Part shown: piece by piece, positions 1-64,000 of the stretch
How the letters are laid out: each line of letters opens with the position of its first letter
Numbering within the stretch: the stretch's first letter is position 1
DNA from: an uncultured bacterium
GTDB taxonomy: Bacteria > Verrucomicrobiota > Kiritimatiellia > RFP12 > UBA1067
Assembly: GCA_902779565.1 (NCBI GenBank)
Contig: CACZCD010000001.1
Span: 3,929-67,928 of the forward strand
Direction: 5' to 3'
Length of the DNA: 64,000 nt
Notes under the pieces: generated by a model
What the model was told of the DNA's origin: nothing
Seen by the model: the letters and a program-made list of their open reading frames with translations, nothing else
The model's database searches: none
Made by a program: the position numbers and the translations under genes

Positions 1-838
1 CCAAGATGGCGGCCTTCACCTCATGCCCGATGGCGTGTCCCTGCGAGATGGTGAGGTCGCGCGCCACCTGCACATGAAGATCGGATTGCATCGAGCCGCC
101 ATAGCGGCGGATACGCACCTTGTGCACCCTACGCACGCCGGGCACGGCACAGGCGATACGCTCCACCTCCTTCGCCACCGCCCCGCAGTTGGCATCCGTC
201 AACGCCTGAAACGCCGGCTTCGCGATTTCGAACGCCACACGCAGGATGAACACGCCCACCAATATCGCGCCGGCGGCATCCAGCCACTTGAGCGACGGGA
301 AGAAATGGGCGACGGCGACGGCGATCGCAACGGGGATGGAGCTGATGGCGTCGGACCGGTGATGCCAGGCGTTCGCCTCTGTCGCCGGCGAATTGAACCG
401 CTTCGCCACGGCATGCGTCCAGCGGTAGAGCGCCTCCTTCGCCACGACCGAAAGGAGCGCCACAAAGAACGCCATCGCGTCCGGCACCGAACCGCCGCCC
501 TGCAACAGCGCGCAAAGCCCCTTCCAGCCGATCTCCAACGCGACGCCCGCCACCATCAGGGCGATGAAGCCTGTAACGACCGCTTCAATCTTGCCGTGTC
601 CGTAGGGATGGTCCTCGTCCGCCGGCGAGACCCAGAACTTCACGCCGAGAACGAGCGCCGCATCTGTGATGAGGTCGGAGAGCGAATGGATGGCATCCGC
701 CAGAAGCGCCTGCGACGCAAACGCCAAGCCACCGGCAAACTTCACGCCCGCGATCAGCAGGTTCACCGCCGCGCCGGCATACGTCACGCGGCGCACAGCG
801 GCGACCGAAGCCGCCCGGCTCTCCTCATCGTCGCTCAT
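1..838 (-). CDS. Cation diffusion facilitator (CDF) family metal efflux transporter, 3'-truncated by the window edge. The ATG at 838 overlaps the folP stop (ATGA).
   Basis: Minus-strand translation reads MSDDEESRAASVAAV...HSLSDLITD...HPYGHGKIE..., which are typical CDF signature segments with multiple TM stretches. This ORF is missing from the ORF track because it runs off the window. Confidence 0.75.
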   Translation of the reverse strand, partial: MSDDEESRAASVAAVRRVTYAGAAVNLLIAGVKFAGGLAFASQALLADAIHSLSDLITDAALVLGVKFWVSPADEDHPYGHGKIEAVVTGFIALMVAGVALEIGWKGLCALLQGGGSVPDAMAFFVALLSVVAKEALYRWTHAVAKRFNSPATEANAWHHRSDAISSIPVAIAVAVAHFFPSLKWLDAAGAILVGVFILRVAFEIAKPAFQALTDANCGAVAKEVERIACAVPGVRRVHKVRIRRYGGSMQSDLHVQVARDLTISQGHAIGHEVKAAIL

Positions 839-1587
839 GACAGGTTCCCGCTGTCGCCGTCCGCGCCGCGAATCGTCTCCATCACCTTGATCGCCTGAAC
901 GGTCTCGCGCACGTCATGCACGCGGACGACGGCAGCCCCGTTCAGCGCACACCACACGGCGATGCCGAGATTGCCGCCGAGGTTCTTGCCCGTCACCTTC
1001 TCGCCGGTAAGCTTCTTCACGATGCGCTTCCGGCTCGCCCCCACCAGCACGCGCCCCTTCTTCGCCAGATCGGGGATGGCTCGCAGCAGCGCAAGATCCT
1101 CCTCGCGCGTGGTGCCGAAGCCGATCATCGGATCGAAGTAGATGCGCGACCGAAGCGCCGGATCGTCCGCCACCTGATCCCAGCAACCGGCCGGCATCAC
1201 AAGCTCCATCTGCGGAAACTCCCGCAGAAGTGCCAGCATCGCCGGAATGGGTTCGGCATAGACGCAGTTGAGGATCGTCGCACCCAATCCGATGGACTGC
1301 CGCGCCGTCTCGGGATGATAAGTGTCGATGGAGATCGGGGGTTGAGGGCGGTGGCGGGCGGGAGTGGCGAAAAAGCCCTCAAGAACCGGTTCAAGACGAG
1401 ACCACTCCTGTTCCCACGTAAGCGGCGTTGCGCCGGGGCGCGTGGACTCCGCGCCGAAGTCGATGATCGCCGCGCCTTCCTCGATAAGATTGCGCGCACG
1501 GCGGACGGCTTCTTCGGGACGAAAATACTGGCCACCGTCCGAAAACGAATCGGGCGTGACGTTGACAATCCCCATGACCTGCGTCAT
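835..1587 (-). CDS. folP: Dihydropteroate synthase
   Basis: 250 aa. The N-terminus MTQVMGIVNVTPDSFSDGG is the pterin-binding DHPS signature, and length and motifs fit. There are 4-bp ATGA overlaps at both ends. Confidence 0.9.
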   Translation of the reverse strand: MTQVMGIVNVTPDSFSDGGQYFRPEEAVRRARNLIEEGAAIIDFGAESTRPGATPLTWEQEWSRLEPVLEGFFATPARHRPQPPISIDTYHPETARQSIGLGATILNCVYAEPIPAMLALLREFPQMELVMPAGCWDQVADDPALRSRIYFDPMIGFGTTREEDLALLRAIPDLAKKGRVLVGASRKRIVKKLTGEKVTGKNLGGNLGIAVWCALNGAAVVRVHDVRETVQAIKVMETIRGADGDSGNLS

Positions 1588-2831
1588 TTCTTCACCTTCT
1601 TCCGGATGGCCACGAACTGTCCGGGATCCTTCGCCCGCGCGACGATATGTTCCGCATAGGTCTCGCTGTAGCTCTTGCCGTCCACCATCTCGTCGCTACG
1701 CCCGTTGTAGCGCTTCAGCGCCGTCTGCCAATCATCGAATGTACCGGAGGGACGCTTTGACGCCGGCTGGCCGCTCGCGCCAAAACCCTTGCGCGTCAGG
1801 AACCGGATGGCCGCGCGGATATTCTGCTCCGCCGTTCCTTCATTTCGCTTCGAGGGTTTCGTGAGACCCAGCGAAGACTTCGCATCGCTCCAATCTCCCG
1901 GCACATTGACCTGCTGCGGATCCACATCCCACGCCGCCAACGAACGGGTGTCGCGCCCCCCCGTCTCCTCGATCATGTGCGACTTGACGAGCGCCGAGGT
2001 CAACGCGGGAATCTTCTTCCCCTGCGCAGGGGTCGCGCCGGCCCAGTCCGTGCGATTGCGGTTGAACTCGTCCACGCACCGCACGATGAGCGCATCATGC
2101 TCCTGATAGCGGTCATCCTCAAATCCCCGGAAGATCGGTACGCGCCGCACGCGCCATTCGGCGGCGCGATCCACGATGGCGCCCGGCGGCGTGGGCGCAG
2201 TCTCTGTCTCGCCCGTGCGATGTGCCGGTGGGGTCACGCGTCCCGCGTGACCGCCGGGCGGTGTCTTGCCGGTGGGCTGCCTTTTGCCGACGGGCGGCGC
2301 CTTTCCGGCGTTGGCCGCCATCCACCGCTTGTGGAAACGGCGGTAGAGGGCTTCGACCTTCTGAAGCGCGGGGCGCTCCTCCTTCTTCACGAACCGGTCG
2401 TCGAAGTAGAGATAGCCATACTTGTCGAATGCGAACCGGTTGTTCATCACATTGATCTCGAACGCGACGCCAGCCTTGGACATCGGCTCCTCCTCGATGC
2501 CCTGCGCCTTCAGCTTCGCCAAATAGACCGCACGGCGCTCCCCTGATTTCTGGATCACCTGCATCACCTCGGTGAACGCCTGTGCAATCTCCAACCATTC
2601 AGCCGGTGCAATCTGCAGCGAGGTCGCCGGCAACCCCTTCAACCCTTCCCCCATGGGCTGGAAGTTGACGGCCGCATTCATCAACGCGCCCAGGACATCC
2701 TGCGGCACGGACGGCGCCGGCGCACGTGCTGGTTTCGGGGCGGTGCCTTGCGGTGCCGCCTCAGCGCAGAACGTCAGGACGACCAAAGTGGTCGCCAGCC
2801 CAAAACAGAACTTGGAAAGATTGTTTGCCAT
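1584..2831 (-). CDS. Secreted hypothetical protein (signal peptide; Pro/Ala-rich linker), translationally coupled to folP
   Basis: 415 aa. N-terminus MANNLSKFCFGLATTLVVLTFCAEAAP (signal peptide), then a low-complexity PAP-rich region and a C-terminal globular part. I recognised no confident family. Confidence 0.5.
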   Translation of the reverse strand: MANNLSKFCFGLATTLVVLTFCAEAAPQGTAPKPARAPAPSVPQDVLGALMNAAVNFQPMGEGLKGLPATSLQIAPAEWLEIAQAFTEVMQVIQKSGERRAVYLAKLKAQGIEEEPMSKAGVAFEINVMNNRFAFDKYGYLYFDDRFVKKEERPALQKVEALYRRFHKRWMAANAGKAPPVGKRQPTGKTPPGGHAGRVTPPAHRTGETETAPTPPGAIVDRAAEWRVRRVPIFRGFEDDRYQEHDALIVRCVDEFNRNRTDWAGATPAQGKKIPALTSALVKSHMIEETGGRDTRSLAAWDVDPQQVNVPGDWSDAKSSLGLTKPSKRNEGTAEQNIRAAIRFLTRKGFGASGQPASKRPSGTFDDWQTALKRYNGRSDEMVDGKSYSETYAEHIVARAKDPGQFVAIRKKVKK

Positions 2832-2858
2832 ACGCCGCTGATTATATCACATGTTCGG

Positions 2859-4589
2859 TCATTTCAACCGGCCGATGAACGAAATCCGGCCGGCGCCCGT
2901 TGGCTTCTCGTAGGCGAGCGGATAGTTGGCGAGCGCCGCCAGCGGCGAGGCGGCCGAGGTGAGGGAGGGCTGACCCGTTGCATCCTTCTGGAAAGCCTTC
3001 GCATATTCCGCCAGCACCAGATAGTCCGTCGCCATGCCGTTCTCAATCTTCTTCGTGCTGCGGAACATCGCGAACCCATCGCCGCCATCCACAAGTGTAA
3101 AGCCATTCCCGACAACACGATAGACGCCGTGCGGATCAAGCGGAACGAACTTCCCCTCCTTGCGGTCGTAAACCTGCACGTTCTTGACGCGATAGACGCC
3201 GTTCGACGGTCCAGCCACCCATGCACCCGTCGCATCCACCTGTATGGCGGACTTCACCGTCACGTCCACCGCATACTTGAGACCGGCGACCTGAAGAAAT
3301 CCGCCGAACTCCGCCTCGCCCCCAACCTGCGCACCGAACTCAAGCGCGTCGAGAATCTGCCGCCCGTTCGCCTCCACCACGCCGATGTCCCCGCCGAACG
3401 GCTGCACTGTGCGGAGCGCCTTGAGCGTCACGTCGCCCGCTGGGATGTCCGCGCGCACGTTGCCGCCGTTCATGAGCGCACAGTCGCACGCGAAACCATA
3501 CCGCTCGTTCGCGCACCACCACGCGGCATCCGCCGCGAAATCACCCGCCGAGCAATCTTCCTTGCGCGCCAGACGGTCCGTCGTGCCCGGCACATAGGCG
3601 CAGAGCGCGGTGGGGGCGACCGCCACGCGCTTCCCCAGCTGACGCGCCACCTTGTCGGCCAGCTCCTGTTCGAGACGGGCCACCGCCGGCTTCTTCTCGC
3701 CGCGCGGATACACCGTACCGGCGGCGACGCACCGTCCATCCTCAAACGTCAACGAGCCCAAGATGCCGAGGTAGCTGCCACTCTGCGTGAGCACCACCTC
3801 TTGCCCCACCGCGTTACGCACGCGCATGCCGGTATACTCGGAATGCGAATGGCCATCGATGAACGCAACCACGTTCGTGGTGTGCGCAATCACGTCCAAT
3901 GACCGATAACCCGCACAGTCGGGCGACACGCCCATGTGACCGAGCAGGATCGTGTAGTCCGCGTGCGCGGCAGCTTCGTCCACGGCCTGCTGCACGGCGG
4001 CATAGAGCGCGTCGCCACGCTCTCCCGCAATGAAATCGTACGCGCGCCAACTCCCCGAGGGATCGAGGAAGGTTGACGGTTTCGCCGAGACGAGCGTGGT
4101 GGGCGTGGTGACGCCGACGAACGCCACGCGCACCGTCCCCGCCGTCACCACCACATACGACGGCAGCACGCGCGTCCCCGGATCGTCAGGTGCCTTTCGG
4201 TGGATGAAGTTGCAGCAGGTGTAGCGGAACGTCGCTCGACGGACATTGTCAAACATCGTCTGCATGCCATAGTCGAACTCGTGGTTGCCGAGCGTCGCCA
4301 CGTCGTAGCCGGCGGCGTTCATGATGCCGATCACGCTGCGGCCCGAATCGTATCCGCCGAGGGCGGTGCCCTGCACATGGTCGCCCGCATCCACCAGGAT
4401 CACATGTTCACCAGCCGCCTCAAGGCGATCCTTTTCCGCCGCAATCGCCGAGAACGCGACAAGCCCGTCGTCAATGTGGGAATGTGTGTCGTTCGTGTGC
4501 AGCACCGTCACACGCGCGGCTACAGCCGTGCACGACACAAGCATCGCCGCCACGACGATCATTCCATTCATTTTTCTTTCTTTCATCAT
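2859..4589 (-). CDS. Secreted 5'-nucleotidase / UDP-sugar hydrolase family metallophosphoesterase
   Basis: Motifs LHTNDTHSH, GDHVQG and GNHEFD (calcineurin-like dimetal site) plus a C-terminal 5'-nucleotidase substrate domain. I chose the start at MMKERKMNG... (signal peptide), preceded by AAGGAG. The ORF-track start at 4745 would read through the repeat element. Confidence 0.8.
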   Translation of the reverse strand: MMKERKMNGMIVVAAMLVSCTAVAARVTVLHTNDTHSHIDDGLVAFSAIAAEKDRLEAAGEHVILVDAGDHVQGTALGGYDSGRSVIGIMNAAGYDVATLGNHEFDYGMQTMFDNVRRATFRYTCCNFIHRKAPDDPGTRVLPSYVVVTAGTVRVAFVGVTTPTTLVSAKPSTFLDPSGSWRAYDFIAGERGDALYAAVQQAVDEAAAHADYTILLGHMGVSPDCAGYRSLDVIAHTTNVVAFIDGHSHSEYTGMRVRNAVGQEVVLTQSGSYLGILGSLTFEDGRCVAAGTVYPRGEKKPAVARLEQELADKVARQLGKRVAVAPTALCAYVPGTTDRLARKEDCSAGDFAADAAWWCANERYGFACDCALMNGGNVRADIPAGDVTLKALRTVQPFGGDIGVVEANGRQILDALEFGAQVGGEAEFGGFLQVAGLKYAVDVTVKSAIQVDATGAWVAGPSNGVYRVKNVQVYDRKEGKFVPLDPHGVYRVVGNGFTLVDGGDGFAMFRSTKKIENGMATDYLVLAEYAKAFQKDATGQPSLTSAASPLAALANYPLAYEKPTGAGRISFIGRLK

Positions 4590-4624
4590 AGTCTCCTTGA
4601 CGGTCAGTTGGTAGTTGATAGTTG

Positions 4625-4782
4625 GTGGTTGATTTGTCTCACGCAGAGGCGCAGAGGACGCAGAGAGAAATTTCGGAGTTGTGACTCCGCTCAAAAAATA
4701 ACATGGATTCCACCTTTCCACTTTTCCACCTTTCCACCATTCCACCTTTCCACTTTTCCACCTTTCAACCTTTCAACTTTTG
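4625..4782. repeat. Tandem-repeat hairpin element copy 1: CA-rich arm (4625-4655) and purine arm (4708-4782) around a spacer carrying GCAGAGG x3 and a small hairpin
   Basis: Plus-strand arms: gttggtagttgatagttggtggttg ... ccacctttccacttttccacctttccaccattccacctttccacttttccacctttcaacctttcaac. The arms are imperfectly complementary (GTTGAWAG units pair with CTTTCMAC units). Confidence 0.8.
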
Positions 4783-6045
4783 GATGAGGAACACCTTGTC
4801 GCCCACGCGGCAGCGCGGGGCCGGGAACGTCACCCACGTCCCCTTCTCGGCCACCTCCGGTACTTCCTCGTCGCGCCGGAGCGAAGCGATGCGAAACTCC
4901 TGTACGCCCGTTGTGGGACCTTGGATCTGGACGAGATCACCCACTTTTACGGCGGCATCCTGAATCTTCACCTGCGCAATCTCCGCCTTCAGGAAATAGT
5001 CGATCACGATGCCGACGTGGCGTTTCACCTCCTGCGCGGACGAATTGGGCGTATCAGTGAACTGGTCCACTCCCGGACGCCCAAAGTAGAGGCCGCGCGA
5101 ATATTCGCGATGGAAGAAACGCCGCGTCCGCGCGACCAGACGCTCCGCCTGCTCGGGCGTATACGTGCCGGCCAACACAGCATCCACCGCTTCGCGGTAA
5201 GCGCTCACCACTGTCATCACATATTCGGCGTTGCGGGCGCGTCCCTCGATCTTGAACGACGCGATGCCCGCCGCCATCAGCTGATCGATGAACGGCAGCG
5301 AACAGAGGTCCTTCGCCGAGAGCACGGTGTGGGGCGTCACAAAGAACTCCGTCTCCGAATCATGCACGGGCTGCCCCTCGCCATCCGAATAGAGATCAAC
5401 GGCCTTTAGAAGAAACGTGCGCCGGCAGGGCTGGCGACACTCGCCGCGGTTCGCGCTGCAGCCGTAGGCGTCGTGGCTCATCATGCAGCGTCCGCTCTCC
5501 GCCACGCATTGCGCGCCATGCACGAAGCACTCCACCTCCAGGCCGCCTGCCGCCACGATGCGCTTCACCTCGTCAAGCGTGCATTCGCGCGCCAGCACCA
5601 CGCGCGAAGCGCCCTGCTCCTTCACGAAGCGCACCGCCGCCGAATTCGAGATGCTCATCTGCGTGGAGACGTGAAACCGCACGCCGTGTTTTCGGCACAG
5701 CGCCACCACGCCCCAGTCCGCAACGATGAACGCATCCACATACGGCTTCGCCGCCATGATCATCCGCTCTACTTTCTCCGTCTCATCCTCAAACAGGATC
5801 GCGTTGAGCGTGAGATAACGCTTCACCCGCCGCGGTGCCGCTTCGCACCGCCGCTGGATCTCCGGCAGGTCTTCCACCGTGAAGTTCACGCCCGCGCGCT
5901 GGCGCATGTTGAATTCGTCCAAGCCGAAATAGACGGCGTCCGCCCCCGCATCAATTGCCGCCTGAAGGCAGGTCATGTCACCGGCCGGCGCCAAGATCTC
6001 AGGCGCCTTCAGGCCGCAACCAACATCGCGCACATCCTGCTGCAT
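4765..6045 (-). CDS. Peptidase U32 family protein (collagenase-like / YhbU-YegQ family)
   Basis: KAPEILAPAGD N-terminal motif, Cys-rich central segment and U32 C-terminal domain. The start is taken at MQQDVRD (6045). The C-terminal codons ...KLKG and the stop are supplied by the repeat element (aaagttgaaaggttga). Confidence 0.8.
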   Translation of the reverse strand: MQQDVRDVGCGLKAPEILAPAGDMTCLQAAIDAGADAVYFGLDEFNMRQRAGVNFTVEDLPEIQRRCEAAPRRVKRYLTLNAILFEDETEKVERMIMAAKPYVDAFIVADWGVVALCRKHGVRFHVSTQMSISNSAAVRFVKEQGASRVVLARECTLDEVKRIVAAGGLEVECFVHGAQCVAESGRCMMSHDAYGCSANRGECRQPCRRTFLLKAVDLYSDGEGQPVHDSETEFFVTPHTVLSAKDLCSLPFIDQLMAAGIASFKIEGRARNAEYVMTVVSAYREAVDAVLAGTYTPEQAERLVARTRRFFHREYSRGLYFGRPGVDQFTDTPNSSAQEVKRHVGIVIDYFLKAEIAQVKIQDAAVKVGDLVQIQGPTTGVQEFRIASLRRDEEVPEVAEKGTWVTFPAPRCRVGDKVFLIQKLKG

Positions 6046-6061
6046 GGTTCCCGCCTGCGCG

Positions 6062-7150
6062 TCAGATCTTTCCCAGACCGGCGGCGATGCGCTCCGAGAG
6101 ATCCTTGTCACGAAGCGCGGTGAGAACCGGATCAAGTTCTCCCTCGATGATGCGGTCGAGCGAATAGAGAGTGAGATCCACGCGATGATCGGTCAACCGG
6201 TTCTGCGGGAAGTTATAGGTACGGATGCGCTCGGAGCGGTCGCCCGAACCGCGCAGCGTCAGACGCGACGCGCCCAGCTTCGCCTCTTCCTCGCGCCGCT
6301 TGAAGTCGAGGATGCGCGCCTTGAGGGTGGCCAGACACTTCTCGCGGTTTCGGATCTGCGAGCGTTCATCCTGACACTGCGCCACGAGTCCCGTGGGAAG
6401 ATGCGTCATGCGGACGGCGGACTCCGTCTTGTTTACGTGCTGACCGCCCGCGCCGCCCGCACAGAAGAGGTCGATGCGCAGATCCTTCTCGGGAATCTCC
6501 AGCTCATCCTCCTCGTCCGCCTCCGGGAACACCACCACCGTCGCCGCGCTCGTGTGGATGCGTCCCTGCGCCTCCGTCTCAGGCACGCGCTGGACGCGGT
6601 GTCCGCCGCTCTCGAAACGGAAGAGCCCGTAGGCCCCCTCACCCTCAACGGTGAAGATGACCTCCTTGTAGCCATCAAGAGAAGTCTGGTTTTCGGACAT
6701 CACGCGGATGCGCCAGCCCCTCGCCTCGCAGTAGCGCGAATACATGCGGAACAGGTCGCCCGCGAACAGCGCGGCCTCCTCGCCGCCGGTGCCGGCGCGG
6801 ATCTCGAAGCAGGCGTTGCGCGCCTCGAGCGGATCGGGCGGCAGAAGTCCCGCCAGCACCTCACGCTCGGCATCCGGGATGCCCGACGAAAGCAACTCGA
6901 CCTCCTTCGTCGCCTCGGCCGCCAATTCGGGATCCAAAGAGGCGTCGGACAGCATCGCCTTGGCGCCGTCGATGTCGTCCAACAGCTTGAAGTAGCGCTT
7001 CGCCGCCGCTTCGAGCTTCTTGAGGGCCGTGTGTTCGCGCACCGTCTCGCGGTAGCGCTTCACGTCCGCAATAACGGAAGAATCGCCCATCGCGGCTTCC
7101 ACCGCAGAGAGGCGATCCAACACTTTTCCGATCTGGGCTTTCTCGATCAA
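6062..7150 (-). CDS. prfA: Peptide chain release factor 1
   Basis: GGQ motif (GGAGGQHVNKTESAVR), PxT-type tripeptide region (RVQRVPETEAQGRIHTS), about 360 aa. Confidence 0.9.
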   Translation of the reverse strand: MIEKAQIGKVLDRLSAVEAAMGDSSVIADVKRYRETVREHTALKKLEAAAKRYFKLLDDIDGAKAMLSDASLDPELAAEATKEVELLSSGIPDAEREVLAGLLPPDPLEARNACFEIRAGTGGEEAALFAGDLFRMYSRYCEARGWRIRVMSENQTSLDGYKEVIFTVEGEGAYGLFRFESGGHRVQRVPETEAQGRIHTSAATVVVFPEADEEDELEIPEKDLRIDLFCAGGAGGQHVNKTESAVRMTHLPTGLVAQCQDERSQIRNREKCLATLKARILDFKRREEEAKLGASRLTLRGSGDRSERIRTYNFPQNRLTDHRVDLTLYSLDRIIEGELDPVLTALRDKDLSERIAAGLGKI

Positions 7151-7359
7151 GCCTTTTTCTGGAATTTCGCGTAGCGCTTCTTGAACGAGTCAACGCGGCC
7201 TTCCGTGTCAACCATCGTCTTCTGCCCCGTGAAGTAGGGGTGGCACGCGGAGCAGGTGTTCACCTGCATCTCCTTCTTGGTGGAACGCGTCTTGATGACA
7301 TTGCCGCACGCGCACGTAATCGTCGCGTCTTCGTAGGTAGGATGGATTCCTTCTTTCAT
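7147..7359 (-). CDS. rpmE: 50S ribosomal protein L31
   Basis: MKEGIHPTYEDATITCACGNVIKTRS...CSACHPYFTGQ, with a zinc-ribbon CxxC...CxxC, 70 aa. Start chosen at MKEG (7359). Confidence 0.85.
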   Translation of the reverse strand: MKEGIHPTYEDATITCACGNVIKTRSTKKEMQVNTCSACHPYFTGQKTMVDTEGRVDSFKKRYAKFQKKA

Positions 7360-7436
7360 CTTTCTTCTCTGCCTTTCAAAAAAGTGTGCGTATGATACCA
7401 TTTTGCCGCCCTCCGCGCAAGAGGGTGCGCGGGAAA

Positions 7437-7660
7437 GGCGCTTGTGCTTGTGTTTGTTGCCAGTCCGTGGCCGCGTCCGTTGTAGCCCGTTGCCTGTCCG
7501 TTAGGCGTCCGTATTAGCCCGTGTGAAGTCCGTAATCTGCCTGAAGCCTGTCCATGATATGTCCGTGGGTAGTCCGTGGTGTGTCCGTCTATGGGAGGGC
7601 GAGTGTCCTCGTGAAACGCCTCAAGTCCGTAATGCGTCCTTCTCGTATCCGTGTGAAGAA
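7437..7660 (+). repeat. Array R1: about 17 copies of GTCCGT (variants GCCCGT, GTCCTC, ATCCGT) phased at 10-12 bp (mean ~11 bp). It is an inverted copy of block B of R2.
   Basis: ccagtccgtgg ccgcgtccgtt gtagcccgttg cctgtccgtta ggcgtccgtat ... The first ~60 bp (ggcgcttgtgcttgtgtttgttgccagtccgtggccgcgtccgtt) is the near-exact reverse complement of 23225-23285. Confidence 0.85.
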
Positions 7661-7765
7661 ATGCGAAAAGGCGGGCGGCCCGAAGACCGCCCGCCGCCAC
7701 GGAGGGTGCGCGCGTCCACGAATGCAATCCGCTACGCAATCGCGCGCCTCCGTCTTTCTCCGCCC

Positions 7766-8833
7766 TTATATCGAGACGACAGTCACCGTCACCGGCGAAG
7801 AGGTGTGATCCGCACCGCCGCTGTGGCGCGTCACCGTGACCGAAACCTCGGAATTGTCCAGTACATCGTCGAGTCCGGTGGGCCACTCGGACTTCAAGTA
7901 CACATCGGTCATCTCGTGTACGCTTCCCCAGACCTCCGCACCGTCCTCGCGGGTGAATTTCACCGACAACTCTGAGCCGTCATACCCGAAGTTGCGCCCA
8001 GAGATCATGACTTCCTCTCCCTTGATGAGCTGCCCCGGTATGGCACCCGCAGCCGTAGAGACGATTGAGGTCACCACCGGTGTCAGATCCGGTCCGGGCG
8101 GGATCGCCGCCGCCTTGACCGTGACCTTGTGCAGAGCCGTGACGAGCGGAGCCGTGGGGTCGAGACCGTGCGAGACGAGCCGCACGTAGTATGTCCCCGC
8201 CGATACCGCCGAGGCGAGCGTGCAGATGATCCGCTGGCCGTCCTCGGTGGAGACCACCGTGATGTCTGCGACCTTGGTCAGTCCGTCCGCCGCAACGAGC
8301 GCAAGGGATTCGTCCTCGCCGTCCGGCACCGTGAGATCGATGCCCGCAATGCGGAACTCCTTCAGTCCGTCGATCAGGCGGTAGGTCTCGGACGCGAGAT
8401 CCATGACAGAACTGATCTTCACGTTGCCGTTCACCGCTTCCACCCCGAGGCTTGTCGGTGCTATGCCGGACACCGCATCGCGGATGTCCTGTGAGAGCGT
8501 CGCGCCGATGTAGAGCGTGTTGCGCGGGGCGCGGAACTCGTCGTCCTCGCTGTCGAACGCCCCGCCAATCATCGGATAGAGCGACACCGCGCCCATGTTG
8601 ATGCGTACGACATCGTCCGCGATCTTCTCGGCGGCAAACTCATAGAACGCGTTCAGGAAGTACTGCGCCGTAGCGCGGGTCATGAACGTGCCCCTGTCGA
8701 GCATCCGCTGGAGGATGTTGTCGTAGGCGAGCGAGCCAATCGGAACGGCCACGCCAAGATACGGAGCCTTCGCCGCCGTCGAAGTGCCGTTACGCACGAG
8801 ACGGTAGCCGACTTTCATTGTCTTCGTTGACAT
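7766..8833 (-). CDS. HU-like DNA-binding domain protein of the Bacteroidetes type (HU fold N-terminus + Ig-like/DUF4469-type C-terminal extension), paralog A
   Basis: 355 aa. It is paralogous to the next gene (RINMGAVSLYPMIGGAFDSEDDEFRAPRNTLYIGATL vs RINLGQLTTGFAIRGAFMSEDEAFDPERHQLIATIRTL). The N-terminal pattern resembles Bacteroides histone-like proteins. Confidence 0.5.
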   Translation of the reverse strand: MSTKTMKVGYRLVRNGTSTAAKAPYLGVAVPIGSLAYDNILQRMLDRGTFMTRATAQYFLNAFYEFAAEKIADDVVRINMGAVSLYPMIGGAFDSEDDEFRAPRNTLYIGATLSQDIRDAVSGIAPTSLGVEAVNGNVKISSVMDLASETYRLIDGLKEFRIAGIDLTVPDGEDESLALVAADGLTKVADITVVSTEDGQRIICTLASAVSAGTYYVRLVSHGLDPTAPLVTALHKVTVKAAAIPPGPDLTPVVTSIVSTAAGAIPGQLIKGEEVMISGRNFGYDGSELSVKFTREDGAEVWGSVHEMTDVYLKSEWPTGLDDVLDNSEVSVTVTRHSGGADHTSSPVTVTVVSI

Positions 8834-8850
8834 GATGTTTATCCTTTCTT

Positions 8851-9558
8851 TTATTCCGCCTTCACGACAATGTTCTTCACCTTTGCCGTTGCGGGCTTCA
8901 GCGATTCGCGCATCCCGTTGCGGCAGCTCACGACAAGCGTGTACGTGCCGGGTTCAGGCGGCTCCGCGAAGACGCAGTCGATGGTCTGGCTATCGCTCCG
9001 CTCCACTGTCGCCGTGGCGACGATGTCGCCCGTCTTGGCGTTGACGAGCCACACGCCCTCGTCCGGGTTGTCCGGCGAGATGCCGAGTTTCTGACCCTGA
9101 ATGAGCACGCGATTCGTGCCGGTGATCTCGGAAACGCGCTTCGTGACGGCGTCCATCACGGCGGCGACCGTACAGGTGAGACCGAGCGTGACGTTCTCCG
9201 GCAGCACCGCCGACATCGCACTCTTGAGCGGATCGAGCGTGCGTATCGTCGCGATGAGCTGGTGCCGTTCCGGATCGAACGCCTCATCCTCGCTCATGAA
9301 CGCGCCGCGTATCGCGAAGCCCGTGGTGAGCTGTCCGAGGTTAATGCGGTAGCCCGCAATCAGCTGAGTCATGATCTCCTCCGAGAGCGCGTCGAGGAAG
9401 TACTTCCACAGCGATGCGTCCTGCTTGGTGCGCTCCGCAAGACGCTCCGCGAGTTCATCGCGCCCGATCGTGCCGTTCGTCTGAACGTGGGCTGTATAGA
9501 CCACGCGATCCGTGATTGCGTCAGGAACACGCGTCAGGGAGAATACGATATTGTCCAT
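8851..9558 (-). CDS. HU-like DNA-binding domain protein of the Bacteroidetes type, paralog B
   Basis: 235 aa. TNGTIGRDELAERLAERT matches the ...TGTIDxDELAEEIAE... helix of Bacteroidetes HU-like proteins, and the C-terminal region is beta-rich. Confidence 0.55.
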   Translation of the reverse strand: MDNIVFSLTRVPDAITDRVVYTAHVQTNGTIGRDELAERLAERTKQDASLWKYFLDALSEEIMTQLIAGYRINLGQLTTGFAIRGAFMSEDEAFDPERHQLIATIRTLDPLKSAMSAVLPENVTLGLTCTVAAVMDAVTKRVSEITGTNRVLIQGQKLGISPDNPDEGVWLVNAKTGDIVATATVERSDSQTIDCVFAEPPEPGTYTLVVSCRNGMRESLKPATAKVKNIVVKAE

Positions 9559-9571
9559 TGCATTCCCCCTT

Positions 9572-9763
9572 TCACTTGTTCACCTGAATGCCGAACGGCA
9601 CGCCAAGCCCCACAACCCCGATTGTGTGTGCGGAGTCCGCCGGAGTCGTGACGGCGGTGCATCCCGCAAGCGCCGCACCTGCGACGCCCGCAACGGCCGC
9701 AACTGCGGCCCGTACCGCCTCCTTCAGGAAGGCGATCAGCTTGTTCTTCAGCTTGCTTTTCAT
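9572..9763 (-). CDS. Small lipoprotein (64 aa) with signal peptide and lipobox LAGC
   Basis: MKSKLKNKLIAFLKEAVRAAVAAVAGVAGAALAGCTAV.... The ORF-track start at 9952 is probably over-extended. Confidence 0.4.
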   Translation of the reverse strand: MKSKLKNKLIAFLKEAVRAAVAAVAGVAGAALAGCTAVTTPADSAHTIGVVGLGVPFGIQVNK

Positions 9764-9876
9764 TGACTGTTTTCCTTTGTCTGCATTGAACGGCGGCGAG
9801 CGCATGGCCACGCGGACATGTACGTCCTCCGCCACCATGCATTGGCGTCGGGGATGCGTCCGGGTTCGGAAAATCT

Positions 9877-10374
9877 TCAGAAACCTTCCGCCGCCCACAA
9901 CGCCTTGAACCGCGAAATGAATCCCGGCAGAACATGACGCCGGAACGTCCACATGGCGATGCCGATCTCCGCCGCGACCTTCTTCCAGTTCAGCAGCTTC
10001 ATGTAAAGTTCGGCAATCCGGCGATCCTCCGGCGAAAGCCGAGCGACGGTGTGGCGCACCGCAAGGCGGTCACGCTCCCGGACACGCTGACGCGACGACA
10101 TGGCGTACATGTCCCGCACGGCCTCAACGGCAGGCTCTCCACACCGCATCTGCCACGGAATGAGGGACCGAAAATTGCGCCGCCCTTCGTTCTGCGCCTC
10201 GTTCAAAGCCAAGGAAAGCGCAGCCTTCCGACCGCGCTCCCCTTTATCCTTATTATAGTGCAACCTCCGCAGTATCATGTTCTCGACATCCGATTCGTCG
10301 AGTCCATACGGACGATGCTCACGCACATAGCGCCTCGACCAATGCCGAGCGAAGTCGATTGATTTCCGGTCCAT
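9877..10374 (-). CDS. Sigma-70 region-4-like / LuxR-type HTH DNA-binding regulator
   Basis: C-terminal SPEDRRIAELYMKLLNWKKVAAEIGIAMWTFRRH is a region-4-type HTH. It is 165 aa with no clear region 2. Confidence 0.45.
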   Translation of the reverse strand: MDRKSIDFARHWSRRYVREHRPYGLDESDVENMILRRLHYNKDKGERGRKAALSLALNEAQNEGRRNFRSLIPWQMRCGEPAVEAVRDMYAMSSRQRVRERDRLAVRHTVARLSPEDRRIAELYMKLLNWKKVAAEIGIAMWTFRRHVLPGFISRFKALWAAEGF

Positions 10375-10479
10375 GCCAATGTCCTTTTTCTGGTGGAGGT
10401 CCGGCCCATTCCAGACACTCCCAAGACATTGGCATCGACTTCGCCATCAGGTTCGGTTTCAACGAAAACAATTCAAAAA

Positions 10480-10625
10480 ACTTAGCAGGGTGCGACACCC
10501 GGACATCGCACCCTGCAATCACCAAACTCCGCAAGGTGCGACACGGACACTTCGCACCCTGCGACTCTCTCTTGTTGCACCCTGCAACATCGCGCTATCG
10601 CACCTTGCCACTTTCGCCCGTCATA
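10480..10625. promoter_or_regulatory. Iteron-like operator array: two good and two degenerate ~46-bp direct repeats, each with an internal dyad GGTGCGA-N10-TCGCACC
   Basis: GCAGGGTGCGAcacccggacaTCGCACCCTGC, then caaGGTGCGAcacggacactTCGCACCCTGCGAC, then gcaccctgcaac...tcgcacc and ccctgcgac. It sits upstream of the sigma-like gene in a 430-bp noncoding gap. Confidence 0.4.
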
Positions 10626-10803
10626 CCCTGCGACTCAAAAAACCTCTTTTAGGGCACCCAAACCACCGCCCCCGCATCATCGCGCCGCCCCTCCGCTCAT
10701 GCATTGAAGGCCCCTGTTCTCCACCGTTTTAACAAAGGAGGGCCGCCACCGACATTGGCCTGCCTTCCGAATTCATTGGTGCAATAGCTTGTTCATTCAT
10801 AGT

Positions 10804-11634
10804 TTACATCTTTGGCATCGTGTCCTTCATGCCAAGCGCAAGATACTTGGAGCGCGCATAGTCGTAGTACTTGAGATCGACTATGGAATTCTCTGGAATG
10901 CCGATCGAGGCAAGGTAGCGGTGACGTGCAGTGGTGTCCACGCCATCGGTGCAGCCGGGCACAACAAGGCAGCGAACCTCCATCTTCGCCTTCGCCGCGA
11001 CCAGCCGCTCAAGATTCTTCCTGACGATCTTGTTTGAAACTCCCGTGTACTTCATGTGCAACGTATCGTCCTCGGCCTTGTAGTCTGGGAGCCACAGGTC
11101 CGTGACGGGCAGCATCGCGTCAATCGCAGCGGGTGGCGCGTAGAGCGATGTGTCAAGGCATGTATGAAGTCCGGCGGCCTTGAATGCCTTGAACAGCTCC
11201 GCCGCCCATTCCCAGAAGAACAGCGGTTCGCCGCCGGAGAGCGTCACGCCACCGCCCGACTCGTCGTAGAACGCCTTGTCCTCAAGAGCCTTCGCGACGA
11301 TCTCGGGAATCGTCATCGGCTTGCCGTAGAGCTTGAGCGCCCGCGTCGGACACGTTGCCTCGTCCATCGTGCAATGCTCGTGGTGCTTGCACAGGTGCTG
11401 GAACCGCGCCCACTGCGCCTCAGACTTTATCGATTCGGGGTTGTGGCACCAGATGCACTTCAAGGGGCACCCCTTCACGAAGAAGGTCGTGCGGATGCCC
11501 GGCCCGTCCCAGATCGCCATCCGTTTAGTGTCGAGCATCAGCGGCGCCTTAACGGCACGCCCGGCTGCGGACAGCATTGGGCTTACGGCAAACGCTGTCG
11601 AAGATACGATGAAACTCTTGCGCGTTACAGTCAT
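10804..11634 (-). CDS. Glycyl-radical enzyme activating enzyme (radical SAM)
   Basis: WDGPGIRTTFFVKGCPLKCIWCHNPES (CX3CX2C radical-SAM cluster in the GRE-AE context), plus a second Cys cluster CKHHEHC...C. The true start is probably an internal Met (e.g. 11538). Confidence 0.75.
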   Translation of the reverse strand: MTVTRKSFIVSSTAFAVSPMLSAAGRAVKAPLMLDTKRMAIWDGPGIRTTFFVKGCPLKCIWCHNPESIKSEAQWARFQHLCKHHEHCTMDEATCPTRALKLYGKPMTIPEIVAKALEDKAFYDESGGGVTLSGGEPLFFWEWAAELFKAFKAAGLHTCLDTSLYAPPAAIDAMLPVTDLWLPDYKAEDDTLHMKYTGVSNKIVRKNLERLVAAKAKMEVRCLVVPGCTDGVDTTARHRYLASIGIPENSIVDLKYYDYARSKYLALGMKDTMPKM

Positions 11635-11717
11635 TATGTCACCACTGCTTCATGATATTCTCGGCACGGCGGATGTAGGCATGCCCTTATTGTGCCACAT
11701 TGGCGCATCAGCCACTT

Positions 11718-14700
11718 TCAAGGCAAATATGGACGAATGCAGACGAAATTGACGCCCAGGCGCTCACCCTTGGACGCGGCCTCGTCCGTGATCACGAGTT
11801 CCGTTTCGCCGCGCTCGGCCGCAAACACGACCTGATGCAGGTTGATCCGCCCGTATTTGCCCTTCTTCTTGCTGACCTTCGTGCTGCGGTCAACATATGA
11901 CCAGCTGAGTTCGGGAAGCAACCGCACACCGTCCTTGAAGATGGCCTTAAGCGGAATTTCGCGCGGGTTGGCCTTTCCGGCCTTCATGTCGTCCACATCA
12001 AACGTGGCGTACCTGAGAACGTATGTCCTCCCAGCGACAAGGCCGCAGACCGACTGCGTAAGGTTGTTCGCGGTTTCGCCGCGCTTGAACGAAGCGAAGG
12101 TGTCGCCGCATCCAGTTCTGCCCGCCAGATAACGGTTTTCGGCCCACTCGGCAAGCTTGGGGCATTCGTCAAGCGTCACGTCCCCATGCACCTTCCACGG
12201 CCCGAAAGCGTGCTCGAAATCGCCGTTCCGGAGATGGCCCGGGATGTAGCGCAGACCATACTGCTCCGCAATCGAATCGGTGCGTCCCTCTATGCAGTAG
12301 TGCCGCATCAGGCGGAACGACCAGCGCAGCGTATCGTCATCGGCATGATGGGCGCCCCAGTAACCGGCGGCGACGAGACCATCGCATCGCGGGTCGGTGG
12401 CGAGCGCGTGTATCTGCATCGCGAGATACGCGTTGTAATCGACCTCGGGATGGTGCGCGATCGAAAGCTGCAGAAGCCCCGTGAAGTTCCCACTGACCAC
12501 GCCCAGGCAGTCCTGGCAGAACGGATGCGTATCGCGATACAGCCCCACGCCGACAATCATGGATTCGATGGCCGCAAGCGCCTCAGCCTCCGTCTTTTTC
12601 GTGCGCATATAGCGCTCGTTGAGGAGAAGTCCGCGCCCATGGCCGGCATTCGCAATCGCCGCGAACATCTCGGACTCAATCGGCCGCCGCGTTGGCGACG
12701 CGATCACCCAGGTGCAGACCGTCCGCTCCGTGTCGCGTTCCGCGCAGAACTTCTCGATGGCGTCTATGAACTCCATGTTGGTCTTGTCGTTCTTCGGGCG
12801 GAGTCCCTGTTCGTCGAGCGTGATGCCGTCGCATGCGCGCTGGTTCAGCCCCGTCGATCTGCCGATGTTCCTGCTCATCCTCTCGGCCGTGCCGAGCGTC
12901 CTCACGTTCGCGAGCCACTGCCGCCCGAGGTCGTGCAACCGCCCGATGCTCTCCTTGGGCGCAGGCCCGCCGTTCATCGTCGTCACGCTTGGAACCACGT
13001 AGCGCCAGTAGAAGTCCCAATCGTAGCTCTCCTTGAGCGGCAGCTTGCGCGCGTAGGGGGCATAACAGATGATCATGGGGATCTCGCGCACCGCAATCCG
13101 CCCGGCGCCCTTGACGGCAAGCTGGTGCTCGCCTTGAGAAACAAGCCGCACCGTCTCCAGGGCGGGCGTGCCGTTCGTTATCACGCACTGCCCGTCAAGG
13201 CTTACCTCCGCGCTGTCAGCACCCGACACTCCGATGAACACCCATCCGTGTCTCCGCGTCTCGAACAGAAACTCTCCGGACGTCTCCTCCCCTGGCATTT
13301 TGGCGTCCAGCACCTCGGTCACGTAGTTGTTGAGTCGTTTGCGCCGCTCGGGATGCTTGATCTCCTGCACGGTCTCCACGCCGTACCGATACTTCTTCTC
13401 GTGTATTGCCGTTCCATCGCTGCGGCGCACCAGCGAAACCGTCATACAACCGGAATCGGCATTCTCCGGTAACGTGAAGAACATCTCGTCGCGCACAAGC
13501 GGTGCCCGCAGTTCGCCGCCCCATCCTTCGGAAGATATGAAGACGTCGCAAGTGCTCAGATCGGCGCCGCCCGGCAACTCCCCGAAAAAGCGAAACGAGA
13601 AACGCCGGTCGTCGCTTCTGATCCGCGCAAGCCGGCGGCTCCAAGGCACGAAGCGGGGCTTGCCGTCCACGGATTCGACGGTCCTGTCGGCATCCGAATG
13701 GGCAGTCCAGAATATGGCCGGCCTCAGATCGACATCGCCATCTGCGAGCGTAAACTTCACGTCCTCGAGCTTCACGTTGTCGGCGCAGTCGATGTAGAGG
13801 CCGAATGCCGGCAGGATTGAGGACCCGAAGCTGACCGCAGCATCAGGATACGCTCCCGGCAGCTTCGGCACGGGCTTTTCCATCGCCTCCTTGCTCTTCT
13901 CCTCCCCGGCACCATGGCATGTGATCTTCACGTTCCGCAACGTTACGTTCTTCGCGCGGCATCCGTCAACGCCGGTGATGGAGCTCGCCACAACGCCGTC
14001 CGCCTCGCCCGTCACGTTCTCGATCACGATGTCGCGCAGGATGTAGCTTTTGCCCGGCGACACTCCGGTTGAACGCCCGGTGCGCGTGCCGCCGCGCACG
14101 AATATCGGAACCTTCGCGCCATTCTCAAACGTTATACCGCTGTACCGCACCTGCTCCACCATTCCACCGTCCACGCACTCAACGGAGATGGCCGAGTTGG
14201 CAACGCCGAACGGCGCGCGCTTCGTCGCGCGCCAGAAATACCTGTTCTTCCCGCGATGTTTGGGATTCTTCGAAAGACAGTCGCGCCTCGCGGCCTCGCA
14301 GCGACAGTCTTCGAAGCGGATATTGCGCACCGTGCCGTGGCTGGCCGTGCCTATCTTGAACACGTTGCATTGCGAGCGCCCCACGCAGCGGCGGATCAGG
14401 ACGTTCTCCACGGTGTAGTCTGGGTCGTTGGATTTTATGCAGAACGCATCGTCGCCCGAATCGACATCGCAGTCCTCGATAAGCACGTTCTTCGCCTCGA
14501 TGTCGAACCCGTCGTTGAAGGAATCGGCATGGCTATCGACCTTCACGCGCCGCGCCACAACGTCCTCGCAGCGCTTGAACACGATTCCCCAGCAGGCCGC
14601 GTCGCGCAGGGTGAAATCCTCCAGACGCACCCCCTTGCAGTCCCCGAAGAACAGTCCGCGTGCGTTCAGGCCCTCGCGGCAACCCTTGACGTCCTTCGGG

Positions 14701-15065
14701 CGCTGCGGCCAGCTGAAGCCGTCGCCAAACACCGTCCCCGGCCCCGTGACCGCAACGTTCGTGGCGCAGAGCGCGAACACCACCGCGCTCCACGTCCCCT
14801 CGGAACACGGAAGTTCGGTTACGCGGTAGTCCTTGATGTTCGCAGACCCTTGCAGAACTGCGCCTTCGGCAAGATGCAGCTCCACATTGCTCTTGAGGTC
14901 AAGCTGTCCCACAAGATGCCGCCCGGCCGGCACAACCACCCGTCCACCGCCAGCCGCGTTCGCCGCATCGATCGCGGTCTGCCAGCGCGCGGTTTCGAAA
15001 CCATCTGCAAAAGCGGCCAGCTTGATTGCGCCGGCCGCCGCTACGCAAAATGCACGCAACATCAC
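11718..15065 (-). CDS. Large secreted multidomain glycoside hydrolase with an N-terminal GH28 (pectin-lyase-fold) domain
   Basis: 1115 aa with a signal peptide. GH28 motifs: SGDDAFCIKS (GDD catalytic) and GTASHG (GHG). A long uncharacterised C-terminal region follows. Confidence 0.7.
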   Translation of the reverse strand: MMLRAFCVAAAGAIKLAAFADGFETARWQTAIDAANAAGGGRVVVPAGRHLVGQLDLKSNVELHLAEGAVLQGSANIKDYRVTELPCSEGTWSAVVFALCATNVAVTGPGTVFGDGFSWPQRPKDVKGCREGLNARGLFFGDCKGVRLEDFTLRDAACWGIVFKRCEDVVARRVKVDSHADSFNDGFDIEAKNVLIEDCDVDSGDDAFCIKSNDPDYTVENVLIRRCVGRSQCNVFKIGTASHGTVRNIRFEDCRCEAARRDCLSKNPKHRGKNRYFWRATKRAPFGVANSAISVECVDGGMVEQVRYSGITFENGAKVPIFVRGGTRTGRSTGVSPGKSYILRDIVIENVTGEADGVVASSITGVDGCRAKNVTLRNVKITCHGAGEEKSKEAMEKPVPKLPGAYPDAAVSFGSSILPAFGLYIDCADNVKLEDVKFTLADGDVDLRPAIFWTAHSDADRTVESVDGKPRFVPWSRRLARIRSDDRRFSFRFFGELPGGADLSTCDVFISSEGWGGELRAPLVRDEMFFTLPENADSGCMTVSLVRRSDGTAIHEKKYRYGVETVQEIKHPERRKRLNNYVTEVLDAKMPGEETSGEFLFETRRHGWVFIGVSGADSAEVSLDGQCVITNGTPALETVRLVSQGEHQLAVKGAGRIAVREIPMIICYAPYARKLPLKESYDWDFYWRYVVPSVTTMNGGPAPKESIGRLHDLGRQWLANVRTLGTAERMSRNIGRSTGLNQRACDGITLDEQGLRPKNDKTNMEFIDAIEKFCAERDTERTVCTWVIASPTRRPIESEMFAAIANAGHGRGLLLNERYMRTKKTEAEALAAIESMIVGVGLYRDTHPFCQDCLGVVSGNFTGLLQLSIAHHPEVDYNAYLAMQIHALATDPRCDGLVAAGYWGAHHADDDTLRWSFRLMRHYCIEGRTDSIAEQYGLRYIPGHLRNGDFEHAFGPWKVHGDVTLDECPKLAEWAENRYLAGRTGCGDTFASFKRGETANNLTQSVCGLVAGRTYVLRYATFDVDDMKAGKANPREIPLKAIFKDGVRLLPELSWSYVDRSTKVSKKKGKYGRINLHQVVFAAERGETELVITDEAASKGERLGVNFVCIRPYLP

Positions 15066-16402
15066 TCAATGCTCCCCATGCAGACGAGACGCACACCGTG
15101 CGTCTCGCTTCTATACGTCGGAGAGCCGTTCCCACGCGAAGCAGACCTGCATAAAGAAGCCGCACTTCCGTAGTAACCTCCACGCACAACGCGCATAGAT
15201 GAAGTGCCACGCCGCGGAGACTGGCCATCGTCGGAGACGTTTGCCGCTCCGTTGAGGCTGGAGCAGTCGTCCACATAGTAGTCGTGGCACCATTCCCCCA
15301 AGTTGCCATGCATATCGTAGAGTCCCCAACTATTCTTGCCGTACGACCCGACAGCCGCAGTTGCGTTGTTGGTGGTGCAGAACCTGTCGGGAGCGTCCGT
15401 ACCGTTCACAAGCCCGCCGTTGTACTTGTACCGCCCTGGCAGATTGGAATCTTCTTCCGCATTAGAGTACGGAGTGCCGTCGCCCCATTTGCCTTCGCCG
15501 TTGCCGGCGCGGCAAGCGAATTCCCACTGCGCTTCCGTGGGCATGTCGAAGTCTATGCTTGTCCGCTTGCGAATCATTCCGAGAAATGAATTCTTATGTG
15601 GTGCTTGGGGCCAGTAGGTGGTCTTGTCTGGTTGCACCTGGCTGGTAGTCACCCACCCGGAACACCTGATCTCGGTATAGGCAACGCGATCTACCGGACG
15701 CATTGCTTTGTATGCCTCGTTCGTGTATATGCTGGGGCACTTCCCCATCACGTGATACCATTGCGTCTGGGTCACGGGGAATACGCCGATGTAGTAGTCG
15801 TTCGAGAGCGTCACGAGATGCGGAATTTCGTTTGCCGAGTTGCGCCCAGCCTCGTTGACGCTGCCCATGGTCCACTCCACGTTCTTCGCGTGGATGCGGC
15901 GCATGACCATCTTCGTGGTGCGGTAGTCGTCGTTGCCAAGAAGGCCGCCGGGAAGGAACTCCTCGGACGGATAGTACGCCTGCGTATTTGTCGATACGGT
16001 TGTGATATCCACCACCATGTAGTCCGGCGGCGCGTTCGTCTCCCAGGCCGTGAGAACGGCGCGGATGTTGTTCGCGGGAACCCTGTGTCCCGGCCACGAG
16101 AGGTCGGGCCGCCATTTGATGGAGTAGCGCGACTTGCCGCCAACGATACGGAACACGTCGCTGTCCTCGGTGAAGTTCTGGATGTGTTCGCCGCCGATCG
16201 ACACCCATCCGTTCGCGCCGTTCGTCTGCACGTCAAGCGTCACCACCGCCGGAGACTGCGTGAGTGAATACTCGATGGTTACCGTTCGCCTGACTTGCCG
16301 CACCGTCATGTCTGTGACCTCAGGAAGGTCCGCAATTCCGGAGACGGCGGCGCACGCCGTAATTGCCGCCGCGAATGCCATTTTCATCTTCTGTGCTTTC
16401 AT
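15062..16402 (-). CDS. FGE-sulfatase (SUMF1/EgtB/PvdO) domain protein with N-terminal signal peptide and extra N-terminal domain
   Basis: The C-terminal half ...WEFACRAGNGEGKWGDG...RVVRGGYYGSAASLCRSASRG...HGVRLVC matches the formylglycine-generating-enzyme-like fold. ATGA overlap with the GH28 gene. Confidence 0.65.
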   Translation of the reverse strand: MKAQKMKMAFAAAITACAAVSGIADLPEVTDMTVRQVRRTVTIEYSLTQSPAVVTLDVQTNGANGWVSIGGEHIQNFTEDSDVFRIVGGKSRYSIKWRPDLSWPGHRVPANNIRAVLTAWETNAPPDYMVVDITTVSTNTQAYYPSEEFLPGGLLGNDDYRTTKMVMRRIHAKNVEWTMGSVNEAGRNSANEIPHLVTLSNDYYIGVFPVTQTQWYHVMGKCPSIYTNEAYKAMRPVDRVAYTEIRCSGWVTTSQVQPDKTTYWPQAPHKNSFLGMIRKRTSIDFDMPTEAQWEFACRAGNGEGKWGDGTPYSNAEEDSNLPGRYKYNGGLVNGTDAPDRFCTTNNATAAVGSYGKNSWGLYDMHGNLGEWCHDYYVDDCSSLNGAANVSDDGQSPRRGTSSMRVVRGGYYGSAASLCRSASRGNGSPTYRSETHGVRLVCMGSIE

Positions 16403-16423
16403 TGTTTTTCCTCTTTGATTGGG

Positions 16424-16621
16424 TTACCTGATGCAGACCGAAATTCCACGGAAGAGCCCGTCGCTGTTAAAGTCGAATCCGGAGACCGCCGTTTCCGTGC
16501 AGTATCTGGTATCAAGCTCGAAACCGAACAAAGCCACGCCTGGCATCACCACGTCGTCTGACGCGGTGGAGGCCGCCATCAATGCCGCCGTTGCGGCAAG
16601 AACTGCAATCTTCTTCATCAT
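16424..16621 (-). CDS. Small secreted protein (65 aa)
   Basis: MMKKIAVLAATAALMAASTASDD... signal peptide. Its ATG overlaps the stop of the upstream gene (ATGA). The ORF-track start at 16846 is over-extended. Confidence 0.35.
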   Translation of the reverse strand: MMKKIAVLAATAALMAASTASDDVVMPGVALFGFELDTRYCTETAVSGFDFNSDGLFRGISVCIR

Positions 16622-17685
16622 GCTCTCTCCTTTTGTTTTAATGCTTCTGCGAAAAGATCTATACCCTTGAGGTTGAAGTCGAGGTTCGCCTGCGAACAGC
16701 AGTTGGCCCATGGGGCCATGAGAAAACCGAGGAGGTGTTCGCTCAATATGTGCTTGCGGCAGTACGGCACGAGCGCGCCGATGATGTCGTCGCCGCCGGT
16801 CTTCTGCCGTTTGCGCGCACCGGCGCCCGCCCAGTTCGTGCCGCACGGTATCTGGTCGAAGCCAGCCTTCTCAAGCGCATCGAACGCAGCAAGGCGGTGC
16901 GCGTGCCTGTTGATCTTCGGATCGAGCGACCATTGTCCGAGCTGTTCGTCGTAGTACCAGTTGGACTGCACCACGCTTCTCGGGCAGCGCGTGAAGAACT
17001 CCTCGTGCTCCCAGCCGAAATCACTCCACACCCAGGCGCGCGAGCCAAGCTCCTCCACGCAGCCGACGGTGTAGAGGAAATCGCGCCACCACATGTCGCC
17101 CTGGCGCATGACGAAGTAGTCGCGCCCAGGCGCAAAAAGCGCAGTCTCCTCGTCCCAGCCGAGGTGGAAGAAGCGAGGACGCGAGAAGATCTCCGAAACG
17201 TCACGGATGACGTCTTTGGCCACAATATACCATTCCGGCAGCGTCAACATCCTATGATAATCCTTAAGCCAGCCGTCGTGCGTAGCGGAGAAGTTCAGCT
17301 TCGGGATCGGCTCAAGGCCTGCGGTCCTTAGGCGCTCCACCTCCGCGCGAAGCTTCTCCGCCGACCAGCTGCCCTCAATCGCCAGCTCGGGATGGCTGGG
17401 ATAGATGAGACCCTCGCCGATATCAATCACGATCATGTTGAGATTGCGCTCAACCATCCTATCCGTCACGCGCCGCCAAAGTTCTTCCTTGCATCGAAGG
17501 TTCAGGTCTGGAGTCAGGCGTTTCGGCAGGGAATGCCAAAGATGGCGCGGCAGCCACTCGCCCCACATGTTGTGGCCAAGATGCATCAGCATGGCGCGGA
17601 TGGGTTCCTTCCCGCCTGCATAAGCACCGCCCGCCCCGCGCGTTCCGCGCGAGGCATCGGTGTTGCTATTGATGTCAGTTGCCAT
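16618..17685 (-). CDS. GH20-like (beta-hexosaminidase-fold TIM barrel) protein, family assignment tentative
   Basis: NLNMIVIDIGEGLIY ... EPIPKLNFSATHDGW ... FFHLGWDEE resembles the GH20 catalytic-domain pattern (PEID.PGH ... HIGGDE), with WDEE in place of GGDE. Confidence 0.4.
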   Translation of the reverse strand: MATDINSNTDASRGTRGAGGAYAGGKEPIRAMLMHLGHNMWGEWLPRHLWHSLPKRLTPDLNLRCKEELWRRVTDRMVERNLNMIVIDIGEGLIYPSHPELAIEGSWSAEKLRAEVERLRTAGLEPIPKLNFSATHDGWLKDYHRMLTLPEWYIVAKDVIRDVSEIFSRPRFFHLGWDEETALFAPGRDYFVMRQGDMWWRDFLYTVGCVEELGSRAWVWSDFGWEHEEFFTRCPRSVVQSNWYYDEQLGQWSLDPKINRHAHRLAAFDALEKAGFDQIPCGTNWAGAGARKRQKTGGDDIIGALVPYCRKHILSEHLLGFLMAPWANCCSQANLDFNLKGIDLFAEALKQKERA

Positions 17686-17820
17686 TTGCTTTATGCCGCT
17701 TGATCCTGATGCAACTCTGGTTGTTCCTTAATTGGCGCGTGTTATATCCCGACCGCATCCTATTTCGCAATCCCGATAGAAAGGTGAATCCGCCATCTCG
17801 CATAGGACAGTCATTGTGTG

Positions 17821-20229
17821 TCACCATCCCTTCATCACGTTTTCTGCACGGCGGATGTAGGCATCCTGTTCGGCCTTGCACATATCATTCCACCGCACGT
17901 TCCATCCGCAAATACGAACCTGTAGATTCTCGTATTTTTCGGGGTGCGCCTGGGCATCACGGAGCATCTCTGCACTGAACACGGTGAACTGGATCACGCC
18001 GCCACCGTTTCGGTGGAACATCTGAACGAGCGCACGCATGGCCGCCAGCCCCTTTTCACCCTGAACGACTGACGGATGAAGTAATACGTCAAGCGGATAG
18101 TCGCTTGGTAGCTTCTCCGCCGAAGAAGAAGCCAGGGTCGCAACGAGCGCCGTGGCACCCTCTGTATCGGCTCCCATCGTAGGAGAAAGGTTCTTCGAGA
18201 GTTCATCGCCCTTTTTGCGTCCGTCAGGTGACGCGGGCGTCTTCTTCCCGAGCTCAATGAAGCGCCGCGAGGAATGCCCGCTCGCCAGAAAGATCCCGCC
18301 ACGAGAATTGGGGATGCCATTCAGGTTGGAAGCGAATACATCGATTATCTCTGCGCCCAATGCGTTGGACTCCGGGTCGTTGTTGCCCCACTTCCGCTTT
18401 GAGCGTAGCATCCTCAGGCGCAGCGCCTCATGTCCTTCCCAATCTGATGCCATGATTTCGCCAAGTACGGCCAGCGACTTTTCACGCTTTTCATAGACAA
18501 TCTCCTTCACGGCCAGCAACGCATCCACCGAACTGCCAAGGCCTAACGCGCGCAGCGTGGTATCATTGCCGCGCGGGCACCCCGTTGCAAATCCATCCTG
18601 ACGGGTCTTCAGGGCGTAATCGGTCGCCAACGTCATGCAGATGGCGGGGTTGACCTCAGATAGGGCCTTTTCAATCTCGTACACGATCTTGCGGCTCCTT
18701 GTCGTGTTTTGGGCGACCCGTTTCATGTACTCCGACCGAAACACCTCGAATGTACCCCAATCGGCTGAAGGCGCGCCCTTCCGCGCCTCGTCCAGCATTT
18801 GCACCACAGGGAAGAGCAAGTTCAGGTTCACGGTGTCTGTCGTGTTCAGGCTGTCCGCCAAGCCAAATTCATAGCACCCGCGCACGGCCATGGTACGGCA
18901 GTCTTCGTCGCTTGCGTTTTTCCACCGCTTGAGTACCTTTGAAGCCGACTCCTCGCCAAGGAACGCCACGGAACGCCGCCGCCGCGCCATGTCGAGCAGT
19001 TTCGCCCACGCCCAATCCGGCGTGTTTCCGCCCACCTTCACGATGAACTTGGGTGAGGTGAGGTTGAGCTCATCGACGACATCAAGAATGATGCGCGAGA
19101 CCTCCCCGAATTCGCTGGAACCATCCTGTTTCGTGCCGCCCAGGCCCGCGGGCTGTGCATAGTAGTTCGCGGCGGAACCCCACTGCCAGAGGAAGTGCTT
19201 GATCTGCTCGCGGAATTCCGCCTCGGTCGTGCGCCCCACCGCAATGTCGGAAACATAGTAGGGCGCAAGGAACACATCCAGCTCCGTGAGTGAACGGCAC
19301 TGGATGCCATCGAGGTGTTCCGACCAGAAGAAATAAAGCCACACAAACATCAACATGTCGTAGGCCGTCTGCGGCGGGCCGTTCCGCAGACGCTCCAGAC
19401 AAGCAATTTCCTTTTTAAGACGATCCTTACCATTTGCAATTTTGATTCTTGAACAATTGAGGCAATTGTCATTTGTGAACAATTGCAGTTGTTTCCTCCC
19501 CTGTTCGACAAAACGATCTATTCCGACGAGCATTGCATCCATCGCGATGCGGCATGACTCGCAGAACGGATCGTCTTTCACAGCATACTTCTCCAGACGC
19601 GCCTTCATACCCGGGAATCCGAGCGCGAGGATTACGCGCCAGTCGGGAACGGAATGGTCGAAATCCCGCCACATGAGCCAACGTCCTTCGGCATTGCCGT
19701 CATGCCACTCTTTCCAGGCCCAACTCGGAAGCGTCCTGTTCACTTCGCCATGCCGATGCTTGCCAGCAGAACGGATGGGGCGATTCCAGCGATCCCACAC
19801 GGCTATTGCCGGGAACCAGTCGAAGGGCGACACATCTATAGATTGCCGCTCGATCTGGGCGGCAAAGCATTTCGCCTTCGTGACGCGCCAAGACTCATTT
19901 GCCGACTTGCCCTTGGCGACGATCACTGCCAATAGTTCCTTAAGGGCATCCGTGCCCAATCCCGTCGTCCTGTCAGTAACATCCTGACGGAATTTTCGGC
20001 GCAGATACGTGTCCATATCCGTGATGTTCGCGACATATGGATCCCACCAAGTGATGTCTTCGACACATCTACGCTTTGGCACGACTACTTCATCCCCAAC
20101 CGTGGATGGGGCGGCAACGCCCATCGACAGGACCGCCGCACAGACTGCCGATAGCAGATGCCGTATAAGACACTTGTCTTTCATTGCTCCTCCCATCACT
20201 TCTTCACCACAGGATTGGAACCAGCCCAC
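17821..20229 (-). CDS. Glycyl radical enzyme (PFL-like, dehydratase/lyase GCxE subclass), substrate unknown
   Basis: The C-terminal glycyl-radical domain ...MLRDAQAHPEKYENLQVRICGWNVRWNDMCKAEQDAYIRRAEN aligns with the GRE consensus ...LLDAQKHPEKY..L.VRVSGYSA.F..L....QDDII.R. An internal MAVRGCYEFG fits the GC[VLM]E thiyl-radical loop, and 802 aa is typical. The N-terminal ~70 aa (hydrophobic, signal-like) are probably not part of the mature enzyme; an alternative start is MDTYLRRKF. Confidence 0.75.
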   Translation of the reverse strand: MGWFQSCGEEVMGGAMKDKCLIRHLLSAVCAAVLSMGVAAPSTVGDEVVVPKRRCVEDITWWDPYVANITDMDTYLRRKFRQDVTDRTTGLGTDALKELLAVIVAKGKSANESWRVTKAKCFAAQIERQSIDVSPFDWFPAIAVWDRWNRPIRSAGKHRHGEVNRTLPSWAWKEWHDGNAEGRWLMWRDFDHSVPDWRVILALGFPGMKARLEKYAVKDDPFCESCRIAMDAMLVGIDRFVEQGRKQLQLFTNDNCLNCSRIKIANGKDRLKKEIACLERLRNGPPQTAYDMLMFVWLYFFWSEHLDGIQCRSLTELDVFLAPYYVSDIAVGRTTEAEFREQIKHFLWQWGSAANYYAQPAGLGGTKQDGSSEFGEVSRIILDVVDELNLTSPKFIVKVGGNTPDWAWAKLLDMARRRRSVAFLGEESASKVLKRWKNASDEDCRTMAVRGCYEFGLADSLNTTDTVNLNLLFPVVQMLDEARKGAPSADWGTFEVFRSEYMKRVAQNTTRSRKIVYEIEKALSEVNPAICMTLATDYALKTRQDGFATGCPRGNDTTLRALGLGSSVDALLAVKEIVYEKREKSLAVLGEIMASDWEGHEALRLRMLRSKRKWGNNDPESNALGAEIIDVFASNLNGIPNSRGGIFLASGHSSRRFIELGKKTPASPDGRKKGDELSKNLSPTMGADTEGATALVATLASSSAEKLPSDYPLDVLLHPSVVQGEKGLAAMRALVQMFHRNGGGVIQFTVFSAEMLRDAQAHPEKYENLQVRICGWNVRWNDMCKAEQDAYIRRAENVMKGW

Positions 20230-20511
20230 TATAGCCCTGAACAGCTATGCCAGCGATGGTCAGGCATACCCAACAGAGCATTTTAGTTTTGAATGCGTTT
20301 CTTGTCGCCATTAAATCAGATCTCTTGTTTCGCGTTCTTGAGCTAGTAGTTCTCATTGGTTTGCATGGTCTCATATTCGCGAAGAAAAATCTTGTAAAAA
20401 CAAAACGAAAATATGTATTATCAGCTCATGCGGAAATGAGCCGTACATTGGCACGGACGCGACAAGCGCGCCCAGTTTAAAGTTTAGCGTTTAGGGTTGA
20501 ACTTTAAAACT

Positions 20512-21585
20512 TCAGACTTTCAACTCCGATCCTGAGTCGCCGTCTCGTATGTATTTTACGCTACGCCCCTCTCCAACCTTGCGGACAGCACCGTTCTTGA
20601 CAAGCGAGCCAAGCACGGCTTCAACGGTCGTGGGGCTTACGTCTGGCAATGCACGGCAGATGTCGACCTTTGAGATAGGCGTCAGCGCATTGAGGACGAT
20701 GCTTTTGATCCGGGCCGACTTCGTTACGCGGCCCGTGCTCACTACGGCAAAGCGCCGGTCTAGTTCCTCGTAGCATCCATAAAGCGTCATCAGAAAATTG
20801 ACCATGAACGGGAACGGGCTGTTTTCGTTTGTCTGCCATCCTGCCGACGAATCGCGAAGTGCCGCATAATAGGCGGCCTTGTCTGCGTTGATGCGCTGCT
20901 CGAATGAAATGTACTTGCCGGCGTCGAAACCGTTCCTGTAGAGAAGCAGCAGCGTCAGCAGACGGCTCATGCGTCCGTTGCCGTCGGGGAACGGATGGAT
21001 GCAAAGGAAGTCAAGTATCACGCAAGGAATCAACAGCATCTTGTTTATCTCGACGTCGTCACGGGCCTCCATGTATGCGAGGACAAGCTGCTTCATCGCC
21101 TCCGGCGTCTCCTCCGCGCTTGCAGGGGAAAATCGCACCACGCGCCGGCCGTCTGACATGCGCTCGGCAATCACGTTATCCTCATGCTTGTATCCTGGCT
21201 CCACATCTGACGCCACATAGCGGAGCAGCATTCCGTAGAATCCAATGATGTCTGATTCGGTGAAGTCATGTAGCCGGTAGTTCAGGTGGATTTCGTTCAG
21301 GGCATCACGATAGCCGGAAATCTCCGCTTCAGTATGGTTCATGGGGGATGTCCCCTCCTGCATCAGCTCGGCAAGTCGAGCATCGGTGGTGACAATCCCT
21401 TCAATCGCGTTCGATGCCTTGACGGACTCGATCTTCGCTATGCGCTCCAGCTCCGAATATGCGTGCATAAACCTAACTTTGCGTTCAGCCGACAGCACAC
21501 GAAGAGCTGCGATGCTGCTCGTCAAGTTCACCAGTTTTGCCGGCAGCAAGTCGTTTTTCAGGTACGAATAGTCAAAGATGTGCAT
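20512..21585 (-). CDS. Fic/DOC family protein (AMPylator-type)
   Basis: Canonical Fic motif HPFPDGNGRMSRLLTLLLL. Start chosen at MHIFDYSYL (21585), preceded by AAGGAG. It lies in locally AT-rich DNA. Confidence 0.85.
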   Translation of the reverse strand: MHIFDYSYLKNDLLPAKLVNLTSSIAALRVLSAERKVRFMHAYSELERIAKIESVKASNAIEGIVTTDARLAELMQEGTSPMNHTEAEISGYRDALNEIHLNYRLHDFTESDIIGFYGMLLRYVASDVEPGYKHEDNVIAERMSDGRRVVRFSPASAEETPEAMKQLVLAYMEARDDVEINKMLLIPCVILDFLCIHPFPDGNGRMSRLLTLLLLYRNGFDAGKYISFEQRINADKAAYYAALRDSSAGWQTNENSPFPFMVNFLMTLYGCYEELDRRFAVVSTGRVTKSARIKSIVLNALTPISKVDICRALPDVSPTTVEAVLGSLVKNGAVRKVGEGRSVKYIRDGDSGSELKV

Positions 21586-21710
21586 AGTTTCTCCTTTTGT
21601 GAATAATATTATACCACCTTTTATGCACAAAAACAACAGCTCATGCATAAACATCTTATCTTTAATATGCAGATATGATGCTATACACGGGGAAACACAT
21701 AATTGACCTC

Positions 21711-21739
21711 ATTGCATCACGCCCCAAAATAGTGTATAA
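21711..21739 (+). promoter_or_regulatory. Sigma-70-type promoter for the AraC-family gene: -35 TTGCAT, 17-bp spacer with TG extension, -10 TATAAT
   Basis: ttgcat cacgccccaaaatagtg tataat at 21711-21739, about 55 bp upstream of the ATG at 21793, in an AT-rich divergent intergenic region. Confidence 0.45.
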
Positions 21740-21792
21740 TTGGCGCATCTTTCATAAGGCCGTACAATCCATCGGAAGGAGGGGAGCAAGCA

Positions 21793-22584
21793 ATGACACT
21801 ACGCGAAAGGAAGAAACTGCAACGCGACTTCTTTGAAGCCGCCGGCCCGAACACGGCCGCGTTCCGTGCACTGATTGATACGATTCCCGATGCGTGCTTC
21901 TACATGAAGGACTTGAACTGCCGCATCATGGCGCTCAACAAACGCAACTGCGAAGTGTGCAACATCAAAAACGAGCTGGATGTGGTGGGGATGCGTTCGG
22001 ACGAAGTTTTCACCCCTGCCGACGCCGAAAGCTTCATGGAACTCGACCTCGAAGTGCAAAGAACCAGAAAGCCAGCACTGAATCGCGTCGAAACGCATCC
22101 TGCCGACAAGTCACCAGGATTCACAATCGCCAGCGTCTATCCGGTCAAGAACAGATTTGGCGACATAATCGGCACCATGCGCCTGTACAGGGTATTCACG
22201 TCACACGACAATATGCCCGAATGGCATGGGCGGATGAAAGCCGTGGTAGCCTACATACAGGAACACTATGCGGAAGAAATCTCCCTTGATGAGCTGGCCA
22301 AGCTGACGGGCAGCTCGGTAAGCCAGTTCAAGCGCATCTTCACGAAGACGCTTGAGATGTCGCCCGGAAGATATATCGTCAACACCCGGATCAACGCCGC
22401 CCGCAAGCTACTGGAGACCACAGACAAGCTCGTCTCTGACATCGCGCAGGAAGTCGGCTTCTATGACCAAAGTCACATGACGCGGGCGTTCAAGACGATT
22501 CGCAGCACCACGCCCGGCGAATACCGCCGCAAGCACCGCTCCATTACGGCCAACAACTCATCCGCACCCAAACGCAAATCCTAA
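21793..22584 (+). CDS. AraC family transcriptional regulator with N-terminal PAS-like sensor domain
   Basis: C-terminal ...YIQEHYAEEISLDELAKLTGSSVSQFKRIFTKTLEMSPGRYIVNTRINAARKLLETTDKLVSDIAQEVGFYDQSHMTRAFK is a canonical AraC dual HTH. Confidence 0.8.
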   Translation: MTLRERKKLQRDFFEAAGPNTAAFRALIDTIPDACFYMKDLNCRIMALNKRNCEVCNIKNELDVVGMRSDEVFTPADAESFMELDLEVQRTRKPALNRVETHPADKSPGFTIASVYPVKNRFGDIIGTMRLYRVFTSHDNMPEWHGRMKAVVAYIQEHYAEEISLDELAKLTGSSVSQFKRIFTKTLEMSPGRYIVNTRINAARKLLETTDKLVSDIAQEVGFYDQSHMTRAFKTIRSTTPGEYRRKHRSITANNSSAPKRKS

Positions 22585-22611
22585 CCGCCCCACCCAATCC
22601 CCCACAGCCTT

Positions 22612-22735
22612 CCAACGGACAGAACACGGACAAGTTACGGACTTGCGACGGACAGCCGCTCCGCACACATAAACGGACTCGGGACGGACTGAAAACGGAC
22701 AGGCGCTCGCAGGGCGACCGCCCTGCCTCGGACAA
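22612..22735 (+). repeat. Array R2 block A: about 9 copies of ACGGAC phased at ~11 bp
   Basis: caacggacaga acacggacaag ttacggacttg cgacggacagc ... aaacggactcg ggacggactga aaacggacagg. Confidence 0.8.
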
Positions 22736-22936
22736 TCAGCCAGCGAAACCACACAATCCCCAACCACCCTCAACCGTCGCCCCGCACCCCGCGACCACTG
22801 CGTGGCTCGGCCTTCGACCTCGAATGATATCCCTGCGCAATCCCCCGCAGTTCCTCCAATCCACCACTCCTCCAATCACCCAATCCTCACACCCCACCCA
22901 CTCCACACCCGCAGAGCCAGCCTTGAACACCCTAAA

Positions 22937-22975
22937 CGATGTTCATGGTTTATAAACTCTGAACATCGGTTTTTT
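22937..22975 (+). terminator. Near-perfect 32-bp palindrome CGATGTTCAtggTTTATAAActcTGAACATCG followed by GTTTTTTG. It could be a plus-strand intrinsic terminator or a dimeric-TF operator.
   Basis: 9-bp perfect stem, 14-nt loop that is itself palindromic (GTTTATAAAC), and a T-run immediately 3' on the plus strand. It lies in the R2 core about 350 bp downstream of the AraC gene. Confidence 0.3.
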
Positions 22976-23004
22976 GCTGCACACGTATTTGCAACGTGAT
23001 TACC

Positions 23005-23290
23005 GAAGACATCCAACGGGCTTCTGACGGACACACCACGGACAGGTTACGGTCTTGCCAAGGACATCTGACGGACGGCACACGGACACACTACGGACAA
23101 GTTACGGACTGGCCACGGACGCGCAACAGACTTCATACGGGCTTAGAACGGACGAGCCACGGACAAAATACGGGCGGAACACGGACTAAAACGGACTTCT
23201 GATGGACAGCATACGGACGGATCACGGGCTACAAACGGACGCGGCCACGGACTGGCAACAAACACAAGCACAAGCGCCTTTCCCGCGGCG
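23005..23290 (+). repeat. Array R2 block B: about 22 copies of ACGGAC (variants ACGGGC, ATGGAC) phased at ~11 bp. The terminal ~60 bp is the inverted duplicate of the R1 start.
   Basis: ctgacggacac accacggacag gttacggtctt ... ctacggacaag ttacggactgg ccacggacgcg ... aaacggacgcggccacggactggcaacaaacacaagcacaagcgcc. Confidence 0.85.
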
Positions 23291-23308
23291 GGGATGTGTG
23301 CGCGCATT

Positions 23309-23758
23309 TTACGGCAGGGCGGCACCCACGAGACGCGAGGCCAGCTTACCGTCGGCCTGACCCTTGACGCGGGCCATGACCTCTTTCATCACGCGACCCA
23401 TATCCTTCTTGGACGTTGCGCCCAGTTCGGCCACCGTCGCCTTGACCACGGCGGCGACCTCGTCCTCGGAAAGCTGCGCAGGAAGGTACTGGCGCAGGAA
23501 CTCCAGCTCCGCCTTCTCCCCCTCCGCCAGGTCGGCACGTCCGGCCGCCGCGAACTGCGCAATCGACTCCTCGCGCTGCTTCACGCCCTTTGCCACCACG
23601 GAGAGGACGGCATCGTCCGTCATCTCCTTGCCGGCGTTCACCGTGAGATCCTTCGCCTTGGCCACCACACCGCGGATCGCGTTGACGGCCTTCATGTCAT
23701 GGGCCTTCATCGCGGTCTTCATGTCCGCCATCAGTTTATCGTAAAGTGCACTTGCCAT
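23309..23758 (-). CDS. GatB/YqeY domain-containing protein
   Basis: 149 aa, MASALYDKLMADMKTAMKAHDMKAVNAIRGVVAKAKDL...ELEFLRQYLPAQLSEDE, a typical YqeY family sequence. Confidence 0.7.
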   Translation of the reverse strand: MASALYDKLMADMKTAMKAHDMKAVNAIRGVVAKAKDLTVNAGKEMTDDAVLSVVAKGVKQREESIAQFAAAGRADLAEGEKAELEFLRQYLPAQLSEDEVAAVVKATVAELGATSKKDMGRVMKEVMARVKGQADGKLASRLVGAALP

Positions 23759-23786
23759 CTTTTGTCCTCCTTTTGAACGGCCGCGC

Positions 23787-25346
23787 TCAGTCGCCGATGT
23801 GGAAGGCGCCGAGCGGGAGATTGACGTCGTTGTAGATCGAGCCGAACCACGGCGACGAATACAGGTAGCGGAGCTTCTTCGGCTCCTTCACGCCCGGTGC
23901 GGAGACGGCGATCCGGGGGCCGTCCAACGTGCCGTGGTACACGGGTTTCCCGTCGCGCTTCGAGGCGACGGCGTTCTGGATCTTCGCCGGCACGAACTTC
24001 CCGTCGGCACCCGCGATCTCGAAGCCGTTCGAAAGCGAACGGTCGGCGTTGTACACGTAGAGACCCTTCGCATGGTTGAACTCCATCACGAACTTGTCGC
24101 CTTCGATCTTCCAGCTCTTGAGCGTCGGCGACTCGTCCTCAATGTCCGTAAAGCCATAGTCACGCTTGAGGGCATGGAGCGCCAGGCGCTTGGCGACAAG
24201 TTCCTTCTCGTTCGGGTGGATATCGCGCAGATTGCCGAGGTCGTTGATGACGGCCATCGCCGCGTTCTTCTCCTCGGCGACGAACTTCGCCTGCGCCTGC
24301 TGGATGTACGGGATGATGTCGGTGCCCCACGGCGCGAGCTGCACGAAGTAGAGCTTGAGATCGGGATTCTCGAAGCACTTCGACCAGCCGTTGTACAGCG
24401 CGTGCATGATGGTATCGTAGCGCGCATAGTCCTTGGCGTTGCTGCAGCCCTGATACCAGATGAAACCGCGCATCGCGAACGGCGTCCACGGTGCCACCAT
24501 CTCGTTCCAGAGCGCCATCGGCTGATCACGGAACGTCTGACGCGAATAGCCAAGTTCCTTCATCCGCTCCGGCTTGAAGTTGGCGACCTCCGGCTGGTAG
24601 GCCGCCTCCTTTTCGCATCCCTTCGTCGCGGCAAAGCCCTCACGCGGCGTCCACGGTTCGGCGCGCGTGCCGCCCCAGTAGCTACCGACGATGCCCACGG
24701 GGATCTCCAAGGCCGCATAGAGCTCCAGCGCATAGTACACGCCCATCGCGGAGAAGCTCGGTGGTTTCGCGAGGTTCTCCGGCGTGAACGCCTTCCATGC
24801 GACCGGATAGTCGGCCTTCGCCTTCGGCGCCGCCGCAGCCTTATAGTTGGAGCAGTAGGCGAACCGTATGAACGGGCGGTGCGTCACCTGCGCCACCATC
24901 GCCCCCTGACGGTCGCGGAAGCGCGGGCTGCCGCCAACGAGCGGAAACTCCGTGTTGGACTGTCCACAGCAGTACCACACCTCGCCCACGAGAACATCCT
25001 TGACCTCCACGATGTCGTCGTCGGGGATGGAGGCGAAGAGCCCCCACAGGTTCGTCCACCGTGCATTCTCGTCGTTCCAGGCGCTCACCTTGAGCGTACG
25101 CCCTTCCTTCGAAGTCTCTAACGGCGCAAGATCCACACGCCATTTGCCGGTGGCGTCCGCCTTCGCCGTGCGCGTCTGCCCGGCGAATTCCACCGTCACC
25201 TCTTCGCCGGCATCCGCCCAGCCCCACACCGGCACGTTCATGCCACGCTGAAGCACCATGCCATCCGCAAACGGGGTGCCGAGCTTCAGTCCCGCCTGCG
25301 CCGCCAGCGCCGCCAACGCCGCCGATACAATCATGAGTTTTTTCAT
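23787..25346 (-). CDS. Secreted sialate O-acetylesterase-like (SGNH/DUF303) hydrolase
   Basis: Signal peptide; LVGEVWYCCGQSNTEF matches the conserved GDVWLCSGQSNMEF block of sialic acid 9-O-acetylesterases; GSYWGG... Confidence 0.7.
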   Translation of the reverse strand: MKKLMIVSAALAALAAQAGLKLGTPFADGMVLQRGMNVPVWGWADAGEEVTVEFAGQTRTAKADATGKWRVDLAPLETSKEGRTLKVSAWNDENARWTNLWGLFASIPDDDIVEVKDVLVGEVWYCCGQSNTEFPLVGGSPRFRDRQGAMVAQVTHRPFIRFAYCSNYKAAAAPKAKADYPVAWKAFTPENLAKPPSFSAMGVYYALELYAALEIPVGIVGSYWGGTRAEPWTPREGFAATKGCEKEAAYQPEVANFKPERMKELGYSRQTFRDQPMALWNEMVAPWTPFAMRGFIWYQGCSNAKDYARYDTIMHALYNGWSKCFENPDLKLYFVQLAPWGTDIIPYIQQAQAKFVAEEKNAAMAVINDLGNLRDIHPNEKELVAKRLALHALKRDYGFTDIEDESPTLKSWKIEGDKFVMEFNHAKGLYVYNADRSLSNGFEIAGADGKFVPAKIQNAVASKRDGKPVYHGTLDGPRIAVSAPGVKEPKKLRYLYSSPWFGSIYNDVNLPLGAFHIGD

Positions 25347-25360
25347 GTTAATCCTTTTTT

Positions 25361-25430
25361 AGTTGATAGTTGATAATTGATGATTGGTGGTCTAGTCTCA
25401 ACCTTTCCACTTTTCCACCTTCCCACTTTT
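25361..25430. repeat. Tandem-repeat hairpin element copy 2, in the 5'UTR of the esterase gene
   Basis: Plus strand: agttgatagttgataattgatgattggtgg ... ctcaacctttccacttttccaccttcccactttt. The arrangement is the same as copy 1, with the CA-rich arm ending 8 nt before the AAAAAAGGA RBS on the mRNA. Confidence 0.8.
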
Positions 25431-25434
25431 AACT

Positions 25435-26571
25435 TCAGATAACACCTTTGATGTACCGTTCCTTCACCGTGCGCCAAAGCACCAGGCAGAACGCCGAAAG
25501 CGGGATGGCGAGCAGGAGCCCCAGGAGCGACTTGAACACCGCGCTCCAGAACAGGAACGAGAAGATCACGCCCGCAAAGCCAAGTCCTGTGCGCTGGCCC
25601 TGGATGAGCGGCGTGATGGCATAGCCGTCCGCGATCTGGCCGGCCGCCCATACGCTCGACACACCGATGAGCCGCAACAGACTGCCACCATCGCCGAAGA
25701 AGGCGAGCAGGAGCGCAAGCGGAAGGCAGATTACAGTACCGAGGAGCGGCACAAGGTTGATCGCTCCCAGCGCAAAGCCGATCACGAAGCCGTAGGGCAG
25801 CCCCACGAGAACGAATCCGAGGCCGTAGAGCACGCCTTCCACAAGGCAGATGATCACCTGCCGCTGGAAAAAGGAGACGATGATGTCCGTGAACGTATCG
25901 ATCTGATCCGCCACAAACCCGCGCGTCTCCTCCTTCAGGAACGGCATCTGCCGCACACAGTCCTCGCCGCGCAGCGCCGGCTTCATCAGGAAGTACACGA
26001 AGAAGATCATCGTCACAACCCACCCGACAAGACCCATGAGGTACTTCACCACACTGAAGCTCACCTTCACCGCCTTTCCGCCGTACTGCGCGCCGAGCTG
26101 GGAGAGGATATCGTGCGAGAACTGCGCGGGATCCGTGAAGAACAGAAGCGCGGAGTCCGGCACGCCGAGCTTCACAAGCCCCGCATGAAGCCCCGGATGC
26201 TGGGCCTGGAACCATTCGCTCGCGCGCGTCACAATCGTTGGCGCAGCGGTGATGAAGGCCGAGAGCTGCTCGATCAGCATCGCGCCCGTGAGCCACAGCA
26301 CGAGACCCGCCGGCACAAGGACCGTGAGGGACATCGCCACCAGCGCCAGGGTCGGGTTGTGCAACCGCTTCAGGAACCATCCGTAGTACGGCTTGAAGAA
26401 CATCGAAAGGAGCAATCCCATGATGACCGGTGTCAGCGCGGGCGCCGTCAGGTTCAGGAGCTTCAACACAAACCAGCCAATACCGAGCGCAAAGGCGACC
26501 ACCAGCGCCACCGCCAGAGACGTGACGCCCGCCGCCGCCCATTTCTTCTGCCGATTGCTCAAGTCAATCAC
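25435..26571 (-). CDS. AI-2E family transporter (PerM/UPF0118)
   Basis: 378 aa, about 8 TM segments, with the typical AI-2E topology and conserved segments. Confidence 0.7.
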   Translation of the reverse strand: MIDLSNRQKKWAAAGVTSLAVALVVAFALGIGWFVLKLLNLTAPALTPVIMGLLLSMFFKPYYGWFLKRLHNPTLALVAMSLTVLVPAGLVLWLTGAMLIEQLSAFITAAPTIVTRASEWFQAQHPGLHAGLVKLGVPDSALLFFTDPAQFSHDILSQLGAQYGGKAVKVSFSVVKYLMGLVGWVVTMIFFVYFLMKPALRGEDCVRQMPFLKEETRGFVADQIDTFTDIIVSFFQRQVIICLVEGVLYGLGFVLVGLPYGFVIGFALGAINLVPLLGTVICLPLALLLAFFGDGGSLLRLIGVSSVWAAGQIADGYAITPLIQGQRTGLGFAGVIFSFLFWSAVFKSLLGLLLAIPLSAFCLVLWRTVKERYIKGVI

Positions 26572-28046
26572 GATGCGCCTCCCTTCGTTTGCTCGCCGCC
26601 GCGGAAATCCAGAAGATGCCCCAGCAGCGAACGGATTCCACGATAGTAGAACGAAAAATCAAAAAGCGTCCGGGTGGAGGTCAGCCGCCGCCAAAGCGCC
26701 GCCGGCTGCAGGAACCCGCGATAGACCTCGCGGATCGCGCACTTGATCTCATCCTCCGTGACAAGCGGCGTCTTGGTGATCGCGCGCCGCATGTCATACT
26801 CGTCCCAGTCAAGCGTCGTGAGACCGTCCGCCGCCGCCAGCTCCTTGAAGAGCGGCGTGCCGGGATAGGGGATCGTGAGCGTACACTGGAGCGTCGAGGC
26901 CCAGCCTTTCGCCAACATCCGCCGCGCGAGGGCCACCGTGTTCGCGATCTCCGCCTTGCCTTCCCAGGCGTGCCCGAACATGAACGTAAGATGCACGTCC
27001 AGCCCCGCCTCGCTCGCCCACTGCGCGCCCTGCTCCACGTCCTCGACCTTGAGCGCTTTCACGAAGCGGTCGAGCGTGTACTGATTGGCGCTCTCCACGC
27101 CAAAGAGCACCAGACGGAAGCCCGCCTTGCGCATCAGCCGGTAGTCCTCGGACGTCAACCGCCCGAACCGCATGTTGCAGTCGATGCGGACCTTGCGGTT
27201 CAGCCCCCGCTTGATCATCTCGTCGCAGAAGATCTTCAGGAATCCGCCCACCGGAAAGGAGCCGGAGTCGTCCATGATCTCCTTCACGCCGTACGTCTTC
27301 ACGAGGTGTTCAATCTCGTTCACCACGTCGTAGGGGTCGCGCGTGCGGTAGGTCGGATAAAGCGTCGTCCAACTGCAGAAGGTGCACTTCGCGTGCCAGC
27401 AGTCGCGACCAGACATGATGTAGGTGCCGGGCGTGCGGCGGAAGTTTCCGTTCTTGGTCGCGTAGAGCTTCCACTTGCACAGGTCACGGTCGATCCACGG
27501 CGTCTTCTTGAGATCGTGGTTGAGCTGGAAGCGTCCCGTGTTCTGGACGTCGCCCTTCTCACCCCGGTACCAGATGCCGGGCTCATATTGGGAAGCCTCG
27601 CCCGCCGCCGCCAACAGGTTCATCAGGAGAAAATCCCAATCGCCGCCCGTGAGGATGAAATCGACGGGGCATTTCTCCATCGTCTCCTCCGGCATCGCCG
27701 TCACATGATCGCCGACGAGGATGTATTTGGACGTTGCGAGTTGCTGCTTCTGGTCGGCGATCCACTTCCAATGGCGCTTGACGACGGGCGTCTTCGTTTC
27801 AACAACAACATAATCTGGGGCAAACTCGCGAAGCCGACGGTCGAACTCATCGGGCATCAGCTCCTCCGCGATGCCATCAAGCCACAGGACATCATGTCCT
27901 GCGGCTTTGAGCATCGTTGCGGCCGTCCCCGGCACCACCGGAAAGATGTAGGTGGGCCGGGAGAACCACTGGAACTGCCGGTTCTGCGAAAGGAGCGGCA
28001 CGCCCTTCTCGCTCGGCAGCGGCGGATAGCAGATCGCGACTTTCAT
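26568..28046 (-). CDS. B12-binding domain radical SAM protein (class B rSAM), function unknown
   Basis: N-terminal Rossmann-like B12-binding region (MKVAICYPPLPS...GHDVLWLDG), radical-SAM core with HAKCTFCSW, 492 aa. ATGA overlap with the AI-2E gene. Confidence 0.7.
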   Translation of the reverse strand: MKVAICYPPLPSEKGVPLLSQNRQFQWFSRPTYIFPVVPGTAATMLKAAGHDVLWLDGIAEELMPDEFDRRLREFAPDYVVVETKTPVVKRHWKWIADQKQQLATSKYILVGDHVTAMPEETMEKCPVDFILTGGDWDFLLMNLLAAAGEASQYEPGIWYRGEKGDVQNTGRFQLNHDLKKTPWIDRDLCKWKLYATKNGNFRRTPGTYIMSGRDCWHAKCTFCSWTTLYPTYRTRDPYDVVNEIEHLVKTYGVKEIMDDSGSFPVGGFLKIFCDEMIKRGLNRKVRIDCNMRFGRLTSEDYRLMRKAGFRLVLFGVESANQYTLDRFVKALKVEDVEQGAQWASEAGLDVHLTFMFGHAWEGKAEIANTVALARRMLAKGWASTLQCTLTIPYPGTPLFKELAAADGLTTLDWDEYDMRRAITKTPLVTEDEIKCAIREVYRGFLQPAALWRRLTSTRTLFDFSFYYRGIRSLLGHLLDFRGGEQTKGGAS

Positions 28047-28079
28047 GGGGACGCGGCGCGAACGCGCAACCCTCGCTAA

Positions 28080-29093
28080 TCACCACTTGTAGCCGATGCC
28101 GAGCATGTAGCGCAGGTCGGAGTGCTTCGTGCCCGCACCGACCTTGCTCTTGTAGTCCCATTCGATCTTGCCGAGCAGCTGCCAGTTGGCCCGGAACGCA
28201 TAGGTGAAGCCCACGTCGCTGTCGATGATGTAGTTATCTTCCCAATCGGAGAGCTCAGGGATATACTCAAAGTTGTGCGTGAAGTTGAAACCCGTAATCC
28301 AGTTCGGATCCCAGGCAAGGTGGTGGGCGTAGCGGAACGCCAAGTAGTCGTCATCCAGCGTGGATTTGTAGCGCTCCTTCACCCAGGTGAGACCGGCTTC
28401 CTGGTTGAAGCTCCATTTGCCGAAGTTCTCGAATGCACGCCCGTCAAGCCACTGGAGACCGAGACCGGCACCCACGCGATAGCGGTAGTCGAGGTTCATG
28501 ATGCGATCATACTCATACTTGCCGTTGATGTAGCTGTAGAACATCGAGGTCCAGAAGTGGTCCTCCTGCGCCTGGAGCTCAAAGCGGTTGGAGGTCTTCT
28601 GCTTGTCTTCCTTGCTGTCGCCGGACTGCGCAAAGTTGTAGGCGGCGGAACCGGTCAGACGATCCTTCTCCCAGCGGCGGGCAAGATCCGCAAACAGCGA
28701 CACGGCTTCGGAGACCGTATTCCCGCGCGCCGCGGTCGCCGAAAGGTTCACGCTGCCGTGCCAGGTCTCGGGCGTGGGGTTCACGCTCTTCACCTTGCCC
28801 ATGTCAAGGGCGTCGCCATCGAGCGTGAAGCCCTTCTCGTCGCGACCCACAACGCCGGTCTCCACATGCTTGTCGTTGAACTCGACGGGATTTGCCTTGT
28901 CGGTGGTCATCGACACCACGTTGTCCTGCTTGATTTTGATATCGCCCACGTCTTCAGACGCAAAATCAATCGTGCCGCCTTCAATGTGCTTGACGGTACC
29001 GACGAACTTGGCGCCAGACTTCATCACGATGACGTCGGCCGACGCGACCAGCCCCATGTACAGGGCAGCTACGCAAACGAGGATTTTCTTCAT
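28080..29093 (-). CDS. Outer-membrane beta-barrel protein, DUF481-like
   Basis: Signal peptide, alternating amphipathic beta-strand pattern, aromatic C-terminus ...GIGYKW. Confidence 0.45.
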   Translation of the reverse strand: MKKILVCVAALYMGLVASADVIVMKSGAKFVGTVKHIEGGTIDFASEDVGDIKIKQDNVVSMTTDKANPVEFNDKHVETGVVGRDEKGFTLDGDALDMGKVKSVNPTPETWHGSVNLSATAARGNTVSEAVSLFADLARRWEKDRLTGSAAYNFAQSGDSKEDKQKTSNRFELQAQEDHFWTSMFYSYINGKYEYDRIMNLDYRYRVGAGLGLQWLDGRAFENFGKWSFNQEAGLTWVKERYKSTLDDDYLAFRYAHHLAWDPNWITGFNFTHNFEYIPELSDWEDNYIIDSDVGFTYAFRANWQLLGKIEWDYKSKVGAGTKHSDLRYMLGIGYKW

Positions 29094-29129
29094 TGTATTC
29101 TCCTTGGTTGAAAAAACGCACGTATTGTA

Positions 29130-29630
29130 TCATAAAGCCACAGCAAATGCCACATAGCCCGCATAAAGTTTTTGGGCATCAAAAGCCTCCGCCAAAGCCG
29201 CCACCCCCGCCCGTTTCCCAACGGCGGCGCGGACCGCCGTGCGCAGCGCCGCCGGATCGCCCGCCGTGTAGGTGACGCCCGCCGCGTGCCGCGTCAAAAG
29301 GTCGGCCGTCTCGCCATGCAGCGAACTCGCCACGGGGAGGCCCGCCGCCGCGTAGTCCGCGAGCTTGTACGGCACGCCCACGCAGGAATCGTCGAACATC
29401 GGCACGAGCCCCACATCCGCCTGCGCCAGCTGCGCACGGAGCGCCGTCTCGTCGAGATAGCCATGGAACCGGATGCGGTCACAACCCGCCGCCCGCCGTC
29501 GGAGAGCAGCCTCGTCGGGGCCCGCCCCCGCTAAATCGAGCGTCAGCTCCGTATCCCCCATCACGGCATCCACGGCCGTAGCCAGATCGTAGCTCAAGCT
29601 CATGTTCCCGATATAGACGATTCTTATCAT
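29130..29630 (-). CDS. Glycosyltransferase group 1 C-terminal-domain-only protein (possible gene remnant)
   Basis: 166 aa resembling only the C-terminal Rossmann half of GT4-type glycosyltransferases (...IRFHGYLDETALRAQLAQADVGLVPMFDD...YKLADYAAAGLPV...). There is no room for an N-terminal domain upstream. Confidence 0.4.
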   Translation of the reverse strand: MIRIVYIGNMSLSYDLATAVDAVMGDTELTLDLAGAGPDEAALRRRAAGCDRIRFHGYLDETALRAQLAQADVGLVPMFDDSCVGVPYKLADYAAAGLPVASSLHGETADLLTRHAAGVTYTAGDPAALRTAVRAAVGKRAGVAALAEAFDAQKLYAGYVAFAVAL

Positions 29631-29642
29631 CTGCGCCTTAAA

Positions 29643-30572
29643 TTATACCACCGTCGGCGAACGCGAAAGAAACGCCTCCTCAAGCGAGAGACCGGACGCC
29701 ACGGCCAGCACGTCCGTCTGGGCGAGCAGCGCTGGCAGGAGCCGCCGGTTCACCGCCGCCACGCCGCCGGCTTCATCGCCAAATGTGCAGACCAGGAGAC
29801 GTTCCGCCGCACGCCACTCGAATGATGCACCGGGCACGGCAGCGGAAAGCGCCGCGATGTTGCCCGGTTCATGGACCAGCGTGAACACGATGCGGTCCGT
29901 CGCGTGCGTGATGGAGGCGACGGAATCCATGCGCGTCACGCGTCCCTTTTCAATGAAGGCCACATGCGTGCAGAGCCGCTCGATGTCTTCCAGGTTGTGC
30001 GACGAGATGACGATCGTCTGCCGCCCCCGCTGCGACAGGATGAACCGGCGCAGACGATCCGCCTCCACGGGATCGAGACCGTTCAACGGCTCATCCAGCA
30101 GCACCACCTCCGGCCGCCCCACGAAGCACTGGGCGACCATCGCGCGCTTGCGCATTCCGTGGGAGAGCGTCCGCATCCGGGAGCGCGCGCGATCCGTGAG
30201 ATTGACAGCCGCCAGCGTCTCGCGCACGCTGCGCCGCGCGGCCGCCGCCGTCAGCCCCTGAAGACGTCCGAACCGGTAGAGCGCCCCCTCCGGCGTATCT
30301 TCCAGCGGAAGTTCCGAGTCCTGCGGCAGGATCGCCACGCGTCCGCCGTGCCGCGTGGCGTCGAACGGTCCGTTCCCAAGCAGATCGATCTCGCCTGCGT
30401 CCGGACGCAGGAATCCGGCGACCGTCATCATCCAGGTGGTCTTCCCCGCGCCGTTCGCGCCCACCATCCCCATCACCGCGCCGCGCGGCACGGAAAGCGA
30501 GAGACCGTCGAGCGCACGTTGGCGACCACGGCGCTTGACGAGATTGCGCGTGACGATAGCAAAGCCGATCAT
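29643..30572 (-). CDS. ABC transporter ATP-binding protein
   Basis: Walker A GANGAGKTT, signature LSHGMRKR, Walker B VVLLDEPLNGLD, H-loop. True start MIGFAIV (30572) with ATGA overlap. The 596-aa ORF in the track is an over-extension. Confidence 0.85.
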   Translation of the reverse strand: MIGFAIVTRNLVKRRGRQRALDGLSLSVPRGAVMGMVGANGAGKTTWMMTVAGFLRPDAGEIDLLGNGPFDATRHGGRVAILPQDSELPLEDTPEGALYRFGRLQGLTAAAARRSVRETLAAVNLTDRARSRMRTLSHGMRKRAMVAQCFVGRPEVVLLDEPLNGLDPVEADRLRRFILSQRGRQTIVISSHNLEDIERLCTHVAFIEKGRVTRMDSVASITHATDRIVFTLVHEPGNIAALSAAVPGASFEWRAAERLLVCTFGDEAGGVAAVNRRLLPALLAQTDVLAVASGLSLEEAFLSRSPTVV

Positions 30573-31474
30573 ACGTCCCTCCGGCAGAAAAAGGCCGCGC
30601 CCGCCATGAGATACGTGAGCCCCAGGATCACGAGATGGAAACTTCCTGAAAGGAGCGGAACCGCCGAAAACCGCCAGAGCGACATCTCGGCACCCGCCGG
30701 CACGAGCATCCGCAGATGCGTGAGAACGCCCGGCCAGCCGTGGAAGGAATGCAGGAAATCCATAAGCGGCGGCAACGCCCCGAAAAGCCCGATCGCCACG
30801 ATACCGAGCGACGTAGCGCGCCCGGGCGACCGCGTGAGATGCGAAATGCCGAGCGCCAGCCCGAGCCACGCCAGCGAATAGATCCATGCGCGCAGCCCCC
30901 AGTTGAGCAACGGCAGGAAAAGCGAGGCCGCCGTGCCGGAAGGCAGGCGGCAGAACGCCACCACGGCGGCCCCCATCGCACTCACGACCAACGCCACTGC
31001 AATCATGAGCGCCTGCCCGAGATACTTCCCGACCGACCACTCCAGGCGTGTCTCGCGCACGAGCATGTACCGCACCGCACCCGAACGAAGATCCTCCGAG
31101 ACGCGCGTGCCCGCCACAAGTACCGTCAGCAGCGGCGCGCACAAAAACACGAACCACGCATAGATCAGTTCCACCGGATGCCGCCCCGAGATGTCGTCCA
31201 GCACAGGACTCTCCCCCACCACCGAGCGCACAATCCGGTTGAAGGGCTTCGACTTCCAGAGCGATGCCGAGACCACGCCCGTCTCGTCCGAATCCGGCAG
31301 CTGCAGCACCACCGCCAGCTCCTTCTCCATCCGGCCGAGCACGGAGATAGTACCGTTCATGCACAGCAGGGCGGCGCCGAGATACAGTACCAGCAACACG
31401 AGCGCACGGCGGCTGCGGATCGCCCCGCCCCACTCACCGAGCGCCGTCTGCCAGATATGCCACAGCGTGCGCAT
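30569..31474 (-). CDS. ABC-2 family transporter permease
   Basis: 301 aa, 6 predicted TM segments, directly upstream of and coupled to the ATPase. Confidence 0.6.
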   Translation of the reverse strand: MRTLWHIWQTALGEWGGAIRSRRALVLLVLYLGAALLCMNGTISVLGRMEKELAVVLQLPDSDETGVVSASLWKSKPFNRIVRSVVGESPVLDDISGRHPVELIYAWFVFLCAPLLTVLVAGTRVSEDLRSGAVRYMLVRETRLEWSVGKYLGQALMIAVALVVSAMGAAVVAFCRLPSGTAASLFLPLLNWGLRAWIYSLAWLGLALGISHLTRSPGRATSLGIVAIGLFGALPPLMDFLHSFHGWPGVLTHLRMLVPAGAEMSLWRFSAVPLLSGSFHLVILGLTYLMAGAAFFCRRDV

Positions 31475-32233
31475 TCACCGGTTCCTTCTGCGTGGAGCCG
31501 GGAAATTCTCCAGCTTCCCCTGCACGTCAATGAGCGGCTCGGCGACGCCGGGATCGATGAAGTCCACCATCTGCATCGAGGAAACCTGCTCGCGCATGTC
31601 AGGCGCGGCGCAGGCGCCAATCTTGTCGTAAGTCTCGGCCAGGATCGTGCTCGTTTCGCCCACCAACCGCAGCCCCAGCTCCGGCGTCATGCTGTCCCGC
31701 CCCTCCAGAAGCCCGGCCAGCGCCGCGACGCTGTCATAGAGACGCTCGTTCATCTCCTGCAGCGCGGCGTCGAACGCCTTCTCGCCCTCACCCGAAAGCT
31801 TCAGCTTCGACTTCCACTGCGCGCGCGCAAGATCCACGCGCGTCCGCCACAGGTCTTGCGCCTCCTCAATCCGCGCGCGCAGATCCTCCGGCGACAGGCG
31901 CGGCGGTACGGCGTTCGTCGAAGCGACGGCATTGGGTTTCTCCTTCGCAGTGGGCGGCGGCACGGGAGCATGCTTTGCGGCGACCTTGTTCGTGGCGGCG
32001 ATGGGCGGGAGCGGCGCCTTGGGCCGGTCCGGGCGCGGACGGCGCGACCGGCGGGCCGATTCGGGAATCTTCACCATCTGGGCAAAGGCATCAAACCCAC
32101 CGGGCTTGGCGGCGGTGTTCTGCTTCACGTCCCGCGCATGCGACCGGAACGAGCGCAATTCGTCCTGCGCCCCCCACGATCCGATGAGGTACCCGACGAG
32201 ACAGGCGAGCGGCAGCCACAAATAGACCTTCAT
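31475..32233 (-). CDS. Membrane-anchored Pro-rich hypothetical protein (first gene of the ABC-2 operon)
   Basis: N-terminal TM anchor MKVYLWLPLACLVGYLIGSW, Pro-rich linker, helical C-terminus. Its stop abuts the permease start. Confidence 0.4.
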   Translation of the reverse strand: MKVYLWLPLACLVGYLIGSWGAQDELRSFRSHARDVKQNTAAKPGGFDAFAQMVKIPESARRSRRPRPDRPKAPLPPIAATNKVAAKHAPVPPPTAKEKPNAVASTNAVPPRLSPEDLRARIEEAQDLWRTRVDLARAQWKSKLKLSGEGEKAFDAALQEMNERLYDSVAALAGLLEGRDSMTPELGLRLVGETSTILAETYDKIGACAAPDMREQVSSMQMVDFIDPGVAEPLIDVQGKLENFPAPRRRNR

Positions 32234-32274
32234 GGGTGGAACCTCCGAGCTTGCAGGAAGAGGACGGCGGAACG

Positions 32275-33183
32275 TCAGCCGCAGCTGATCGTTGTCGTGA
32301 CCGCCTTGCGGTAGCCGGTCACGGCGATGGCGCCGGAGGGATAGATCTCCGCGAGCGCGTAGCTGTTCTCCTCTTCTCCGGCGTTCAGGACAAGGCCGCG
32401 AAGAGAATAGTACGTGATGCCCTTGATGATATCAATCAGCCCAGAGTGCTGATGGCCCGTGAACACCGCCTTCACCTTGCCGCTCTTCTCAATCACTTCT
32501 CGCACCGCCGCCGCGTTCTTGACGATGTGCTGGGGCTCGGCGGCAGAGCAGAGGCACTGATGGCAGAATATGACAACCCGTCCGGGCGCAGCGGCCAGTT
32601 CCTTCTGGAGCCAGGCAATCTCCTCCGGCGGCACATTGGCGTTGTTCCATGGATTGTTGCAGCTGTACGGTTTCATCGCCGAGTCGAAGCAGGCGTTCAT
32701 CACGATGAACGTCACGCCACCCCTCACGAAGGTGTAGTAACCGGTCTTGGACACCTTCCCGTCATTCGGCACGCGCGAGAAAAACTCTTCTGTCGTAAGG
32801 CAATCGAAGTCGTGGTTGCCGGCCACATGGTAGCGCGGCCCCTTGAAGCCGCTGAAAACCGTCTCGATCTTTTCGAGATAGCCGAGGGTCGCCGCCTTGG
32901 TCGGGCCCAGATCCTTGAAGTCCCCCAACTCGATCATGAAGTCCGGCCGCTCCCGGTTCATCACCGCCACGCATTCGGCAAGCTTCTTCGCCGACTCGCT
33001 GTAGGCGGCGTCACCAACCGGATAGGCGCGCTTCGCGTAAGGAATCTCCGCATAGTGGCAATCCGTTACCATGCCGAACCGCACCACGGGCTTCTCGCCC
33101 GGCTTCGGCAGCGAACAGCCGGCCAGCGTCACCGCCGAGAACATCCCGAACCCTTCAATGAAAAACCTGCGTGAACATTCCAT
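32275..33183 (-). CDS. Tat-exported calcineurin-like metallophosphoesterase
   Basis: Twin-arginine motif SRRFFIEGFG, then GDFKD ... GNHDFD metallophosphatase motifs. Confidence 0.65.
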   Translation of the reverse strand: MECSRRFFIEGFGMFSAVTLAGCSLPKPGEKPVVRFGMVTDCHYAEIPYAKRAYPVGDAAYSESAKKLAECVAVMNRERPDFMIELGDFKDLGPTKAATLGYLEKIETVFSGFKGPRYHVAGNHDFDCLTTEEFFSRVPNDGKVSKTGYYTFVRGGVTFIVMNACFDSAMKPYSCNNPWNNANVPPEEIAWLQKELAAAPGRVVIFCHQCLCSAAEPQHIVKNAAAVREVIEKSGKVKAVFTGHQHSGLIDIIKGITYYSLRGLVLNAGEEENSYALAEIYPSGAIAVTGYRKAVTTTISCG

Positions 33184-33297
33184 GGACTTCTTTCCTTTCT
33201 TTGTCTGGTATTCCTCCATTGCCCTATATTATAACATACGATCCGCTCTTCGGGAAACCCGACGAACGGATCGCAGATTGGCCAGTTTAAAACACCG

Positions 33298-33660
33298 CTA
33301 CCAGGAGCGGTAATAGACCGGCGGAGGCGGCGGGGGCGGCGGCGCCACCACAACCGGGGCCGGGGAATAGACCGGGGTGCTATAGACCGGCGTGCTATAG
33401 ACCGGTGTGCTATAAACCGGCGTGCTATAGACTGGCGCAGGCGCCACGACAACTGGCGGACGAACGATGCTGTTCACGATCGCCGCAGTGCCGAGAGCGG
33501 CTCCCGCAATGCCCCATCCGCAATGGTGGTGATGATGATGGTAGCCATGGCCACCATGGAACCTAGGACCGCCATGGAACCCACCATGGAACCCCGGACG
33601 GGCGAACATCACACCTGCCGTTGCCACGACTGCCAGCATTACTATCAGTTTCTTGTTCAT
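33298..33660 (-). CDS. Small secreted His-rich / Pro-rich repeat protein
   Basis: Signal peptide, then FHGGFHGGPRFHGGHGYHHHHHHC, a hydrophobic segment, 5x STPVY tandem repeats, and PPPPPPPP. Confidence 0.5.
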   Translation of the reverse strand: MNKKLIVMLAVVATAGVMFARPGFHGGFHGGPRFHGGHGYHHHHHHCGWGIAGAALGTAAIVNSIVRPPVVVAPAPVYSTPVYSTPVYSTPVYSTPVYSPAPVVVAPPPPPPPPVYYRSW

Positions 33661-33792
33661 GTTTTTCTCCTCTTTCTGTCGTTATCGACAATGGGTATGG
33701 CAGCCTCGCCAAAGAAATCTGACAACGTTTTCAAAAAAAATTTTGCGCCGCTTTCTCATAAGGAGGTGCTTAGCCTGAATCTTGCCGGCACA

Positions 33793-36700
33793 TTAGGGCT
33801 TTACGCGCACGGTTTCAGCGGTTGAGTGTGCCGTGAACTCGGGCGCGTACATGCATTGGATCGTCGCAAGCCCGCCGATAAACACGCCGCGCTGCTGCAC
33901 GCGATACGACGTCTCAAGAACGAACACGCCCTTGTTGAGACAGTCGATGTAGTAGTGCGTGGCCGTATCCTTCGTGGACTGATAATAACCCACGCCATCG
34001 CGCCAGCGGTACGACGACAGCACATCCTCCGGCTCCGCGCACGCAGGCCGCTCGTCAGAGAGATGCACGAACTCGTACGTGCGGTCGCTCGTGATCTCAA
34101 GCCGCGCCACGATCTCGTCGCCCGGCTCAAGCACGCCATCGATCGACGTGAGCCGTGTCCCATCCGCGCCCTTCACCTTCTTGTAGTACTTCTTCTCCAC
34201 CCGCAACTCCTTCGGCTCGTGCGCGCGTACCTTAAGGACATCCTCAAAGTACGTCCAGTGGACGCCGCCCCACGCAACGCCCTTCTCGCCCGCACCCGTA
34301 AACGTGATCTCGCCCATCTCGGGCCTGATCTGCGCCGCGGCGTAGCGGTGCGAATACATCCCCGTGCCCGCCTCGGCGTTCGCCACCGGCACCTTCTCGC
34401 CCGCCAGCGTGACCTCGGCCAGCTTGTCGCCCGCCAGCAGATCCGTCCCGCCGCCCAGAAGGAGCGCATAGATCGCGTCCACCGTCGCGGCGGTCGTCGT
34501 CCAATCCTGCGTCTGCTTCTGCTTCAGGAGCCACACGTTGCAGGCATCTGCGCTCTCCTCGTCGCGCGTCACCTCGCGGAACGCCTCAATGATCAGCGCC
34601 TGCGTCGAGACGGGCGCGGCGAACACGCTGCACGAGAAGAAGGACGACCTCTTCCAGTATAGGCCGAGTTCCTCTGAAAGGACGCCCCGCTCCTTGATCG
34701 ACGCCATGATCTTCCGCGCGAACTTTTCCTCGCCCATGCGCTTCAAGGCGATGGCCGCCAGCGCCTGCGAGCTGAGGCCGAAGTCCGTCCACTCCTCCTT
34801 GAGATGCTTGACGAAGAGCTTTGCCGGCTGCGCATCCTTCGCGGCGGCGACGCCCTTGAACGTATGGAGGTAGAGCCAGCGAATGTCGAAGCCATCCACA
34901 TGGAACTTGATGCCCAGTCTCTTCGCCTCCTTGAGCCGCTCCTTCACATCCTCAGAAACGAACGCGTCAAGTGCTTCCACCGCCTCCGCAAAGAAGTCGG
35001 GATACGTCCTCTGCGCCAGGAAGTTGAGCCGCGCGAACCCCGTCAGGATATAGAGCGAGATGCCGGGCGCGGACGGCCCGCCCGGGAACCACGGCCAGAG
35101 TCCGCCGCCACACCGCGCGAGTCGCAACTTCTCAAGGCACTTTTCCTGCTCACCCGCCAGACGGTCGGCGGCGAAGAGTTCACCAAGCCGCGCGCGGGCT
35201 GCGCTTTCGTGCGCCGCCTCACGGACCCACGGCGTCGCTTCAAGCGCAATCGCCTTGAGGTGTTCATCCGTCTCAAGCGGGCTCTTCAGCGTTTCGCCGC
35301 CCGCCGCCTTCCACGCGTCGAACGTGGCGCGGATGCGCGGATCGGCGTTTGCGATGTACTGTCCCAGCGCGTTCGCATAGTAGCGGCTGAACGTCTGCTC
35401 GCAGCATTCGTGCGGGAACTCCATCAGGTACGGAAGCGACAACACCGCGTACCACGCCGGACGCGACACGGCGCGCACCGTGAGATCCTGATGGCGGACC
35501 GTCTCAGACCCCTTGCTCGCCAGCAGGTTCTCGAACCGAAACGATTTCGTCGCCGCGCCACGCACGTTGAGCTGCACGGCCTCGCGCACCATCACGCGGC
35601 GCGCCAGCACCGGCAGCACGCCCTCTTCGCCGTCCGCGAACGCCGCGCCCTTCGCGCGCGCGACATATTTGAGATAGCCGCACCCATCCGGGATCCGCAA
35701 CGGGAACTCGAACGTCTTCGATTCGTGCGGAACCAGGTTGAAAGGTTGAAAGGTTGAAGCGTTGAAAGGTTGAAGCGTTGACGGGTTGGCATTTTCAGCA
35801 GAACTTTTCAACTCTTCAACCTTCAACTCTACAACTCCCTGCTGCGGCGCGTCCTCGGTGTTCGTCACCTTGACGGCAAAGAAGAAGTTGTCACCTTCGC
35901 GCACGAAACGCGGTGCGTTCGGTTCGCACATGAGCGGCTTCGTCGTCACGATCTCGTTGTTGCGGAAGATGTCGCCGCGAAGCGCGTTGTCATGCGCGAC
36001 CATCAGGAACTTCCAGCCCGTGAGCGCGTCCGGCACCGTGAACGAGAACGACACCTTCCCGTCCGCATCCGTCTCCAGGTTCGGGAAGAAGAACGCCGTC
36101 TCCTTCAGGTTCGTGCGCGGCGGCGCATCCGGTTCCTTCTCGGACTTCGCGGATGGTGCAGCACCACACACCGCCACCGTTTCTTCTTCCAAGACGCACC
36201 TTTCATTCATCACGCCCATCCCGGCCGCGGCGGACTTGCAGACCATGCCGCCCCGTCTTCGCAGTCTGCCATACTCGTACAGCGACCGCCACGAAGGCCA
36301 TCGGAAGTTGGAGAACCACGTGGACTTGCTTGGGAACCGACCGCCGAGATCCATCAGCTCCGTGGTCGTATTCTGGATTGCCGGACTTCCGAGCCAGCGC
36401 GTCCAGGGCGTAAAGTGACTTGAAAAACCGAGCGACACATCATGCCATTTGTACGCATCGAGCGAACGGTCGTACATGAAAGCGAGCACTTCCGCAGGGC
36501 CCGACACCTTGAACGTCCATATTTCCTTGTTGCCGGGATTGAGCTTGCTCGTCAGGTGCTCCGCCGTGATATCCAGATACTTGTTGTCCCACGGCACATT
36601 CACGCAGGTGCTGTCGCAATAGATGCGGTTCTCGCGCACGAAGGTGGTCTCAATCCTCACTTCGCCGCGATGCTCCTCCTGGATCGGCAGCTCGAAAAAC

Positions 36701-39663
36701 CAAGATGGGCTCTCCCCGCCGATCGTCTTTTCAAGAAGCGTCTTCCGGTTGTTCGTCACCTTCACGCGGCACCAGCCCGTCGCATAGCCCGAGCCCCAAT
36801 AGGCGCGGAGCGTCTCGCCGACCTTCACCATCCCCCTCTCCGAGCAGAAGTAGGTCGGCACGGCAATTCCAAGGCCTTTCGCGGACGGATCGAACACGAA
36901 GACTTCTGCGTAGTCCTTCACCGTCTTGCCGTTCGGATCCTTCGCTTCGAACATGAGACGATAGGCACCGACACCGAGCTTGATCTCGCCCGTCCACTTC
37001 TCCGGCTTGTCCGTGGAGATATCGAGCGACAGCACCTCTTCGCCCATCTTCCACGTCTTCCAGTCCCAAGGACCTTTCACGTTCCGGTCAGAGCCGTAGC
37101 GGCCCTCACCCGCCGGCTTGCGAACCGGCCTTTCGGGTGCGACGAGCCGATAGGCCTTCAGCGTGCCCTTGACCGGCAGCGGCGCACCTGCAAGCGAGTT
37201 GATCGTCACACGCGGCGCAACAGGCACGTCAGGCGTCTGCCATTTTTCGCCGGTCCACACGCTTGCGCGCCAGGCCACGGTTCCGATCTCGAACGACGAC
37301 TCCGCCGTGTGCTCCTCGCCCGTTTCGTCCGTCACCTCCGCCGTCACCGAAAACTCGAACGACGGATCGCCCGACAGGTCGGCTTTAGGAGAAGCGACGG
37401 GTGTGAACGTCACCTCGAAGACGCCGTTGCCGTCCGTCTTCGCCTCTCCCTTCCCGACAAAGTTTTCACCGTCATCGTCTGACGTGCCACCGAACCATCG
37501 CCACCAGCTGGGATAGCGCGTGGCGCGCTCCACCGACCATTTGACCTTCGCGTTCTGCACGGGAAGCCCCGAGTAGGTGAGCGCCTTGCCCGTCACCGTC
37601 ACCGGCACGCCCAGCGTCCCCTGCTCCGGCGCCGCCTCGAACGAGACGGTGAACTTCGGCCGCTTGTACTCCTCCACGTTCACGCGCTTCTGCGATTCGC
37701 CTGTCTTGCCATCCTTCAGGACGACGCGCGCCATCACCGTGTATTCACCGGTAAGCCGATCCGTCGGCGCCGTGAAAGTGTAGGTGAACGATCCCCACTT
37801 GTTCGTGCGGAGGCGTTTCGCGGCGACTTCCTTATCGTTCGGATCGCTGAATGTCACGAGTACCAGTTCATCCGGCAGCGTGTGGAAATCCTGCGTATGC
37901 GGATTCGCGTGGTAGGCGATGCCCTTCACCCGGATCTCCTGACCCGGACGGTAGATCGCACGGTCGGTGAAGAGATCCATGTATTCGTACTTCGGCGCTT
38001 CGTACGATTCGCTGCCCGATCCCTCGCTGCCGAGGGAAAGCACTTCGTCATTCTCCTTGATGACGCGAACGTTCCGCATCAGCGCGTTATAGTCGTCCTT
38101 CTTCGCCACGTCGGCGACAAAACGTCCATCCTTGTCCGTCACATACGTCTCGCGCAGCACCAGAACGCGTCCGCCTTGGGGCGGGTACCCCCAAAGCTCC
38201 ACCTTCGCGTCCGCGACCGTCTCACCGGACTCCGCACGATAGACCGTGCCGCCGAACGCGCCGTTGCCCGTCTCAAGGGCGAGCGCCAGCGATGTGACGG
38301 TGACATACTGCGCGAACAGCGGCTGCTTGTCCGAACCGAAGGCCTCGTTCCCGGCCGCGTAGAGGACATAGTGTCCAACCTTCAGATCCGACGGCGCCGT
38401 GAACTTGAACGTCTGCTCGGTGTAGTCCGGCTTCAGCGGAAGCACTTCCTTCCACTCCTTGACCGGGCGGCGCGACAGGTACTTGTTCTTCATCTCATCG
38501 CGAGCGCCCCCCCGTCCGGCCGAGCCCATCGAGGTGTCATTGACGAGGTCCTGGAACGAAACCGGCACAAGGCGGAAGTGGACTTCCGTGAGGTTCTTCG
38601 CGCGAACCTCAATCTCCGGCCAGGGTGCACACCAGTTGCGTTCAATCTTGCACGCCAGCTTCTTCCCCTCGATGGCGGCGACAATGTTGGCGCATTTCTT
38701 CCCCCCCGGCGAATCGGACCACTTCGCCTCGTATTCAGCGGCAAGATCATGCGCCGCGAGAAGATTGGTTTTACAGAGCTGCTCCGCCTTCAGTGCCGCC
38801 GCGTAGGCGACGGCTTCGGTTTTCCCCTCGTACCGCTTGATGAAATTATCCAGAAACGCCCCGAACACGGCTTCGCGCGCCTTCTCTGGCTGGTTGTCGA
38901 ACGAACGGATGTACTCGGCGGCGTCCAGCTCAGCCATCGCGAGCGCATCGGCGTTTCCGTCTCCTTGATGAAAATCAATCAGCCGTCGATAGAGCGCGAG
39001 ACCCTTTTCAAGCGTCTTGTCCGGAATCGTCTCGCCGTAAAAGCTGATGGCATCCCGCACGGCGAAATCGTAGAGTGTCGGCACATACGTTTTCGGATAG
39101 TCGCCACGATGGAAAATCTCCGTCCAGTCCGCGAGCATCATCCCCTTCAGCTCTTCGGCATAAGCGAACACCTTCGCGAACTGCATCTCGAGCGTGTCGG
39201 CGATCTTCTCGGGCGACCATGGCGGCATCTTGTCGGCGGCGGCGGCCTCGTCCAGCTTCGTCGGCGCGGCGCCGCCCCAGCGCCACCGGCGCGAGTTCTC
39301 CTGGTAGGTGTGGGCGAGGTGGAGCTGGAGGACGGCCTGAAGCGGCGCGGGCTGCGCATCAACCGACGCGGCAAAGGCCGGCAGCCAATTCTGCGGCAGT
39401 TCGTCTCGAAACTCCTTCATCGCCTGCTCGCGGACAAGAAAGGCCCGTGCGGCATCAGGCCAACGCGCGGCGGCGACGGCCTCGCGCGCAATCTCCTCCA
39501 CCTTGTTTGTGACGGTGCGCGGCAGTCCGTTTTCCTGCGCCTCCTCGACGGCCTTCCAGGCCTTGGCGAAATTGTACGCTCCCATGACAGCTCCCTTCAG
39601 GGTGACGGAGGCGGCAAGAATCGCCAGCGCCCATACGGTTCTTTTTCGGCTTATTAGACTCAT
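33793..39663 (-). CDS. Bacterial alpha-2-macroglobulin family protein (1956 aa)
   Basis: Signal peptide (MSLISRKRTVWALAILAAS), multiple MG-like domains, a thioester-region motif ...MEFPHECCEQTFS (CxEQ), and an A2M receptor-binding-like C-terminus. It contains an in-frame repeat-element insertion. Confidence 0.8.
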   Translation of the reverse strand: MSLISRKRTVWALAILAASVTLKGAVMGAYNFAKAWKAVEEAQENGLPRTVTNKVEEIAREAVAAARWPDAARAFLVREQAMKEFRDELPQNWLPAFAASVDAQPAPLQAVLQLHLAHTYQENSRRWRWGGAAPTKLDEAAAADKMPPWSPEKIADTLEMQFAKVFAYAEELKGMMLADWTEIFHRGDYPKTYVPTLYDFAVRDAISFYGETIPDKTLEKGLALYRRLIDFHQGDGNADALAMAELDAAEYIRSFDNQPEKAREAVFGAFLDNFIKRYEGKTEAVAYAAALKAEQLCKTNLLAAHDLAAEYEAKWSDSPGGKKCANIVAAIEGKKLACKIERNWCAPWPEIEVRAKNLTEVHFRLVPVSFQDLVNDTSMGSAGRGGARDEMKNKYLSRRPVKEWKEVLPLKPDYTEQTFKFTAPSDLKVGHYVLYAAGNEAFGSDKQPLFAQYVTVTSLALALETGNGAFGGTVYRAESGETVADAKVELWGYPPQGGRVLVLRETYVTDKDGRFVADVAKKDDYNALMRNVRVIKENDEVLSLGSEGSGSESYEAPKYEYMDLFTDRAIYRPGQEIRVKGIAYHANPHTQDFHTLPDELVLVTFSDPNDKEVAAKRLRTNKWGSFTYTFTAPTDRLTGEYTVMARVVLKDGKTGESQKRVNVEEYKRPKFTVSFEAAPEQGTLGVPVTVTGKALTYSGLPVQNAKVKWSVERATRYPSWWRWFGGTSDDDGENFVGKGEAKTDGNGVFEVTFTPVASPKADLSGDPSFEFSVTAEVTDETGEEHTAESSFEIGTVAWRASVWTGEKWQTPDVPVAPRVTINSLAGAPLPVKGTLKAYRLVAPERPVRKPAGEGRYGSDRNVKGPWDWKTWKMGEEVLSLDISTDKPEKWTGEIKLGVGAYRLMFEAKDPNGKTVKDYAEVFVFDPSAKGLGIAVPTYFCSERGMVKVGETLRAYWGSGYATGWCRVKVTNNRKTLLEKTIGGESPSWFFELPIQEEHRGEVRIETTFVRENRIYCDSTCVNVPWDNKYLDITAEHLTSKLNPGNKEIWTFKVSGPAEVLAFMYDRSLDAYKWHDVSLGFSSHFTPWTRWLGSPAIQNTTTELMDLGGRFPSKSTWFSNFRWPSWRSLYEYGRLRRRGGMVCKSAAAGMGVMNERCVLEEETVAVCGAAPSAKSEKEPDAPPRTNLKETAFFFPNLETDADGKVSFSFTVPDALTGWKFLMVAHDNALRGDIFRNNEIVTTKPLMCEPNAPRFVREGDNFFFAVKVTNTEDAPQQGVVELKVEELKSSAENANPSTLQPFNASTFQPFNLVPHESKTFEFPLRIPDGCGYLKYVARAKGAAFADGEEGVLPVLARRVMVREAVQLNVRGAATKSFRFENLLASKGSETVRHQDLTVRAVSRPAWYAVLSLPYLMEFPHECCEQTFSRYYANALGQYIANADPRIRATFDAWKAAGGETLKSPLETDEHLKAIALEATPWVREAAHESAARARLGELFAADRLAGEQEKCLEKLRLARCGGGLWPWFPGGPSAPGISLYILTGFARLNFLAQRTYPDFFAEAVEALDAFVSEDVKERLKEAKRLGIKFHVDGFDIRWLYLHTFKGVAAAKDAQPAKLFVKHLKEEWTDFGLSSQALAAIALKRMGEEKFARKIMASIKERGVLSEELGLYWKRSSFFSCSVFAAPVSTQALIIEAFREVTRDEESADACNVWLLKQKQTQDWTTTAATVDAIYALLLGGGTDLLAGDKLAEVTLAGEKVPVANAEAGTGMYSHRYAAAQIRPEMGEITFTGAGEKGVAWGGVHWTYFEDVLKVRAHEPKELRVEKKYYKKVKGADGTRLTSIDGVLEPGDEIVARLEITSDRTYEFVHLSDERPACAEPEDVLSSYRWRDGVGYYQSTKDTATHYYIDCLNKGVFVLETSYRVQQRGVFIGGLATIQCMYAPEFTAHSTAETVRVKP
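35736..35838. repeat. Tandem-repeat hairpin element copy 3, in-frame inside the A2M coding sequence
   Basis: Plus strand: ggttgaaaggttgaaaggttgaagcgttgaaaggttgaagcgttgacgggttgg - spacer - cttttcaactcttcaaccttcaactctacaactcc. It encodes ...ENANPSTLQPFNASTFQPFNL... Confidence 0.8.
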
Positions 39664-39759
39664 GCACGCTATTATACAGAAATGCCGCCCGTCAGGCAAT
39701 GGCCTCCCACGCGCTATATGTTGACCTTATTCCCCGGCTGTCAACACTGTTGTGGGGTT

Positions 39760-41526
39760 CTATCTCTTCTTCATTGGAGACAACCGCTCAATGACGAGAC
39801 GCCCGGGTTTCATGCGGCTCTTCACGCCACGCTCGAAGTAGATGTGGTAGGAATCCGACTCGCCACGCTTGTCGGGCCTGCCGTTAACATGCTCCATCAC
39901 ATAGCGCATGCTGCCGGACTTCCCGGGCGGCGTGGAGTAGCGCGTTGAGCCGAAGCCCGGTCCCTTCGCGTTGCTGAGGCGAATGTTCCACCGGGTCGAA
40001 CCCTCCGGCTGGTCGCTCTCCAGATCGAACGTAACGCGGAACTCCGTGCCCGCCTTACCCGCGAACAGCCCTTCCGGCAGACGTATCACCCAGTCGCTGC
40101 TGCCGAACGGACCGTACCATCCGTCCTTGCCCGCTTTCGCGCGCCGCTTCCCTTCCGCCGCAAGCCTGCGCGGATAGATGCCAAACTCGGCGGCGGGATC
40201 GGCGGACTCCAGCACCACCGTCCCCCGCGTCCACTCCGGAACGGTCACCTCGTTCGAGAGGATCTTCCCCTTGCCGAACACACGGAACGGGTTCATGGGC
40301 GTAACCACGAACCTCACCGTATCCCCGACCGTCAGGAACGGCGCCTCGAAGAGCGTCTCCAGAACGGGCTGGCGCTCCTTCGGCGGCAGCCACCAGTCGC
40401 CCAGCATTTCGCGCCACGTGAACTGCTCCCACGCGCCATTCGCGCCCTTGCGCTCCGCCGCGATCACGTACTTGAACGCGGAAGGTCCGGCGGACGGGAT
40501 TGTAAGCGAAAAGCCCTGGAACGGCGAACCTTTCGCCTCCGCCTTCACCGTGGCACCCGCCTCAAACTCCGGGACGGGGCACTCCGCCTTCGCAACCTCG
40601 CGCCGCCACGGGGCGGTTTCGGCGACGAACGGGAGCGGCACGATCCACGGCTTGCCGGGCAGGATCTCGCTACCGTCTCGCACGTCCCAGCGGCGAACGT
40701 CGAGCCGGTCGGCGAAGACGTCCACGGTGATCACGCCGTACGACTGCCGGCGCGGTTCGGGATGGCCGATCGTGAACGAACCCCAGTTCTGGAGGCAACC
40801 GGAGCTGATCGCCGTGAACTTCCCCTGGCGGATGTGCAGGTCGTTGCGGACGGTACCGTGCGCGTGACCGCAGAAGTACACCACCTGCGGGAACTTGGAG
40901 AGGATCTCGGTGCGCCTCGGGTCGGGAACGCCCCACACGCCGCCGGCGGGGATGTGGTCCGTCACGAACACCGGCTTGCCCGGGTTGGCGGCGCAGGCGT
41001 CGGCGATGCGCTTTTCATACTCATCCCAGCCGATGAACCCTTTGCTTCCCACAAACTGCGGGAACACCACGAAGGTGTAGCCCTTGTGGACGACGGTATC
41101 GGTGTGGGAGTTGGGTGCCTTCAGGAGCACCCGCGTCTCCTCAAATGCCTCCGGCGCGTCCCGCACGGCCATCTCGCGCGCGTGACCTTTATAAGCAAAG
41201 GCGTCGTGCCAGGCATAGACGTAGATCTCGCCGGGCTTCTGCTCCGCGCCGGCGAACACCTCGTCGAACACCTGCCGGTAGGCCTGGTAGCCGGTTGGGT
41301 AGTGCCAGTCGGCGATGTCGCCCGTGTTGATCACGAGCTCGCATCCCTTCGAGCGGAAGAGCTGGAGCGCGAGCTTCACGCGTCCGCAGCTCTCGACCGT
41401 CTTGCCGACGTGCGTATCGGTCATCACGCCAAACCGGAACAGCGGCTTCTCATCCGCCGCCCAAAGCCGAACCCCAAGCGGCGCCAGCATCGCACCGCCG
41501 AGAAATGTGCGTCTCGTTGTTCTCAT
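39760..41526 (-). CDS. Tat-exported calcineurin-like metallophosphoesterase, large
   Basis: MRTTRRTFLGGAMLAPLG (Tat motif), GVMTDTHVG, NTGDIAD, GHAHG-type dimetal motifs, and a long C-terminal beta-rich extension. Confidence 0.65.
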   Translation of the reverse strand: MRTTRRTFLGGAMLAPLGVRLWAADEKPLFRFGVMTDTHVGKTVESCGRVKLALQLFRSKGCELVINTGDIADWHYPTGYQAYRQVFDEVFAGAEQKPGEIYVYAWHDAFAYKGHAREMAVRDAPEAFEETRVLLKAPNSHTDTVVHKGYTFVVFPQFVGSKGFIGWDEYEKRIADACAANPGKPVFVTDHIPAGGVWGVPDPRRTEILSKFPQVVYFCGHAHGTVRNDLHIRQGKFTAISSGCLQNWGSFTIGHPEPRRQSYGVITVDVFADRLDVRRWDVRDGSEILPGKPWIVPLPFVAETAPWRREVAKAECPVPEFEAGATVKAEAKGSPFQGFSLTIPSAGPSAFKYVIAAERKGANGAWEQFTWREMLGDWWLPPKERQPVLETLFEAPFLTVGDTVRFVVTPMNPFRVFGKGKILSNEVTVPEWTRGTVVLESADPAAEFGIYPRRLAAEGKRRAKAGKDGWYGPFGSSDWVIRLPEGLFAGKAGTEFRVTFDLESDQPEGSTRWNIRLSNAKGPGFGSTRYSTPPGKSGSMRYVMEHVNGRPDKRGESDSYHIYFERGVKSRMKPGRLVIERLSPMKKR

Positions 41527-41593
41527 TGTGTACGCATTCCTTTCTTTTGTTGTGGTCGCGATTTTACCACATCCGCCCCGCCCGTTCAACAGG

Positions 41594-42328
41594 TCAGGGC
41601 GTAGAAGGCGCGATGTAGCGGTAGCCGACGCCGTGGATGGTTTCGATGCAGTCGGCCGCGCGCCCCAGCTTCCGCCGGACTTTCATGACATACTGGTCAA
41701 CGGTACGGGTGTTTCCGCCAACGCCGCCGCCCCAGAACTCATTGAGGAGCGAGTCCCGCGAAATGACCTCGCCCGGATGTTCCGCGAGCCGCCGCAGCAC
41801 CTGTATCTCACGGAACGACAGCGCCTCTTCACGTCCCTTGGCATCCACAAGCGCGAAACGCTTCACATCCACCCGATACGGTCCAATCTTGAAATCCCCC
41901 GTCGCCGCCAGCGCACGGTCCGGCACGGGCGGCGGCACCGGTGAGACGGCGGCCGGCGCCGTGCCGCGCGTACGCCGGAACACCGCCCGGATCCGGGAGA
42001 CGAGCACGTTGCGGTCGAACGGCTTGGGCAGATAGTCGTCCGAACCGAGATTGAGACCCATCGCAACATCGGCCGGTGCACCTTTGGCCGAAAGGAAGAT
42101 GATCGGAAGCGCCGGATCGTTCTGGCGAATCTGCTTCAAGACCCTGTAGCCGTTCTTCTTCGGCATCATGATGTCGAGCAGCAGCATGTCGGGGCGGCAC
42201 TTCGCGTATTCCGCCAGCGCCTCCTCGCCGTTCGCCGCCAAGCGCACGGTATGCCCTTCCTCGGCCAGAAGGATCGACAGCGTGTTGCGGATGGACGGCG
42301 TGTCATCCGCCACAAGTATGTCAGCCAT
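41594..42328 (-). CDS. OmpR-family response regulator
   Basis: Receiver domain (ADDTPSIRN...D...LLLDIMMP...K) plus winged-helix C-terminus. Confidence 0.85.
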   Translation of the reverse strand: MADILVADDTPSIRNTLSILLAEEGHTVRLAANGEEALAEYAKCRPDMLLLDIMMPKKNGYRVLKQIRQNDPALPIIFLSAKGAPADVAMGLNLGSDDYLPKPFDRNVLVSRIRAVFRRTRGTAPAAVSPVPPPVPDRALAATGDFKIGPYRVDVKRFALVDAKGREEALSFREIQVLRRLAEHPGEVISRDSLLNEFWGGGVGGNTRTVDQYVMKVRRKLGRAADCIETIHGVGYRYIAPSTP

Positions 42329-43511
42329 GATTCCCCTCCTCTCCGGACACTTCGCCGCCCGGCAGCGTCACCTTGAAAACACTTCCGCCGCCCGCGCGGT
42401 CCAGCGCCTCCACGGTACCGCCCATCCCGCGCACGAGGCCCGAGACGATCGCAAGCCCGAGACCCAACCCGCGCTGCGGCGCCGTCTCGTCCGTCCCTTG
42501 GTAAAAACGTTCAAAGAGCGCCTCCCGCGGCCCGGGCGGAAGTCCCGGCCCCCGATCCGCCACTTCCACCTCCACCTGCCCTTTCGCACCGGGACGGAAA
42601 GAGACCTCAATCGTCTCATCCCCGGCGTACTTGCAGGCGTTCTCCACAAGATTGATGACGATCTGCTCAACCTTGTCTCGGTCGGCGCAGGCCCTCACGG
42701 GCGATTCGCCCGAAACCGACAGCGCACAGTCGGGATAGCGGCGGCGCATGAGCCCGACCGCCGACGCCACCACCTCGCCGAGTTCAAAGGGCGCACGGGC
42801 GAAGGTGAGCTTTCCGTTGCGCAAACGCACCATCGTCAGAAGCTCATTGATCATGCGCGACATGCGCACCGATTCCCGTCGCACCGTCTCAAGCGCCTCC
42901 GCCTGATGGCGAGCCTCCTTGATGCCGCCTTCCGCCAGAGCGGAGGCGAGCGGCACGATACTCGCGAGCGGCGTGTTGAGTTCGTGCGACACCATGTCGA
43001 GGAAGGTCTCCTTGACCTCAAGGTCTTCACGCGCGCGCCGCGCAGTGCCGACCAGCCGCCAACTATTGGAAAACAGTATGATAAAGATGAGGATTATCAT
43101 GACCGCCCCGAGACCGAACAAATAAAACGTCAGGCGGTCCTGATACACGAAGCCACGCTCGTTGTAGCCGATCACAGAGCCGTCGCCCAACCGCGCCCAG
43201 CCGATGACCGTTCCATTAGTAGAGGGGATCCAGCCATACTTCGCGCGCGGGGAGGCATTCGTGCCGATCGGCGCCAGTCCCTTGTCCCATTGGTAGTCAG
43301 CCTTCCCATCCTTCTCGTAGGCCCTCACGCGCGTCAGTAGGCGGGACTTGAGATTCGATTCGTAATGCTCAAACTGCACCTCGCGCCGCGCCCGCCTCAT
43401 CTCGTCCGTCAACCCGCTCGTGCCGAACACGAGCAGGAGCAGCCCGGCGGCGGTGATGAGAACGGCCGAAAGACCGATGAACAGGAAATATGTGCGAATG
43501 TCACGATCCAT
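42321..43511 (-). CDS. Sensor histidine kinase
   Basis: H-box SHELNTPLASI, plus N, G1 and G2 boxes (DRGPGLPPG..., GLGLGLAIV), and one N-terminal TM segment. Confidence 0.8.
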   Translation of the reverse strand: MDRDIRTYFLFIGLSAVLITAAGLLLLVFGTSGLTDEMRRARREVQFEHYESNLKSRLLTRVRAYEKDGKADYQWDKGLAPIGTNASPRAKYGWIPSTNGTVIGWARLGDGSVIGYNERGFVYQDRLTFYLFGLGAVMIILIFIILFSNSWRLVGTARRAREDLEVKETFLDMVSHELNTPLASIVPLASALAEGGIKEARHQAEALETVRRESVRMSRMINELLTMVRLRNGKLTFARAPFELGEVVASAVGLMRRRYPDCALSVSGESPVRACADRDKVEQIVINLVENACKYAGDETIEVSFRPGAKGQVEVEVADRGPGLPPGPREALFERFYQGTDETAPQRGLGLGLAIVSGLVRGMGGTVEALDRAGGGSVFKVTLPGGEVSGEEGNHG

Positions 43512-43523
43512 GGCATCGCCCCA

Positions 43524-45440
43524 TCACAACGCGTCTGTCATGAATGTATGCGCCACCGTCCAAGGCGCGCTCTTGATCCGTTTCATGCGCATCAAAAGCG
43601 AAAGGCGGTGGCGTTCAAGCTCCGCATCGCCCCGTGCCGGCAGTTCGCCGAGACGGCGTCGGATCGCATCGCCCCATAGCCGCCGCAGAAAATCCTCAAG
43701 AATGCGCGCTGGGTCCAACTCGGAAAGCGATGCGCGCTCCCGCGACAGGAACACGCCCTCCAAAAGCGCACCATCCGCCGCGGAAAGCGTCCCGCGGAGT
43801 TCCGCCATCGCCTGCTCGTTCCCGCGCGTCTCCTGCACATAGGCGTGAACGAACCCGCACGTCAACGCATGCTGGAAAATCGTGTCGGGCGCATAGGATT
43901 CCAGCATCTCCGTCAGCTGCCCATCCGGTCCGTTTCCGAACAGAAACTCCATGAGTGCCATCTCTGTCCGAGGCGGCGGATTGTTCTCCGGAGCCGCAGC
44001 GTCTTCCGAGGGTTGAGAGTTGGGAGTTGAGGGTTGAGGGCTTGCCGCGCCGAAGCCTTCGGCGGAGGCGGGTTGCGTACTTCCTCTTCCCTCTTCCCTC
44101 TTCCCTCTTCCCTCTTCCCTCTTCCCTTTCTCTAGATCCTCCTCAAGGGCGGCGACCGGTATCTTCAGAAGTGTGGAAGCCTCCTGCAGCAAACTGGCGC
44201 GCATGACCGCGCTCGAACTGCACCTGACCAACGCCAAGACAGCGCGCGCCGCGCGGGAGATCGCATCGTAGGAGTCAGGTGTCTGCTCCATCGCGCGGGC
44301 GATGCGTACTTGAAAGGCGACCAGCGACTCAGCCGAATCAAGGCAGGCCTGAAACGCCGCCGGACCTTTCGTGCGAAGCAGAGAATCTGGGTCTTCGCCC
44401 GGCGGAAGACTTGCCACGCGCACCAACAATCCGGCGGCCAGCATCTCGCCGCCCGTGCGAATCGCCGCCTTCTGTCCAGCGGCATCGGCGTCAAAGACCA
44501 GCACGGCGGCATCGGCGACCTTCTTCAGGATCTGGACATGCTCCTTCGTGAAGGCCGTCCCCTGCGACGCGATCGCACGGGAGAATCCCGCCGCATGGCA
44601 GCGGATCACATCGATCTGCCCTTCGCAGACGATGGCCTCGCGAACGGGCTTGGCGTTGGCGATCTTCCCCGCCGCAAGATCGAACGCATAGAGAACATCC
44701 GACTTCCGGAAGATGAGCGTCTCGGGCGAATTGACGTACTTGCCGCCGCGCATCTTCGTCTTATCCGTCTCAAGCGTCCGTCCCGAGAACGCGATCACGC
44801 GTCCAGACCGGTCACGGATCGAGAACATGACGCGTCCGGCGAACGGCGAGTACCAGCGTCCGCCCGGATACTTCGGCGGACGCAGCACGCCGGCCGCCTC
44901 AAGCTCTTCGGTGGTGAAATGATGCTTCTCCGCCCATTTGAGCATCGCCTCGGCCTGCTGCGGCGCGTAGCCGATCTGGAACTGCTCCGCGATCTCGTCC
45001 GGGATGTCGCGCGACGCGAGATAGTTGCGCGCACGCGCCGCCTCAGCGGCCGTCTTGAGGCAACGCCGGTAGAACGCCGCCAACTCGGCGTGGAGCACAA
45101 GTTGGCGCTTGCGCGCGGCCGCTTGCGGATCGCTATTCGTCTCCTCGATGGTGATGTTCGCCGCCGCCGCCAGCTTCTTCGCCGCCTCCACGAAGCCCAG
45201 CCCCTCGTACTTCATCACGAACTTGATCACGTCGCCGGACTCGCCGCAACCGAAGCAGTGGTAGAATCCCTTCGCCGGCTGGATGTTGAAACTCGGCGTC
45301 TTTTCATGATGAAACGGGCAGCAGGCCTTGTACGACCCACCTGCCCGTTTCACTTGGATCCCGTAGCTGGCGATCAAATCTGCAAGGTCCGTACGGGCCT
45401 TGATCTCTTCGATCGTCTGCTCCGAAATGCCGAAGGCCAT
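43524..45440 (-). CDS. dnaG: DNA primase
   Basis: Zinc-ribbon CPFHHEKTPSFNIQPAKGFYHCFGCGESGD, TOPRIM region (EGQIDVIRCHAAG...DADAAGQKA). 638 aa including a low-complexity insertion derived from a repeat element. Confidence 0.9.
   Translation of the reverse strand: MAFGISEQTIEEIKARTDLADLIASYGIQVKRAGGSYKACCPFHHEKTPSFNIQPAKGFYHCFGCGESGDVIKFVMKYEGLGFVEAAKKLAAAANITIEETNSDPQAAARKRQLVLHAELAAFYRRCLKTAAEAARARNYLASRDIPDEIAEQFQIGYAPQQAEAMLKWAEKHHFTTEELEAAGVLRPPKYPGGRWYSPFAGRVMFSIRDRSGRVIAFSGRTLETDKTKMRGGKYVNSPETLIFRKSDVLYAFDLAAGKIANAKPVREAIVCEGQIDVIRCHAAGFSRAIASQGTAFTKEHVQILKKVADAAVLVFDADAAGQKAAIRTGGEMLAAGLLVRVASLPPGEDPDSLLRTKGPAAFQACLDSAESLVAFQVRIARAMEQTPDSYDAISRAARAVLALVRCSSSAVMRASLLQEASTLLKIPVAALEEDLEKGKREEGRGKREEGRGSTQPASAEGFGAASPQPSTPNSQPSEDAAAPENNPPPRTEMALMEFLFGNGPDGQLTEMLESYAPDTIFQHALTCGFVHAYVQETRGNEQAMAELRGTLSAADGALLEGVFLSRERASLSELDPARILEDFLRRLWGDAIRRRLGELPARGDAELERHRLSLLMRMKRIKSAPWTVAHTFMTDAL
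44010..44125. repeat. Tandem-repeat hairpin element copy 4, in-frame inside dnaG
   Basis: Plus strand: gggttgagagttgggagttgagggttgaggg - spacer with gccgaagccttcggc hairpin - (cctcttc)x5. It encodes ...KGKREEGRGKREEGRGSTQPASAEGFGAASPQPSTPNSQPS... Confidence 0.8.
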
Positions 45441-45458
45441 CGCTGACCTCTCTCGGCC

Positions 45459-49796
<4,338 letters not shown>

Positions 49797-49818
49797 TGTT
49801 CCGTTCTCCTTGCGAAAA

Positions 49819-53751
<3,933 letters not shown>

Positions 53752-53966
53752 GGTTCTTACCTTTCTTCTTTCAACTGGAAATTCGCGAAATCACGCGCAA
53801 ATGAAGTCCGGTAAGCGGCCGGTTTGTTAACTGTTAAGGCGTGAAGCGGCGTAAGATATCAAATCCGCGTCTAAAAAGCAAGCACTAAAAAATTAATTAC
53901 CGAAAAACGGGAAACCGCTTCATTTTCGGCAGAATGTTTTCCGATTGGGCAAACGGAGGGGTGGAT

Positions 53967-54410
53967 TTAGGTCAGAAGCTCTACCGAAAACGGTCCGTCG
54001 TTGAGGAGGCGCACCTTCATCTCCGCGCCGAAACGACCAGTGCCGACGCGCGACGCGCCGAGCTTCGCGCGGAGATCCGCCACCACGCGTTCATACAGCG
54101 GTTCCGCGAGTTCCGGACGCGCCGCGTTCGAAAATCCCGGGCGCCGCCCGTGGGACGTATCGGCATAGAGCGTGAACTGCGACACCACGATCACGCTACC
54201 GCCCACGTCGAGAAGCGAGCGGTTCGTCTTCCCGGCCTCATCCTCGAAGATGCGCAACGTGCAGAGGCGCTCGGCCATTTCGTCCGCCGCCTTCTCCGTA
54301 TCCGTGTGAGTCACGCCAAGCAGCACAAGATAGCCCTGCCCGATCTCCGCGACCCGTTCGCCCGCAATCTCGACCGACGCCTCGGTCACGCGTTGGACCC
54401 ATGCCTTCAT
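53967..54410 (-). CDS. dtd: D-aminoacyl-tRNA deacylase
   Basis: MKAWVQRV... with SQFTLY and ...NDGPFSV motifs, about 147 aa. GGAGGG RBS upstream of the chosen start. Confidence 0.8.
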   Translation of the reverse strand: MKAWVQRVTEASVEIAGERVAEIGQGYLVLLGVTHTDTEKAADEMAERLCTLRIFEDEAGKTNRSLLDVGGSVIVVSQFTLYADTSHGRRPGFSNAARPELAEPLYERVVADLRAKLGASRVGTGRFGAEMKVRLLNDGPFSVELLT

Positions 54411-54432
54411 GCCGTCTGCCCTCCGTGTCACC

Positions 54433-54663
54433 TTACCGGCGGATGTCGCGGCTGACCCCGTTCGTCGCCACGTTCAGCAAGATGTCCAGCTTGGAATCCA
54501 TACCCTCAAGGCGGCTGTTCAACCCAGCCACGTCATGGTCGATCTTTTCCTGCAGCATGCTGTTCGTCACCGCATCCGGCTGCGCGGTGAGCCGCATGCC
54601 GATGTACAGTCCGCCAATGAACACAACGGTCAGCACGAGTGCCGTGATCAATGCTATCTTCAT
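54433..54663 (-). CDS. Small single-pass membrane protein, hypothetical
   Basis: MKIALITALVLTVVFIGGLYIGM..., 76 aa, stop-start coupled to dtd. Confidence 0.35.
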   Translation of the reverse strand: MKIALITALVLTVVFIGGLYIGMRLTAQPDAVTNSMLQEKIDHDVAGLNSRLEGMDSKLDILLNVATNGVSRDIRR

Positions 54664-55118
54664 TTCGTTTCCTCCTTTTCAAGGGATTCCAAAAGACGGG
54701 TGCAACCCAAAATGACATCGGCATACGTCTCCTCGAAATTGCCGGTGTACCACGGATCGGCGACATCGCGATCAAGCCCCGCATACGTCAGAAGCTTGCG
54801 CAACTTCGAGCGGTCATCCGGGAAAACGAGTCGCCGGAGATCGGCCATATTGTAGCCATCCATGCCGACGATGAGATCGTATTCGGATGCCTTCGCCGCC
54901 GAAAGGAGCCACGCCGCGCGGGGTGTATAGGGGATGCCGTGGTGATCCAGCTCCCGCCGCGTGCCGCGATGGATGTCATGGCCAAGCTCGTCCGTGTGCA
55001 ACGCCGCCGATTCCACAACAACGTCATGCCGCCCCGCCTTCTCCAGCAGATCCTTCATCACAAACTCCGCCATCGGACTTCGGCAAATGTTGCCATGACA
55101 AACAAAGAGCAGCTTCAT
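54660..55118 (-). CDS. Low-molecular-weight protein-tyrosine phosphatase / ArsC-like
   Basis: P-loop CX5R(S): MKLLFVCHGNICRSPMAEFV. DPWY motif near the C-terminus. Confidence 0.8.
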   Translation of the reverse strand: MKLLFVCHGNICRSPMAEFVMKDLLEKAGRHDVVVESAALHTDELGHDIHRGTRRELDHHGIPYTPRAAWLLSAAKASEYDLIVGMDGYNMADLRRLVFPDDRSKLRKLLTYAGLDRDVADPWYTGNFEETYADVILGCTRLLESLEKEETK

Positions 55119-55261
55119 CCTACGCTTCTTCTTTGTTGCCTTTCGGCAGACTCTTTGCATGGTTTTCAGCATCTCTGTGCATAACTACCCGCTCTTTTGG
55201 GGGTTTTGGCGTTCAATTATCCACACACTTATCCACAATCCTGTCAATATCGGTTCATAAC

Positions 55262-56023
55262 TTACGCCCAGACCATCGCCGCCGTGGACAAAACAAGACC
55301 ATCTGCCGGACGTCGGATGAGGTGGAGCGTGCGCCCTTCCGCGCGAAAACATTCCGATACGAGCAGGTCACCGGCTTTCGCCGCCGCGCGGAACACAACA
55401 TCCATCTCCGCAGGGCCTGTCCCCAGAGTTGAAGGGTCTGTCCCCACAGGCATCGTTTCAAGCATCCATTCGACATAGTGGACGTTGTTGACATGGTCGT
55501 TGAAATCAAGGTCGCTCTGGCGCACGCGAATCTCAACGCGGGACGTCACATCGGGAAGCTGCGTGAACTTGCCGCCGATGTCATCGAAGAGAATGTCCGG
55601 TGTATCGGCGGGGACGAGATCGGCAAAGGTTTCAGGAAGCTTGGCGATCTTCTGCGCCTTCATATCGACATACAGCCATTCGGAGTGCGCCTGCAACACT
55701 TCCGTCCCAGCCCCATCCGCGCCCTGGAAGCAGCGCGTGGCGATGAGCCGCCCCTTCATGCCGCTGGGCCAGGTGCGCAAGGTGATCTTCTCGCCCCACG
55801 GCACATAGCGCGTCACTTTCAGGTGCAGACGCGACAACATCCATGTGAGACCCTCTTCCTGCAGCTTGCGGATGCCCCAGCCGAGTTTCTCTGCGTTCAA
55901 GCCGGCAATCTCCTGCAGGAAATTGCACAGCGTCGGAAGCGAAACGTGGTTCGTCACGCCCGATTCGTAAGATCGCACGGCGAAAGTTTCGTCTAAATAG
56001 AATTTCGGCTCATAAAATCTCAT
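55262..56023 (-). CDS. Acyl-ACP thioesterase
   Basis: Double hot-dog architecture, about 250 aa, with FNDHVNNVHYVEWMLE resembling the conserved NQHVNN block. Confidence 0.65.
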   Translation of the reverse strand: MRFYEPKFYLDETFAVRSYESGVTNHVSLPTLCNFLQEIAGLNAEKLGWGIRKLQEEGLTWMLSRLHLKVTRYVPWGEKITLRTWPSGMKGRLIATRCFQGADGAGTEVLQAHSEWLYVDMKAQKIAKLPETFADLVPADTPDILFDDIGGKFTQLPDVTSRVEIRVRQSDLDFNDHVNNVHYVEWMLETMPVGTDPSTLGTGPAEMDVVFRAAAKAGDLLVSECFRAEGRTLHLIRRPADGLVLSTAAMVWA

Positions 56024-56111
56024 GCCGCAAATTATACCACAAGTCTTCGCAATCTAACGCGCCGATCTTCGGCATCGCCTCCAACCCCCTGAAGAATGTA
56101 TCGGCGGAGCC

Positions 56112-57890
56112 TCACCGGTTCGGCAACTCATAAAATCGAGTCTGGATCGGTGCAAGCTCGATCAGAATGTTGCGCTGCGGGAACCCATTGCCAAGATCGA
56201 GCGAACAAGAAACCGTTTCACGCGACGAATTCACCGCCACCAAATGAACTTTGTCTTCATGTCGCCACGCGCGCACGCCCACTGCTTTGGGGAGCTTTGC
56301 CGCTCCCGGGAGCACCACATCTTCATCAAGCATGACAGGTATCATATCGGCAATTTCACGGGCCACTTTCAGCACTTCGCCGAGTACGCGATCCTTGTCC
56401 GCCGGCTTCAGGAATGAAAGCAGGCTATGCATAGAATACCACGTAAGACCATTTGCCCCTCCTGCTATCGCCTGCCAAGCCATGTTGCGCATCTCGTTTT
56501 CTGTTGGCATGCGCCGCACATGGTTACCGCGCGCACGCTCATCTGCGACACCCCGGTACCAAGTCCAATCAAAGGATTGTAGCGTCATTATAAGCGGCTT
56601 CGAGGCGAAGATTCCGCTGTTCAGCTGACGCGTGTAGTCAAGAACCTGCCCTATCTCCGCACCGCCGCCTATCGGATAGGGATCGGCGCAGATCACATCT
56701 TGGCAATCCAGAAACATCCTGGCGTAGTAAATCCTGTCGAAACAGGAACGCGTGGGGTGGTCAGGGTCGTGCAAACGTGCGAGCCGTTCATGTTTGCGCA
56801 TCTTGTCTGCATTCCCAAAAGCGTGGGGTTCATCGTAGAGATACCACATCAACACACAGGGACGCCCCTTTAACTCCTGTAGTTTCATCACAAGTCCGCC
56901 ATCATCGTGTGGGAGCCTTGCTATGGCCATTTTACCGCACTTCTCAATCCAATCCAGCAATTTGCCATCTACACCGTTCATCACAAATGAATTGTAACTG
57001 CACTCTTCAAGCATTCTGCGTACATCCGGACCCAGTTTCAAATCGGCTCCCCACAAGGTCGTTGCCAAAGGCCAGAACTTCTTTCCGCGTACAACAAACT
57101 TTCCGTCCGGCCCGCACCAGACCTCTGGATGCGTCAAGCCGTTGGTCCTGGCAAACTTCATCGTGGCCGACCATAGCTCACCCGTTCCGTCCGACCGTAA
57201 AAGCACGAATCTGAAATCGTTAGTCCCCATTGCCATGTCGCAGACCGGCACTTTCGCCAAAGCGGAATGTTCCACTCCGGAAAACTCCATCCGTATGCGT
57301 CTGGCATGTCCGTCAGCTCCGGGATATTCCATCTCAGCGCGACAGCCCAAAGTCGAGAATCCACTGTTGAATGACATCGTGAATGTGACATCACCATCCC
57401 ACGCTTCGTCCCGGTAAGCGGAGTTTACAACATAATCAACTGGCGAGGGATCAAACGGCTCTACCTTCGCATCGGCCAACCAAACCTTGCCAACCGCCTT
57501 TTTCTCGGTATATTGCTCAAAGTAGGCGTACACGGCATTTGTTGGTATGGTCACGCTCGTATCGGCAAGTTCGTACCAGTCCGCGCTGCCCTTTTTCCCA
57601 CGGACAGAAAAACCACCGTGACACGTCTCCGTTCTGCACACCTTTCCGTGCGCATCATAAATCCAGAAACCGATGCGGGCCTCGCTCTCCCTTCCGTCCT
57701 TAAGCCGCAGATTATCCTGCTTGAAGCGGCACGACACCCTGTACCGCTTGCCCGGCACAAGATCAACCTTTGTCTTGAAAGAGAACGGGGCTTCATGGAG
57801 GCCGTTCTTGGATTCATTAACGGCATTCGCAAATCCGCACAGTCCTGCTGAACAGATCGCTGCAACAATTACCAACTTATGGATTTTCAT
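56112..57890 (-). CDS. Secreted putative glycoside hydrolase (TIM-barrel, DEP-type catalytic motif), family uncertain
   Basis: Signal peptide (MKIHKLVIVAAICSAGLCG), N-terminal beta-sandwich-like region, and VLMWYLYDEP, a motif typical of the acid/base strand in clan GH-A enzymes. Confidence 0.35.
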   Translation of the reverse strand: MKIHKLVIVAAICSAGLCGFANAVNESKNGLHEAPFSFKTKVDLVPGKRYRVSCRFKQDNLRLKDGRESEARIGFWIYDAHGKVCRTETCHGGFSVRGKKGSADWYELADTSVTIPTNAVYAYFEQYTEKKAVGKVWLADAKVEPFDPSPVDYVVNSAYRDEAWDGDVTFTMSFNSGFSTLGCRAEMEYPGADGHARRIRMEFSGVEHSALAKVPVCDMAMGTNDFRFVLLRSDGTGELWSATMKFARTNGLTHPEVWCGPDGKFVVRGKKFWPLATTLWGADLKLGPDVRRMLEECSYNSFVMNGVDGKLLDWIEKCGKMAIARLPHDDGGLVMKLQELKGRPCVLMWYLYDEPHAFGNADKMRKHERLARLHDPDHPTRSCFDRIYYARMFLDCQDVICADPYPIGGGAEIGQVLDYTRQLNSGIFASKPLIMTLQSFDWTWYRGVADERARGNHVRRMPTENEMRNMAWQAIAGGANGLTWYSMHSLLSFLKPADKDRVLGEVLKVAREIADMIPVMLDEDVVLPGAAKLPKAVGVRAWRHEDKVHLVAVNSSRETVSCSLDLGNGFPQRNILIELAPIQTRFYELPNR

Positions 57891-57999
57891 TTCCCCTCCC
57901 CCTTCTTCGCCGCCGGCTGCGCCAAGGCAAGACAAACTGTGGCAAAGAAAATTCCTTTCACGTTGTTCCTCCCTGTCGCGCGTACCCGCGCCATTGACA

Positions 58000-60135
58000 C
58001 TACTTAACGATGAAGAACCGATCGTAGAAAATGCGGTTCGGGCCTTGTGCGCCCTTTACGAACGCCGGGCCGGTGAACTTCGCTGAGACCCAGAACTCGC
58101 GCTCCTCCACACGCGGCTCGAACGACGGGATCCAAGGATTGAACTTCCCGTCGCCTATGTACGAGCGCGCCGACGCCACGAGACCCACCTTGCCGATCTT
58201 CACGAGATGGAACTTGCCGTCCGACGGGATCTGCTCCTTCTTGAGCGACATCCAACTGCTCTTGCGCGTCCATCCGTCATGCACGCTGGCCTTGAACGGC
58301 ATTCCGCACTTCGCGGCCGGGTCGTACGCGGAATGGCCGATGGCGGAATCCGGGTCGGGGGCATCCACTAGGCCGTGCTTGATCCGCGTCACGCTCCATT
58401 CGATCACGTCCCGCCCTTCCAGCTCCTTCGGCGTGGGCGGCGGGAAGCTTGCCGCGAACGCCCTCATCCGCTCGCCCTCCCTGCGTGCGGCCTCCATGCG
58501 CGGAGCGCGGTCCTTCGGCCAGAAGCCCCAGGCGTCAACAACGTTCGTGGCGCAGACGGCGATGCGCTCCGCCGCCGCACGCACGTCAAGCCCCGACGCC
58601 GACGCCACGCGCCATTCGTCCACAAGCGCCCTGTCGAACACGAGCCTTTCGTGGCGCACGTGCGCGAGCTGGGCCGGGCTGCCCTTGGCGGCGGCGATGC
58701 GCTCAGCCTCATCGAGCATGGGTGCCGCCGTCGCGAAGAACTCCCCGTCGAGGTAACCTCGCTGAACGTACATCGCGAGATGGCCGGACGTGATCGAGCG
58801 TATGAACGCCGGATCAATCTCCGCGCACTTCGCCTTCTGCCGCCGCTCGAGGTAGTCGCGGTACTTCCCGATCGCCCCCGCCGCCGCGCCATAGTGGGCG
58901 CCCATGAACTCCGCCGCCAGCCGCCTCGCGTCCTGGTCGGGGTTGTCGGCGAGCTTGAAGAAGAGCCACACGTCCATCAGCGCGAACGACCTGCTGAGCG
59001 GTTCCTCGCCCTCCAGAAAATATCCGTGCACGTGCATGTCGCGGCAGAAGCGCATTTCAGCGCCGATGTCGTCGCATGGCTTTACCGCCGGGAACATCGG
59101 CCCGGAATATCCGCGCCAGTATCCCCACACGTACTTCTGCTCCACGTGGTCGTCCCATCCCCTGAACACGCGCCCGTTGTCGGTGTCCGCCGTGAGCGGC
59201 TGGAACAGGAAGCTGCGGCAGTAGCGGATCGCGAGGTTGCGGGCGGCCCGCAGCGCGTTCGTCGGCGGCAGCTCGGTGTAGGAGTAGGCGAACGTGCGCA
59301 CCGTCACGTCGGGGAACTCGCGCCCCACCTCCTCCGCCACGGCGCTCGCGAACTCGATGTTCGGCCCGGACCACGATCCCGCCGCCTCCTTTGACCGCAG
59401 GCACGCCGCGCAGCGGCACCTGAATCCGTTGCCGCCGTCGTCCTGGCTCAGCTCGTATGTCGTAGGCCACGAATAGCGCGGGGATTTCGCGCGCTCTTCG
59501 CGGTCGCGCCTGATGTTCGCCTTCATCTGCTCCGCCACGCCGTGGCGCACCGCTGGGTCGGAAAGGCAGAACCACGGATATTCGGCGCTCCCCTGGAAAT
59601 TCGTGAGCCCCTTCGCGTACACGCCGAACGTGTGGCAGTCCTTCGGTGCTCCGCTCTGCTCGGTGTCCCCCACGCCCGCGCGCGCGGTCCCCTTGTTGCG
59701 GAAAAACCACGTGGACGGCACCTTGTCGGCGCCGCCGAGGTACGGGAACCGGCTCAGTATCGCGGGCCGCCCCTCGAACTCCATCTCCGGCAGCGTCCAT
59801 CCAGAGAGGTCTGGCTTCCTCTCGGTGTCGGGCGCGTACCAGCGGCATCCGATGCGCTCGAGGAAGGAATAGACGCCATACGCCACGCCAAGCCCGTCGC
59901 GCCCTGTCACGGTGAGGTCACCACTCTTCGCCTTCACCCGCCACGCCTGCGTCGGCATCGCGGGATCGATCGCAAACCGTACCTTCACCGGCCGGTCGCC
60001 CAGCACCGCCAGCAGATCCTTCGCCGCCGTGCGCGCGGCAGGGTCGTCCAACGGTACCACAATCTCCGCCGCCATTACCGGAAGTGTCACGCTTGTCGCG
60101 ACCGCCACACCGATTGCAAATATTTGACCTCTCAT
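58000..60135 (-). CDS. DUF4838-like secreted protein (GH20-like fold family common in polysaccharide degraders)
   Basis: Signal peptide, ...ERIGCRWYAPD... and overall length and pattern reminiscent of DUF4838. This is a tentative call. Confidence 0.4.
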   Translation of the reverse strand: MRGQIFAIGVAVATSVTLPVMAAEIVVPLDDPAARTAAKDLLAVLGDRPVKVRFAIDPAMPTQAWRVKAKSGDLTVTGRDGLGVAYGVYSFLERIGCRWYAPDTERKPDLSGWTLPEMEFEGRPAILSRFPYLGGADKVPSTWFFRNKGTARAGVGDTEQSGAPKDCHTFGVYAKGLTNFQGSAEYPWFCLSDPAVRHGVAEQMKANIRRDREERAKSPRYSWPTTYELSQDDGGNGFRCRCAACLRSKEAAGSWSGPNIEFASAVAEEVGREFPDVTVRTFAYSYTELPPTNALRAARNLAIRYCRSFLFQPLTADTDNGRVFRGWDDHVEQKYVWGYWRGYSGPMFPAVKPCDDIGAEMRFCRDMHVHGYFLEGEEPLSRSFALMDVWLFFKLADNPDQDARRLAAEFMGAHYGAAAGAIGKYRDYLERRQKAKCAEIDPAFIRSITSGHLAMYVQRGYLDGEFFATAAPMLDEAERIAAAKGSPAQLAHVRHERLVFDRALVDEWRVASASGLDVRAAAERIAVCATNVVDAWGFWPKDRAPRMEAARREGERMRAFAASFPPPTPKELEGRDVIEWSVTRIKHGLVDAPDPDSAIGHSAYDPAAKCGMPFKASVHDGWTRKSSWMSLKKEQIPSDGKFHLVKIGKVGLVASARSYIGDGKFNPWIPSFEPRVEEREFWVSAKFTGPAFVKGAQGPNRIFYDRFFIVK

Positions 60136-60358
60136 GCTGTTTCTCCATTCAACCATGATCTGAACGTCCTCATCGTAATTGTTTCACTTTTTAGGTTCTT
60201 CTCATTCTGTCCGAACTGATGACAGTCAAAATCTGATTCTGTCATTTTCTGGACATCGTTCTTTACGTCTGGGAATTGTAGCATATCACGACAGGAGCCG
60301 CAATACAGGCGGCGGATTTTCAGTATCGAGGAGAGGCGGCGCCGACAATTTGTTGCCT

Positions 60359-61681
60359 TCAATCCGTTCGCAGAAGTCCTCCAGCGGAGAAGAGAAAACG
60401 CAGGAGCGAGGCGGCGCCAAACCACAAAAGTAGCGTGGGAAGATCGGTAATGCCACCCCAGCGCGCGGCGCCGTACAGCGCCAACGGATAGACGAGATGG
60501 AGCGGCACCAACCAGATGAGAAAACCAAAACGTCCCGCCGACACTTCGGCGTTTGTGTAGAACACCTGACAGGTTGTCAGCGCCGTGATCACGACGAGCC
60601 ACGGCATGTAAGACGCGTAGGCGGCATAGTCCGATCCGTGCGGCATGAGCGAGAGGAACGTCAACCCAAAGAACTGATAGGCGAGCGCCATCAACGCCGC
60701 CGCGACAAGCGTGACCGCCGCACATTTGAGGACGAACGGGCGGGTTGAGTCCTTGCGCTGCGCCGCCGTGGCCGTGTAAGGGAACATCACCAGCAGCAGC
60801 GGAAACGTGAGGTAGTAGAGAAAATCGGAGAACCGCGAAACCATATAGTAGCCGGCCGAGTCAAGTGTCGAAAGCTGCGTGCGCAGAAGAGACTGTTCCA
60901 CGAGCGACGCCGCCATGGGAATTCCCTGATAGACGACGATGGCAAGAAACGCCAACGAGATGCGACGGATCGCCGCGCGATCCCAGTACGGTTCCGCCGG
61001 CACCGAAAGGTCCTTTCGCAGCGCCAGCACGCTGCCCGCGATGCGGAAGGCGGGAAGTGCGGCCTGACCCGCAAAATAACCCGCCAGCGCGCGAATCGGC
61101 ATCGCGCAAAACATCACCAGAAAGCGCAGCACCGAACCGGCAACCTCAACCGCCGCCAACGCACGGAACCGCTTGAGCGACTGTAGCGCATCCGTATAGA
61201 CGGGCGCAACGCATCCGAGAAACGCCGCCGCCACGACAAGGAATCCGACAGACGCATCCGAAACGCGCATCGCCGAAAGAAAATGCGGCACCGCCACCGC
61301 CGCGACGGACAGCACCAGAACCAGGATCGCCGCCACCGCGACAAACACACCTTTCAAGAGCGACTTTACCTTCCCGCGTGCGCCGACCGTCGACAGGCAC
61401 GCGGACTCCTTCATCACCGTCATCGCGAACGCAAACATCGGAAGCGACAGAAAAGTGGCGAATAAAGTGACCGGTAGCACCGCGCCGATATCCTCTGGCG
61501 AAACATAGCGCGGCACGAACCACATCCCGGCGGCGACATTGACGAAGTCGCCCACACGCAAGGCGACGAACAGAAGAAGCGCGTTTTTCGCGAAGCCGTC
61601 CATACGGCGGCGTATTGTACCAAATTCCGCTATGCGTGGCATGGGAGTTTTGCTATAATCGCCCGCCATACGAATTTCCAT
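60359..61681 (-). CDS. Polysaccharide biosynthesis / oligosaccharide flippase-like (MOP superfamily) membrane protein
   Basis: About 12 TM segments, with Wzx/MurJ-like hydrophobic periodicity. Start uncertain (61681 or the internal Met at about 61603). Confidence 0.45.
   Translation of the reverse strand: MEIRMAGDYSKTPMPRIAEFGTIRRRMDGFAKNALLLFVALRVGDFVNVAAGMWFVPRYVSPEDIGAVLPVTLFATFLSLPMFAFAMTVMKESACLSTVGARGKVKSLLKGVFVAVAAILVLVLSVAAVAVPHFLSAMRVSDASVGFLVVAAAFLGCVAPVYTDALQSLKRFRALAAVEVAGSVLRFLVMFCAMPIRALAGYFAGQAALPAFRIAGSVLALRKDLSVPAEPYWDRAAIRRISLAFLAIVVYQGIPMAASLVEQSLLRTQLSTLDSAGYYMVSRFSDFLYYLTFPLLLVMFPYTATAAQRKDSTRPFVLKCAAVTLVAAALMALAYQFFGLTFLSLMPHGSDYAAYASYMPWLVVITALTTCQVFYTNAEVSAGRFGFLIWLVPLHLVYPLALYGAARWGGITDLPTLLLWFGAASLLRFLFSAGGLLRTD
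61654..61659 (+). promoter_or_regulatory. Possible -10 element (TATAAT) for metF
   Basis: ttgcTATAATcgcc about 45 nt upstream of the metF ATG. I did not identify a good -35. Confidence 0.25.
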
Positions 61682-61704
61682 CGTTTGAAATGGGAGAAGA
61701 CGAC

Positions 61705-62568
61705 ATGAAAATCAAGGACATTCTCGCTCAGGAACGGCCTTCCGTTTCTTTCGAAGTGTTTCCGCCCCGGAAGGATGCACCGTTCGAACCGGTGAAGGAC
61801 GCCGTGGCGCAGCTGGCCCAGGAACGGCCGTCATTCATGTCCGTCACCTACGGCGCCTCGGGGAACGCCCAGGCGAACACGGCGGCGATCGCCTCCTTCG
61901 TGCAGGCGTGCGGCGTGCCGGCACTCGCGCACCTCACGTGCCTGACCGCGACGCGCGAAAGCATCGAAAGCGAAGCGGACGCGCTGCGCCGCGCCGGCAT
62001 CGAGAACGTGCTGTGTCTGCGCGGCGATCTGCCGAAGGATGCATCCGAACCGCCGCCCGGCAACTTCTCGCACGCGGTGGATCTTGTGCGTGCGCTCCAC
62101 GGATCCGGATTCTGCCTCGGCGGCGCCTGCTATCCGGAGTGCCATCCCGACTGCCCCCACATGGAGGATGACATCCGCCATCTGCGCGAGAAGGTCGAGG
62201 CCGGTCTCGACTTCGTCACCACGCAGATGTTCTTCGACAACAACATCTTCTACCGCTATCTCGCGAAACTCCGCGACCACGGCGTGACCGTGCCCGTGAT
62301 CGCCGGCATCATGCCCGTCACGAACGGCAAGCAGATCGCGCGCATCTGCCGGCTTTCGGGCACCTACCTCCCCAGCCGCTTCAAGGCAATCGTGGATCGC
62401 TACGGCGACCATCCCGCCGCCATGCTCGATGCGGGCGTCGCCTACGCCACCGAGCAGATCATCGACCTCTTTGCGAACGGCATCAATGCCGTACACATCT
62501 ACACGATGAACAAGCCCGAAGTCGCCACTCGCATCATGTCCAACCTCCACAATATCATTGGCCATTGA
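61705..62568 (+). CDS. metF: 5,10-methylenetetrahydrofolate reductase
   Basis: MKIKDILAQERPSVSFEVFPPRKD...VTYGASG...LAHLTC...FVTTQMFFD, a canonical MTHFR. Confidence 0.85.
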   Translation: MKIKDILAQERPSVSFEVFPPRKDAPFEPVKDAVAQLAQERPSFMSVTYGASGNAQANTAAIASFVQACGVPALAHLTCLTATRESIESEADALRRAGIENVLCLRGDLPKDASEPPPGNFSHAVDLVRALHGSGFCLGGACYPECHPDCPHMEDDIRHLREKVEAGLDFVTTQMFFDNNIFYRYLAKLRDHGVTVPVIAGIMPVTNGKQIARICRLSGTYLPSRFKAIVDRYGDHPAAMLDAGVAYATEQIIDLFANGINAVHIYTMNKPEVATRIMSNLHNIIGH

Positions 62569-63146
62569 TGGTAGATCTCCAAGAGATCGCGCGGTACATG
62601 CGCATGGGGCGCACCGTCCCTGACGGCGCGCTTGCGGCGCGTGTCGCCGAGCTCCGCGACGAAGCGCTCACGATCATACGGCCGGCGCACATCGGGCGGC
62701 GGTTCCCGATCCAAGATGGGAACATCGTCTCCGGCTCGGTCCGGCTCGCCGTCGCCGGAACATTGGCGAAACATCTCGTGGGCTGCCGCTCCGCCTATCT
62801 GGCGTGCGGCACGCTCGGCGCAGGGTTCGACGCCTTTCAACGCCGCGTCTCCGCGACCTCGGGTGCAGATGCGCTGATCGTGCAGGCCATCGGCGCGGCG
62901 CTCATCGAAAAGTTGATGGATGATGTTGAAGCGGAAATCCGCCGCGAACTGCAGCCGAACGAAACGCTCGTTTCGCGATACTCCCCCGGCTACGGTGACT
63001 TTCCGCTCACCGCCCAGCGCGAACTGCTCTCGCTTCTCGACGCTCCGCGCAAGGTGGGCGTGTCGCTCACCGACACCCTTCTTATGGTTCCCTCGAAATC
63101 CGTCAGCGCAATCATCGGCGTCAAAGAGGAGATCCCCACCACATGA
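62565..63146 (+). CDS. Stand-alone methionine synthase reactivation (AdoMet-binding/activation) domain protein
   Basis: 193 aa. ...RYSPGYGDFPL... resembles the MetH C-terminal activation domain found as a separate ORF in split MetH systems. ATGA overlaps on both sides. Confidence 0.55.
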   Translation: MMVDLQEIARYMRMGRTVPDGALAARVAELRDEALTIIRPAHIGRRFPIQDGNIVSGSVRLAVAGTLAKHLVGCRSAYLACGTLGAGFDAFQRRVSATSGADALIVQAIGAALIEKLMDDVEAEIRRELQPNETLVSRYSPGYGDFPLTAQRELLSLLDAPRKVGVSLTDTLLMVPSKSVSAIIGVKEEIPTT

Positions 63147-64000
63147 AAGACATCCTCAACAAGACCCCACTCCTGTTTCTTGACGGCGGCATGGGAACGC
63201 AGCTTCAGGCCAAAGGGCTTCAGCCGGGCGAAATCCCCGAACTGTGGAACGTCACACGTCCGCAGGATGTCCGCGCGGTGCACGAGGCGTACTTCACCGC
63301 CGGGGCGGATGTCGTGTACGCCAACACGTTCGGCGCCAACGCCGCCAAGTATCACGGTGACGCCCCGCTCGCAGATGTCCTCACGGCCGCGATCGGCATC
63401 GCGCGCGAGGCGGCGGATAATGTTGGCGGGCGGCGCTTTGTCGCGCTCGACGTCGGGCCGACCGGACGGCTGCTCAAACCCGCGGGCGATTTCGAATTCG
63501 ATGCCGCCTACGATGCGTTTGCGGAACAGGTCTCCATCGGCGCGAAAGCCGGAGCTGACCTGATCGTGATCGAAACGATGGGCGACACCTACGAACTCAA
63601 GGCCGCCGTCCTCGCCGCAAAGGAGAACGCGTCGCTGCCAATTCTCGCCACCGTCGCACTCGGCGATGACGGCAAACTGCTCACGGGCGGAAACGTGGAG
63701 TGTGTAGCGGCGCTTTTAGAAGGTCTGCGCGTGGACGCCCTCGGTTTCAACTGTGGGCTCGGTCCCGACCGAATGCTTCCCTACGTGAAACGGCTCGCGA
63801 CATCGACGACACTTCACATCGCCGTCAAGCCGAACGCGGGCATGCCGAAAGTGATCGACGGTCGTACCGTATTCACCGTGGGACCGGAAGAATTCGCACA
63901 GGATATCGCCACACTCGTGGAGGCGGGGGCCTCGATTGTCGGTGGATGCTGTGGAACAACTCCCGCCCACATCGTTGCCCTCCAAAGCCTAGCCACCAAC
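63143..64000 (+). CDS. Homocysteine S-methyltransferase (Hcy-binding) domain of methionine synthase, 3'-truncated by the window edge
   Basis: MKDILNKTPLLFLDGGMGTQLQAKGL...ELWNV...AYFTAGADVVYANTF... and C-terminal GGCCGTTPAHI (the zinc-binding GGCCG motif). It is missing from the ORF track because there is no stop within the window. Confidence 0.8.
   Translation, partial: MKDILNKTPLLFLDGGMGTQLQAKGLQPGEIPELWNVTRPQDVRAVHEAYFTAGADVVYANTFGANAAKYHGDAPLADVLTAAIGIAREAADNVGGRRFVALDVGPTGRLLKPAGDFEFDAAYDAFAEQVSIGAKAGADLIVIETMGDTYELKAAVLAAKENASLPILATVALGDDGKLLTGGNVECVAALLEGLRVDALGFNCGLGPDRMLPYVKRLATSTTLHIAVKPNAGMPKVIDGRTVFTVGPEEFAQDIATLVEAGASIVGGCCGTTPAHIVALQSLATN

What the first reader, a model, noticed from the sequence alone, without database searches (positions are those of the whole stretch)
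4625..4782. Novel family of tandem-heptamer/octamer hairpin elements (purine arm + CA-rich arm), four copies in 64 kb
The copies at 4625-4782, 25361-25430, 35736-35838 and 44010-44125 share one architecture and one orientation. On the mRNA (minus) strand each starts with a purine arm of 7-8 nt tandem units: GGTGGAAA, GTTGAAGR or GGGAAGA. A spacer of 15-55 nt follows, sometimes with a small GC hairpin. Then comes a CA-rich arm of units CAACTAT, CWTCAACC or CCCTCAA. The two arms are imperfect reverse complements. For example GUUGAAAG pairs with CUAUCAAC at 7 of 8 positions, the mismatch being A:A. Each element can therefore fold into a long bulged hairpin. Copy 1 also supplies the last codons and the stop of the U32 peptidase gene (aaagttgaaaggttga). 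This combination does not match a repeat family I can name: it is not REP/BIME-like, not a Correia element and not a CRISPR array. It looks like a lineage-specific miniature element.
Basis: seen in the sequence. Interest (0 to 1): 0.85.

Follow-up and report, generated by a model that had tools for sequence, protein, structure and literature searches.

The report
Convergent pairs of hepta/octamer microsatellites
Four sites in this Kiritimatiellae genome fragment carry a G-rich run of 7-8-base tandem repeats facing a C/A-rich run; they are real, fast-evolving microsatellite pairs of a kind already described in Xanthomonas and cyanobacteria, not a new mobile hairpin element.

Summary
The four elements exist where stated. 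Each is a C-free tandem array of 7-8-nt units, a 4-69-nt spacer, then a G-free array, all in one orientation. Such base-free runs are about tenfold commoner than in shuffles. Arm-to-arm complementarity beyond arm composition is clear only for copy 3 and weak for copy 4; copies 1 and 2 pair no better than shuffled arms. Orthologous loci show no insertion signature. Relatives carry arrays at the same sites, with different unit numbers, different units or only one arm. That is in-place slippage turnover, not transposition. Copies 3 and 4 lie in frame in an A2M-like protein loop and the DnaG linker. Two relatives of the A2M gene carry 3 or 5 octamers there and are frameshifted. Similar arrays occur in many phyla. 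Convergent heptamer pairs placed just after stop codons and just before start codons were described for Xanthomonas GGGAATC (Rehm 2015) and belong to the "long SSR" class. New here: the lineage, a GTTGA core on the G strand of 7 of 8 arms, arms of unequal period, an A excess on the sense strand, and a strict G-to-C order in every pair examined. That order remains unexplained. Interest is moderate to low.

The parts
4707..4781 (-). Copy 1, G-strand arm: (GTTGAAAG)2(GTGGAAAR/GTGGAATG)7, C-free for 75 nt. It encodes the last codons and the TGA stop (4765-4767) of the U32 peptidase.
4638..4706 (-). Copy 1 spacer (69 nt). It holds a weak terminator-like hairpin CGGAGTcacaACTCCG + AAATTTCTCT (4674-4689) and a third small array (CCTCTGCG)3 at 4641-4665.
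4606..4637 (-). Copy 1, C/A arm: AATCAAC CACCAAC TATCAAC TACCAAC T, G-free. It ends 7 nt before the AAGGAG (4593-4598) and ATG (4587-4589) of the 5'-nucleotidase gene.
25396..25437 (-). Copy 2, G-strand arm: begins in the TGA stop (25435-25437) of the AI-2E transporter gene, then AGTTAAAA GTGGGAAG GTGGAAAA GTGGAAAG GTTGAGA.
25355..25391 (-). Copy 2, C/A arm: CCACCAA TCATCAA TTATCAA CTATCAA CTAAAAAA. It runs into the AAGGA Shine-Dalgarno-like site and the ATG (25344-25346) of the SASA-family esterase gene. The spacer to the left arm is only 4 nt.
35802..35835 (-). Copy 3, G-strand arm inside the A2M-like CDS: GTTGTAGA GTTGAAG GTTGAAGA GTTGAAAA GTT, read as VVELKVEELKS. The 8/7/8/8 unit lengths keep TGA out of frame.
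35736..35785 (-). Copy 3, C-strand arm inside the A2M-like CDS: (YKTCAACS)6, read as STLQPFNASTFQPFN. It is the true reverse complement of the left arm. The last unit is the native QPF motif that relatives also have.
44078..44134 (-). Copy 4, purine arm inside dnaG: GAGAAAG(GGGAAGA)6GGAAGT, read as EKGKREEGRGKREEGRGS. It is the only arm without GTTGA and the only canonical G3-tract quadruplex motif.
44041..44077 (-). Copy 4 spacer with the small GC hairpin GCCGAAGgCTTCGGC (44049-44063). It is more conserved among relatives than the arms (the SAEGFGAAS segment).
44008..44040 (-). Copy 4, C/A arm inside dnaG: CCCTCAA CCCTCAA CTCCCAA CTCTCAA CCCTC, read as PQPSTPNSQPS. It has no stop codon in any sense frame.

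Best explanation
These are convergent pairs of long simple-sequence repeats, that is, microsatellites with 7-8-nt units. A G-rich array sits on one strand and faces a G-rich array on the other, so either strand reads 5'-G-rich ... C-rich-3'. They arise and turn over in place by slipped-strand mispairing, with occasional local duplication or templated change. They persist only where the genome tolerates them: short spacers between co-directional genes, and disordered or loop segments of proteins. Shown here: they are hypervariable at fixed sites between close relatives, and they are not copies of one mobile sequence. Inferred: selection filters which strand faces which gene end. The G-rich strand contains TGA and is Shine-Dalgarno-like; it is tolerated after a stop codon. 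The G-free strand has no stop in any frame and little structure; it is tolerated directly upstream of a ribosome-binding site. Inside genes both arms must stay stop-free and hydrophilic, which fits the A excess and the K/R/E/G then P/Q/S/T/N peptides. Any hairpin is a by-product rather than the selected feature, except perhaps at copy 3. Because units are not multiples of three, a single-unit slip inside a gene shifts the frame, as seen in A2M relatives.
For: Arrays and architecture. In-place turnover, by site: (1) The dnaG linker carries heptamer arrays in all relatives of at least 76% identity, with other units and numbers: GGGAAGA x6 + CYCTCAA x5 here; CCCCTCA x5 in L120; GGGGAAY x4 + AACTCGA-type x15 in L121; CTCTCAA-type in L123. 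DnaG proteins of 72% identity or less have ordinary linkers. (2) At the copy 2 site, an independent assembly (L132) is identical except for one SNP. L130 and L131 keep both arms but have 7-9 right-arm units instead of 4. L134 has the same unit on the other strand as a single arm. L136 has a different left unit. (3) The copy 3 site is a variable loop only 4 aa longer than in distant homologs, and its arms extend native GAGTTGA and QPF-coding sequence. Relatives hold different pairs there. (4) For copy 1, the 96%-identical relative L125 has 2 units and no C/A arm, and relatives with other neighbours have none. New arrays appear inside genes between close strains: (CTCAACT)5 sits in the U32 gene of L125 and is absent here. 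Frame effect: L128 has 3 and L176 has 5 CACTCCTC units; both are out of frame, and 4 would be in frame. Hairpin not general. Orientation: every adjacent pair in about 339 kb of Kiritimatiellae-like DNA reads G then C, at least 10 non-orthologous pairs and none reversed. Across phyla, about 14 exact-partner pairs are convergent and 3 divergent. Placement: arrays abut stop codons on the sense G strand (copies 1 and 2; L134, L113, L082) and start codons on the sense C strand (copies 1 and 2; L010, L108, L113). C/A arms have no stops in the three sense frames in 3 of 4 cases (copy 2's has one), and all have stops on the antisense strand. Sense-strand A:T in the arms is 139:67 against about 1:1 in the window. 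Precedent: Xanthomonas GGGAATC arrays include 70-75 convergent pairs per genome, lie mostly between aligned ORFs, within 50 bp after stops on the coding strand or before starts on the non-coding strand, and vary in length between species at conserved loci (PMC4692102). Heptamers are the commonest long SSR, with slippage proposed as the cause (Mrazek 2007 as summarised in PMC4679880).
Against: Slippage alone does not explain several things. It does not explain why unrelated sites share the GTTGA core. It does not explain why copies 1 and 2 share both arm units. It does not explain the strict G-then-C order. The copy 1 / L125 difference and the 48-nt U32 insertion in L125 include non-repeat sequence, so some events are insertions or deletions of segments rather than unit slips. 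The C/A array upstream of the SASA gene persists from 78% to 100% identity, even next to a different upstream gene (L136). That could mean it is selected. The selective filters I propose are inference only; no expression data were available. Only 64 kb of the source genome was seen, so genome-wide density is an extrapolation.
Confidence: 0.72

Rival explanations
1. One reading: a lineage-specific miniature mobile element (MITE/RPE-like) whose inverted arms are built of tandem units. It inserts into intergenic DNA and, in frame, into genes.
For: Copies 1 and 2 share both arm units. GTGGAAAR arrays recur at several loci in related MAGs. There are indel differences that include non-repeat sequence: window versus L125 at copy 1, and a 48-nt insertion in the L125 U32 gene. 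In-frame insertion of palindromic elements is known for Rickettsia RPEs (from my own knowledge).
Against: No conserved element sequence exists: units, periods and spacers differ among the four copies. No terminal repeats beyond the arrays and no target duplications were seen. Arrays occupy the same sites in relatives with changed unit numbers. At copy 3 the locus is only 4 aa longer than in distant homologs and the arms grow out of native codons. In L113 the ATCAAC array sits next to the opposite strand of the GTGGAAAG array, so the arm pairing is not fixed.
Confidence: 0.05
2. A selected RNA element in the polycistronic mRNA. It could be a stem-loop (stabiliser, attenuator or terminator), or a repeat platform that binds a protein such as S1, CsrA, a cold-shock protein or Hfq. 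It would tune translation of the downstream gene (intergenic copies only).
For: The C/A arm ends 0-7 nt from the Shine-Dalgarno-like site in copies 1 and 2. A C/A heptamer array is kept in front of the SASA gene across 78-100% relatives, even with another upstream gene. The copy 1 left arm has nine GGA motifs. The spacer of copy 1 has a terminator-like hairpin. MacGregor proposed S1, Csp or CsrA binding for TAACTGA repeats just upstream of start codons (PMC4679880).
Against: Unit number is not conserved and the arms vary independently. Arm pairing is no better than shuffled arms for copies 1 and 2. The same architecture occurs inside coding sequence, where such a role is unlikely. No Rfam family matches. 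L134 has the array on the opposite strand at the same site.
Confidence: 0.15
3. G-quadruplex-forming repeats, as proposed for GGGAATC and GGGGAYT arrays. They would act through G4 or i-motif structures in DNA or RNA.
For: (GGGAAGA)6 in copy 4 is a canonical G3N4 motif. The left arms of copies 1 and 2 have GG tracts that could form two-tetrad structures. The geometry relative to ORFs is the same as in the G4-repeat paper.
Against: Seven of eight arms lack four G3 tracts, and copy 3 has no G tracts at all. The one canonical motif sits in the sense strand of an essential gene, where a stable RNA G4 would be harmful.
Confidence: 0.05
4. Contingency (phase-variation) switches: the non-triplet arrays inside genes are kept because slippage switches the protein on and off. 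This is proposed for the A2M-like gene.
For: Two independent assemblies of an approximately 80%-identical A2M gene differ by two 8-nt units (3 vs 5). Both are out of frame with otherwise intact halves, and 4 units would restore the frame. The window copy is in frame. A2M-like proteins face the environment or host.
Against: The array lies two-thirds into a 1968-aa gene, not near the 5' end. A third relative (L200) has two separate frame breaks, so the gene may simply be decaying. dnaG is essential and cannot be switched off. No within-sample read data were available.
Confidence: 0.12
5. Break-repair scars: each arm was added independently to one 3' end of a double-strand break by a repeat-adding polymerase activity, and the ends were then joined.
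For: It would directly give the always-convergent order of the G strands. It would also explain arms with different periods and units in one pair (8 vs 7 nt), non-repeat filler between the arms, and a shared core (GTTGA) if the activity is templated.
Against: No candidate enzyme was identified. Unit-number changes between relatives are explained well enough by slippage. The arms of copy 3 grow from native codons on both sides, which needs no break. The idea is untested.
Confidence: 0.05

Closest known systems
GGGAATC (Xanthomonas) and GGGGA(C/T)T (Nostoc) heptamer SSR arrays, Rehm et al. 2015, PLoS One (PMC4692102)
   Same: Tandem 7-nt G-rich units of 2-26 copies at many loci. Frequent pairs 'in convergent orientation'. 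Mostly between aligned ORFs. G strand on the coding strand within 50 bp after, or overlapping, the stop, and on the non-coding strand within 50 bp before the start. Repeat type kept but length variable at orthologous loci. No link to mobile elements.
   Different: Here the units are GTTGA-based, 7 or 8 nt, and mostly cannot form G3 quadruplexes. The two arms of a pair usually differ in unit and period and are not true complements. Half of the pairs lie in frame inside genes. The host is Kiritimatiellae.
Long simple sequence repeats (LSSR, 5-11-nt units) of prokaryotes, Mrazek et al. 2007 (as summarised in PMC4679880 and PMC4692102)
   Same: Over-long runs of 5-11-nt units, heptamers commonest, enriched in large high-GC genomes. 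Polymerase slippage is proposed as the mechanism.
   Different: That survey reported that repeats inside genes are mostly multiples of three. Here 7- and 8-nt units sit in frame in dnaG and an A2M-like gene.
TAACTGA intergenic direct repeats of Beggiatoaceae, cyanobacteria and Bacteroidetes, MacGregor 2015 (PMC4679880); cyanobacterial STRR heptamers
   Same: One heptamer family at many loci. Arrays lie a few nt upstream of start codons or overlap the upstream stop. The forward strand carries stop codons. Phyletic distribution is patchy.
   Different: Those are almost all direct repeats (169 direct sets and one indirect) and are not paired. The unit is different.
Tandem repeats of Borg elements that create disordered protein segments, Schoelmerich et al. 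2023 (PMC9879509)
   Same: Fast-evolving arrays in both intergenic DNA and ORFs. A-enriched on the coding strand. They yield hydrophilic, disordered peptide repeats. Compare the sense-strand A:T of 139:67 and the KREEGRG / PQPSTPN peptides here.
   Different: Borg units in ORFs are always divisible by three and are perfect, and units are longer (about 18-21 nt and more). No convergent pairing was noted in the passages read.
Rickettsia palindromic elements / MITEs (from my own knowledge)
   Same: Short palindromic DNA that can sit in frame inside protein genes.
   Different: RPEs are dispersed copies of one conserved sequence. Here only units are shared, and the sites are orthologous and hypervariable.

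Membership tests
Long SSR / heptamer-type microsatellite arrays | Head-to-tail units of 5-11 nt, at least 3 copies, longer than chance | tested here: met
   TRF: 8 arrays of period 7-8 with 3.1-8.4 copies. Base-free runs: 11 observed vs 1.1 in shuffles.
Long SSR / heptamer-type microsatellite arrays | Unit-number polymorphism at the same locus between close relatives | tested here: met
   dnaG linker. SASA 5' region: 4 vs 7-9 units. A2M relatives: 3 vs 5 units.
Long SSR / heptamer-type microsatellite arrays | One unit family present at many loci of a genome | tested here: inconclusive
   GTTGA core in 7 of 8 arms. GTGGAAAR arrays at 4 loci of one related MAG and in other Kiritimatiellae MAGs. 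Only 64 kb of the source genome was available.
Xanthomonas-type convergent heptamer pairs (Rehm 2015) | Two arrays close together, G strands convergent | tested here: met
   4 of 4 in the window. All adjacent pairs in about 339 kb of related DNA.
Xanthomonas-type convergent heptamer pairs (Rehm 2015) | G strand on the coding strand within 50 bp after the stop, and on the non-coding strand within 50 bp before the start, between aligned ORFs | tested here: met
   Copies 1 and 2. L134, L113, L010, L108, L082. Not applicable to copies 3 and 4, which are inside CDS.
Xanthomonas-type convergent heptamer pairs (Rehm 2015) | Four or more G3 tracts able to form a G-quadruplex | tested here: not met
   Only the left arm of copy 4 matches G3N1-7 x4.
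MITE / REP / Correia / RPE-type mobile miniature elements | Dispersed copies share one full-length consensus with terminal inverted repeats | tested here: not met
   Units, periods and spacers differ among copies. Only copies 1 and 2 share units.
MITE / REP / Correia / RPE-type mobile miniature elements | Filled versus empty orthologous sites with precise boundaries or target duplication | tested here: not met
   Relatives have arrays at the same sites with other lengths. L125 differs by complex indels without duplicated targets.
MITE / REP / Correia / RPE-type mobile miniature elements | Cognate transposase or RAYT in the genome | not tested
   The window's ORFs were not annotated in full, so absence of such a gene was not checked, and the whole genome is not available.
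Structured RNA family | Conserved secondary structure with compensatory changes | tested here: not met
   No Rfam hit. Arm pairing is not above arm-shuffle controls except at copy 3. Arms vary independently in orthologs.
SSR contingency (phase-variation) locus | Non-triplet SSR in a gene with in-frame and out-of-frame alleles in one population | tested here: inconclusive
   A2M relatives with 3 and 5 octamers are both out of frame, and the window allele is in frame. These are different assemblies, there are no read-level data, and L200 looks degraded.
CRISPR array | Repeats of 23-50 nt separated by unique spacers of similar length | tested here: not met
   Units are 7-8 nt and contiguous.

The most novel reading that the evidence does not exclude
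The arrays are products of a dedicated repeat-generating process rather than plain slippage. One form would be templated addition of GTTGA-type units to the two 3' ends of a break or stalled fork, followed by joining. This would explain the strict convergent order of G strands, arms of different period within one pair, non-repeat filler between arms, and a common core at unrelated sites. The same order is reported in Xanthomonas and recurs here across phyla, so it may be a general and still unexplained rule of bacterial heptamer repeats.
Probability: 0.07. Interest if true: 0.8.

Novelty: new member of a known kind. Interest (0 to 1): 0.33.

Why it matters
It settles what these conspicuous low-complexity blocks are, so annotators need not treat them as a new mobile element or RNA. 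It extends paired heptamer/octamer microsatellites to Kiritimatiellae, a gut and rumen lineage. It shows that they can live in frame inside essential genes, where they build disordered linkers, and that they can break genes when one unit slips. It also sharpens two open questions about bacterial long SSRs. Why do the G strands of paired arrays always converge? How does one unit core come to occupy many unrelated sites?

Tried and rejected
1. A general hairpin. Whole-element MFEs look stable (-12 to -53 kcal/mol), but shuffling each arm separately removes the signal for copies 1 and 2. A control that reversed one arm was uninformative for copy 3, because the reversed unit is a rotation of itself. 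2. DnaA-box arrays. Low-GC hits of the GTGGAAAR pattern are oriC-like DnaA-box clusters (L014, L027, L099, L110). The high-GC arrays are longer, lie between or inside ordinary genes, and the other units do not resemble DnaA boxes, so I dropped this. 3. A fixed composite element (GTGGAAAR arm plus ATCAAC arm). Among Kiritimatiellae-like loci, only the window and its orthologs show this combination. L113 has ATCAAC next to the opposite strand. 4. Assembly artefact. Rejected because identical arrays occur in independent assemblies (L132; three DnaG clusters at 100% identity, one of them on 3 contigs). 5. A viral-contig scan for the unit gave 23 scattered hits and no lead. 6. A full-text search for the repeat sequences found no paper. 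7. The Mrazek 2007 paper itself is not held, so it is cited through two papers that summarise it. 8. Synteny downstream of dnaG is not conserved, so one fetch could not cover both copies 3 and 4 in relatives.
Full report
SOURCE AND SETTING. The window is 64 kb of a 72.9-kb rumen metagenome scaffold (ENA ERZ28614400, STEW19-1 scaffold_761). It has about 62% G+C, a negative GC skew on the + strand throughout, and nearly all long ORFs on the minus strand. Named DnaG and U32 homologs place it in Kiritimatiellae, some of which are labelled Lentisphaerae in public records.

THE OBSERVATION. Reading the four regions on the minus strand and running Tandem Repeats Finder confirms eight arrays of period 7 or 8, arranged as four pairs. 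A simple and stringent view is to look for runs that lack one base. In this G+C-rich DNA, the + strand shows a C-free run followed by a G-free run at each site. The coordinates are 4606-4637/4707-4781, 25355-25391/25396-25437, 35735-35759 (array to about 35785)/35802-35840, and 44008-44040/44078-44134. The window has 11 runs of at least 30 nt without G or without C. Shuffles that keep local composition give a mean of 1.1 and a maximum of 4. On the mRNA strand each element is a C-free purine-rich array, then a spacer of 69, 4, 16 or 37 nt, then a G-free C/A-rich array. Every strong period-7/8 array in the window (TRF score 35 or more) belongs to one of these pairs; the only others are three weak ones of 2-3 copies.

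CONTEXT. Copy 1 lies between a U32 peptidase gene and a 5'-nucleotidase gene. Its first units encode QKLKG and the stop of the U32 gene, and its C/A arm ends 7 nt before AAGGAG-N3-ATG. Copy 2 starts in the stop codon of an AI-2E transporter gene and runs into the AAGGA-N5-ATG of a SASA-family esterase gene. Copies 3 and 4 are not in untranslated regions. They lie in frame inside a 1968-aa alpha-2-macroglobulin-like ORF and inside dnaG, in the linker after the Toprim domain.

THE HAIRPIN CLAIM. Whole-element folds are stable, but a G-rich arm and a C-rich arm will pair whatever their order of bases. I therefore shuffled each arm separately and refolded. The z-scores are -1.0 (copy 1), -0.03 (copy 2), -4.9 (copy 3) and -2.1 (copy 4). 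In a cross table, the left arms of copies 1 and 2 pair better with the right arm of copy 3 than with their own partner. Only copies 3 and 4 prefer their own partner. The same test on orthologous elements gives z between +0.1 and -1.9. A real inverted repeat is therefore present at copy 3, a weak one at copy 4, and none beyond composition at copies 1 and 2. Rfam has no match anywhere in the window.

ORTHOLOGOUS LOCI.

Copy 4. There are 120 DnaG homologs spanning 100% down to 55% identity. The segment between LEEDLEKG and SEDAAAPENNPPP is hypervariable. In all relatives of at least 76% identity it is made of low-complexity peptide repeats that differ from strain to strain. More distant proteins have ordinary linkers. 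The DNA explains this. The window has (GGGAAGA)6 ... (CYCTCAA)5. L120 (91%) has almost no left arm and (CCCCTCA)5. L121 (86%) has (GGGGAAY)4, a related spacer hairpin, and about 15 AACTCGA/AACCCGG units. L123 (77%) has CTCAACY-type units.

Copy 2. L132, from an independent assembly, is identical to the window except for one SNP. L130 and L131 (92%) keep both arms but have 7-9 right-arm units instead of 4, and 3-4 left-arm units. L134 (77%, same gene neighbours) has (YAGTTGR)4, which is the same unit on the opposite strand, as a single arm directly after the stop. L136 (78%, different upstream gene) has (GATGATA)6 facing (CAACTAK)2.

Copy 3. The site aligns with a variable loop of the domain. 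The window protein is only 4 residues longer there than distant homologs. The arms extend native sequence: GAGTTGA, and the QPF motif CAACCTTTCAAC that relatives share. Relatives carry other G-then-C pairs at the same place. L128 and L176 have GAGTTGR/GAGTGKGT units facing (CACTCCTC)3 or (CACTCCTC)5. L200 has a 25-nt duplication plus a GACAAAG/CTGTCGT pair.

Copy 1. L125 (U32 96% identical, same neighbours) has two G-strand units, no spacer and no C/A arm, and an unrelated insert of about 290 nt. Relatives with other downstream genes have no array.

Conversely, L125 carries (CTCAACT)5 within a 48-nt in-frame insertion in its U32 gene, which the window lacks. None of these comparisons shows a conserved element with defined ends or duplicated target bases. 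What they show is rapid gain, loss and resizing of arrays at fixed permissive sites.

CONSEQUENCES INSIDE GENES. Units of 7 or 8 nt rotate the reading frame. The C/A arms have no stop codon in any sense frame in 3 of 4 cases, while their antisense strands have several. The copy 4 purine arm lacks T almost entirely. The copy 3 left arm uses unit lengths 8/7/8/8, which keeps the TGA of GTTGA out of frame. The encoded peptides are KREEGRG-type followed by PQPSTPN-type, that is, hydrophilic linker material. In the A2M relatives, L128 (3 octamers) and L176 (5 octamers) both shift the frame exactly inside the array. Each is called as two overlapping ORFs, and 4 units would be in frame. This could be on/off switching or simple decay. 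L200 has a second frame break elsewhere, which favours decay in that lineage.

WHAT TIES THE ARRAYS TOGETHER. GTTGA occurs on the G-rich strand of 7 of the 8 arms. That is 19 occurrences in 339 nt, about 29 times its frequency elsewhere in the window. The exception is the in-gene purine arm of copy 4. GTTGA-type units also recur in L123, L125, L128, L130, L131 and L134. Copy 3, the true palindrome, lacks this excess. In about 339 kb of Kiritimatiellae-like DNA fetched here, every adjacent pair of period-7/8 arrays reads G-rich then C-rich. That is at least ten non-orthologous pairs with none reversed.

DISTRIBUTION. Low-G+C hits are DnaA-box clusters. The rest are longer arrays in Vicinamibacterales, Cloacimonadota, Bacteroidales, Verrucomicrobiota, Kiritimatiellae, Planctomycetota, Nostoc and a Thermoplasmata archaeon. 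Many have a facing partner array. Where the partner is the exact complement, about 14 pairs are convergent and 3 divergent. The class is therefore not lineage-specific.

COMPARISON WITH WHAT IS KNOWN. Rehm et al. 2015 (PMC4692102) described GGGAATC arrays in Xanthomonas and GGGGA(C/T)T arrays in Nostoc, with 2-26 units at about 180 loci. In Xanthomonas there are 70-75 cases per genome of two arrays 'with convergent orientation'. The arrays lie preferentially between aligned ORFs. The G strand is on the coding strand within 50 bp after (or overlapping) the stop, and on the non-coding strand within 50 bp before the start. Length varies at loci conserved between species, and there is no link to mobile elements. 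That is the geometry of copies 1 and 2. Mrazek et al. 2007, as summarised, found heptamers to be the commonest long SSR and proposed polymerase slippage. MacGregor 2015 (PMC4679880) described TAACTGA repeats that abut start codons and overlap upstream stops. Borg tandem repeats are A-enriched on the coding strand and create disordered protein segments, but their in-gene units are multiples of three. The present arrays differ from the Xanthomonas class in four ways: a different core unit, mostly no G3 tracts, arms of unequal period and imperfect complementarity, and frequent in-frame location inside genes.

MECHANISM. Shown: these are hypervariable tandem arrays that change by whole units at fixed sites, and they are not dispersed copies of one sequence. 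Inferred: slipped-strand mispairing drives the changes, and selection decides where and in which orientation arrays survive. On the sense strand, a G-rich, TGA-bearing, Shine-Dalgarno-like array is harmless after a stop codon. A G-free, stop-free, weakly structured array is harmless or helpful just before a ribosome-binding site. The reverse order would put Shine-Dalgarno mimics in front of start codons and a C-rich Rho-loading stretch behind stop codons. Inside genes only stop-free, hydrophilic readings survive. This accounts for placement, A excess and orientation between genes. It does not account for the same G-then-C order inside genes, nor for the shared GTTGA core. Those two points are left open and motivate the low-probability novel reading: independent repeat addition at the two 3' ends of a break.

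VERDICT. The 'hairpin' is real only for copy 3. The 'mobile miniature element' and 'lineage-specific, unnamed family' readings are not supported. The elements are a new member of the known class of bacterial long hepta/octamer SSRs in convergent pairs.

Noticed in passing
window 7463-7630 (-), 22615-22700 (+), 23027-23252 (+): ACGGAC hexamers are phased every 11 nt (sometimes 22 or 33) in three arrays, each on the strand of the downstream ORF. The window has 80 ACGGAC against 44.7 +/- 6.7 in shuffles. Array 1 lies between a terminator-like GC hairpin and the L31 (rpmE-like) gene at 7147-7358. Arrays 1 and 3 end in the same approximately 45-nt sequence CACGGACTGGCAACAAACACAAGCACAAGCGCCTTTCCCGCG. 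This looks like a helically phased binding or UP-like array in front of promoters, and is a different class from the 7-8-mer pairs.
   Followed up: partly
window 22746-22910 (+): The roughly 700-nt gap between an AraC-family regulator gene (21793-22584) and ORF 23294-23776 (no Pfam hit) holds G-free C/A/T-rich runs of 30 and 60 nt, including (TCCTCCAATCMACCA)2. They have no facing G-rich array and are flanked by the ACGGAC arrays.
   Followed up: no
L125 2515-2846 (relative of the copy 1 site): In the 96%-identical relative, the U32/5'-nucleotidase spacer holds a different insert of about 290 nt. The insert has an inverted repeat (GGCCACAAAGAACAGGAGAAGCAGGAG ... CTCCTGTTTTCTCCTGTTCTTTGTGGCT) and 2-3 direct copies of a roughly 45-nt unit. 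It may be a genuine small mobile or duplicated element.
   Followed up: no
L125 1420-1453 (U32 gene of the relative); window equivalent about 5870: An in-frame 48-nt insertion containing (CTCAACT)5 adds VSRSALNSQLSTLNSQ to the U32 peptidase of the relative and is absent from the window gene. This is a presence/absence polymorphism of an in-gene C/A array between 96%-identical proteins.
   Followed up: partly
L128 4880-5000 and L176 1370-1500 (A2M relatives of the copy 3 site): The same gene in two independent assemblies carries 3 and 5 CACTCCTC octamers. Both alleles are out of frame and are called as two overlapping ORFs; 4 units would restore the frame.
   Followed up: partly
L018, L029, L044, L048 and other Cloacimonadota loci: In Cloacimonadota the (GGTGGAAA)n array is followed by a conserved GGTTCCCYGAAAYAAKAACCATCAGG-like segment at several loci of one genome. 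There it may be part of a dispersed repeat element rather than a bare SSR.
   Followed up: no
L014, L027, L099, L110 (low-GC genomes): The search pattern also picks up oriC-like clusters of DnaA boxes (TGTGGAAAA / TTTTCCACA), which is a source of false positives for any census of this unit.
   Followed up: partly
window 19436-19485 (-): A 26-nt unit is directly repeated about 1.9 times (GCAATTGTTCACAAATGACAATTGCCTCAATTGTTCAAGAATCAAAATTGC region) inside a lower-GC stretch. It was not examined.
   Followed up: no

What the first reader, a model, noticed from the sequence alone, without database searches (positions are those of the whole stretch)
7437..7660. Helically phased GTCCGT array (R1), about 17 units at ~11 bp spacing, in the rpmE-prfA upstream region
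GTCCGT or close variants recur every 10-12 bp for about 200 bp (cagtccgtgg ccgcgtccgtt gtagcccgttg cctgtccgtta ggcgtccgtat tagcccgtgtg aagtccgtaat ...). The spacers between motifs are not conserved; only the hexamer and its phase are. A period equal to the DNA helical repeat places every motif on one face of the helix. That arrangement is seen in plasmid ParR-type centromeres (short iterons in direct-repeat arrays) and in nucleoprotein filaments or wrapped complexes, not in ordinary promoters. The array lies between the 3' end of an HU-like gene and the start of the rpmE-prfA-U32 operon.
Basis: seen in the sequence. Interest (0 to 1): 0.7.

Follow-up and report, generated by a model that had tools for sequence, protein, structure and literature searches.

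The report
Phased hexamer arrays capping mobile island
The 11-bp-spaced GTCCGT array is real and is one of two inverted end-arrays of a 15.9-kb DNA island that has inserted between two housekeeping genes, which makes it a likely multi-site docking platform for a still-unidentified DNA-moving protein and not a control element of the ribosomal-protein operon.

Summary
At 7463-7652 there are 14 GTCCGT-like units in about 17 slots at an 11-bp period, far beyond chance. The context changes the reading.

A longer inverted twin lies at 23252-23016 (22 consecutive units), with 7-8 more units at 22700-22615. Perfect 50-bp terminal inverted repeats cap both arrays (7432-7481 and 23234-23283), flanked by CGCG. 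Eight related rumen contigs have YqeY followed directly by rpmE across a 95-97 bp spacer. The 15.86 kb between the repeats is therefore an insertion, landing about 7 bp upstream of the rpmE -35.

The island carries a glycan-degradation cluster, AraC, Fic and a sigma-like/HU-HIG module. No transposase was found.

Related ACGGAC arrays follow HU-HIG modules in two other Kiritimatiellae contexts. Arrays with the same hexamer and period fill dozens of intergenic elements in two Lentisphaeria genomes.

Best reading, with the mechanism inferred: these are subterminal, helically phased binding sites for a recombinase supplied in trans. The closest analogues are the ends of IS607, Tn7 and hAT elements.

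Rivals are an HU-HIG binding platform, an RNA sponge and a neutral satellite. A ParR-type centromere is not supported.

The parts
7428..7431 (.). Left junction tetranucleotide CGCG. It is present once in empty sites and on both sides of the island here. Because it is palindromic and extends the inverted repeat, the true duplication could be anywhere from 0 to 5 bp.
   Evidence: Junction comparison with 8 empty-site contigs; coordinates read.
7432..7481 (+). Left terminal inverted repeat, 50 bp: GGAAAGGCGCTTGTGCTTGTGTTTGTTGCCAGTCCGTGGCCGCGTCCGTT. It is 100% complementary to 23234-23283 and already contains the first two hexamer units.
   Evidence: the repeat finder pair I1: 54 nt including CGCG, 100% complementary; alignment of the arms.
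7463..7652 (+). Left subterminal array (the finding). It has 14 GTCCGT-like units in an 11-bp register. An outer block of 11 units (7463-7588) and an inner block of 3 degenerate units (7625-7652) are separated by a 36-bp gap.
7660..7698 (-). Intrinsic-terminator-like hairpin (GGCGGCGGGCGGTCTTCGGGCCGCCCGCC followed by TTTTCGCATT) that ends the HU-like gene. The array starts right after it. The same hairpin precedes the array in L287-L289.
   Evidence: Sequence; conserved copy.
7766..10374 (-). Conserved four-gene module at the left edge of the island: a sigma-70 region-4-like gene of 165 aa (9877-10374), a small 63-88 aa ORF (9572-9838), an HU-HIG/DUF4469 gene of 235 aa (8851-9558), and an HU-like gene of 355 aa with a hypervariable C-terminus (7766-8833).
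   Evidence: Pfam and NCBIfam; the same module in other contexts; C-terminal variability.
10804..20229 (-). Cargo: radical-SAM activase, GH28-like 1115-aa protein, FGE-sulfatase-like protein, 355-aa unknown protein, and a glycyl radical enzyme.
   Evidence: Pfam.
20512..22584 (.). Fic-family gene (20512-21654, minus strand) and PAS-AraC regulator (21793-22584, plus strand) at the right edge of the island. G+C here is 0.51-0.52, lower than the surroundings.
   Evidence: Pfam; composition profile.
22615..22700 (-). Inner right array: 7 exact GTCCGT units (reading ACGGAC on the + strand), starting 30 bp after the AraC stop codon. The unit number differs in another strain (L421).
22934..22978 (+). 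Palindrome CGATGTTCA...TGAACATCG followed by TTTTTTG. This is a terminator-like element lying between the inner and outer right arrays.
   Evidence: the repeat finder pair I7; sequence.
23016..23252 (-). Outer right array: 22 consecutive GTCCGT-like units (14 exact). Of the 21 spacings, 19 are 11 bp, one is 10 and one is 12.
23234..23283 (-). Right terminal inverted repeat, 50 bp.
23284..23287 (.). Right junction tetranucleotide CGCG.
7392..7427 (-). Host sequence just outside the island. It holds a putative rpmE promoter (TTGCGC at 7420-7415, a 17-nt spacer, TATCAT at 7397-7392) and half of the host palindrome CCGCGCA-n6-TGCGCGG in which the island sits. The sequence is identical or near-identical in empty-site contigs.
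   Evidence: Read from the sequence. The promoter assignment is an inference; the consensus scan did not call it.

Best explanation
The array is the left subterminal repeat region of a 15.86-kb mobile island (about 7430-23285) in a rumen Kiritimatiellae-type genome.

Each end has the same layout. A perfect 50-bp terminal inverted repeat comes first. It runs directly into a direct-repeat array of the hexamer GTCCGT at an 11-bp period. There are 14 units on the left and 22 + 7 on the right, and each array is split into an outer and an inner block.

Shown:
- the insertion polymorphism;
- the inverted ends;
- the phase;
- the retention of hexamer and register while spacers and unit number change.

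Inferred:
- The hexamers are binding sites for a sequence-specific DNA-binding protein that loads cooperatively on one face of the helix. This would build a filament on each end.
- The two filaments pair the ends for excision and integration. Transposases do this on the multi-site ends of IS607/IS1535, Tn7, Mu and hAT elements.
- The catalytic protein is not encoded in the island, so this copy would be non-autonomous and mobilised in trans.
- Arrays with the same hexamer and period in dozens of small intergenic elements of Lentisphaeria genomes would be miniature relatives using the same binding protein.
For: 1. A 54-nt 100% inverted repeat at 7428-7481 / 23234-23287 encloses 15.75 kb. Inward of it, both arms carry GTCCGT arrays in inverted orientation.

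2. Eight contigs from related strains have YqeY followed by rpmE across a 95-97 bp spacer with no array. Their flanks are 90-95% identical to the window. The junctions fit a clean insertion with CGCG on both sides.

3. A ninth contig (L129) has a diverged solo copy of the terminal repeat (26 of 31 positions) within about 2 bp of the same rpmE-side junction, with different cargo. Empty-site strains L125/L126 are closer to the window than L129 is. This argues for repeated, site-specific events, or for insertion followed by precise loss.

4. The two arms are perfect for the terminal ~54 nt and 64/65 through GTAGCCCGT. Further in they agree mainly at the hexamers, and spacer columns are 44% identical.

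5. An orthologous inner array in another strain has 10 units instead of 7 and changed spacers. Eight of its 10 units keep ACGG[AG]C (two read ACGGCC and ACGGCT), and its flanks are about 97% identical.

6. Arrays from independent contexts share 2-3-unit blocks, so they are one family evolving by unit turnover.

7. Short contigs break exactly at the terminal repeat.

8. Thirty-four of the 118 loci returned by a genome-wide scan come from two Lentisphaeria MAGs. There the arrays sit in dispersed composite elements with variable unit number.

9. There is a published precedent for helically phased subterminal direct repeats nucleating a transposase filament: IS1535, PMC6188088.

10. There is no sign of a structured RNA (z = 0.02 and 0.08) and no Rfam family match.
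Against: - No transposase, integrase or recombinase domain was found in the island or anywhere in the 64-kb window. No candidate recurred next to arrays in the MAG loci.
- The terminal-repeat core found no true copies in JGI metagenomes or IMG/VR, so multi-copy behaviour of this particular element is not shown.
- The target duplication is ambiguous (0-5 bp), so no transposition chemistry can be assigned.
- In two other contexts (L287-289, L300) the array follows the HU-HIG module, and whether it is an island end there is unknown.
- In the Lentisphaeria elements the conserved tail lies on the other side of the array relative to the window's terminal repeat. The 330-bp STF1_46 element has no clear terminal inverted repeats.
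- This genome carries several other kinds of intergenic tandem arrays. That raises the prior that arrays arise here without a dedicated partner.
- Binding of any protein is untested.
Confidence: 0.5

Rival explanations
1. The array is a cis-acting platform for DNA-binding proteins encoded next to it: the HU-HIG pair and/or the sigma-like HTH protein. It would form a nucleoprotein boundary or insulator at the edge of glycan-utilisation clusters. The island ends would carry the array only because the module sits at the edge.
For: - ACGGAC arrays directly follow the terminator of the HU355 gene in three different genomic contexts: the window, L287-289 and L300.
- In about 250 kb of related Kiritimatiellae DNA fetched here, arrays were found only there and at the island's right end.
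- The module carries two HU-fold proteins.
- HU355 homologues sit mostly on 1-2-kb contigs, as expected if repeats flank them.
Against: - The right arm has 29 units but no HU module next to it.
- Other HU355 homologues are followed by unrelated repeats or by none (L290-296, L301, L297).
- P0001 and P0002 have unrelated C-terminal domains yet both are followed by ACGGAC arrays, so no co-variation is visible.
- No HU-like gene lies near any array in the two Lentisphaeria MAGs.
- The published analysis of the HU-HIG clade argues that the Ig fusion occludes the DNA cleft, and that these proteins are unlikely to be sequence-specific DNA binders (PMC5499826).
Confidence: 0.18
2. The repeats act as RNA. 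On the sense strand of the outward-facing terminal genes the motif reads ACGGA, which fits A(N)GGA. A transcript or 3' UTR with 7-30 such motifs would then sponge a CsrA/RsmA-like protein.
For: - In every Kiritimatiellae context the array reads ACGGAC on the sense strand of the upstream gene.
- The inner right array lies between the AraC stop codon and a terminator-like palindrome, so it is probably transcribed.
- In the MAGs most arrays lie 60-100 bp beyond a convergent gene's stop codon.
- The sequence is predicted to be unstructured, leaving the motifs accessible.
Against: - The left array and the outer right array lie after strong terminator-like hairpins, and no promoter-like site is predicted.
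- No Rfam match to CsrB/RsmZ-type or any other family was found.
- The motifs are not presented in hairpin loops.
- A strict 11-nt register kept through spacer turnover is what DNA helical phasing predicts. RNA binding has no such requirement.
- The orientation argument is not independent, because module and array are inherited together. In the MAGs the bias is only about 22:13.
- Whether this organism has CsrA is unknown.
Confidence: 0.08
3. The arrays are selfish or neutral satellite DNA. An 11-mer prone to slippage expands and contracts in intergenic DNA of this clade, and the island merely picked up arrays at its edges. No dedicated binding partner exists.
For: - The window and its relatives contain many other intergenic tandem arrays of 7-15 bp period.
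- Arrays in the Lentisphaeria MAGs are near-perfect tandem 11-mers with only two spacer types, which points to recent expansion.
- Unit number is polymorphic.
- Eleven-bp tandem repeats of arbitrary hexamers are common: control hexamers gave 40 and 58 viral contigs against 110 for GTCCGT.
Against: - In the window the spacers have decayed to near-random while hexamer and register persist over 43 units and between arms and strains. Neutral decay should erode all 11 positions alike.
- The same hexamer at the same period recurs in different classes (Kiritimatiellae and Lentisphaeria) with different spacers.
- The placement of two arrays in inverted orientation immediately inside perfect terminal repeats would be a coincidence.
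Confidence: 0.12
4. One reading: a ParR-type partition centromere, or a wrapped regulatory complex acting on the rpmE-prfA operon.
For: The architecture (short motif, direct repeats, about one helical turn apart, non-conserved spacers) matches the centromeres of type Ib/II plasmid partition systems (own knowledge: R1 parC, pB171 parC1/2, TP228 parH).
Against: - The locus is chromosomal.
- No ParA/ParM/ParR-like gene is in the island.
- rpmE keeps the same upstream sequence without any array in eight related contigs.
- The array has an inverted twin at the other end of an inserted island.
- No similarity to any plasmid or phage record was found.
Confidence: 0.03

Closest known systems
IS607-family transposon ends (IS1535 left end) bound by the serine transposase TnpA
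   Same: Directly repeated short motifs lie in helical phase just inside the transposon end. Cooperative loading of many protein dimers forms a filament that captures the other end. The insertion makes no duplication, or one of only 2 bp, which is compatible with the ambiguous CGCG junction here (PMC6188088).
   Different: IS1535 has four 9-bp motifs within about 60 bp; here there are 14-29 hexamers over 190-640 bp. IS607 elements lack terminal inverted repeats, are about 2 kb, encode tnpA/tnpB and use a GG crossover. The island has perfect 50-bp inverted repeats, 15.9 kb of cargo and no recombinase gene.
Tn7 and Tn7-like elements (own knowledge)
   Same: The ends are asymmetric, each with several directly repeated transposase sites at a spacing that is a multiple of about 11 bp. 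Insertion is site-specific, a few tens of bp downstream of a conserved gene, with the site-rich right end nearest that gene. Here the right arm, with 29 units, abuts YqeY. Both carry large cargo.
   Different: Tn7 has 3-4 sites of 22 bp per end, a 5-bp duplication, TGT...ACA termini and tnsABC(D/E) genes. None of these was found.
hAT-superfamily elements (Ac/Ds AAACGG hexamers; Hermes)
   Same: Short terminal inverted repeats are followed by many subterminal hexamer transposase sites spread over about 200 bp at each end. Non-autonomous copies are mobilised in trans. (Own knowledge; mentioned in PMC6188088.)
   Different: hAT elements are eukaryotic. Their repeats have irregular spacing and mixed orientation, and they make an 8-bp duplication. 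Here the spacing is a strict 11 bp and the orientation is uniform within an arm.
Plasmid partition centromeres bound by ribbon-helix-helix proteins (R1 parC/ParR, pB171 parC, TP228 parH, omega heptads; own knowledge)
   Same: Arrays of 4-11-bp motifs in direct repeat with non-conserved spacers are bound cooperatively into a helical or ring-like nucleoprotein complex.
   Different: Those arrays sit on plasmids, beside or overlapping the promoter of a partition operon with an NTPase gene. None of that is present here, and these arrays occur as inverted ends of an insertion.
REP/BIME elements and bacterial MITEs (own knowledge), as a comparison for the Lentisphaeria copies
   Same: Dozens of small, non-coding intergenic elements per genome lie mostly just downstream of genes. 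They have a conserved hairpin and variable internal copy number.
   Different: REPs are palindromic units without phased hexamer arrays. No RAYT or transposase was seen nearby, and no clear inverted termini or duplications could be defined.

Membership tests
DNA transposon / insertion element with terminal inverted repeats | Terminal inverted repeats at both ends | tested here: met
   50-bp perfect inverted repeats (54 nt including CGCG) at 7428-7481 / 23234-23287.
DNA transposon / insertion element with terminal inverted repeats | Presence/absence polymorphism with an intact empty site | tested here: met
   Eight contigs have YqeY and rpmE separated by 95-97 bp with no island sequence. Their flanks are 90-95% identical to the window.
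DNA transposon / insertion element with terminal inverted repeats | Direct target-site duplication of fixed length | tested here: inconclusive
   CGCG flanks both ends and occurs once in the empty site. It is palindromic and continues the inverted repeat, so 0, 2, 4 or 5 bp are all consistent.
DNA transposon / insertion element with terminal inverted repeats | Element-encoded transposase | tested here: not met
   Pfam, NCBIfam and PHROGs scans of island ORFs and of other window ORFs found no transposase, integrase or recombinase domain.
DNA transposon / insertion element with terminal inverted repeats | Multiple copies at different genomic sites | tested here: inconclusive
   The terminal-repeat core found no real copies in JGI metagenomes or IMG/VR. 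There is only a diverged solo end at the same site in L129 and a weak terminal motif in L287. The source genome itself could not be scanned.
IS607 family | Serine transposase TnpA gene; no terminal inverted repeats; GG at the termini and in the target | tested here: not met
   There is no Resolvase/MerR-type gene in the island. Perfect inverted repeats are present. The target is CCGCGCACCC.
Tn7-like elements | tnsA/B/C genes, 22-bp TnsB sites, 5-bp duplication | tested here: not met
   No such domains were found. The repeat unit is a hexamer at an 11-bp period. A 5-bp duplication is possible but not shown.
ParR/ParB-type partition centromere | Iteron array next to a partition operon (NTPase plus centromere-binding protein) on a replicon that needs segregation | tested here: not met
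   No ParA/ParM/RHH gene is in the island. The flanks are chromosomal housekeeping genes. There was no plasmid match.
CsrB/RsmZ-type protein-sponge RNA | A transcribed RNA with its own promoter and terminator, GGA motifs mostly in hairpin loops, and a match to a known family | tested here: not met
   No Rfam match even at E <= 1. Folding is no better than shuffles. No promoter-like site was predicted. Transcription itself is not testable here.
Simple tandem repeat / satellite | Head-to-tail copies whose whole unit is conserved or decays uniformly | tested here: not met
   In the window only 6 of the 11 positions are kept. TRF detects only fragments of the array. The Lentisphaeria copies do meet this definition.

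The most novel reading that the evidence does not exclude
GTCCGT-N5 arrays are the recognition platform of an undescribed mobile-DNA system specific to the Kiritimatiellae/Lentisphaeria clade. A recombinase, or an HU-HIG-type architectural protein, would polymerise on 15-30 helically phased hexamers at each end. It would move cargo islands of 15 kb or more, and miniature derivatives, into specific intergenic sites. If the partner is the adjacent HU-HIG pair, this would also give the first function to that rapidly diversifying protein clade.
Probability: 0.25. Interest if true: 0.85.

Novelty: new variant of a known kind. Interest (0 to 1): 0.66.

Why it matters
If the arrays are recombinase or architectural-protein docking sites, this is a bacterial mobile element with an unusual end. 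It combines a perfect terminal repeat with 15-30 strictly phased hexamers, an extreme version of the multi-site ends of IS607, Tn7 and hAT elements.

The element moves a complete glycan-degradation gene cluster between rumen Kiritimatiellae strains without carrying its own enzyme. It would therefore mark a route of horizontal transfer of carbohydrate-utilisation loci in a poorly studied gut phylum.

It also gives a searchable DNA signature (inverted GTCCGT-N5 arrays) for finding such islands. And it sets up a concrete binding assay that could reveal either a new transposase family or a function for HU-HIG proteins.

Even on the dullest reading, the retention of hexamer and phase through spacer turnover is a clean natural experiment on spacing constraints in protein-DNA filaments.

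Tried and rejected
1. Scan of JGI metagenome contigs with the terminal-repeat core TTGTGCTTGTGYTTGTTGCC: 44 hits, none next to an array, so all are chance matches. The same core in IMG/VR gave 7 hits, not inspected individually for arrays and taken as chance matches.

2. GTCCGT-N5 x3 in IMG/VR gave 110 contigs. These are assorted perfect 11-mer tandem repeats in unrelated phages. Control hexamers of the same composition gave 58 and 40 contigs, so most hits outside the clade are background. Single hits in Streptomyces, Bacteroidales, Cloacimonadaceae and others in the genome scan are treated the same way.

3. Rfam at gathering and at E <= 1 thresholds found nothing. The only hit was PtaRNA1 at 17 bits with E = 0.66. 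No tRNA or tmRNA gene lies in the window.

4. RNA folding of both strands of the left arm gave z-scores of about 0.

5. BLAST of 7400-7700 against plasmid and phage collections found no match.

6. Pfam, NCBIfam and PHROGs searches of island and window ORFs for a transposase or recombinase found none.

7. Clustering of ORFs near arrays in the two Lentisphaeria MAGs found only the abundant DUF1559/prepilin-type family recurring, and no HU-like genes.

8. Contexts of AraC homologues (79-86% identity) have no arrays. Contigs carrying the glycyl radical enzyme add nothing new.

9. PDB sequence searches with the two HU-like proteins gave no informative hits.

10. A composite transposon made of two array-bearing mini-elements was considered and rejected. 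No inner inverted copy of the terminal repeat exists at the inner edge of either arm.

11. The serine-recombinase prophage next to the L287 array was considered as the mobilising agent and rejected. It sits at a tRNA gene beyond the array and looks like an independent integration.
Full report
**1. The observation**

The region 7437-7660 contains 9 exact GTCCGT on the + strand. Allowing one mismatch gives 14 units, at successive spacings of 12, 10, 11, 11, 10, 11, 22, 11, 11, 11, 42, 11 and 11 bp. G[TC]CCGT occurs 11 times in the 224 bp, against 1.3 on average (maximum 6) in 5000 dinucleotide-preserving shuffles. Phase coherence peaks sharply at period 11, with vector strength 0.86 against 0.67 at 10.5 and at most 0.33 at 10, 11.5 and 12.

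Across the window GTCCGT is found 80 times against 44 +/- 6.5 expected. The whole excess sits in this array and one other region.

**2.

The other region is 22615-23252, where the same hexamer lies on the opposite strand. There are 22 consecutive units at 23252-23016; 19 of the 21 spacings are 11 bp, one is 10 and one is 12. A 315-bp spacer follows, and then 7 more exact units at 22700-22615.

The outermost 54 nt of the two regions are a perfect inverted repeat, 7428-7481 and 23234-23287. Aligned in inverted orientation, the arms are identical through the terminal 54 nt and 64/65 through GTAGCCCGT. After that they agree mainly at the hexamers. Spacer columns are 44% identical and hexamer columns 86%, though the latter figure is partly circular because those columns were defined by the motif.

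Both arms have the same plan: terminal repeat, outer array, gap, inner array.

**3. It is an insertion**

Exact-protein look-ups with rpmE returned eight contigs from other rumen metagenomes. In these, YqeY is followed by rpmE across a 95-97 bp spacer with no array (L123-L128, L130, L131). Their flanks are 90-95% identical to the window.

Comparing junctions:
- empty site: ...CCCCG(TCG)CCGCG|CACCCTCTTGCGCGG
- filled site: ...CCCCGCCGCG[GGAAAGGCGCTTGTG ... CACAAGCGCCTTTCC]CGCGCACCCTCTTGCGCGG

CGCG is present once in the empty site and on both sides of the island. It is palindromic and prolongs the inverted repeat, so a duplication of 0, 2, 4 or 5 bp is equally consistent.

The island sits inside a host palindrome (CCGCGCA-n6-TGCGCGG). 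It is about 45 bp downstream of the YqeY stop codon and about 7 bp upstream of a TTGCGC-17-TATCAT promoter-like sequence for rpmE. That promoter assignment is read from the sequence and is an inference; the consensus scan did not call it. The array is thus not part of the native rpmE upstream region.

A ninth contig (L129) has a diverged solo copy of the terminal repeat (GGGAGAGACTCTTGTGCTTGTGCTTGTTGCCC) within about 2 bp of the same rpmE-side junction. It carries a different gene (an SSF transporter) and no array. Empty-site strains L125/L126 are closer to the window than L129 is. This points to repeated use of one target site, or to insertion followed by precise loss.

**4. Content of the island**

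Reading from the left end:
- an HU-like 355-aa gene;
- an HU-HIG/DUF4469 235-aa gene;
- a small ORF;
- a 165-aa protein with weak sigma-70 region-4 similarity;
- a radical-SAM activase;
- a GH28-like 1115-aa protein;
- an FGE-sulfatase-like protein;
- a 355-aa unknown protein;
- a glycyl radical enzyme;
- a Fic protein;
- a PAS-AraC regulator.

No transposase, integrase or recombinase domain was detected in the island or in other large ORFs of the window. The two terminal genes are transcribed outward. Each array therefore reads ACGGAC on the sense strand of its neighbouring gene. The left array and the outer right array each lie beyond a terminator-like hairpin.

**5. Relatives of the array**

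HU355 has more than 180 homologues, almost all from rumen assemblies and mostly on 1-2-kb contigs. One is labelled Kiritimatiellae. The four-gene module (sigma-like, small ORF, HU-HIG, HU355) recurs at the 3' edge of different glycan gene clusters.

In two further, independent contexts the HU355 terminator is followed by an ACGGAC array at an 11-bp period:
- L287-289: at least 18 units, next to a GH20 cluster and a tRNA gene;
- L300: 9 units.

Other homologues are followed by unrelated repeats (L290-296, L301) or by none (L297).

Arrays from different contexts share blocks of 2-3 units. Examples are CCGTAACTTGTCCGTAGTGTGTCCGT (right arm and L287) and AGCCCGTGTGAAGTCCGT (left arm and L300). They form one family that evolves by unit turnover.

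An orthologous copy of the inner right array is seen in another strain (L421, AraC 98% identical). It has 10 units instead of 7 and altered spacers. Eight of its 10 units keep ACGG[AG]C, and the other two read ACGGCC and ACGGCT. Its flanks are about 97% identical.

In roughly 250 kb of related DNA fetched here, arrays occur only at these places.

**6. The wider clade**

Of these, 34 come from just two Lentisphaeria MAGs.

In those MAGs the arrays are near-perfect tandem 11-mers (GTCCGTGTCCC / GTCCGTGTAAA, up to 23 units). A conserved hairpin and a GT-rich tail follow them. They usually lie 60-100 bp beyond the stop codon of a convergent gene of no particular family.

In one MAG a 330-bp composite element with two oppositely oriented arrays, one of variable length, is present in at least six copies. 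No transposase and no HU-like gene recurs nearby.

Hits in other phyla and in viral contigs are mostly background. Two control hexamers of the same composition gave 58 and 40 viral contigs against 110 for GTCCGT.

**7. Mechanism**

Three things are shown:
- an inserted island;
- perfect inverted termini;
- phased direct repeats of a hexamer running inward from each terminus, with hexamer and register retained while spacers and unit number change.

From this I infer that the hexamers are protein-binding sites. At 11.0 bp per unit, successive sites lie on nearly the same face of the helix. They drift about 17 degrees per unit relative to 10.5-bp B-DNA, which amounts to roughly one superhelical turn over the 22-unit array. 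This geometry is my own inference. Such an arrangement favours cooperative, filament-like loading.

The best documented bacterial precedent is IS1535 of the IS607 family. There, TnpA dimers nucleate on four helically phased 9-bp subterminal direct repeats, spread into a filament and capture the second end (PMC6188088). Tn7, Mu and hAT ends follow the same logic (own knowledge).

I therefore read the array as the subterminal binding platform of a non-autonomous mobile island whose recombinase is supplied in trans. My confidence in the structural part (an end of an inserted, inverted-repeat-bounded island) is high. My confidence in the mechanistic part is moderate, because no enzyme was found and no binding was tested.

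**8. Rivals**

(a) A platform for the adjacent HU-HIG and sigma-like proteins. Three module-array adjacencies favour it. Against it are the HU-less right arm, the other homologues without such arrays, the absence of HU-like genes near MAG arrays, and the published view that Ig-fused HU-HIG proteins probably do not clasp DNA (PMC5499826).

(b) An A(N)GGA protein-sponge RNA. The sense-strand orientation and the probably transcribed inner right array favour it. Against it are the terminators preceding the main arrays, the lack of any promoter-like site, Rfam match or structure, and the strict DNA-like register.

(c) Neutral satellite DNA. The many other tandem arrays in this genome and the young, uniform arrays in the MAGs favour it. 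Against it are the selective retention of 6 of the 11 positions and the placement just inside perfect terminal repeats.

The architecture is similar, but there are no partition genes, the context is chromosomal, and the native rpmE region lacks the array.

**9. Novelty and verdict**

I found no description of this motif or architecture in the searchable literature, and no match in plasmid or phage collections.

The element fits the general kind 'transposon-like island with multi-site ends'. It fails the membership tests for every named family considered, and its end architecture (15-30 strictly phased hexamers) is unusual for bacteria.

I rate it a new variant of a known kind, with moderately high interest. 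There is a real chance (about one in four) that it marks an undescribed clade-specific mobility or DNA-organising system.

Noticed in passing
window 4606-4774 and 25343-25430: There is a recurring intergenic layout on the gene-sense (minus) strand: upstream stop codon, (AGGTGGAA)n, hairpin, (CCTCTGCGT)3, (ATCAACT)n, RBS, then the next ATG. The same repeat types follow HU355 homologues in L290-296 and L301. This genome seems unusually rich in short-period intergenic tandem arrays.
   Followed up: partly
window 44008-44127; 35735-35837; 33367-33437: Further arrays: (GAGGGTT)n ... (CCTCTTC)n around a GC hairpin; (AGGTTGAA)n followed by its near-complement (TTCAACYC)n, lying inside the long alpha-2-macroglobulin-like ORF 33793-39699; and a 15-mer repeated 4.7 times.
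   Followed up: no
window 7766-8833 (HU355), break at about 8088: The HU355 family has an N-terminal region of about 250 aa that is up to 98% identical between variants, and a C-terminal domain of about 100 aa that is unrelated between them. DNA homology to L287 (96.8%) stops at the domain boundary, and a similar terminator hairpin follows the gene in both. This pattern suggests cassette-like diversification.
   Followed up: partly
window 7766-10374; L287, L290, L291, L297, L301: A conserved four-gene module (sigma-like 165 aa, small 63-88 aa ORF, HU-HIG 235 aa, HU355) sits at the 3' edge of different glycoside-hydrolase or polysaccharide-synthesis clusters in rumen Kiritimatiellae.
   Followed up: partly
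window 10480-10600 and 22701-22725; L300 about 1375-1400; L298 9400-9530: GC-rich palindromes (GCAGGGTGCGA-n-TCGCACCCTGC) lie upstream of the sigma-like gene. A similar GCAGGGCGACCGCCCTGC follows the inner right array and the L300 array. L298 has five AACCATGCAAGTT repeats at about 22-bp spacing upstream of its sigma-like gene. These may be operators.
   Followed up: no
L129 8200-9935: At the very site of the island, another strain carries a sodium:solute symporter gene plus a solo degenerate terminal repeat on the rpmE side only. It looks like a remnant or a one-ended derivative of a related element.
   Followed up: partly
L060, L106, L112, L001, L029 (Lentisphaeria MAG STF1_46): A dispersed element of about 330 bp has a variable (ACGGACGGGAC)4-13 array, a 70-bp invariant core containing a TTGACT-17-TATGGG promoter-like sequence, a fixed 4-unit GTCCGT array, and ACGAAAA at both borders.
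   Followed up: partly
L287 9470-12000: A tRNA gene is followed by a large serine recombinase (Resolvase/Recombinase/Zn_ribbon_recom), DUF2924 and phage-like genes. This is probably a prophage integrated at the tRNA just beyond the array region, and probably unrelated to the array.
   Followed up: no
L287 9317-9345 vs window 7432-7462 vs L129 9900-9931: A possible shared terminal motif lies at the outer edge of the arrays: CACAAGC-N-CCT-NN-CC. The three versions are AGCACAAGCGCCTTTCC, CGCACAAGCTCCTCACC and AGCACAAGAGTCTCTCC. The evidence is weak, but it would make a searchable signature.
   Followed up: no
L297 40-200 and 1490-1620: A direct repeat of about 170 bp flanks an AAA_14/DUF4143 ATPase gene immediately upstream of an HU-HIG module.
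   Followed up: no

What the first reader, a model, noticed from the sequence alone, without database searches (positions are those of the whole stretch)
7437..23290. R1 and R2 are inverted copies bracketing a ~15.6 kb accessory-like segment, a possible invertible or mobile island
The first ~60 bp of R1 (7437-7497, ggcgcttgtgcttgtgtttgttgccagtccgtggccgcgtccgtt...) is the near-exact reverse complement of 23225-23285, differing by one indel. Both then continue as phased GTCCGT/ACGGAC arrays that diverge in detail. The bracketed segment carries HU-like paralogs typical of Bacteroidetes mobile DNA, a sigma/HTH regulator with iterons, a GRE-plus-CAZyme operon, a Fic protein and AraC. It is also flanked by AT-rich patches near Fic. 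The outside flanks are core genes (rpmE-prfA on one side, yqeY on the other). Long inverted repeats at island boundaries allow inversion by homologous recombination or mark the ends of a composite element.
Basis: partly seen in the sequence, partly recalled or inferred. Interest (0 to 1): 0.65.

Follow-up and report, generated by a model that had tools for sequence, protein, structure and literature searches.

The report
Inverted-repeat-bounded mobile island without recombinase
A 15.9-kb block of sugar-degrading and regulatory genes in a rumen Kiritimatiellae bacterium is a discrete inserted element, capped by identical inverted ends and long arrays of a 6-base motif spaced one DNA turn apart; it sits at the same nucleotide in two diverged strains but carries no recognisable enzyme to move it.

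Summary
A perfect 54-nt inverted repeat (7428-7481 / 23234-23287) caps a 15,860-bp segment. Just inside each arm lie arrays of ACGGAC at 11-bp spacing with random spacers: R1 has 14 units and R2 has 22. A third, inner array (R3) has 8.

Seven related contigs (82-98% identical in the flanks) have yqeY and rpmE only 53 nt apart, so the segment is an insertion between the yqeY stop codon and the putative rpmE promoter.

A second occupied contig (L203) shares the island at 99.8% identity. Its chromosomal flank is 4-5% diverged, and the identity break falls at the first base outside the repeat. Each occupied backbone is closer to an empty-site genome than to the other occupied one. The repeat-to-repeat unit therefore moved as a unit to the same site at least twice.

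No transposase, integrase or invertase is detectable in the island or in the 64-kb window.

The host is Kiritimatiellae, not Bacteroidetes. The HU-like operon is a lineage-wide operon, not a marker of mobility. There is no evidence for inversion.

Best reading: a site-specific, transposon-like island moved by an enzyme encoded elsewhere, with foldback-style ends. The enzyme is unknown.

The parts
7428..7481 (+). Left terminal inverted repeat ('tip'): CGCG GGAAAGGCGCTTGTGCTTGTGTTTGTTGCCA plus the first two GTCCGT units. The outer CGCG (7428-7431) may be a 4-bp palindromic target duplication rather than part of the element.
   Evidence: 54/54 complementary to 23234-23287. Unique to these two sites in the window and in all loci held. 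Empty-site relatives break here.
7468..7657 (-). R1: 14 ACGGAC units (read on the minus strand) phased at 11 bp, with random 5-nt spacers.
   Evidence: Shares patches of spacer-level similarity with R2 (I2, I7).
7664..7700 (-). Strong hairpin plus T-run that terminates the HU operon before R1.
   Evidence: Read directly from the sequence: GGCGGGCGGTCTTCGGGCCGCCCGCC TTTTCGCATTTC on the minus strand. Conserved in L131.
7766..8833 (-). HU1: HU-like DNA-binding domain plus two Ig-like domains; the C-terminal ~105 aa vary between relatives.
   Evidence: PF14848 E=7.5e-13, weak DUF4469/TIG. AF2 models the Ig domains with confidence and the N-terminal domain with low confidence. 187 homologues; identity drops in the C-terminus.
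8851..9558 (-). HU2: HU-like domain plus DUF4469 Ig-like domain.
   Evidence: PF14848, PF14734, PF18291.
9572..9838 (-). Small ORF (63-88 aa) with a lipoprotein-type signal peptide (LAGC lipobox).
   Evidence: Translation. Called as a gene in L143, L131 and L134.
9877..10374 (-). u165: small, divergent sigma-factor-like protein, the first gene of the HU operon.
   Evidence: Weak TIGR02937 and SigF region-4 hits. AF2 pLDDT 82; the best PDB matches are all sigma factors, with a local sigma-4 match at rmsd 2.4 A, at weak E-values.
10473..10640 (.). Two tandem 44-nt hairpin repeats and five copies of GCACCCTGC-type iterons, lying between the catabolic operon and the HU operon. The hairpins act as terminators for the upstream operon.
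   Evidence: D8; terminator scan; motif positions. The iteron motif differs in the L135 lineage.
10804..20229 (-). Cargo operon: radical-SAM activase (10804-11634), GH28-domain protein of 1115 aa (11718-15065), FGE-sulfatase-like protein (15062-16402), unknown 355-aa protein (16618-17685), glycyl radical enzyme (17821-20229).
   Evidence: Pfam and NCBIfam. The 355-aa protein has only a weak hexosaminidase hit.
20512..21654 (-). Fic-domain protein with a C-terminal winged-helix domain; lowest GC in the island.
   Evidence: PF02661; phrog_5978 E=2.7e-41; GC 0.534.
21793..22584 (+). PAS-AraC regulator. It belongs to a large paralogous family that sits next to CAZyme/sulfatase clusters in Kiritimatiellae.
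   Evidence: Pfam; homologue contexts.
22615..22733 (+). R3: inner array of 8 ACGGAC units, in the same orientation as R2.
22821..23015 (+). C-rich patch with a terminator hairpin (about 22937-22975) facing outward. It is hypervariable between the two otherwise 99.8%-identical island copies.
   Evidence: 29 substitutions plus 22 gap columns in ~195 nt, against 8 substitutions in 3,698 nt elsewhere. The hairpin is kept through changes on both arms.
23016..23252 (+). R2: 22 ACGGAC units phased at 11 bp.
   Evidence: Identical in L203 except for one single-base indel.
23234..23287 (-). Right terminal inverted repeat ('tip'), the mirror of 7428-7481. The outer CGCG is at 23284-23287.
   Evidence: Identity between the window and L203 stops at the first base outside it.
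7392..7427 (-). Chromosomal flank: a conserved block carrying a putative rpmE promoter (TTGCGC-N17-TATCAT; -35 at 7420-7415, -10 at 7397-7392). The insertion point is 8 nt upstream of the -35 hexamer.
   Evidence: My reading of the conserved block shared by all rpmE loci. It falls below the threshold of the promoter scan, so it is putative.
23288..23308 (-). Chromosomal flank: 21 nt between the yqeY stop codon and the element.
   Evidence: There are 3 substitutions and 1 gap against L203 within these 21 nt.

Best explanation
This is a discrete, horizontally mobile genomic island of 15,860 bp (window 7428-23287) in a rumen Kiritimatiellae genome. It behaves like a non-autonomous, target-site-specific transposon with inverted ends.

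Structure. Each end has a ~35-50-bp unique tip followed inward by a ~190-240-bp array of ACGGAC hexamers, one per helical turn (11 bp). This is a 'foldback-like' terminal inverted repeat. The right end carries a further inner array (R3).

Shown.
- The unit delimited by the two tips is absent from seven related contigs, which have an intact 53-nt yqeY-rpmE spacer.
- It is present at the same nucleotide in two backbones that differ by 4-5%, while the island copies differ by 0.2%.
- The identity break falls at the first base outside the repeat.
- The target is ...CCCGY|CGCG|CACCCTC, just downstream of the yqeY stop codon and 8 nt upstream of the putative rpmE -35 hexamer.
- The island encodes no recognisable transposase, integrase or invertase.

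Inferred.
- A recombinase or transposase encoded elsewhere in the genome, or on a helper element, binds cooperatively to the phased hexamers on one face of the DNA. It forms a filament on each end, pairs the two ends, and cuts and joins at the tips, possibly duplicating CGCG.
- The terminators on the inner side of each array, and the hairpin plus T-rich tip on the outer side, keep the arrays free of transcription.
- The cargo is an AraC-regulated glycyl-radical-enzyme/GH28/FGE-sulfatase-like catabolic operon, a Fic protein and a sigma-like/HU-like operon.
For: 1. Perfect 54-nt terminal inverted repeat, unique to the two ends.

2. Empty sites. L003 and L009-L012 have SASA-yqeY-rpmE-prfA with a 53-nt gap. 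The homology with the window breaks exactly at the repeat ends. L003 is 95.2% identical and its YqeY protein is 100% identical.

3. Independent assemblies of the occupied junction: ERZ28614400, Logan ERR3224601 (L002) and ERZ28653461 (L203).

4. L203 against the window:
- island part: 8 substitutions in 3,698 nt; R2 plus tip: 0 substitutions;
- outside the tip: 3 substitutions and 1 gap in the next 21 nt; yqeY 4.2%; SASA 4.5%;
- the first base after CGCG already differs.

5. Backbone distances over 661 nt. L203 is closest to the empty-site contigs L012 (96.2%), L011 (95.6%) and L010 (95.2%). The window is closest to the empty-site contigs L003 and L011 (95.3% each). Window against L203 is 94.7%. 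Occupancy is therefore polyphyletic.

6. The L011 empty site reads GCCGT-CGCG-CACCCTC, which is exactly what the occupied sites predict for a CGCG target.

7. Motif columns are conserved and spacers are random, which argues for a protein-binding array rather than a decaying tandem repeat.

8. No mobility gene in the island or the window.

9. Precedent: helically phased subterminal repeats nucleate a transposase filament and a paired-end complex in IS1535/IS607 (PMC6188088).

10. Related PVC genomes (two Lentisphaeria MAGs) carry dozens of ACGGAC 11-nt arrays. At least 25 directly abut a ~57-nt leader, and some lie between inverted leader copies, making a mosaic repeated element.
Against: - No enzyme has been identified.
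- No third copy of the tip was found at another site: none in ~335 kb of related Kiritimatiellae loci, the rest of the window, JGI metagenomes or viral contigs. Mobility rests on one target site.
- The target duplication cannot be settled, because CGCG is palindromic and could equally be part of the repeat.
- A 15.9-kb non-autonomous element is unusually large.
- L203 is a metagenome contig and could be a strain chimera joined inside the identical island. That would weaken the '99.8% versus 95%' contrast. It would not weaken the fact that a 5%-diverged backbone carries the same tip at the same nucleotide.
- Only the right junction is available for the second lineage.
- ACGGAC arrays also follow the HU operon in a relative (L131) with no tip and no island, so the arrays may have a function unrelated to transposition.
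Confidence: 0.55

Rival explanations
1. The island spreads between strains only by homologous recombination of its conserved flanks, after transformation or conjugation. The inverted repeats and arrays are not transposition ends. They are architectural or regulatory DNA, for example binding platforms for the island's own HU-like proteins that insulate, silence or loop the island. They arose by an inverted duplication of the array that normally follows the HU operon.
For: - No mobility enzyme in the island.
- The HU operon is followed by ACGGAC arrays in a non-island context (L131), and those arrays share spacer-level similarity with both R1 and R2.
- Other HU1 orthologues are followed by different short-period arrays (L134, L135, L154).
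- Only one insertion site is known.
- The arrays are bracketed by terminators, as expected for a DNA-level protein platform.
Against: - Against L203, the identity break lies at the first base outside the repeat, and 3 substitutions plus 1 gap fall in the next 21 nt. Homologous recombination needs tens of bases of flank and should carry donor sequence past the boundary.
- This reading does not explain how the island first came to lie between yqeY and rpmE with clean ends.
- Several HU1 orthologues have no array downstream (L140-L142, L155, L156).
- Binding of the arrays by HU1/HU2 is untested.
Confidence: 0.2
2. The island is ancestral to this group of strains and has been lost repeatedly by precise deletion. 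The near-identity of the two island copies is an artefact of metagenome assembly, in which strains were collapsed or joined chimerically.
For: - All contigs are metagenome assemblies.
- L203 could switch strain inside the identical tip or array.
- Assemblies break frequently at these arrays (L002, L204 and L205 end inside them).
Against: - Seven contigs, all 2-18% apart from one another in the flanks, have clean empty sites with no footprint.
- Repeated base-perfect deletion would itself require a site-specific excision activity, which is mobility.
- L203's island is not simply the window strain. It carries a 195-nt diverged patch and 8 other differences.
- Both occupied backbones are nearer to empty-site genomes than to each other.
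Confidence: 0.1
3. The segment is an invertible DNA switch. Recombination between the 54-bp inverted arms flips the 15.7-kb block and changes which genes abut the yqeY and rpmE flanks.
For: A perfect 54-bp inverted repeat is long enough for low-frequency RecA-dependent inversion (established knowledge). The ends are symmetrical.
Against: - No invertase or recombinase gene.
- Both independent assemblies that cross the right junction into unique array sequence have the same orientation (window/L001 and L203).
- GC skew stays negative through the block as in the flanks.
- Terminators face both arrays, so an inversion would not rewire any promoter.
- Inversion does not explain the empty sites.
Confidence: 0.05

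Closest known systems
Non-autonomous inverted-repeat transposons; in architecture, eukaryotic Foldback (FB) elements and hAT/CACTA elements with subterminal hexamer repeats (from my own knowledge, not tested here)
   Same: Long terminal inverted repeats made of a short unique tip plus arrays of a short repeated motif. No transposase inside. Able to carry unrelated cargo DNA between the ends. Clean presence/absence at the insertion site.
   Different: Those families are eukaryotic, and their repeats are not strictly phased at one helical turn. Here the host is a bacterium, the cargo is 15 kb of operons, the insertion appears site-specific, and no cognate transposase is known.
IS607-family elements (IS1535), whose ends carry helically phased subterminal repeats (PMC6188088)
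   Same: Directly repeated short motifs positioned in helical phase near the end. They are bound cooperatively by the transposase, which forms a nucleoprotein filament and captures the second end.
   Different: IS607 elements have four 9-bp motifs, no terminal inverted repeats and no target duplication, and they encode their own serine transposase. Here there are 14-22 hexamers per end, a perfect 54-bp inverted repeat and no transposase gene.
Tn7 and its attTn7 pathway (from my own knowledge)
   Same: Insertion at one fixed position just downstream of a conserved housekeeping gene, a 'safe harbour'. Ends carry multiple transposase-binding sites and the two ends are asymmetric. Large cargo.
   Different: Tn7 carries tnsABCDE, has 22-bp TnsB sites and TGT termini, and makes a 5-bp duplication. 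None of these is present here.
Plasmid R1 parC centromere bound by ParR (from my own knowledge)
   Same: Ten 11-bp iterons in helical phase, bound cooperatively by a small DNA-binding protein to form a superhelical nucleoprotein complex that pairs DNA.
   Different: parC is a plasmid partition site next to parMR. Here the arrays cap a chromosomal island in inverted orientation, and no ParM/ParR-type genes are present.
Cis-mobilisable elements (CIMEs): integrase-less islands moved by a related element's recombinase (from my own knowledge)
   Same: An island with recombination sites at both ends and no recombinase of its own.
   Different: CIMEs are bounded by direct att repeats and usually lie at tRNA or other integrase targets. 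Here the ends are inverted repeats with only a 4-bp palindrome shared with the target.

Membership tests
Autonomous DDE transposon / IS-bounded composite transposon | Transposase gene inside the element or in the flanking IS copies | tested here: not met
   Pfam, NCBIfam, PHROGs and PDB searches of all island ORFs, and Pfam on the rest of the window, found no transposase.
Autonomous DDE transposon / IS-bounded composite transposon | Terminal inverted repeats | tested here: met
   54/54-nt inverted repeat at the exact boundaries of the insertion.
Autonomous DDE transposon / IS-bounded composite transposon | Target-site duplication | tested here: inconclusive
   CGCG flanks both ends and is present once in the empty sites L003, L010 and L011. 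It is palindromic, so it could equally be part of the repeat.
Autonomous DDE transposon / IS-bounded composite transposon | Several copies at different sites | tested here: not met
   The tip was found only at this site in two lineages. There were no hits in the other loci held, JGI metagenomes or viral contigs. The ENA metagenomes that hold this organism could not be scanned by DNA.
Tn7-like elements | tnsA/B/C genes, TGT termini with 22-bp TnsB sites, 5-bp duplication | tested here: not met
   No tns-type domains. The ends read CGCGGGAAAGG. The repeats are 6-mers at 11 bp. At most 4 bp is duplicated.
IS607 family | Serine transposase TnpA; no terminal inverted repeats | tested here: not met
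   No resolvase-type domain in the window. A perfect terminal inverted repeat is present.
Integrative element with tyrosine or serine integrase (ICE, IME, prophage) | Integrase gene, and direct att repeats at both ends | tested here: not met
   No integrase. The ends are inverted, not direct. No tRNA gene in the window. There are no phage-type genes apart from a Fic-family PHROG hit.
Invertase-controlled invertible segment | Site-specific invertase gene, and both orientations present in a population | tested here: not met
   No invertase. The same orientation is seen in the two independent assemblies that are informative. Population reads could not be examined.
   The nearest named homologues are Kiritimatiellae MAG proteins. 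There are no tra, mob or int domains.
Foldback-type transposon (architecture only) | Long terminal inverted repeats built of tandem short repeats behind a unique tip | tested here: met
   A tip plus 14 and 22 phased units in inverted orientation, with partly homologous spacers. Whether the transposition chemistry is shared cannot be tested with these tools.
Structured RNA or sRNA locus | Match to an RNA family, or a fold more stable than shuffles | tested here: not met
   No Rfam hit at gathering score for the window, or at E<=1 for 22400-23400. The fold z-score is -1.0.

The most novel reading that the evidence does not exclude
The element represents an undescribed class of bacterial mobile DNA in the PVC superphylum. 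Its members would be cargo-carrying 'foldback' elements whose ends are long arrays of a hexamer at one copy per helical turn. An enzyme that no current profile recognises, encoded outside the element, would recognise and pair those ends and insert the element at a fixed site next to the rpmE promoter. The dozens of leader-plus-ACGGAC-array units in Lentisphaeria genomes would be small cargo-less relatives of the same system.
Probability: 0.25. Interest if true: 0.85.

Novelty: new variant of a known kind. Interest (0 to 1): 0.62.

Why it matters
Kiritimatiellae and their PVC relatives are abundant polysaccharide degraders in the rumen and gut, and almost nothing is known about their mobile DNA. 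Here a complete catabolic operon (glycyl radical enzyme, its activase, GH28 and an FGE-sulfatase-like protein) with its regulator moves between strains as a clean unit, without any recognisable recombinase.

If the phased hexamer arrays are the recognition platform, then:
- finding the protein that binds them would define a new mobilisation system;
- it would give a way to find further islands in these genomes by their ends alone;
- it might give a site-specific insertion tool for an otherwise intractable phylum.

It is also a warning for annotation. Island finders that rely on integrases or transposases would miss this element.

Tried and rejected
1. Purifying selection on the arrays. I first read the zero substitutions in R2/R3 between the window and L203 as selection. 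A region-by-region count showed the whole island is 99.8% identical, so I withdrew that inference.

2. ACGGAC 11-nt arrays as a widespread bacterial signal. The genome scan also hit Streptomyces, Bacteroidota and others. Control hexamers of the same composition gave 73 and 20 loci in viral contigs against 44 for ACGGAC. The hits outside PVC are therefore background 11-nt tandem repeats.

3. The HU operon as the element's own machinery, or as a marker of mobile DNA.
   - It is a conserved Kiritimatiellae operon in many contexts.
   - It is not bracketed by inverted repeats elsewhere.
   - It is followed by arrays in only some lineages.
   - It is absent from the plasmid and phage collections.
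   - Its first gene looks like a small sigma factor and its second like a tiny lipoprotein.

4. AraC as the array binder. There are no ACGGAC pairs in any promoter region of the island, and AraC paralogues elsewhere have no arrays.

5. An RNA function. No Rfam hit and no stable fold. Helical phasing has no meaning for RNA.

6. Other copies of the tip. None in the window, in about 335 kb of related loci, in JGI metagenomes, in viral contigs, in plasmids or in phages. The tip is not detectable at the end of the L131 arrays.

7. A helper transposase next to the arrays in the Lentisphaeria MAGs. The only recurrent protein family is a prepilin-type paralogue family.

8. Foreign composition. The left two-thirds of the island has typical GC3 and codon use. 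Only GRE, Fic and AraC are mildly atypical, so the donor is probably a related Kiritimatiellae.

9. Literature. No papers on DUF4469, on Kiritimatiellae repeats or on their mobile elements in the library.

Full report
**1. The observation**

The window has a perfect 54-nt inverted repeat with arms at 7428-7481 and 23234-23287. A 32-nt core of it occurs only at these two places even with three mismatches allowed, and never in 100 shuffles. After a one-base indel the arms remain about 74% complementary for roughly 30 nt more.

Inside each arm lies an array of ACGGAC:
- R1, 7468-7657: 14 units, with the motif on the minus strand.
- R2, 23016-23252: 22 units, with the motif on the plus strand.
- R3, 22615-22733: 8 units, inner to R2 and in the same orientation.

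Spacing is 11 nt with rare 10 or 12. In a strictly phased 16-unit stretch of R2 the six motif columns are 75-100% conserved and the five spacer columns 31-38%. Period 11 stands out at 0.76, against a shuffle mean of 0.43 and maximum of 0.51. The base after the motif is never C in 44 units. This is the signature of a repeated binding site, not of a decaying tandem repeat. No other ACGGAC array exists in the 64 kb.

**2. Gene content and host**

From left to right the block holds:
- a four-gene operon on the minus strand: a sigma-like protein of 165 aa, a tiny lipoprotein-like ORF, and two HU-like proteins with Ig-like domains;
- two tandem terminator hairpins with GCACCCTGC iterons;
- a catabolic operon: radical-SAM activase, a 1115-aa GH28 protein, an FGE-sulfatase-like protein, an unknown 355-aa protein and a glycyl radical enzyme;
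- a Fic protein;
- a divergently transcribed PAS-AraC regulator.

Outside are rpmE-prfA on one side and yqeY with a SASA-family esterase on the other. No tRNA gene and no Rfam family are present in the window.

The closest named homologues of PrfA, HU1 and AraC come from Kiritimatiellae MAGs, and all related contigs come from rumen or gut metagenomes. The host is therefore a Kiritimatiellae (PVC superphylum), not a Bacteroidetes.

**3. It is an insertion**

Looking up the exact rpmE and yqeY proteins in public assemblies gave five contigs with SASA-yqeY-rpmE-prfA in direct succession and a 53-nt gap (L009-L012; L003 ends in the same spacer). They are 82-98% identical to the window's flanks.
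- The empty site reads ...CCCCGCCGC CGCG CACCCTCTTGCGCGG... in L003.
- The occupied site reads ...CCCCGC CGCG[GGAAAGG ... CCTTTCC]CGCG CACCCTCTTGCGCGG....
- L011 has exactly GCCGT-CGCG-CACCCTC.

The element is therefore 15,860 bp counting both CGCG, or 15,852 bp if CGCG is a 4-bp target duplication. Because CGCG is palindromic, the two cannot be told apart.

The insertion point lies after the yqeY stop codon and 8 nt upstream of a conserved TTGCGC-N17-TATCAT block that I read as the rpmE promoter. The block is below the threshold of the scan tool. The occupied junctions were assembled independently from at least three samples, so this is not an assembly artefact.

**4. It has moved recently and to the same nucleotide**

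L203 (ENA ERZ28653461) carries GRE-Fic-AraC-R3-R2-tip-yqeY-SASA. Compared with the window:

| Region | Difference |
|---|---|
| Island part, 19123-22820 | 8 substitutions in 3,698 nt (0.2%) |
| R2 plus tip | 0 substitutions, one 1-nt indel |
| 21 nt beyond the tip | 3 substitutions, 1 gap |
| yqeY | 4.2% |
| SASA | 4.5% |

The very first base outside CGCG differs.

Over a shared 661-nt backbone stretch, L203 is closest to the empty-site contigs L012 (96.2%), L011 (95.6%) and L010 (95.2%). The window is closest to the empty-site contigs L003 and L011 (95.3% each). The two occupied backbones are 94.7% identical to each other.

Occupancy is thus polyphyletic on the backbone, while the island is about 20-fold less diverged than the backbone. 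The unit of transfer ends at the inverted repeat. Homologous recombination of the flanks would carry donor sequence past the boundary, and it does not.

One caveat remains. L203 is a metagenome contig and could switch strain inside the identical island. Even then, a backbone 5% diverged carries the same tip at the same nucleotide.

**5. What is missing**

Pfam, NCBIfam, PHROGs and PDB sequence searches of every island ORF, and Pfam on the rest of the window, found no transposase, integrase, invertase or conjugation gene.

The 165-aa protein was modelled at pLDDT 82. It matches only sigma factors, weakly overall, with a good local match to region 4. HU1 has two confidently modelled Ig-like domains and a poorly modelled HU-like N-terminus.

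The HU operon is not an island marker.
- It occurs in at least five other genomic contexts in relatives: beside GH20 genes and a tRNA, FTHFS, D-Tyr deacylase, an M20 peptidase, and DAHP synthase.
- It is never bracketed by inverted repeats there.
- It has no homologues in the plasmid or phage collections.

In one relative (L131-L133, operon 96.8% identical) it is also followed by ACGGAC arrays that share spacer-level similarity with both R1 and R2. Those arrays have no detectable tip. In others it is followed by 7-nt GTTAGT/GGTTGG arrays or by nothing. A link between the HU proteins and the arrays therefore remains possible but unproven.

**6. Mechanism**

The anatomy is that of transposon ends with many subterminal binding sites. 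These include a unique tip where chemistry would occur, then 14-22 identical hexamers on one face of the helix. The two ends are asymmetric, since the right end has the extra R3.

Terminators face the arrays from inside (HU operon terminator at 7664-7700; hairpin at about 22937-22975). The tip itself is a hairpin plus a T-rich run facing inward. The arrays are thus shielded from transcription.

The nearest bacterial precedent is IS1535/IS607. There, four helically phased 9-bp repeats nucleate a transposase filament that captures the second end (PMC6188088). In overall architecture the closest parallels are eukaryotic Foldback and hAT/CACTA elements. In site choice the closest is Tn7 at attTn7. 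These comparisons come from my own knowledge and describe how the element may work. Every membership test for a named family that could be run failed on the enzyme (see the membership table).

My best reading, at 0.55, is a non-autonomous, site-specific, inverted-repeat-bounded element mobilised by an enzyme encoded elsewhere.

The main rival, at 0.2, holds that the arrays are architectural DNA for the island's HU-like proteins and that spread occurs through homologous recombination. The sharp identity break argues against it.

**7. Inversion**

There is no support for it.
- No invertase is present.
- The orientation is the same in both informative assemblies.
- GC skew does not flip across the block.
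- Because terminators face both arrays, an inversion would not rewire any promoter.
- RecA-dependent flipping across 54 bp cannot be excluded without read-level data.

**8. Wider context**

It was dominated by two Lentisphaeria MAGs, with dozens of arrays of up to 23 units. In those MAGs:
- the units are ACACGGAC followed by GGG or TTT, in irregular order;
- at least 25 arrays directly follow a conserved ~57-nt leader with a small hairpin;
- some arrays lie between inverted leader copies together with other short arrays, as in a mosaic repeated element;
- no transposase recurs nearby.

Control hexamers show that the scattered hits in other phyla are background 11-nt tandem repeats. ACGGAC arrays thus appear to be a feature of repeated DNA in PVC bacteria. 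That fits a lineage-specific binding protein but does not identify it.

**9. Verdict**

The finding is real, and its 'mobile island' reading is supported with single-nucleotide boundaries and evidence of recent spread. The ends are unusual for bacteria, and the mobilising enzyme is unknown.

I class it as a new variant of a known kind, an island or non-autonomous transposon, with a 0.25 chance that it marks a new mobilisation system. Interest is 0.62.

Noticed in passing
L014-L130 (Lentisphaeria MAGs JAPXLT01 and JAQVUB01), e.g. L030:234-428, L045:2858-3085, L099:9-179 and 1630-1768: Dozens of 'leader plus array' units per genome. A conserved ~57-nt leader (TTTTTTAACCACGAACCACACGAAAAGGCTTGGCG-hairpin-AACCCAC) is followed directly by 5-23 units of ACACGGAC+GGG or ACACGGAC+TTT in irregular, barcode-like order. 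CCCTGCA, GTCCATT or GTCGGAT arrays often follow, and sometimes an inverted leader copy. The units recur every 2-5 kb and often end contigs. No recurrent transposase lies nearby.
   Followed up: partly
window 4708-4774, 25360-25430, 35735-35837, 44008-44127; L004:12629-12734; L005:12617-12649; L009:3033-3083 and 3390-3440: Many intergenic spacers between co-directional genes hold tandem 7-8-nt arrays, such as TTCCACCT x8 and CCTCTTC x6. At the same spacer (U32 peptidase to 5'-nucleotidase), close relatives differ in copy number (8 versus 12) or in the motif itself. These arrays turn over very quickly.
   Followed up: partly
window 22821-23015: A ~195-nt C-rich patch inside the island differs by 29 substitutions and 22 gap columns between two island copies that are otherwise 99.8% identical. 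It contains a terminator hairpin that is preserved through changes on both arms. There is no mutational bias. The cause is unknown; a recombination mosaic or repeat turnover are possibilities.
   Followed up: partly
window 7766-10640; L131:5686-8573; L134:142-2781; L135:7930-11104; L140:1049-3609; L141:1622-3711: A conserved Kiritimatiellae operon: a divergent small sigma-like protein, a 63-94-aa lipoprotein-like ORF, and two HU-like/Ig-domain proteins. The C-terminal ~105 aa of HU1 are hypervariable. The iterons upstream of the operon differ by lineage (GCACCCTGC here and in L131; TTCAATCCGATG in L135). Most homologues sit on 1-2.5-kb contigs, which suggests repeats on both sides break assemblies.
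   Followed up: partly
L004:9272-10000; L005:8558-10000; L006, L008, L013: The position just upstream of the putative rpmE promoter is a recurrent synteny break. Other relatives with the identical L31 protein have there a RelB/PIN toxin-antitoxin pair plus a uronate/GH cluster (L004, L007), or an ATPase_2 gene plus a rhamnosidase cluster (L005, L006, L008, L013). In each case homology starts within 2 nt of the same CGCACCC.
   Followed up: no
L131:8589-9560 and 9873-12411: In the relative that has the HU operon elsewhere, about 700 bp of arrays lead to a tRNA gene. They run ACGGAC, then inverted GTTCGT at 11-nt period, then ACGGAC again, with a scaffold gap. The tRNA gene is immediately followed by a large serine recombinase (Resolvase+Recombinase+Zn_ribbon) and DUF2924, probably an integrated prophage.
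   Followed up: no
window 10804-20229: The cargo operon combines a glycyl radical enzyme and its activase with a 1115-aa GH28-domain protein, an FGE-sulfatase-like protein and an unknown 355-aa protein. The GRE is closest to the PFL2/glycerol-dehydratase and hydroxyproline-dehydratase subfamilies, far below their cut-offs. This is an unusual pairing of radical chemistry with pectin-type glycosidase genes, and the substrate is unknown.
   Followed up: no
window 7147-7401: The rpmE ORF can be read as 84 aa (ATG at 7401) or 70 aa (ATG at 7359). The L31 domain starts at residue 15 of the long form, and the putative -10 box overlaps the upstream ATG. The 70-aa form, as called in L143, is therefore probably correct.
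   Followed up: no
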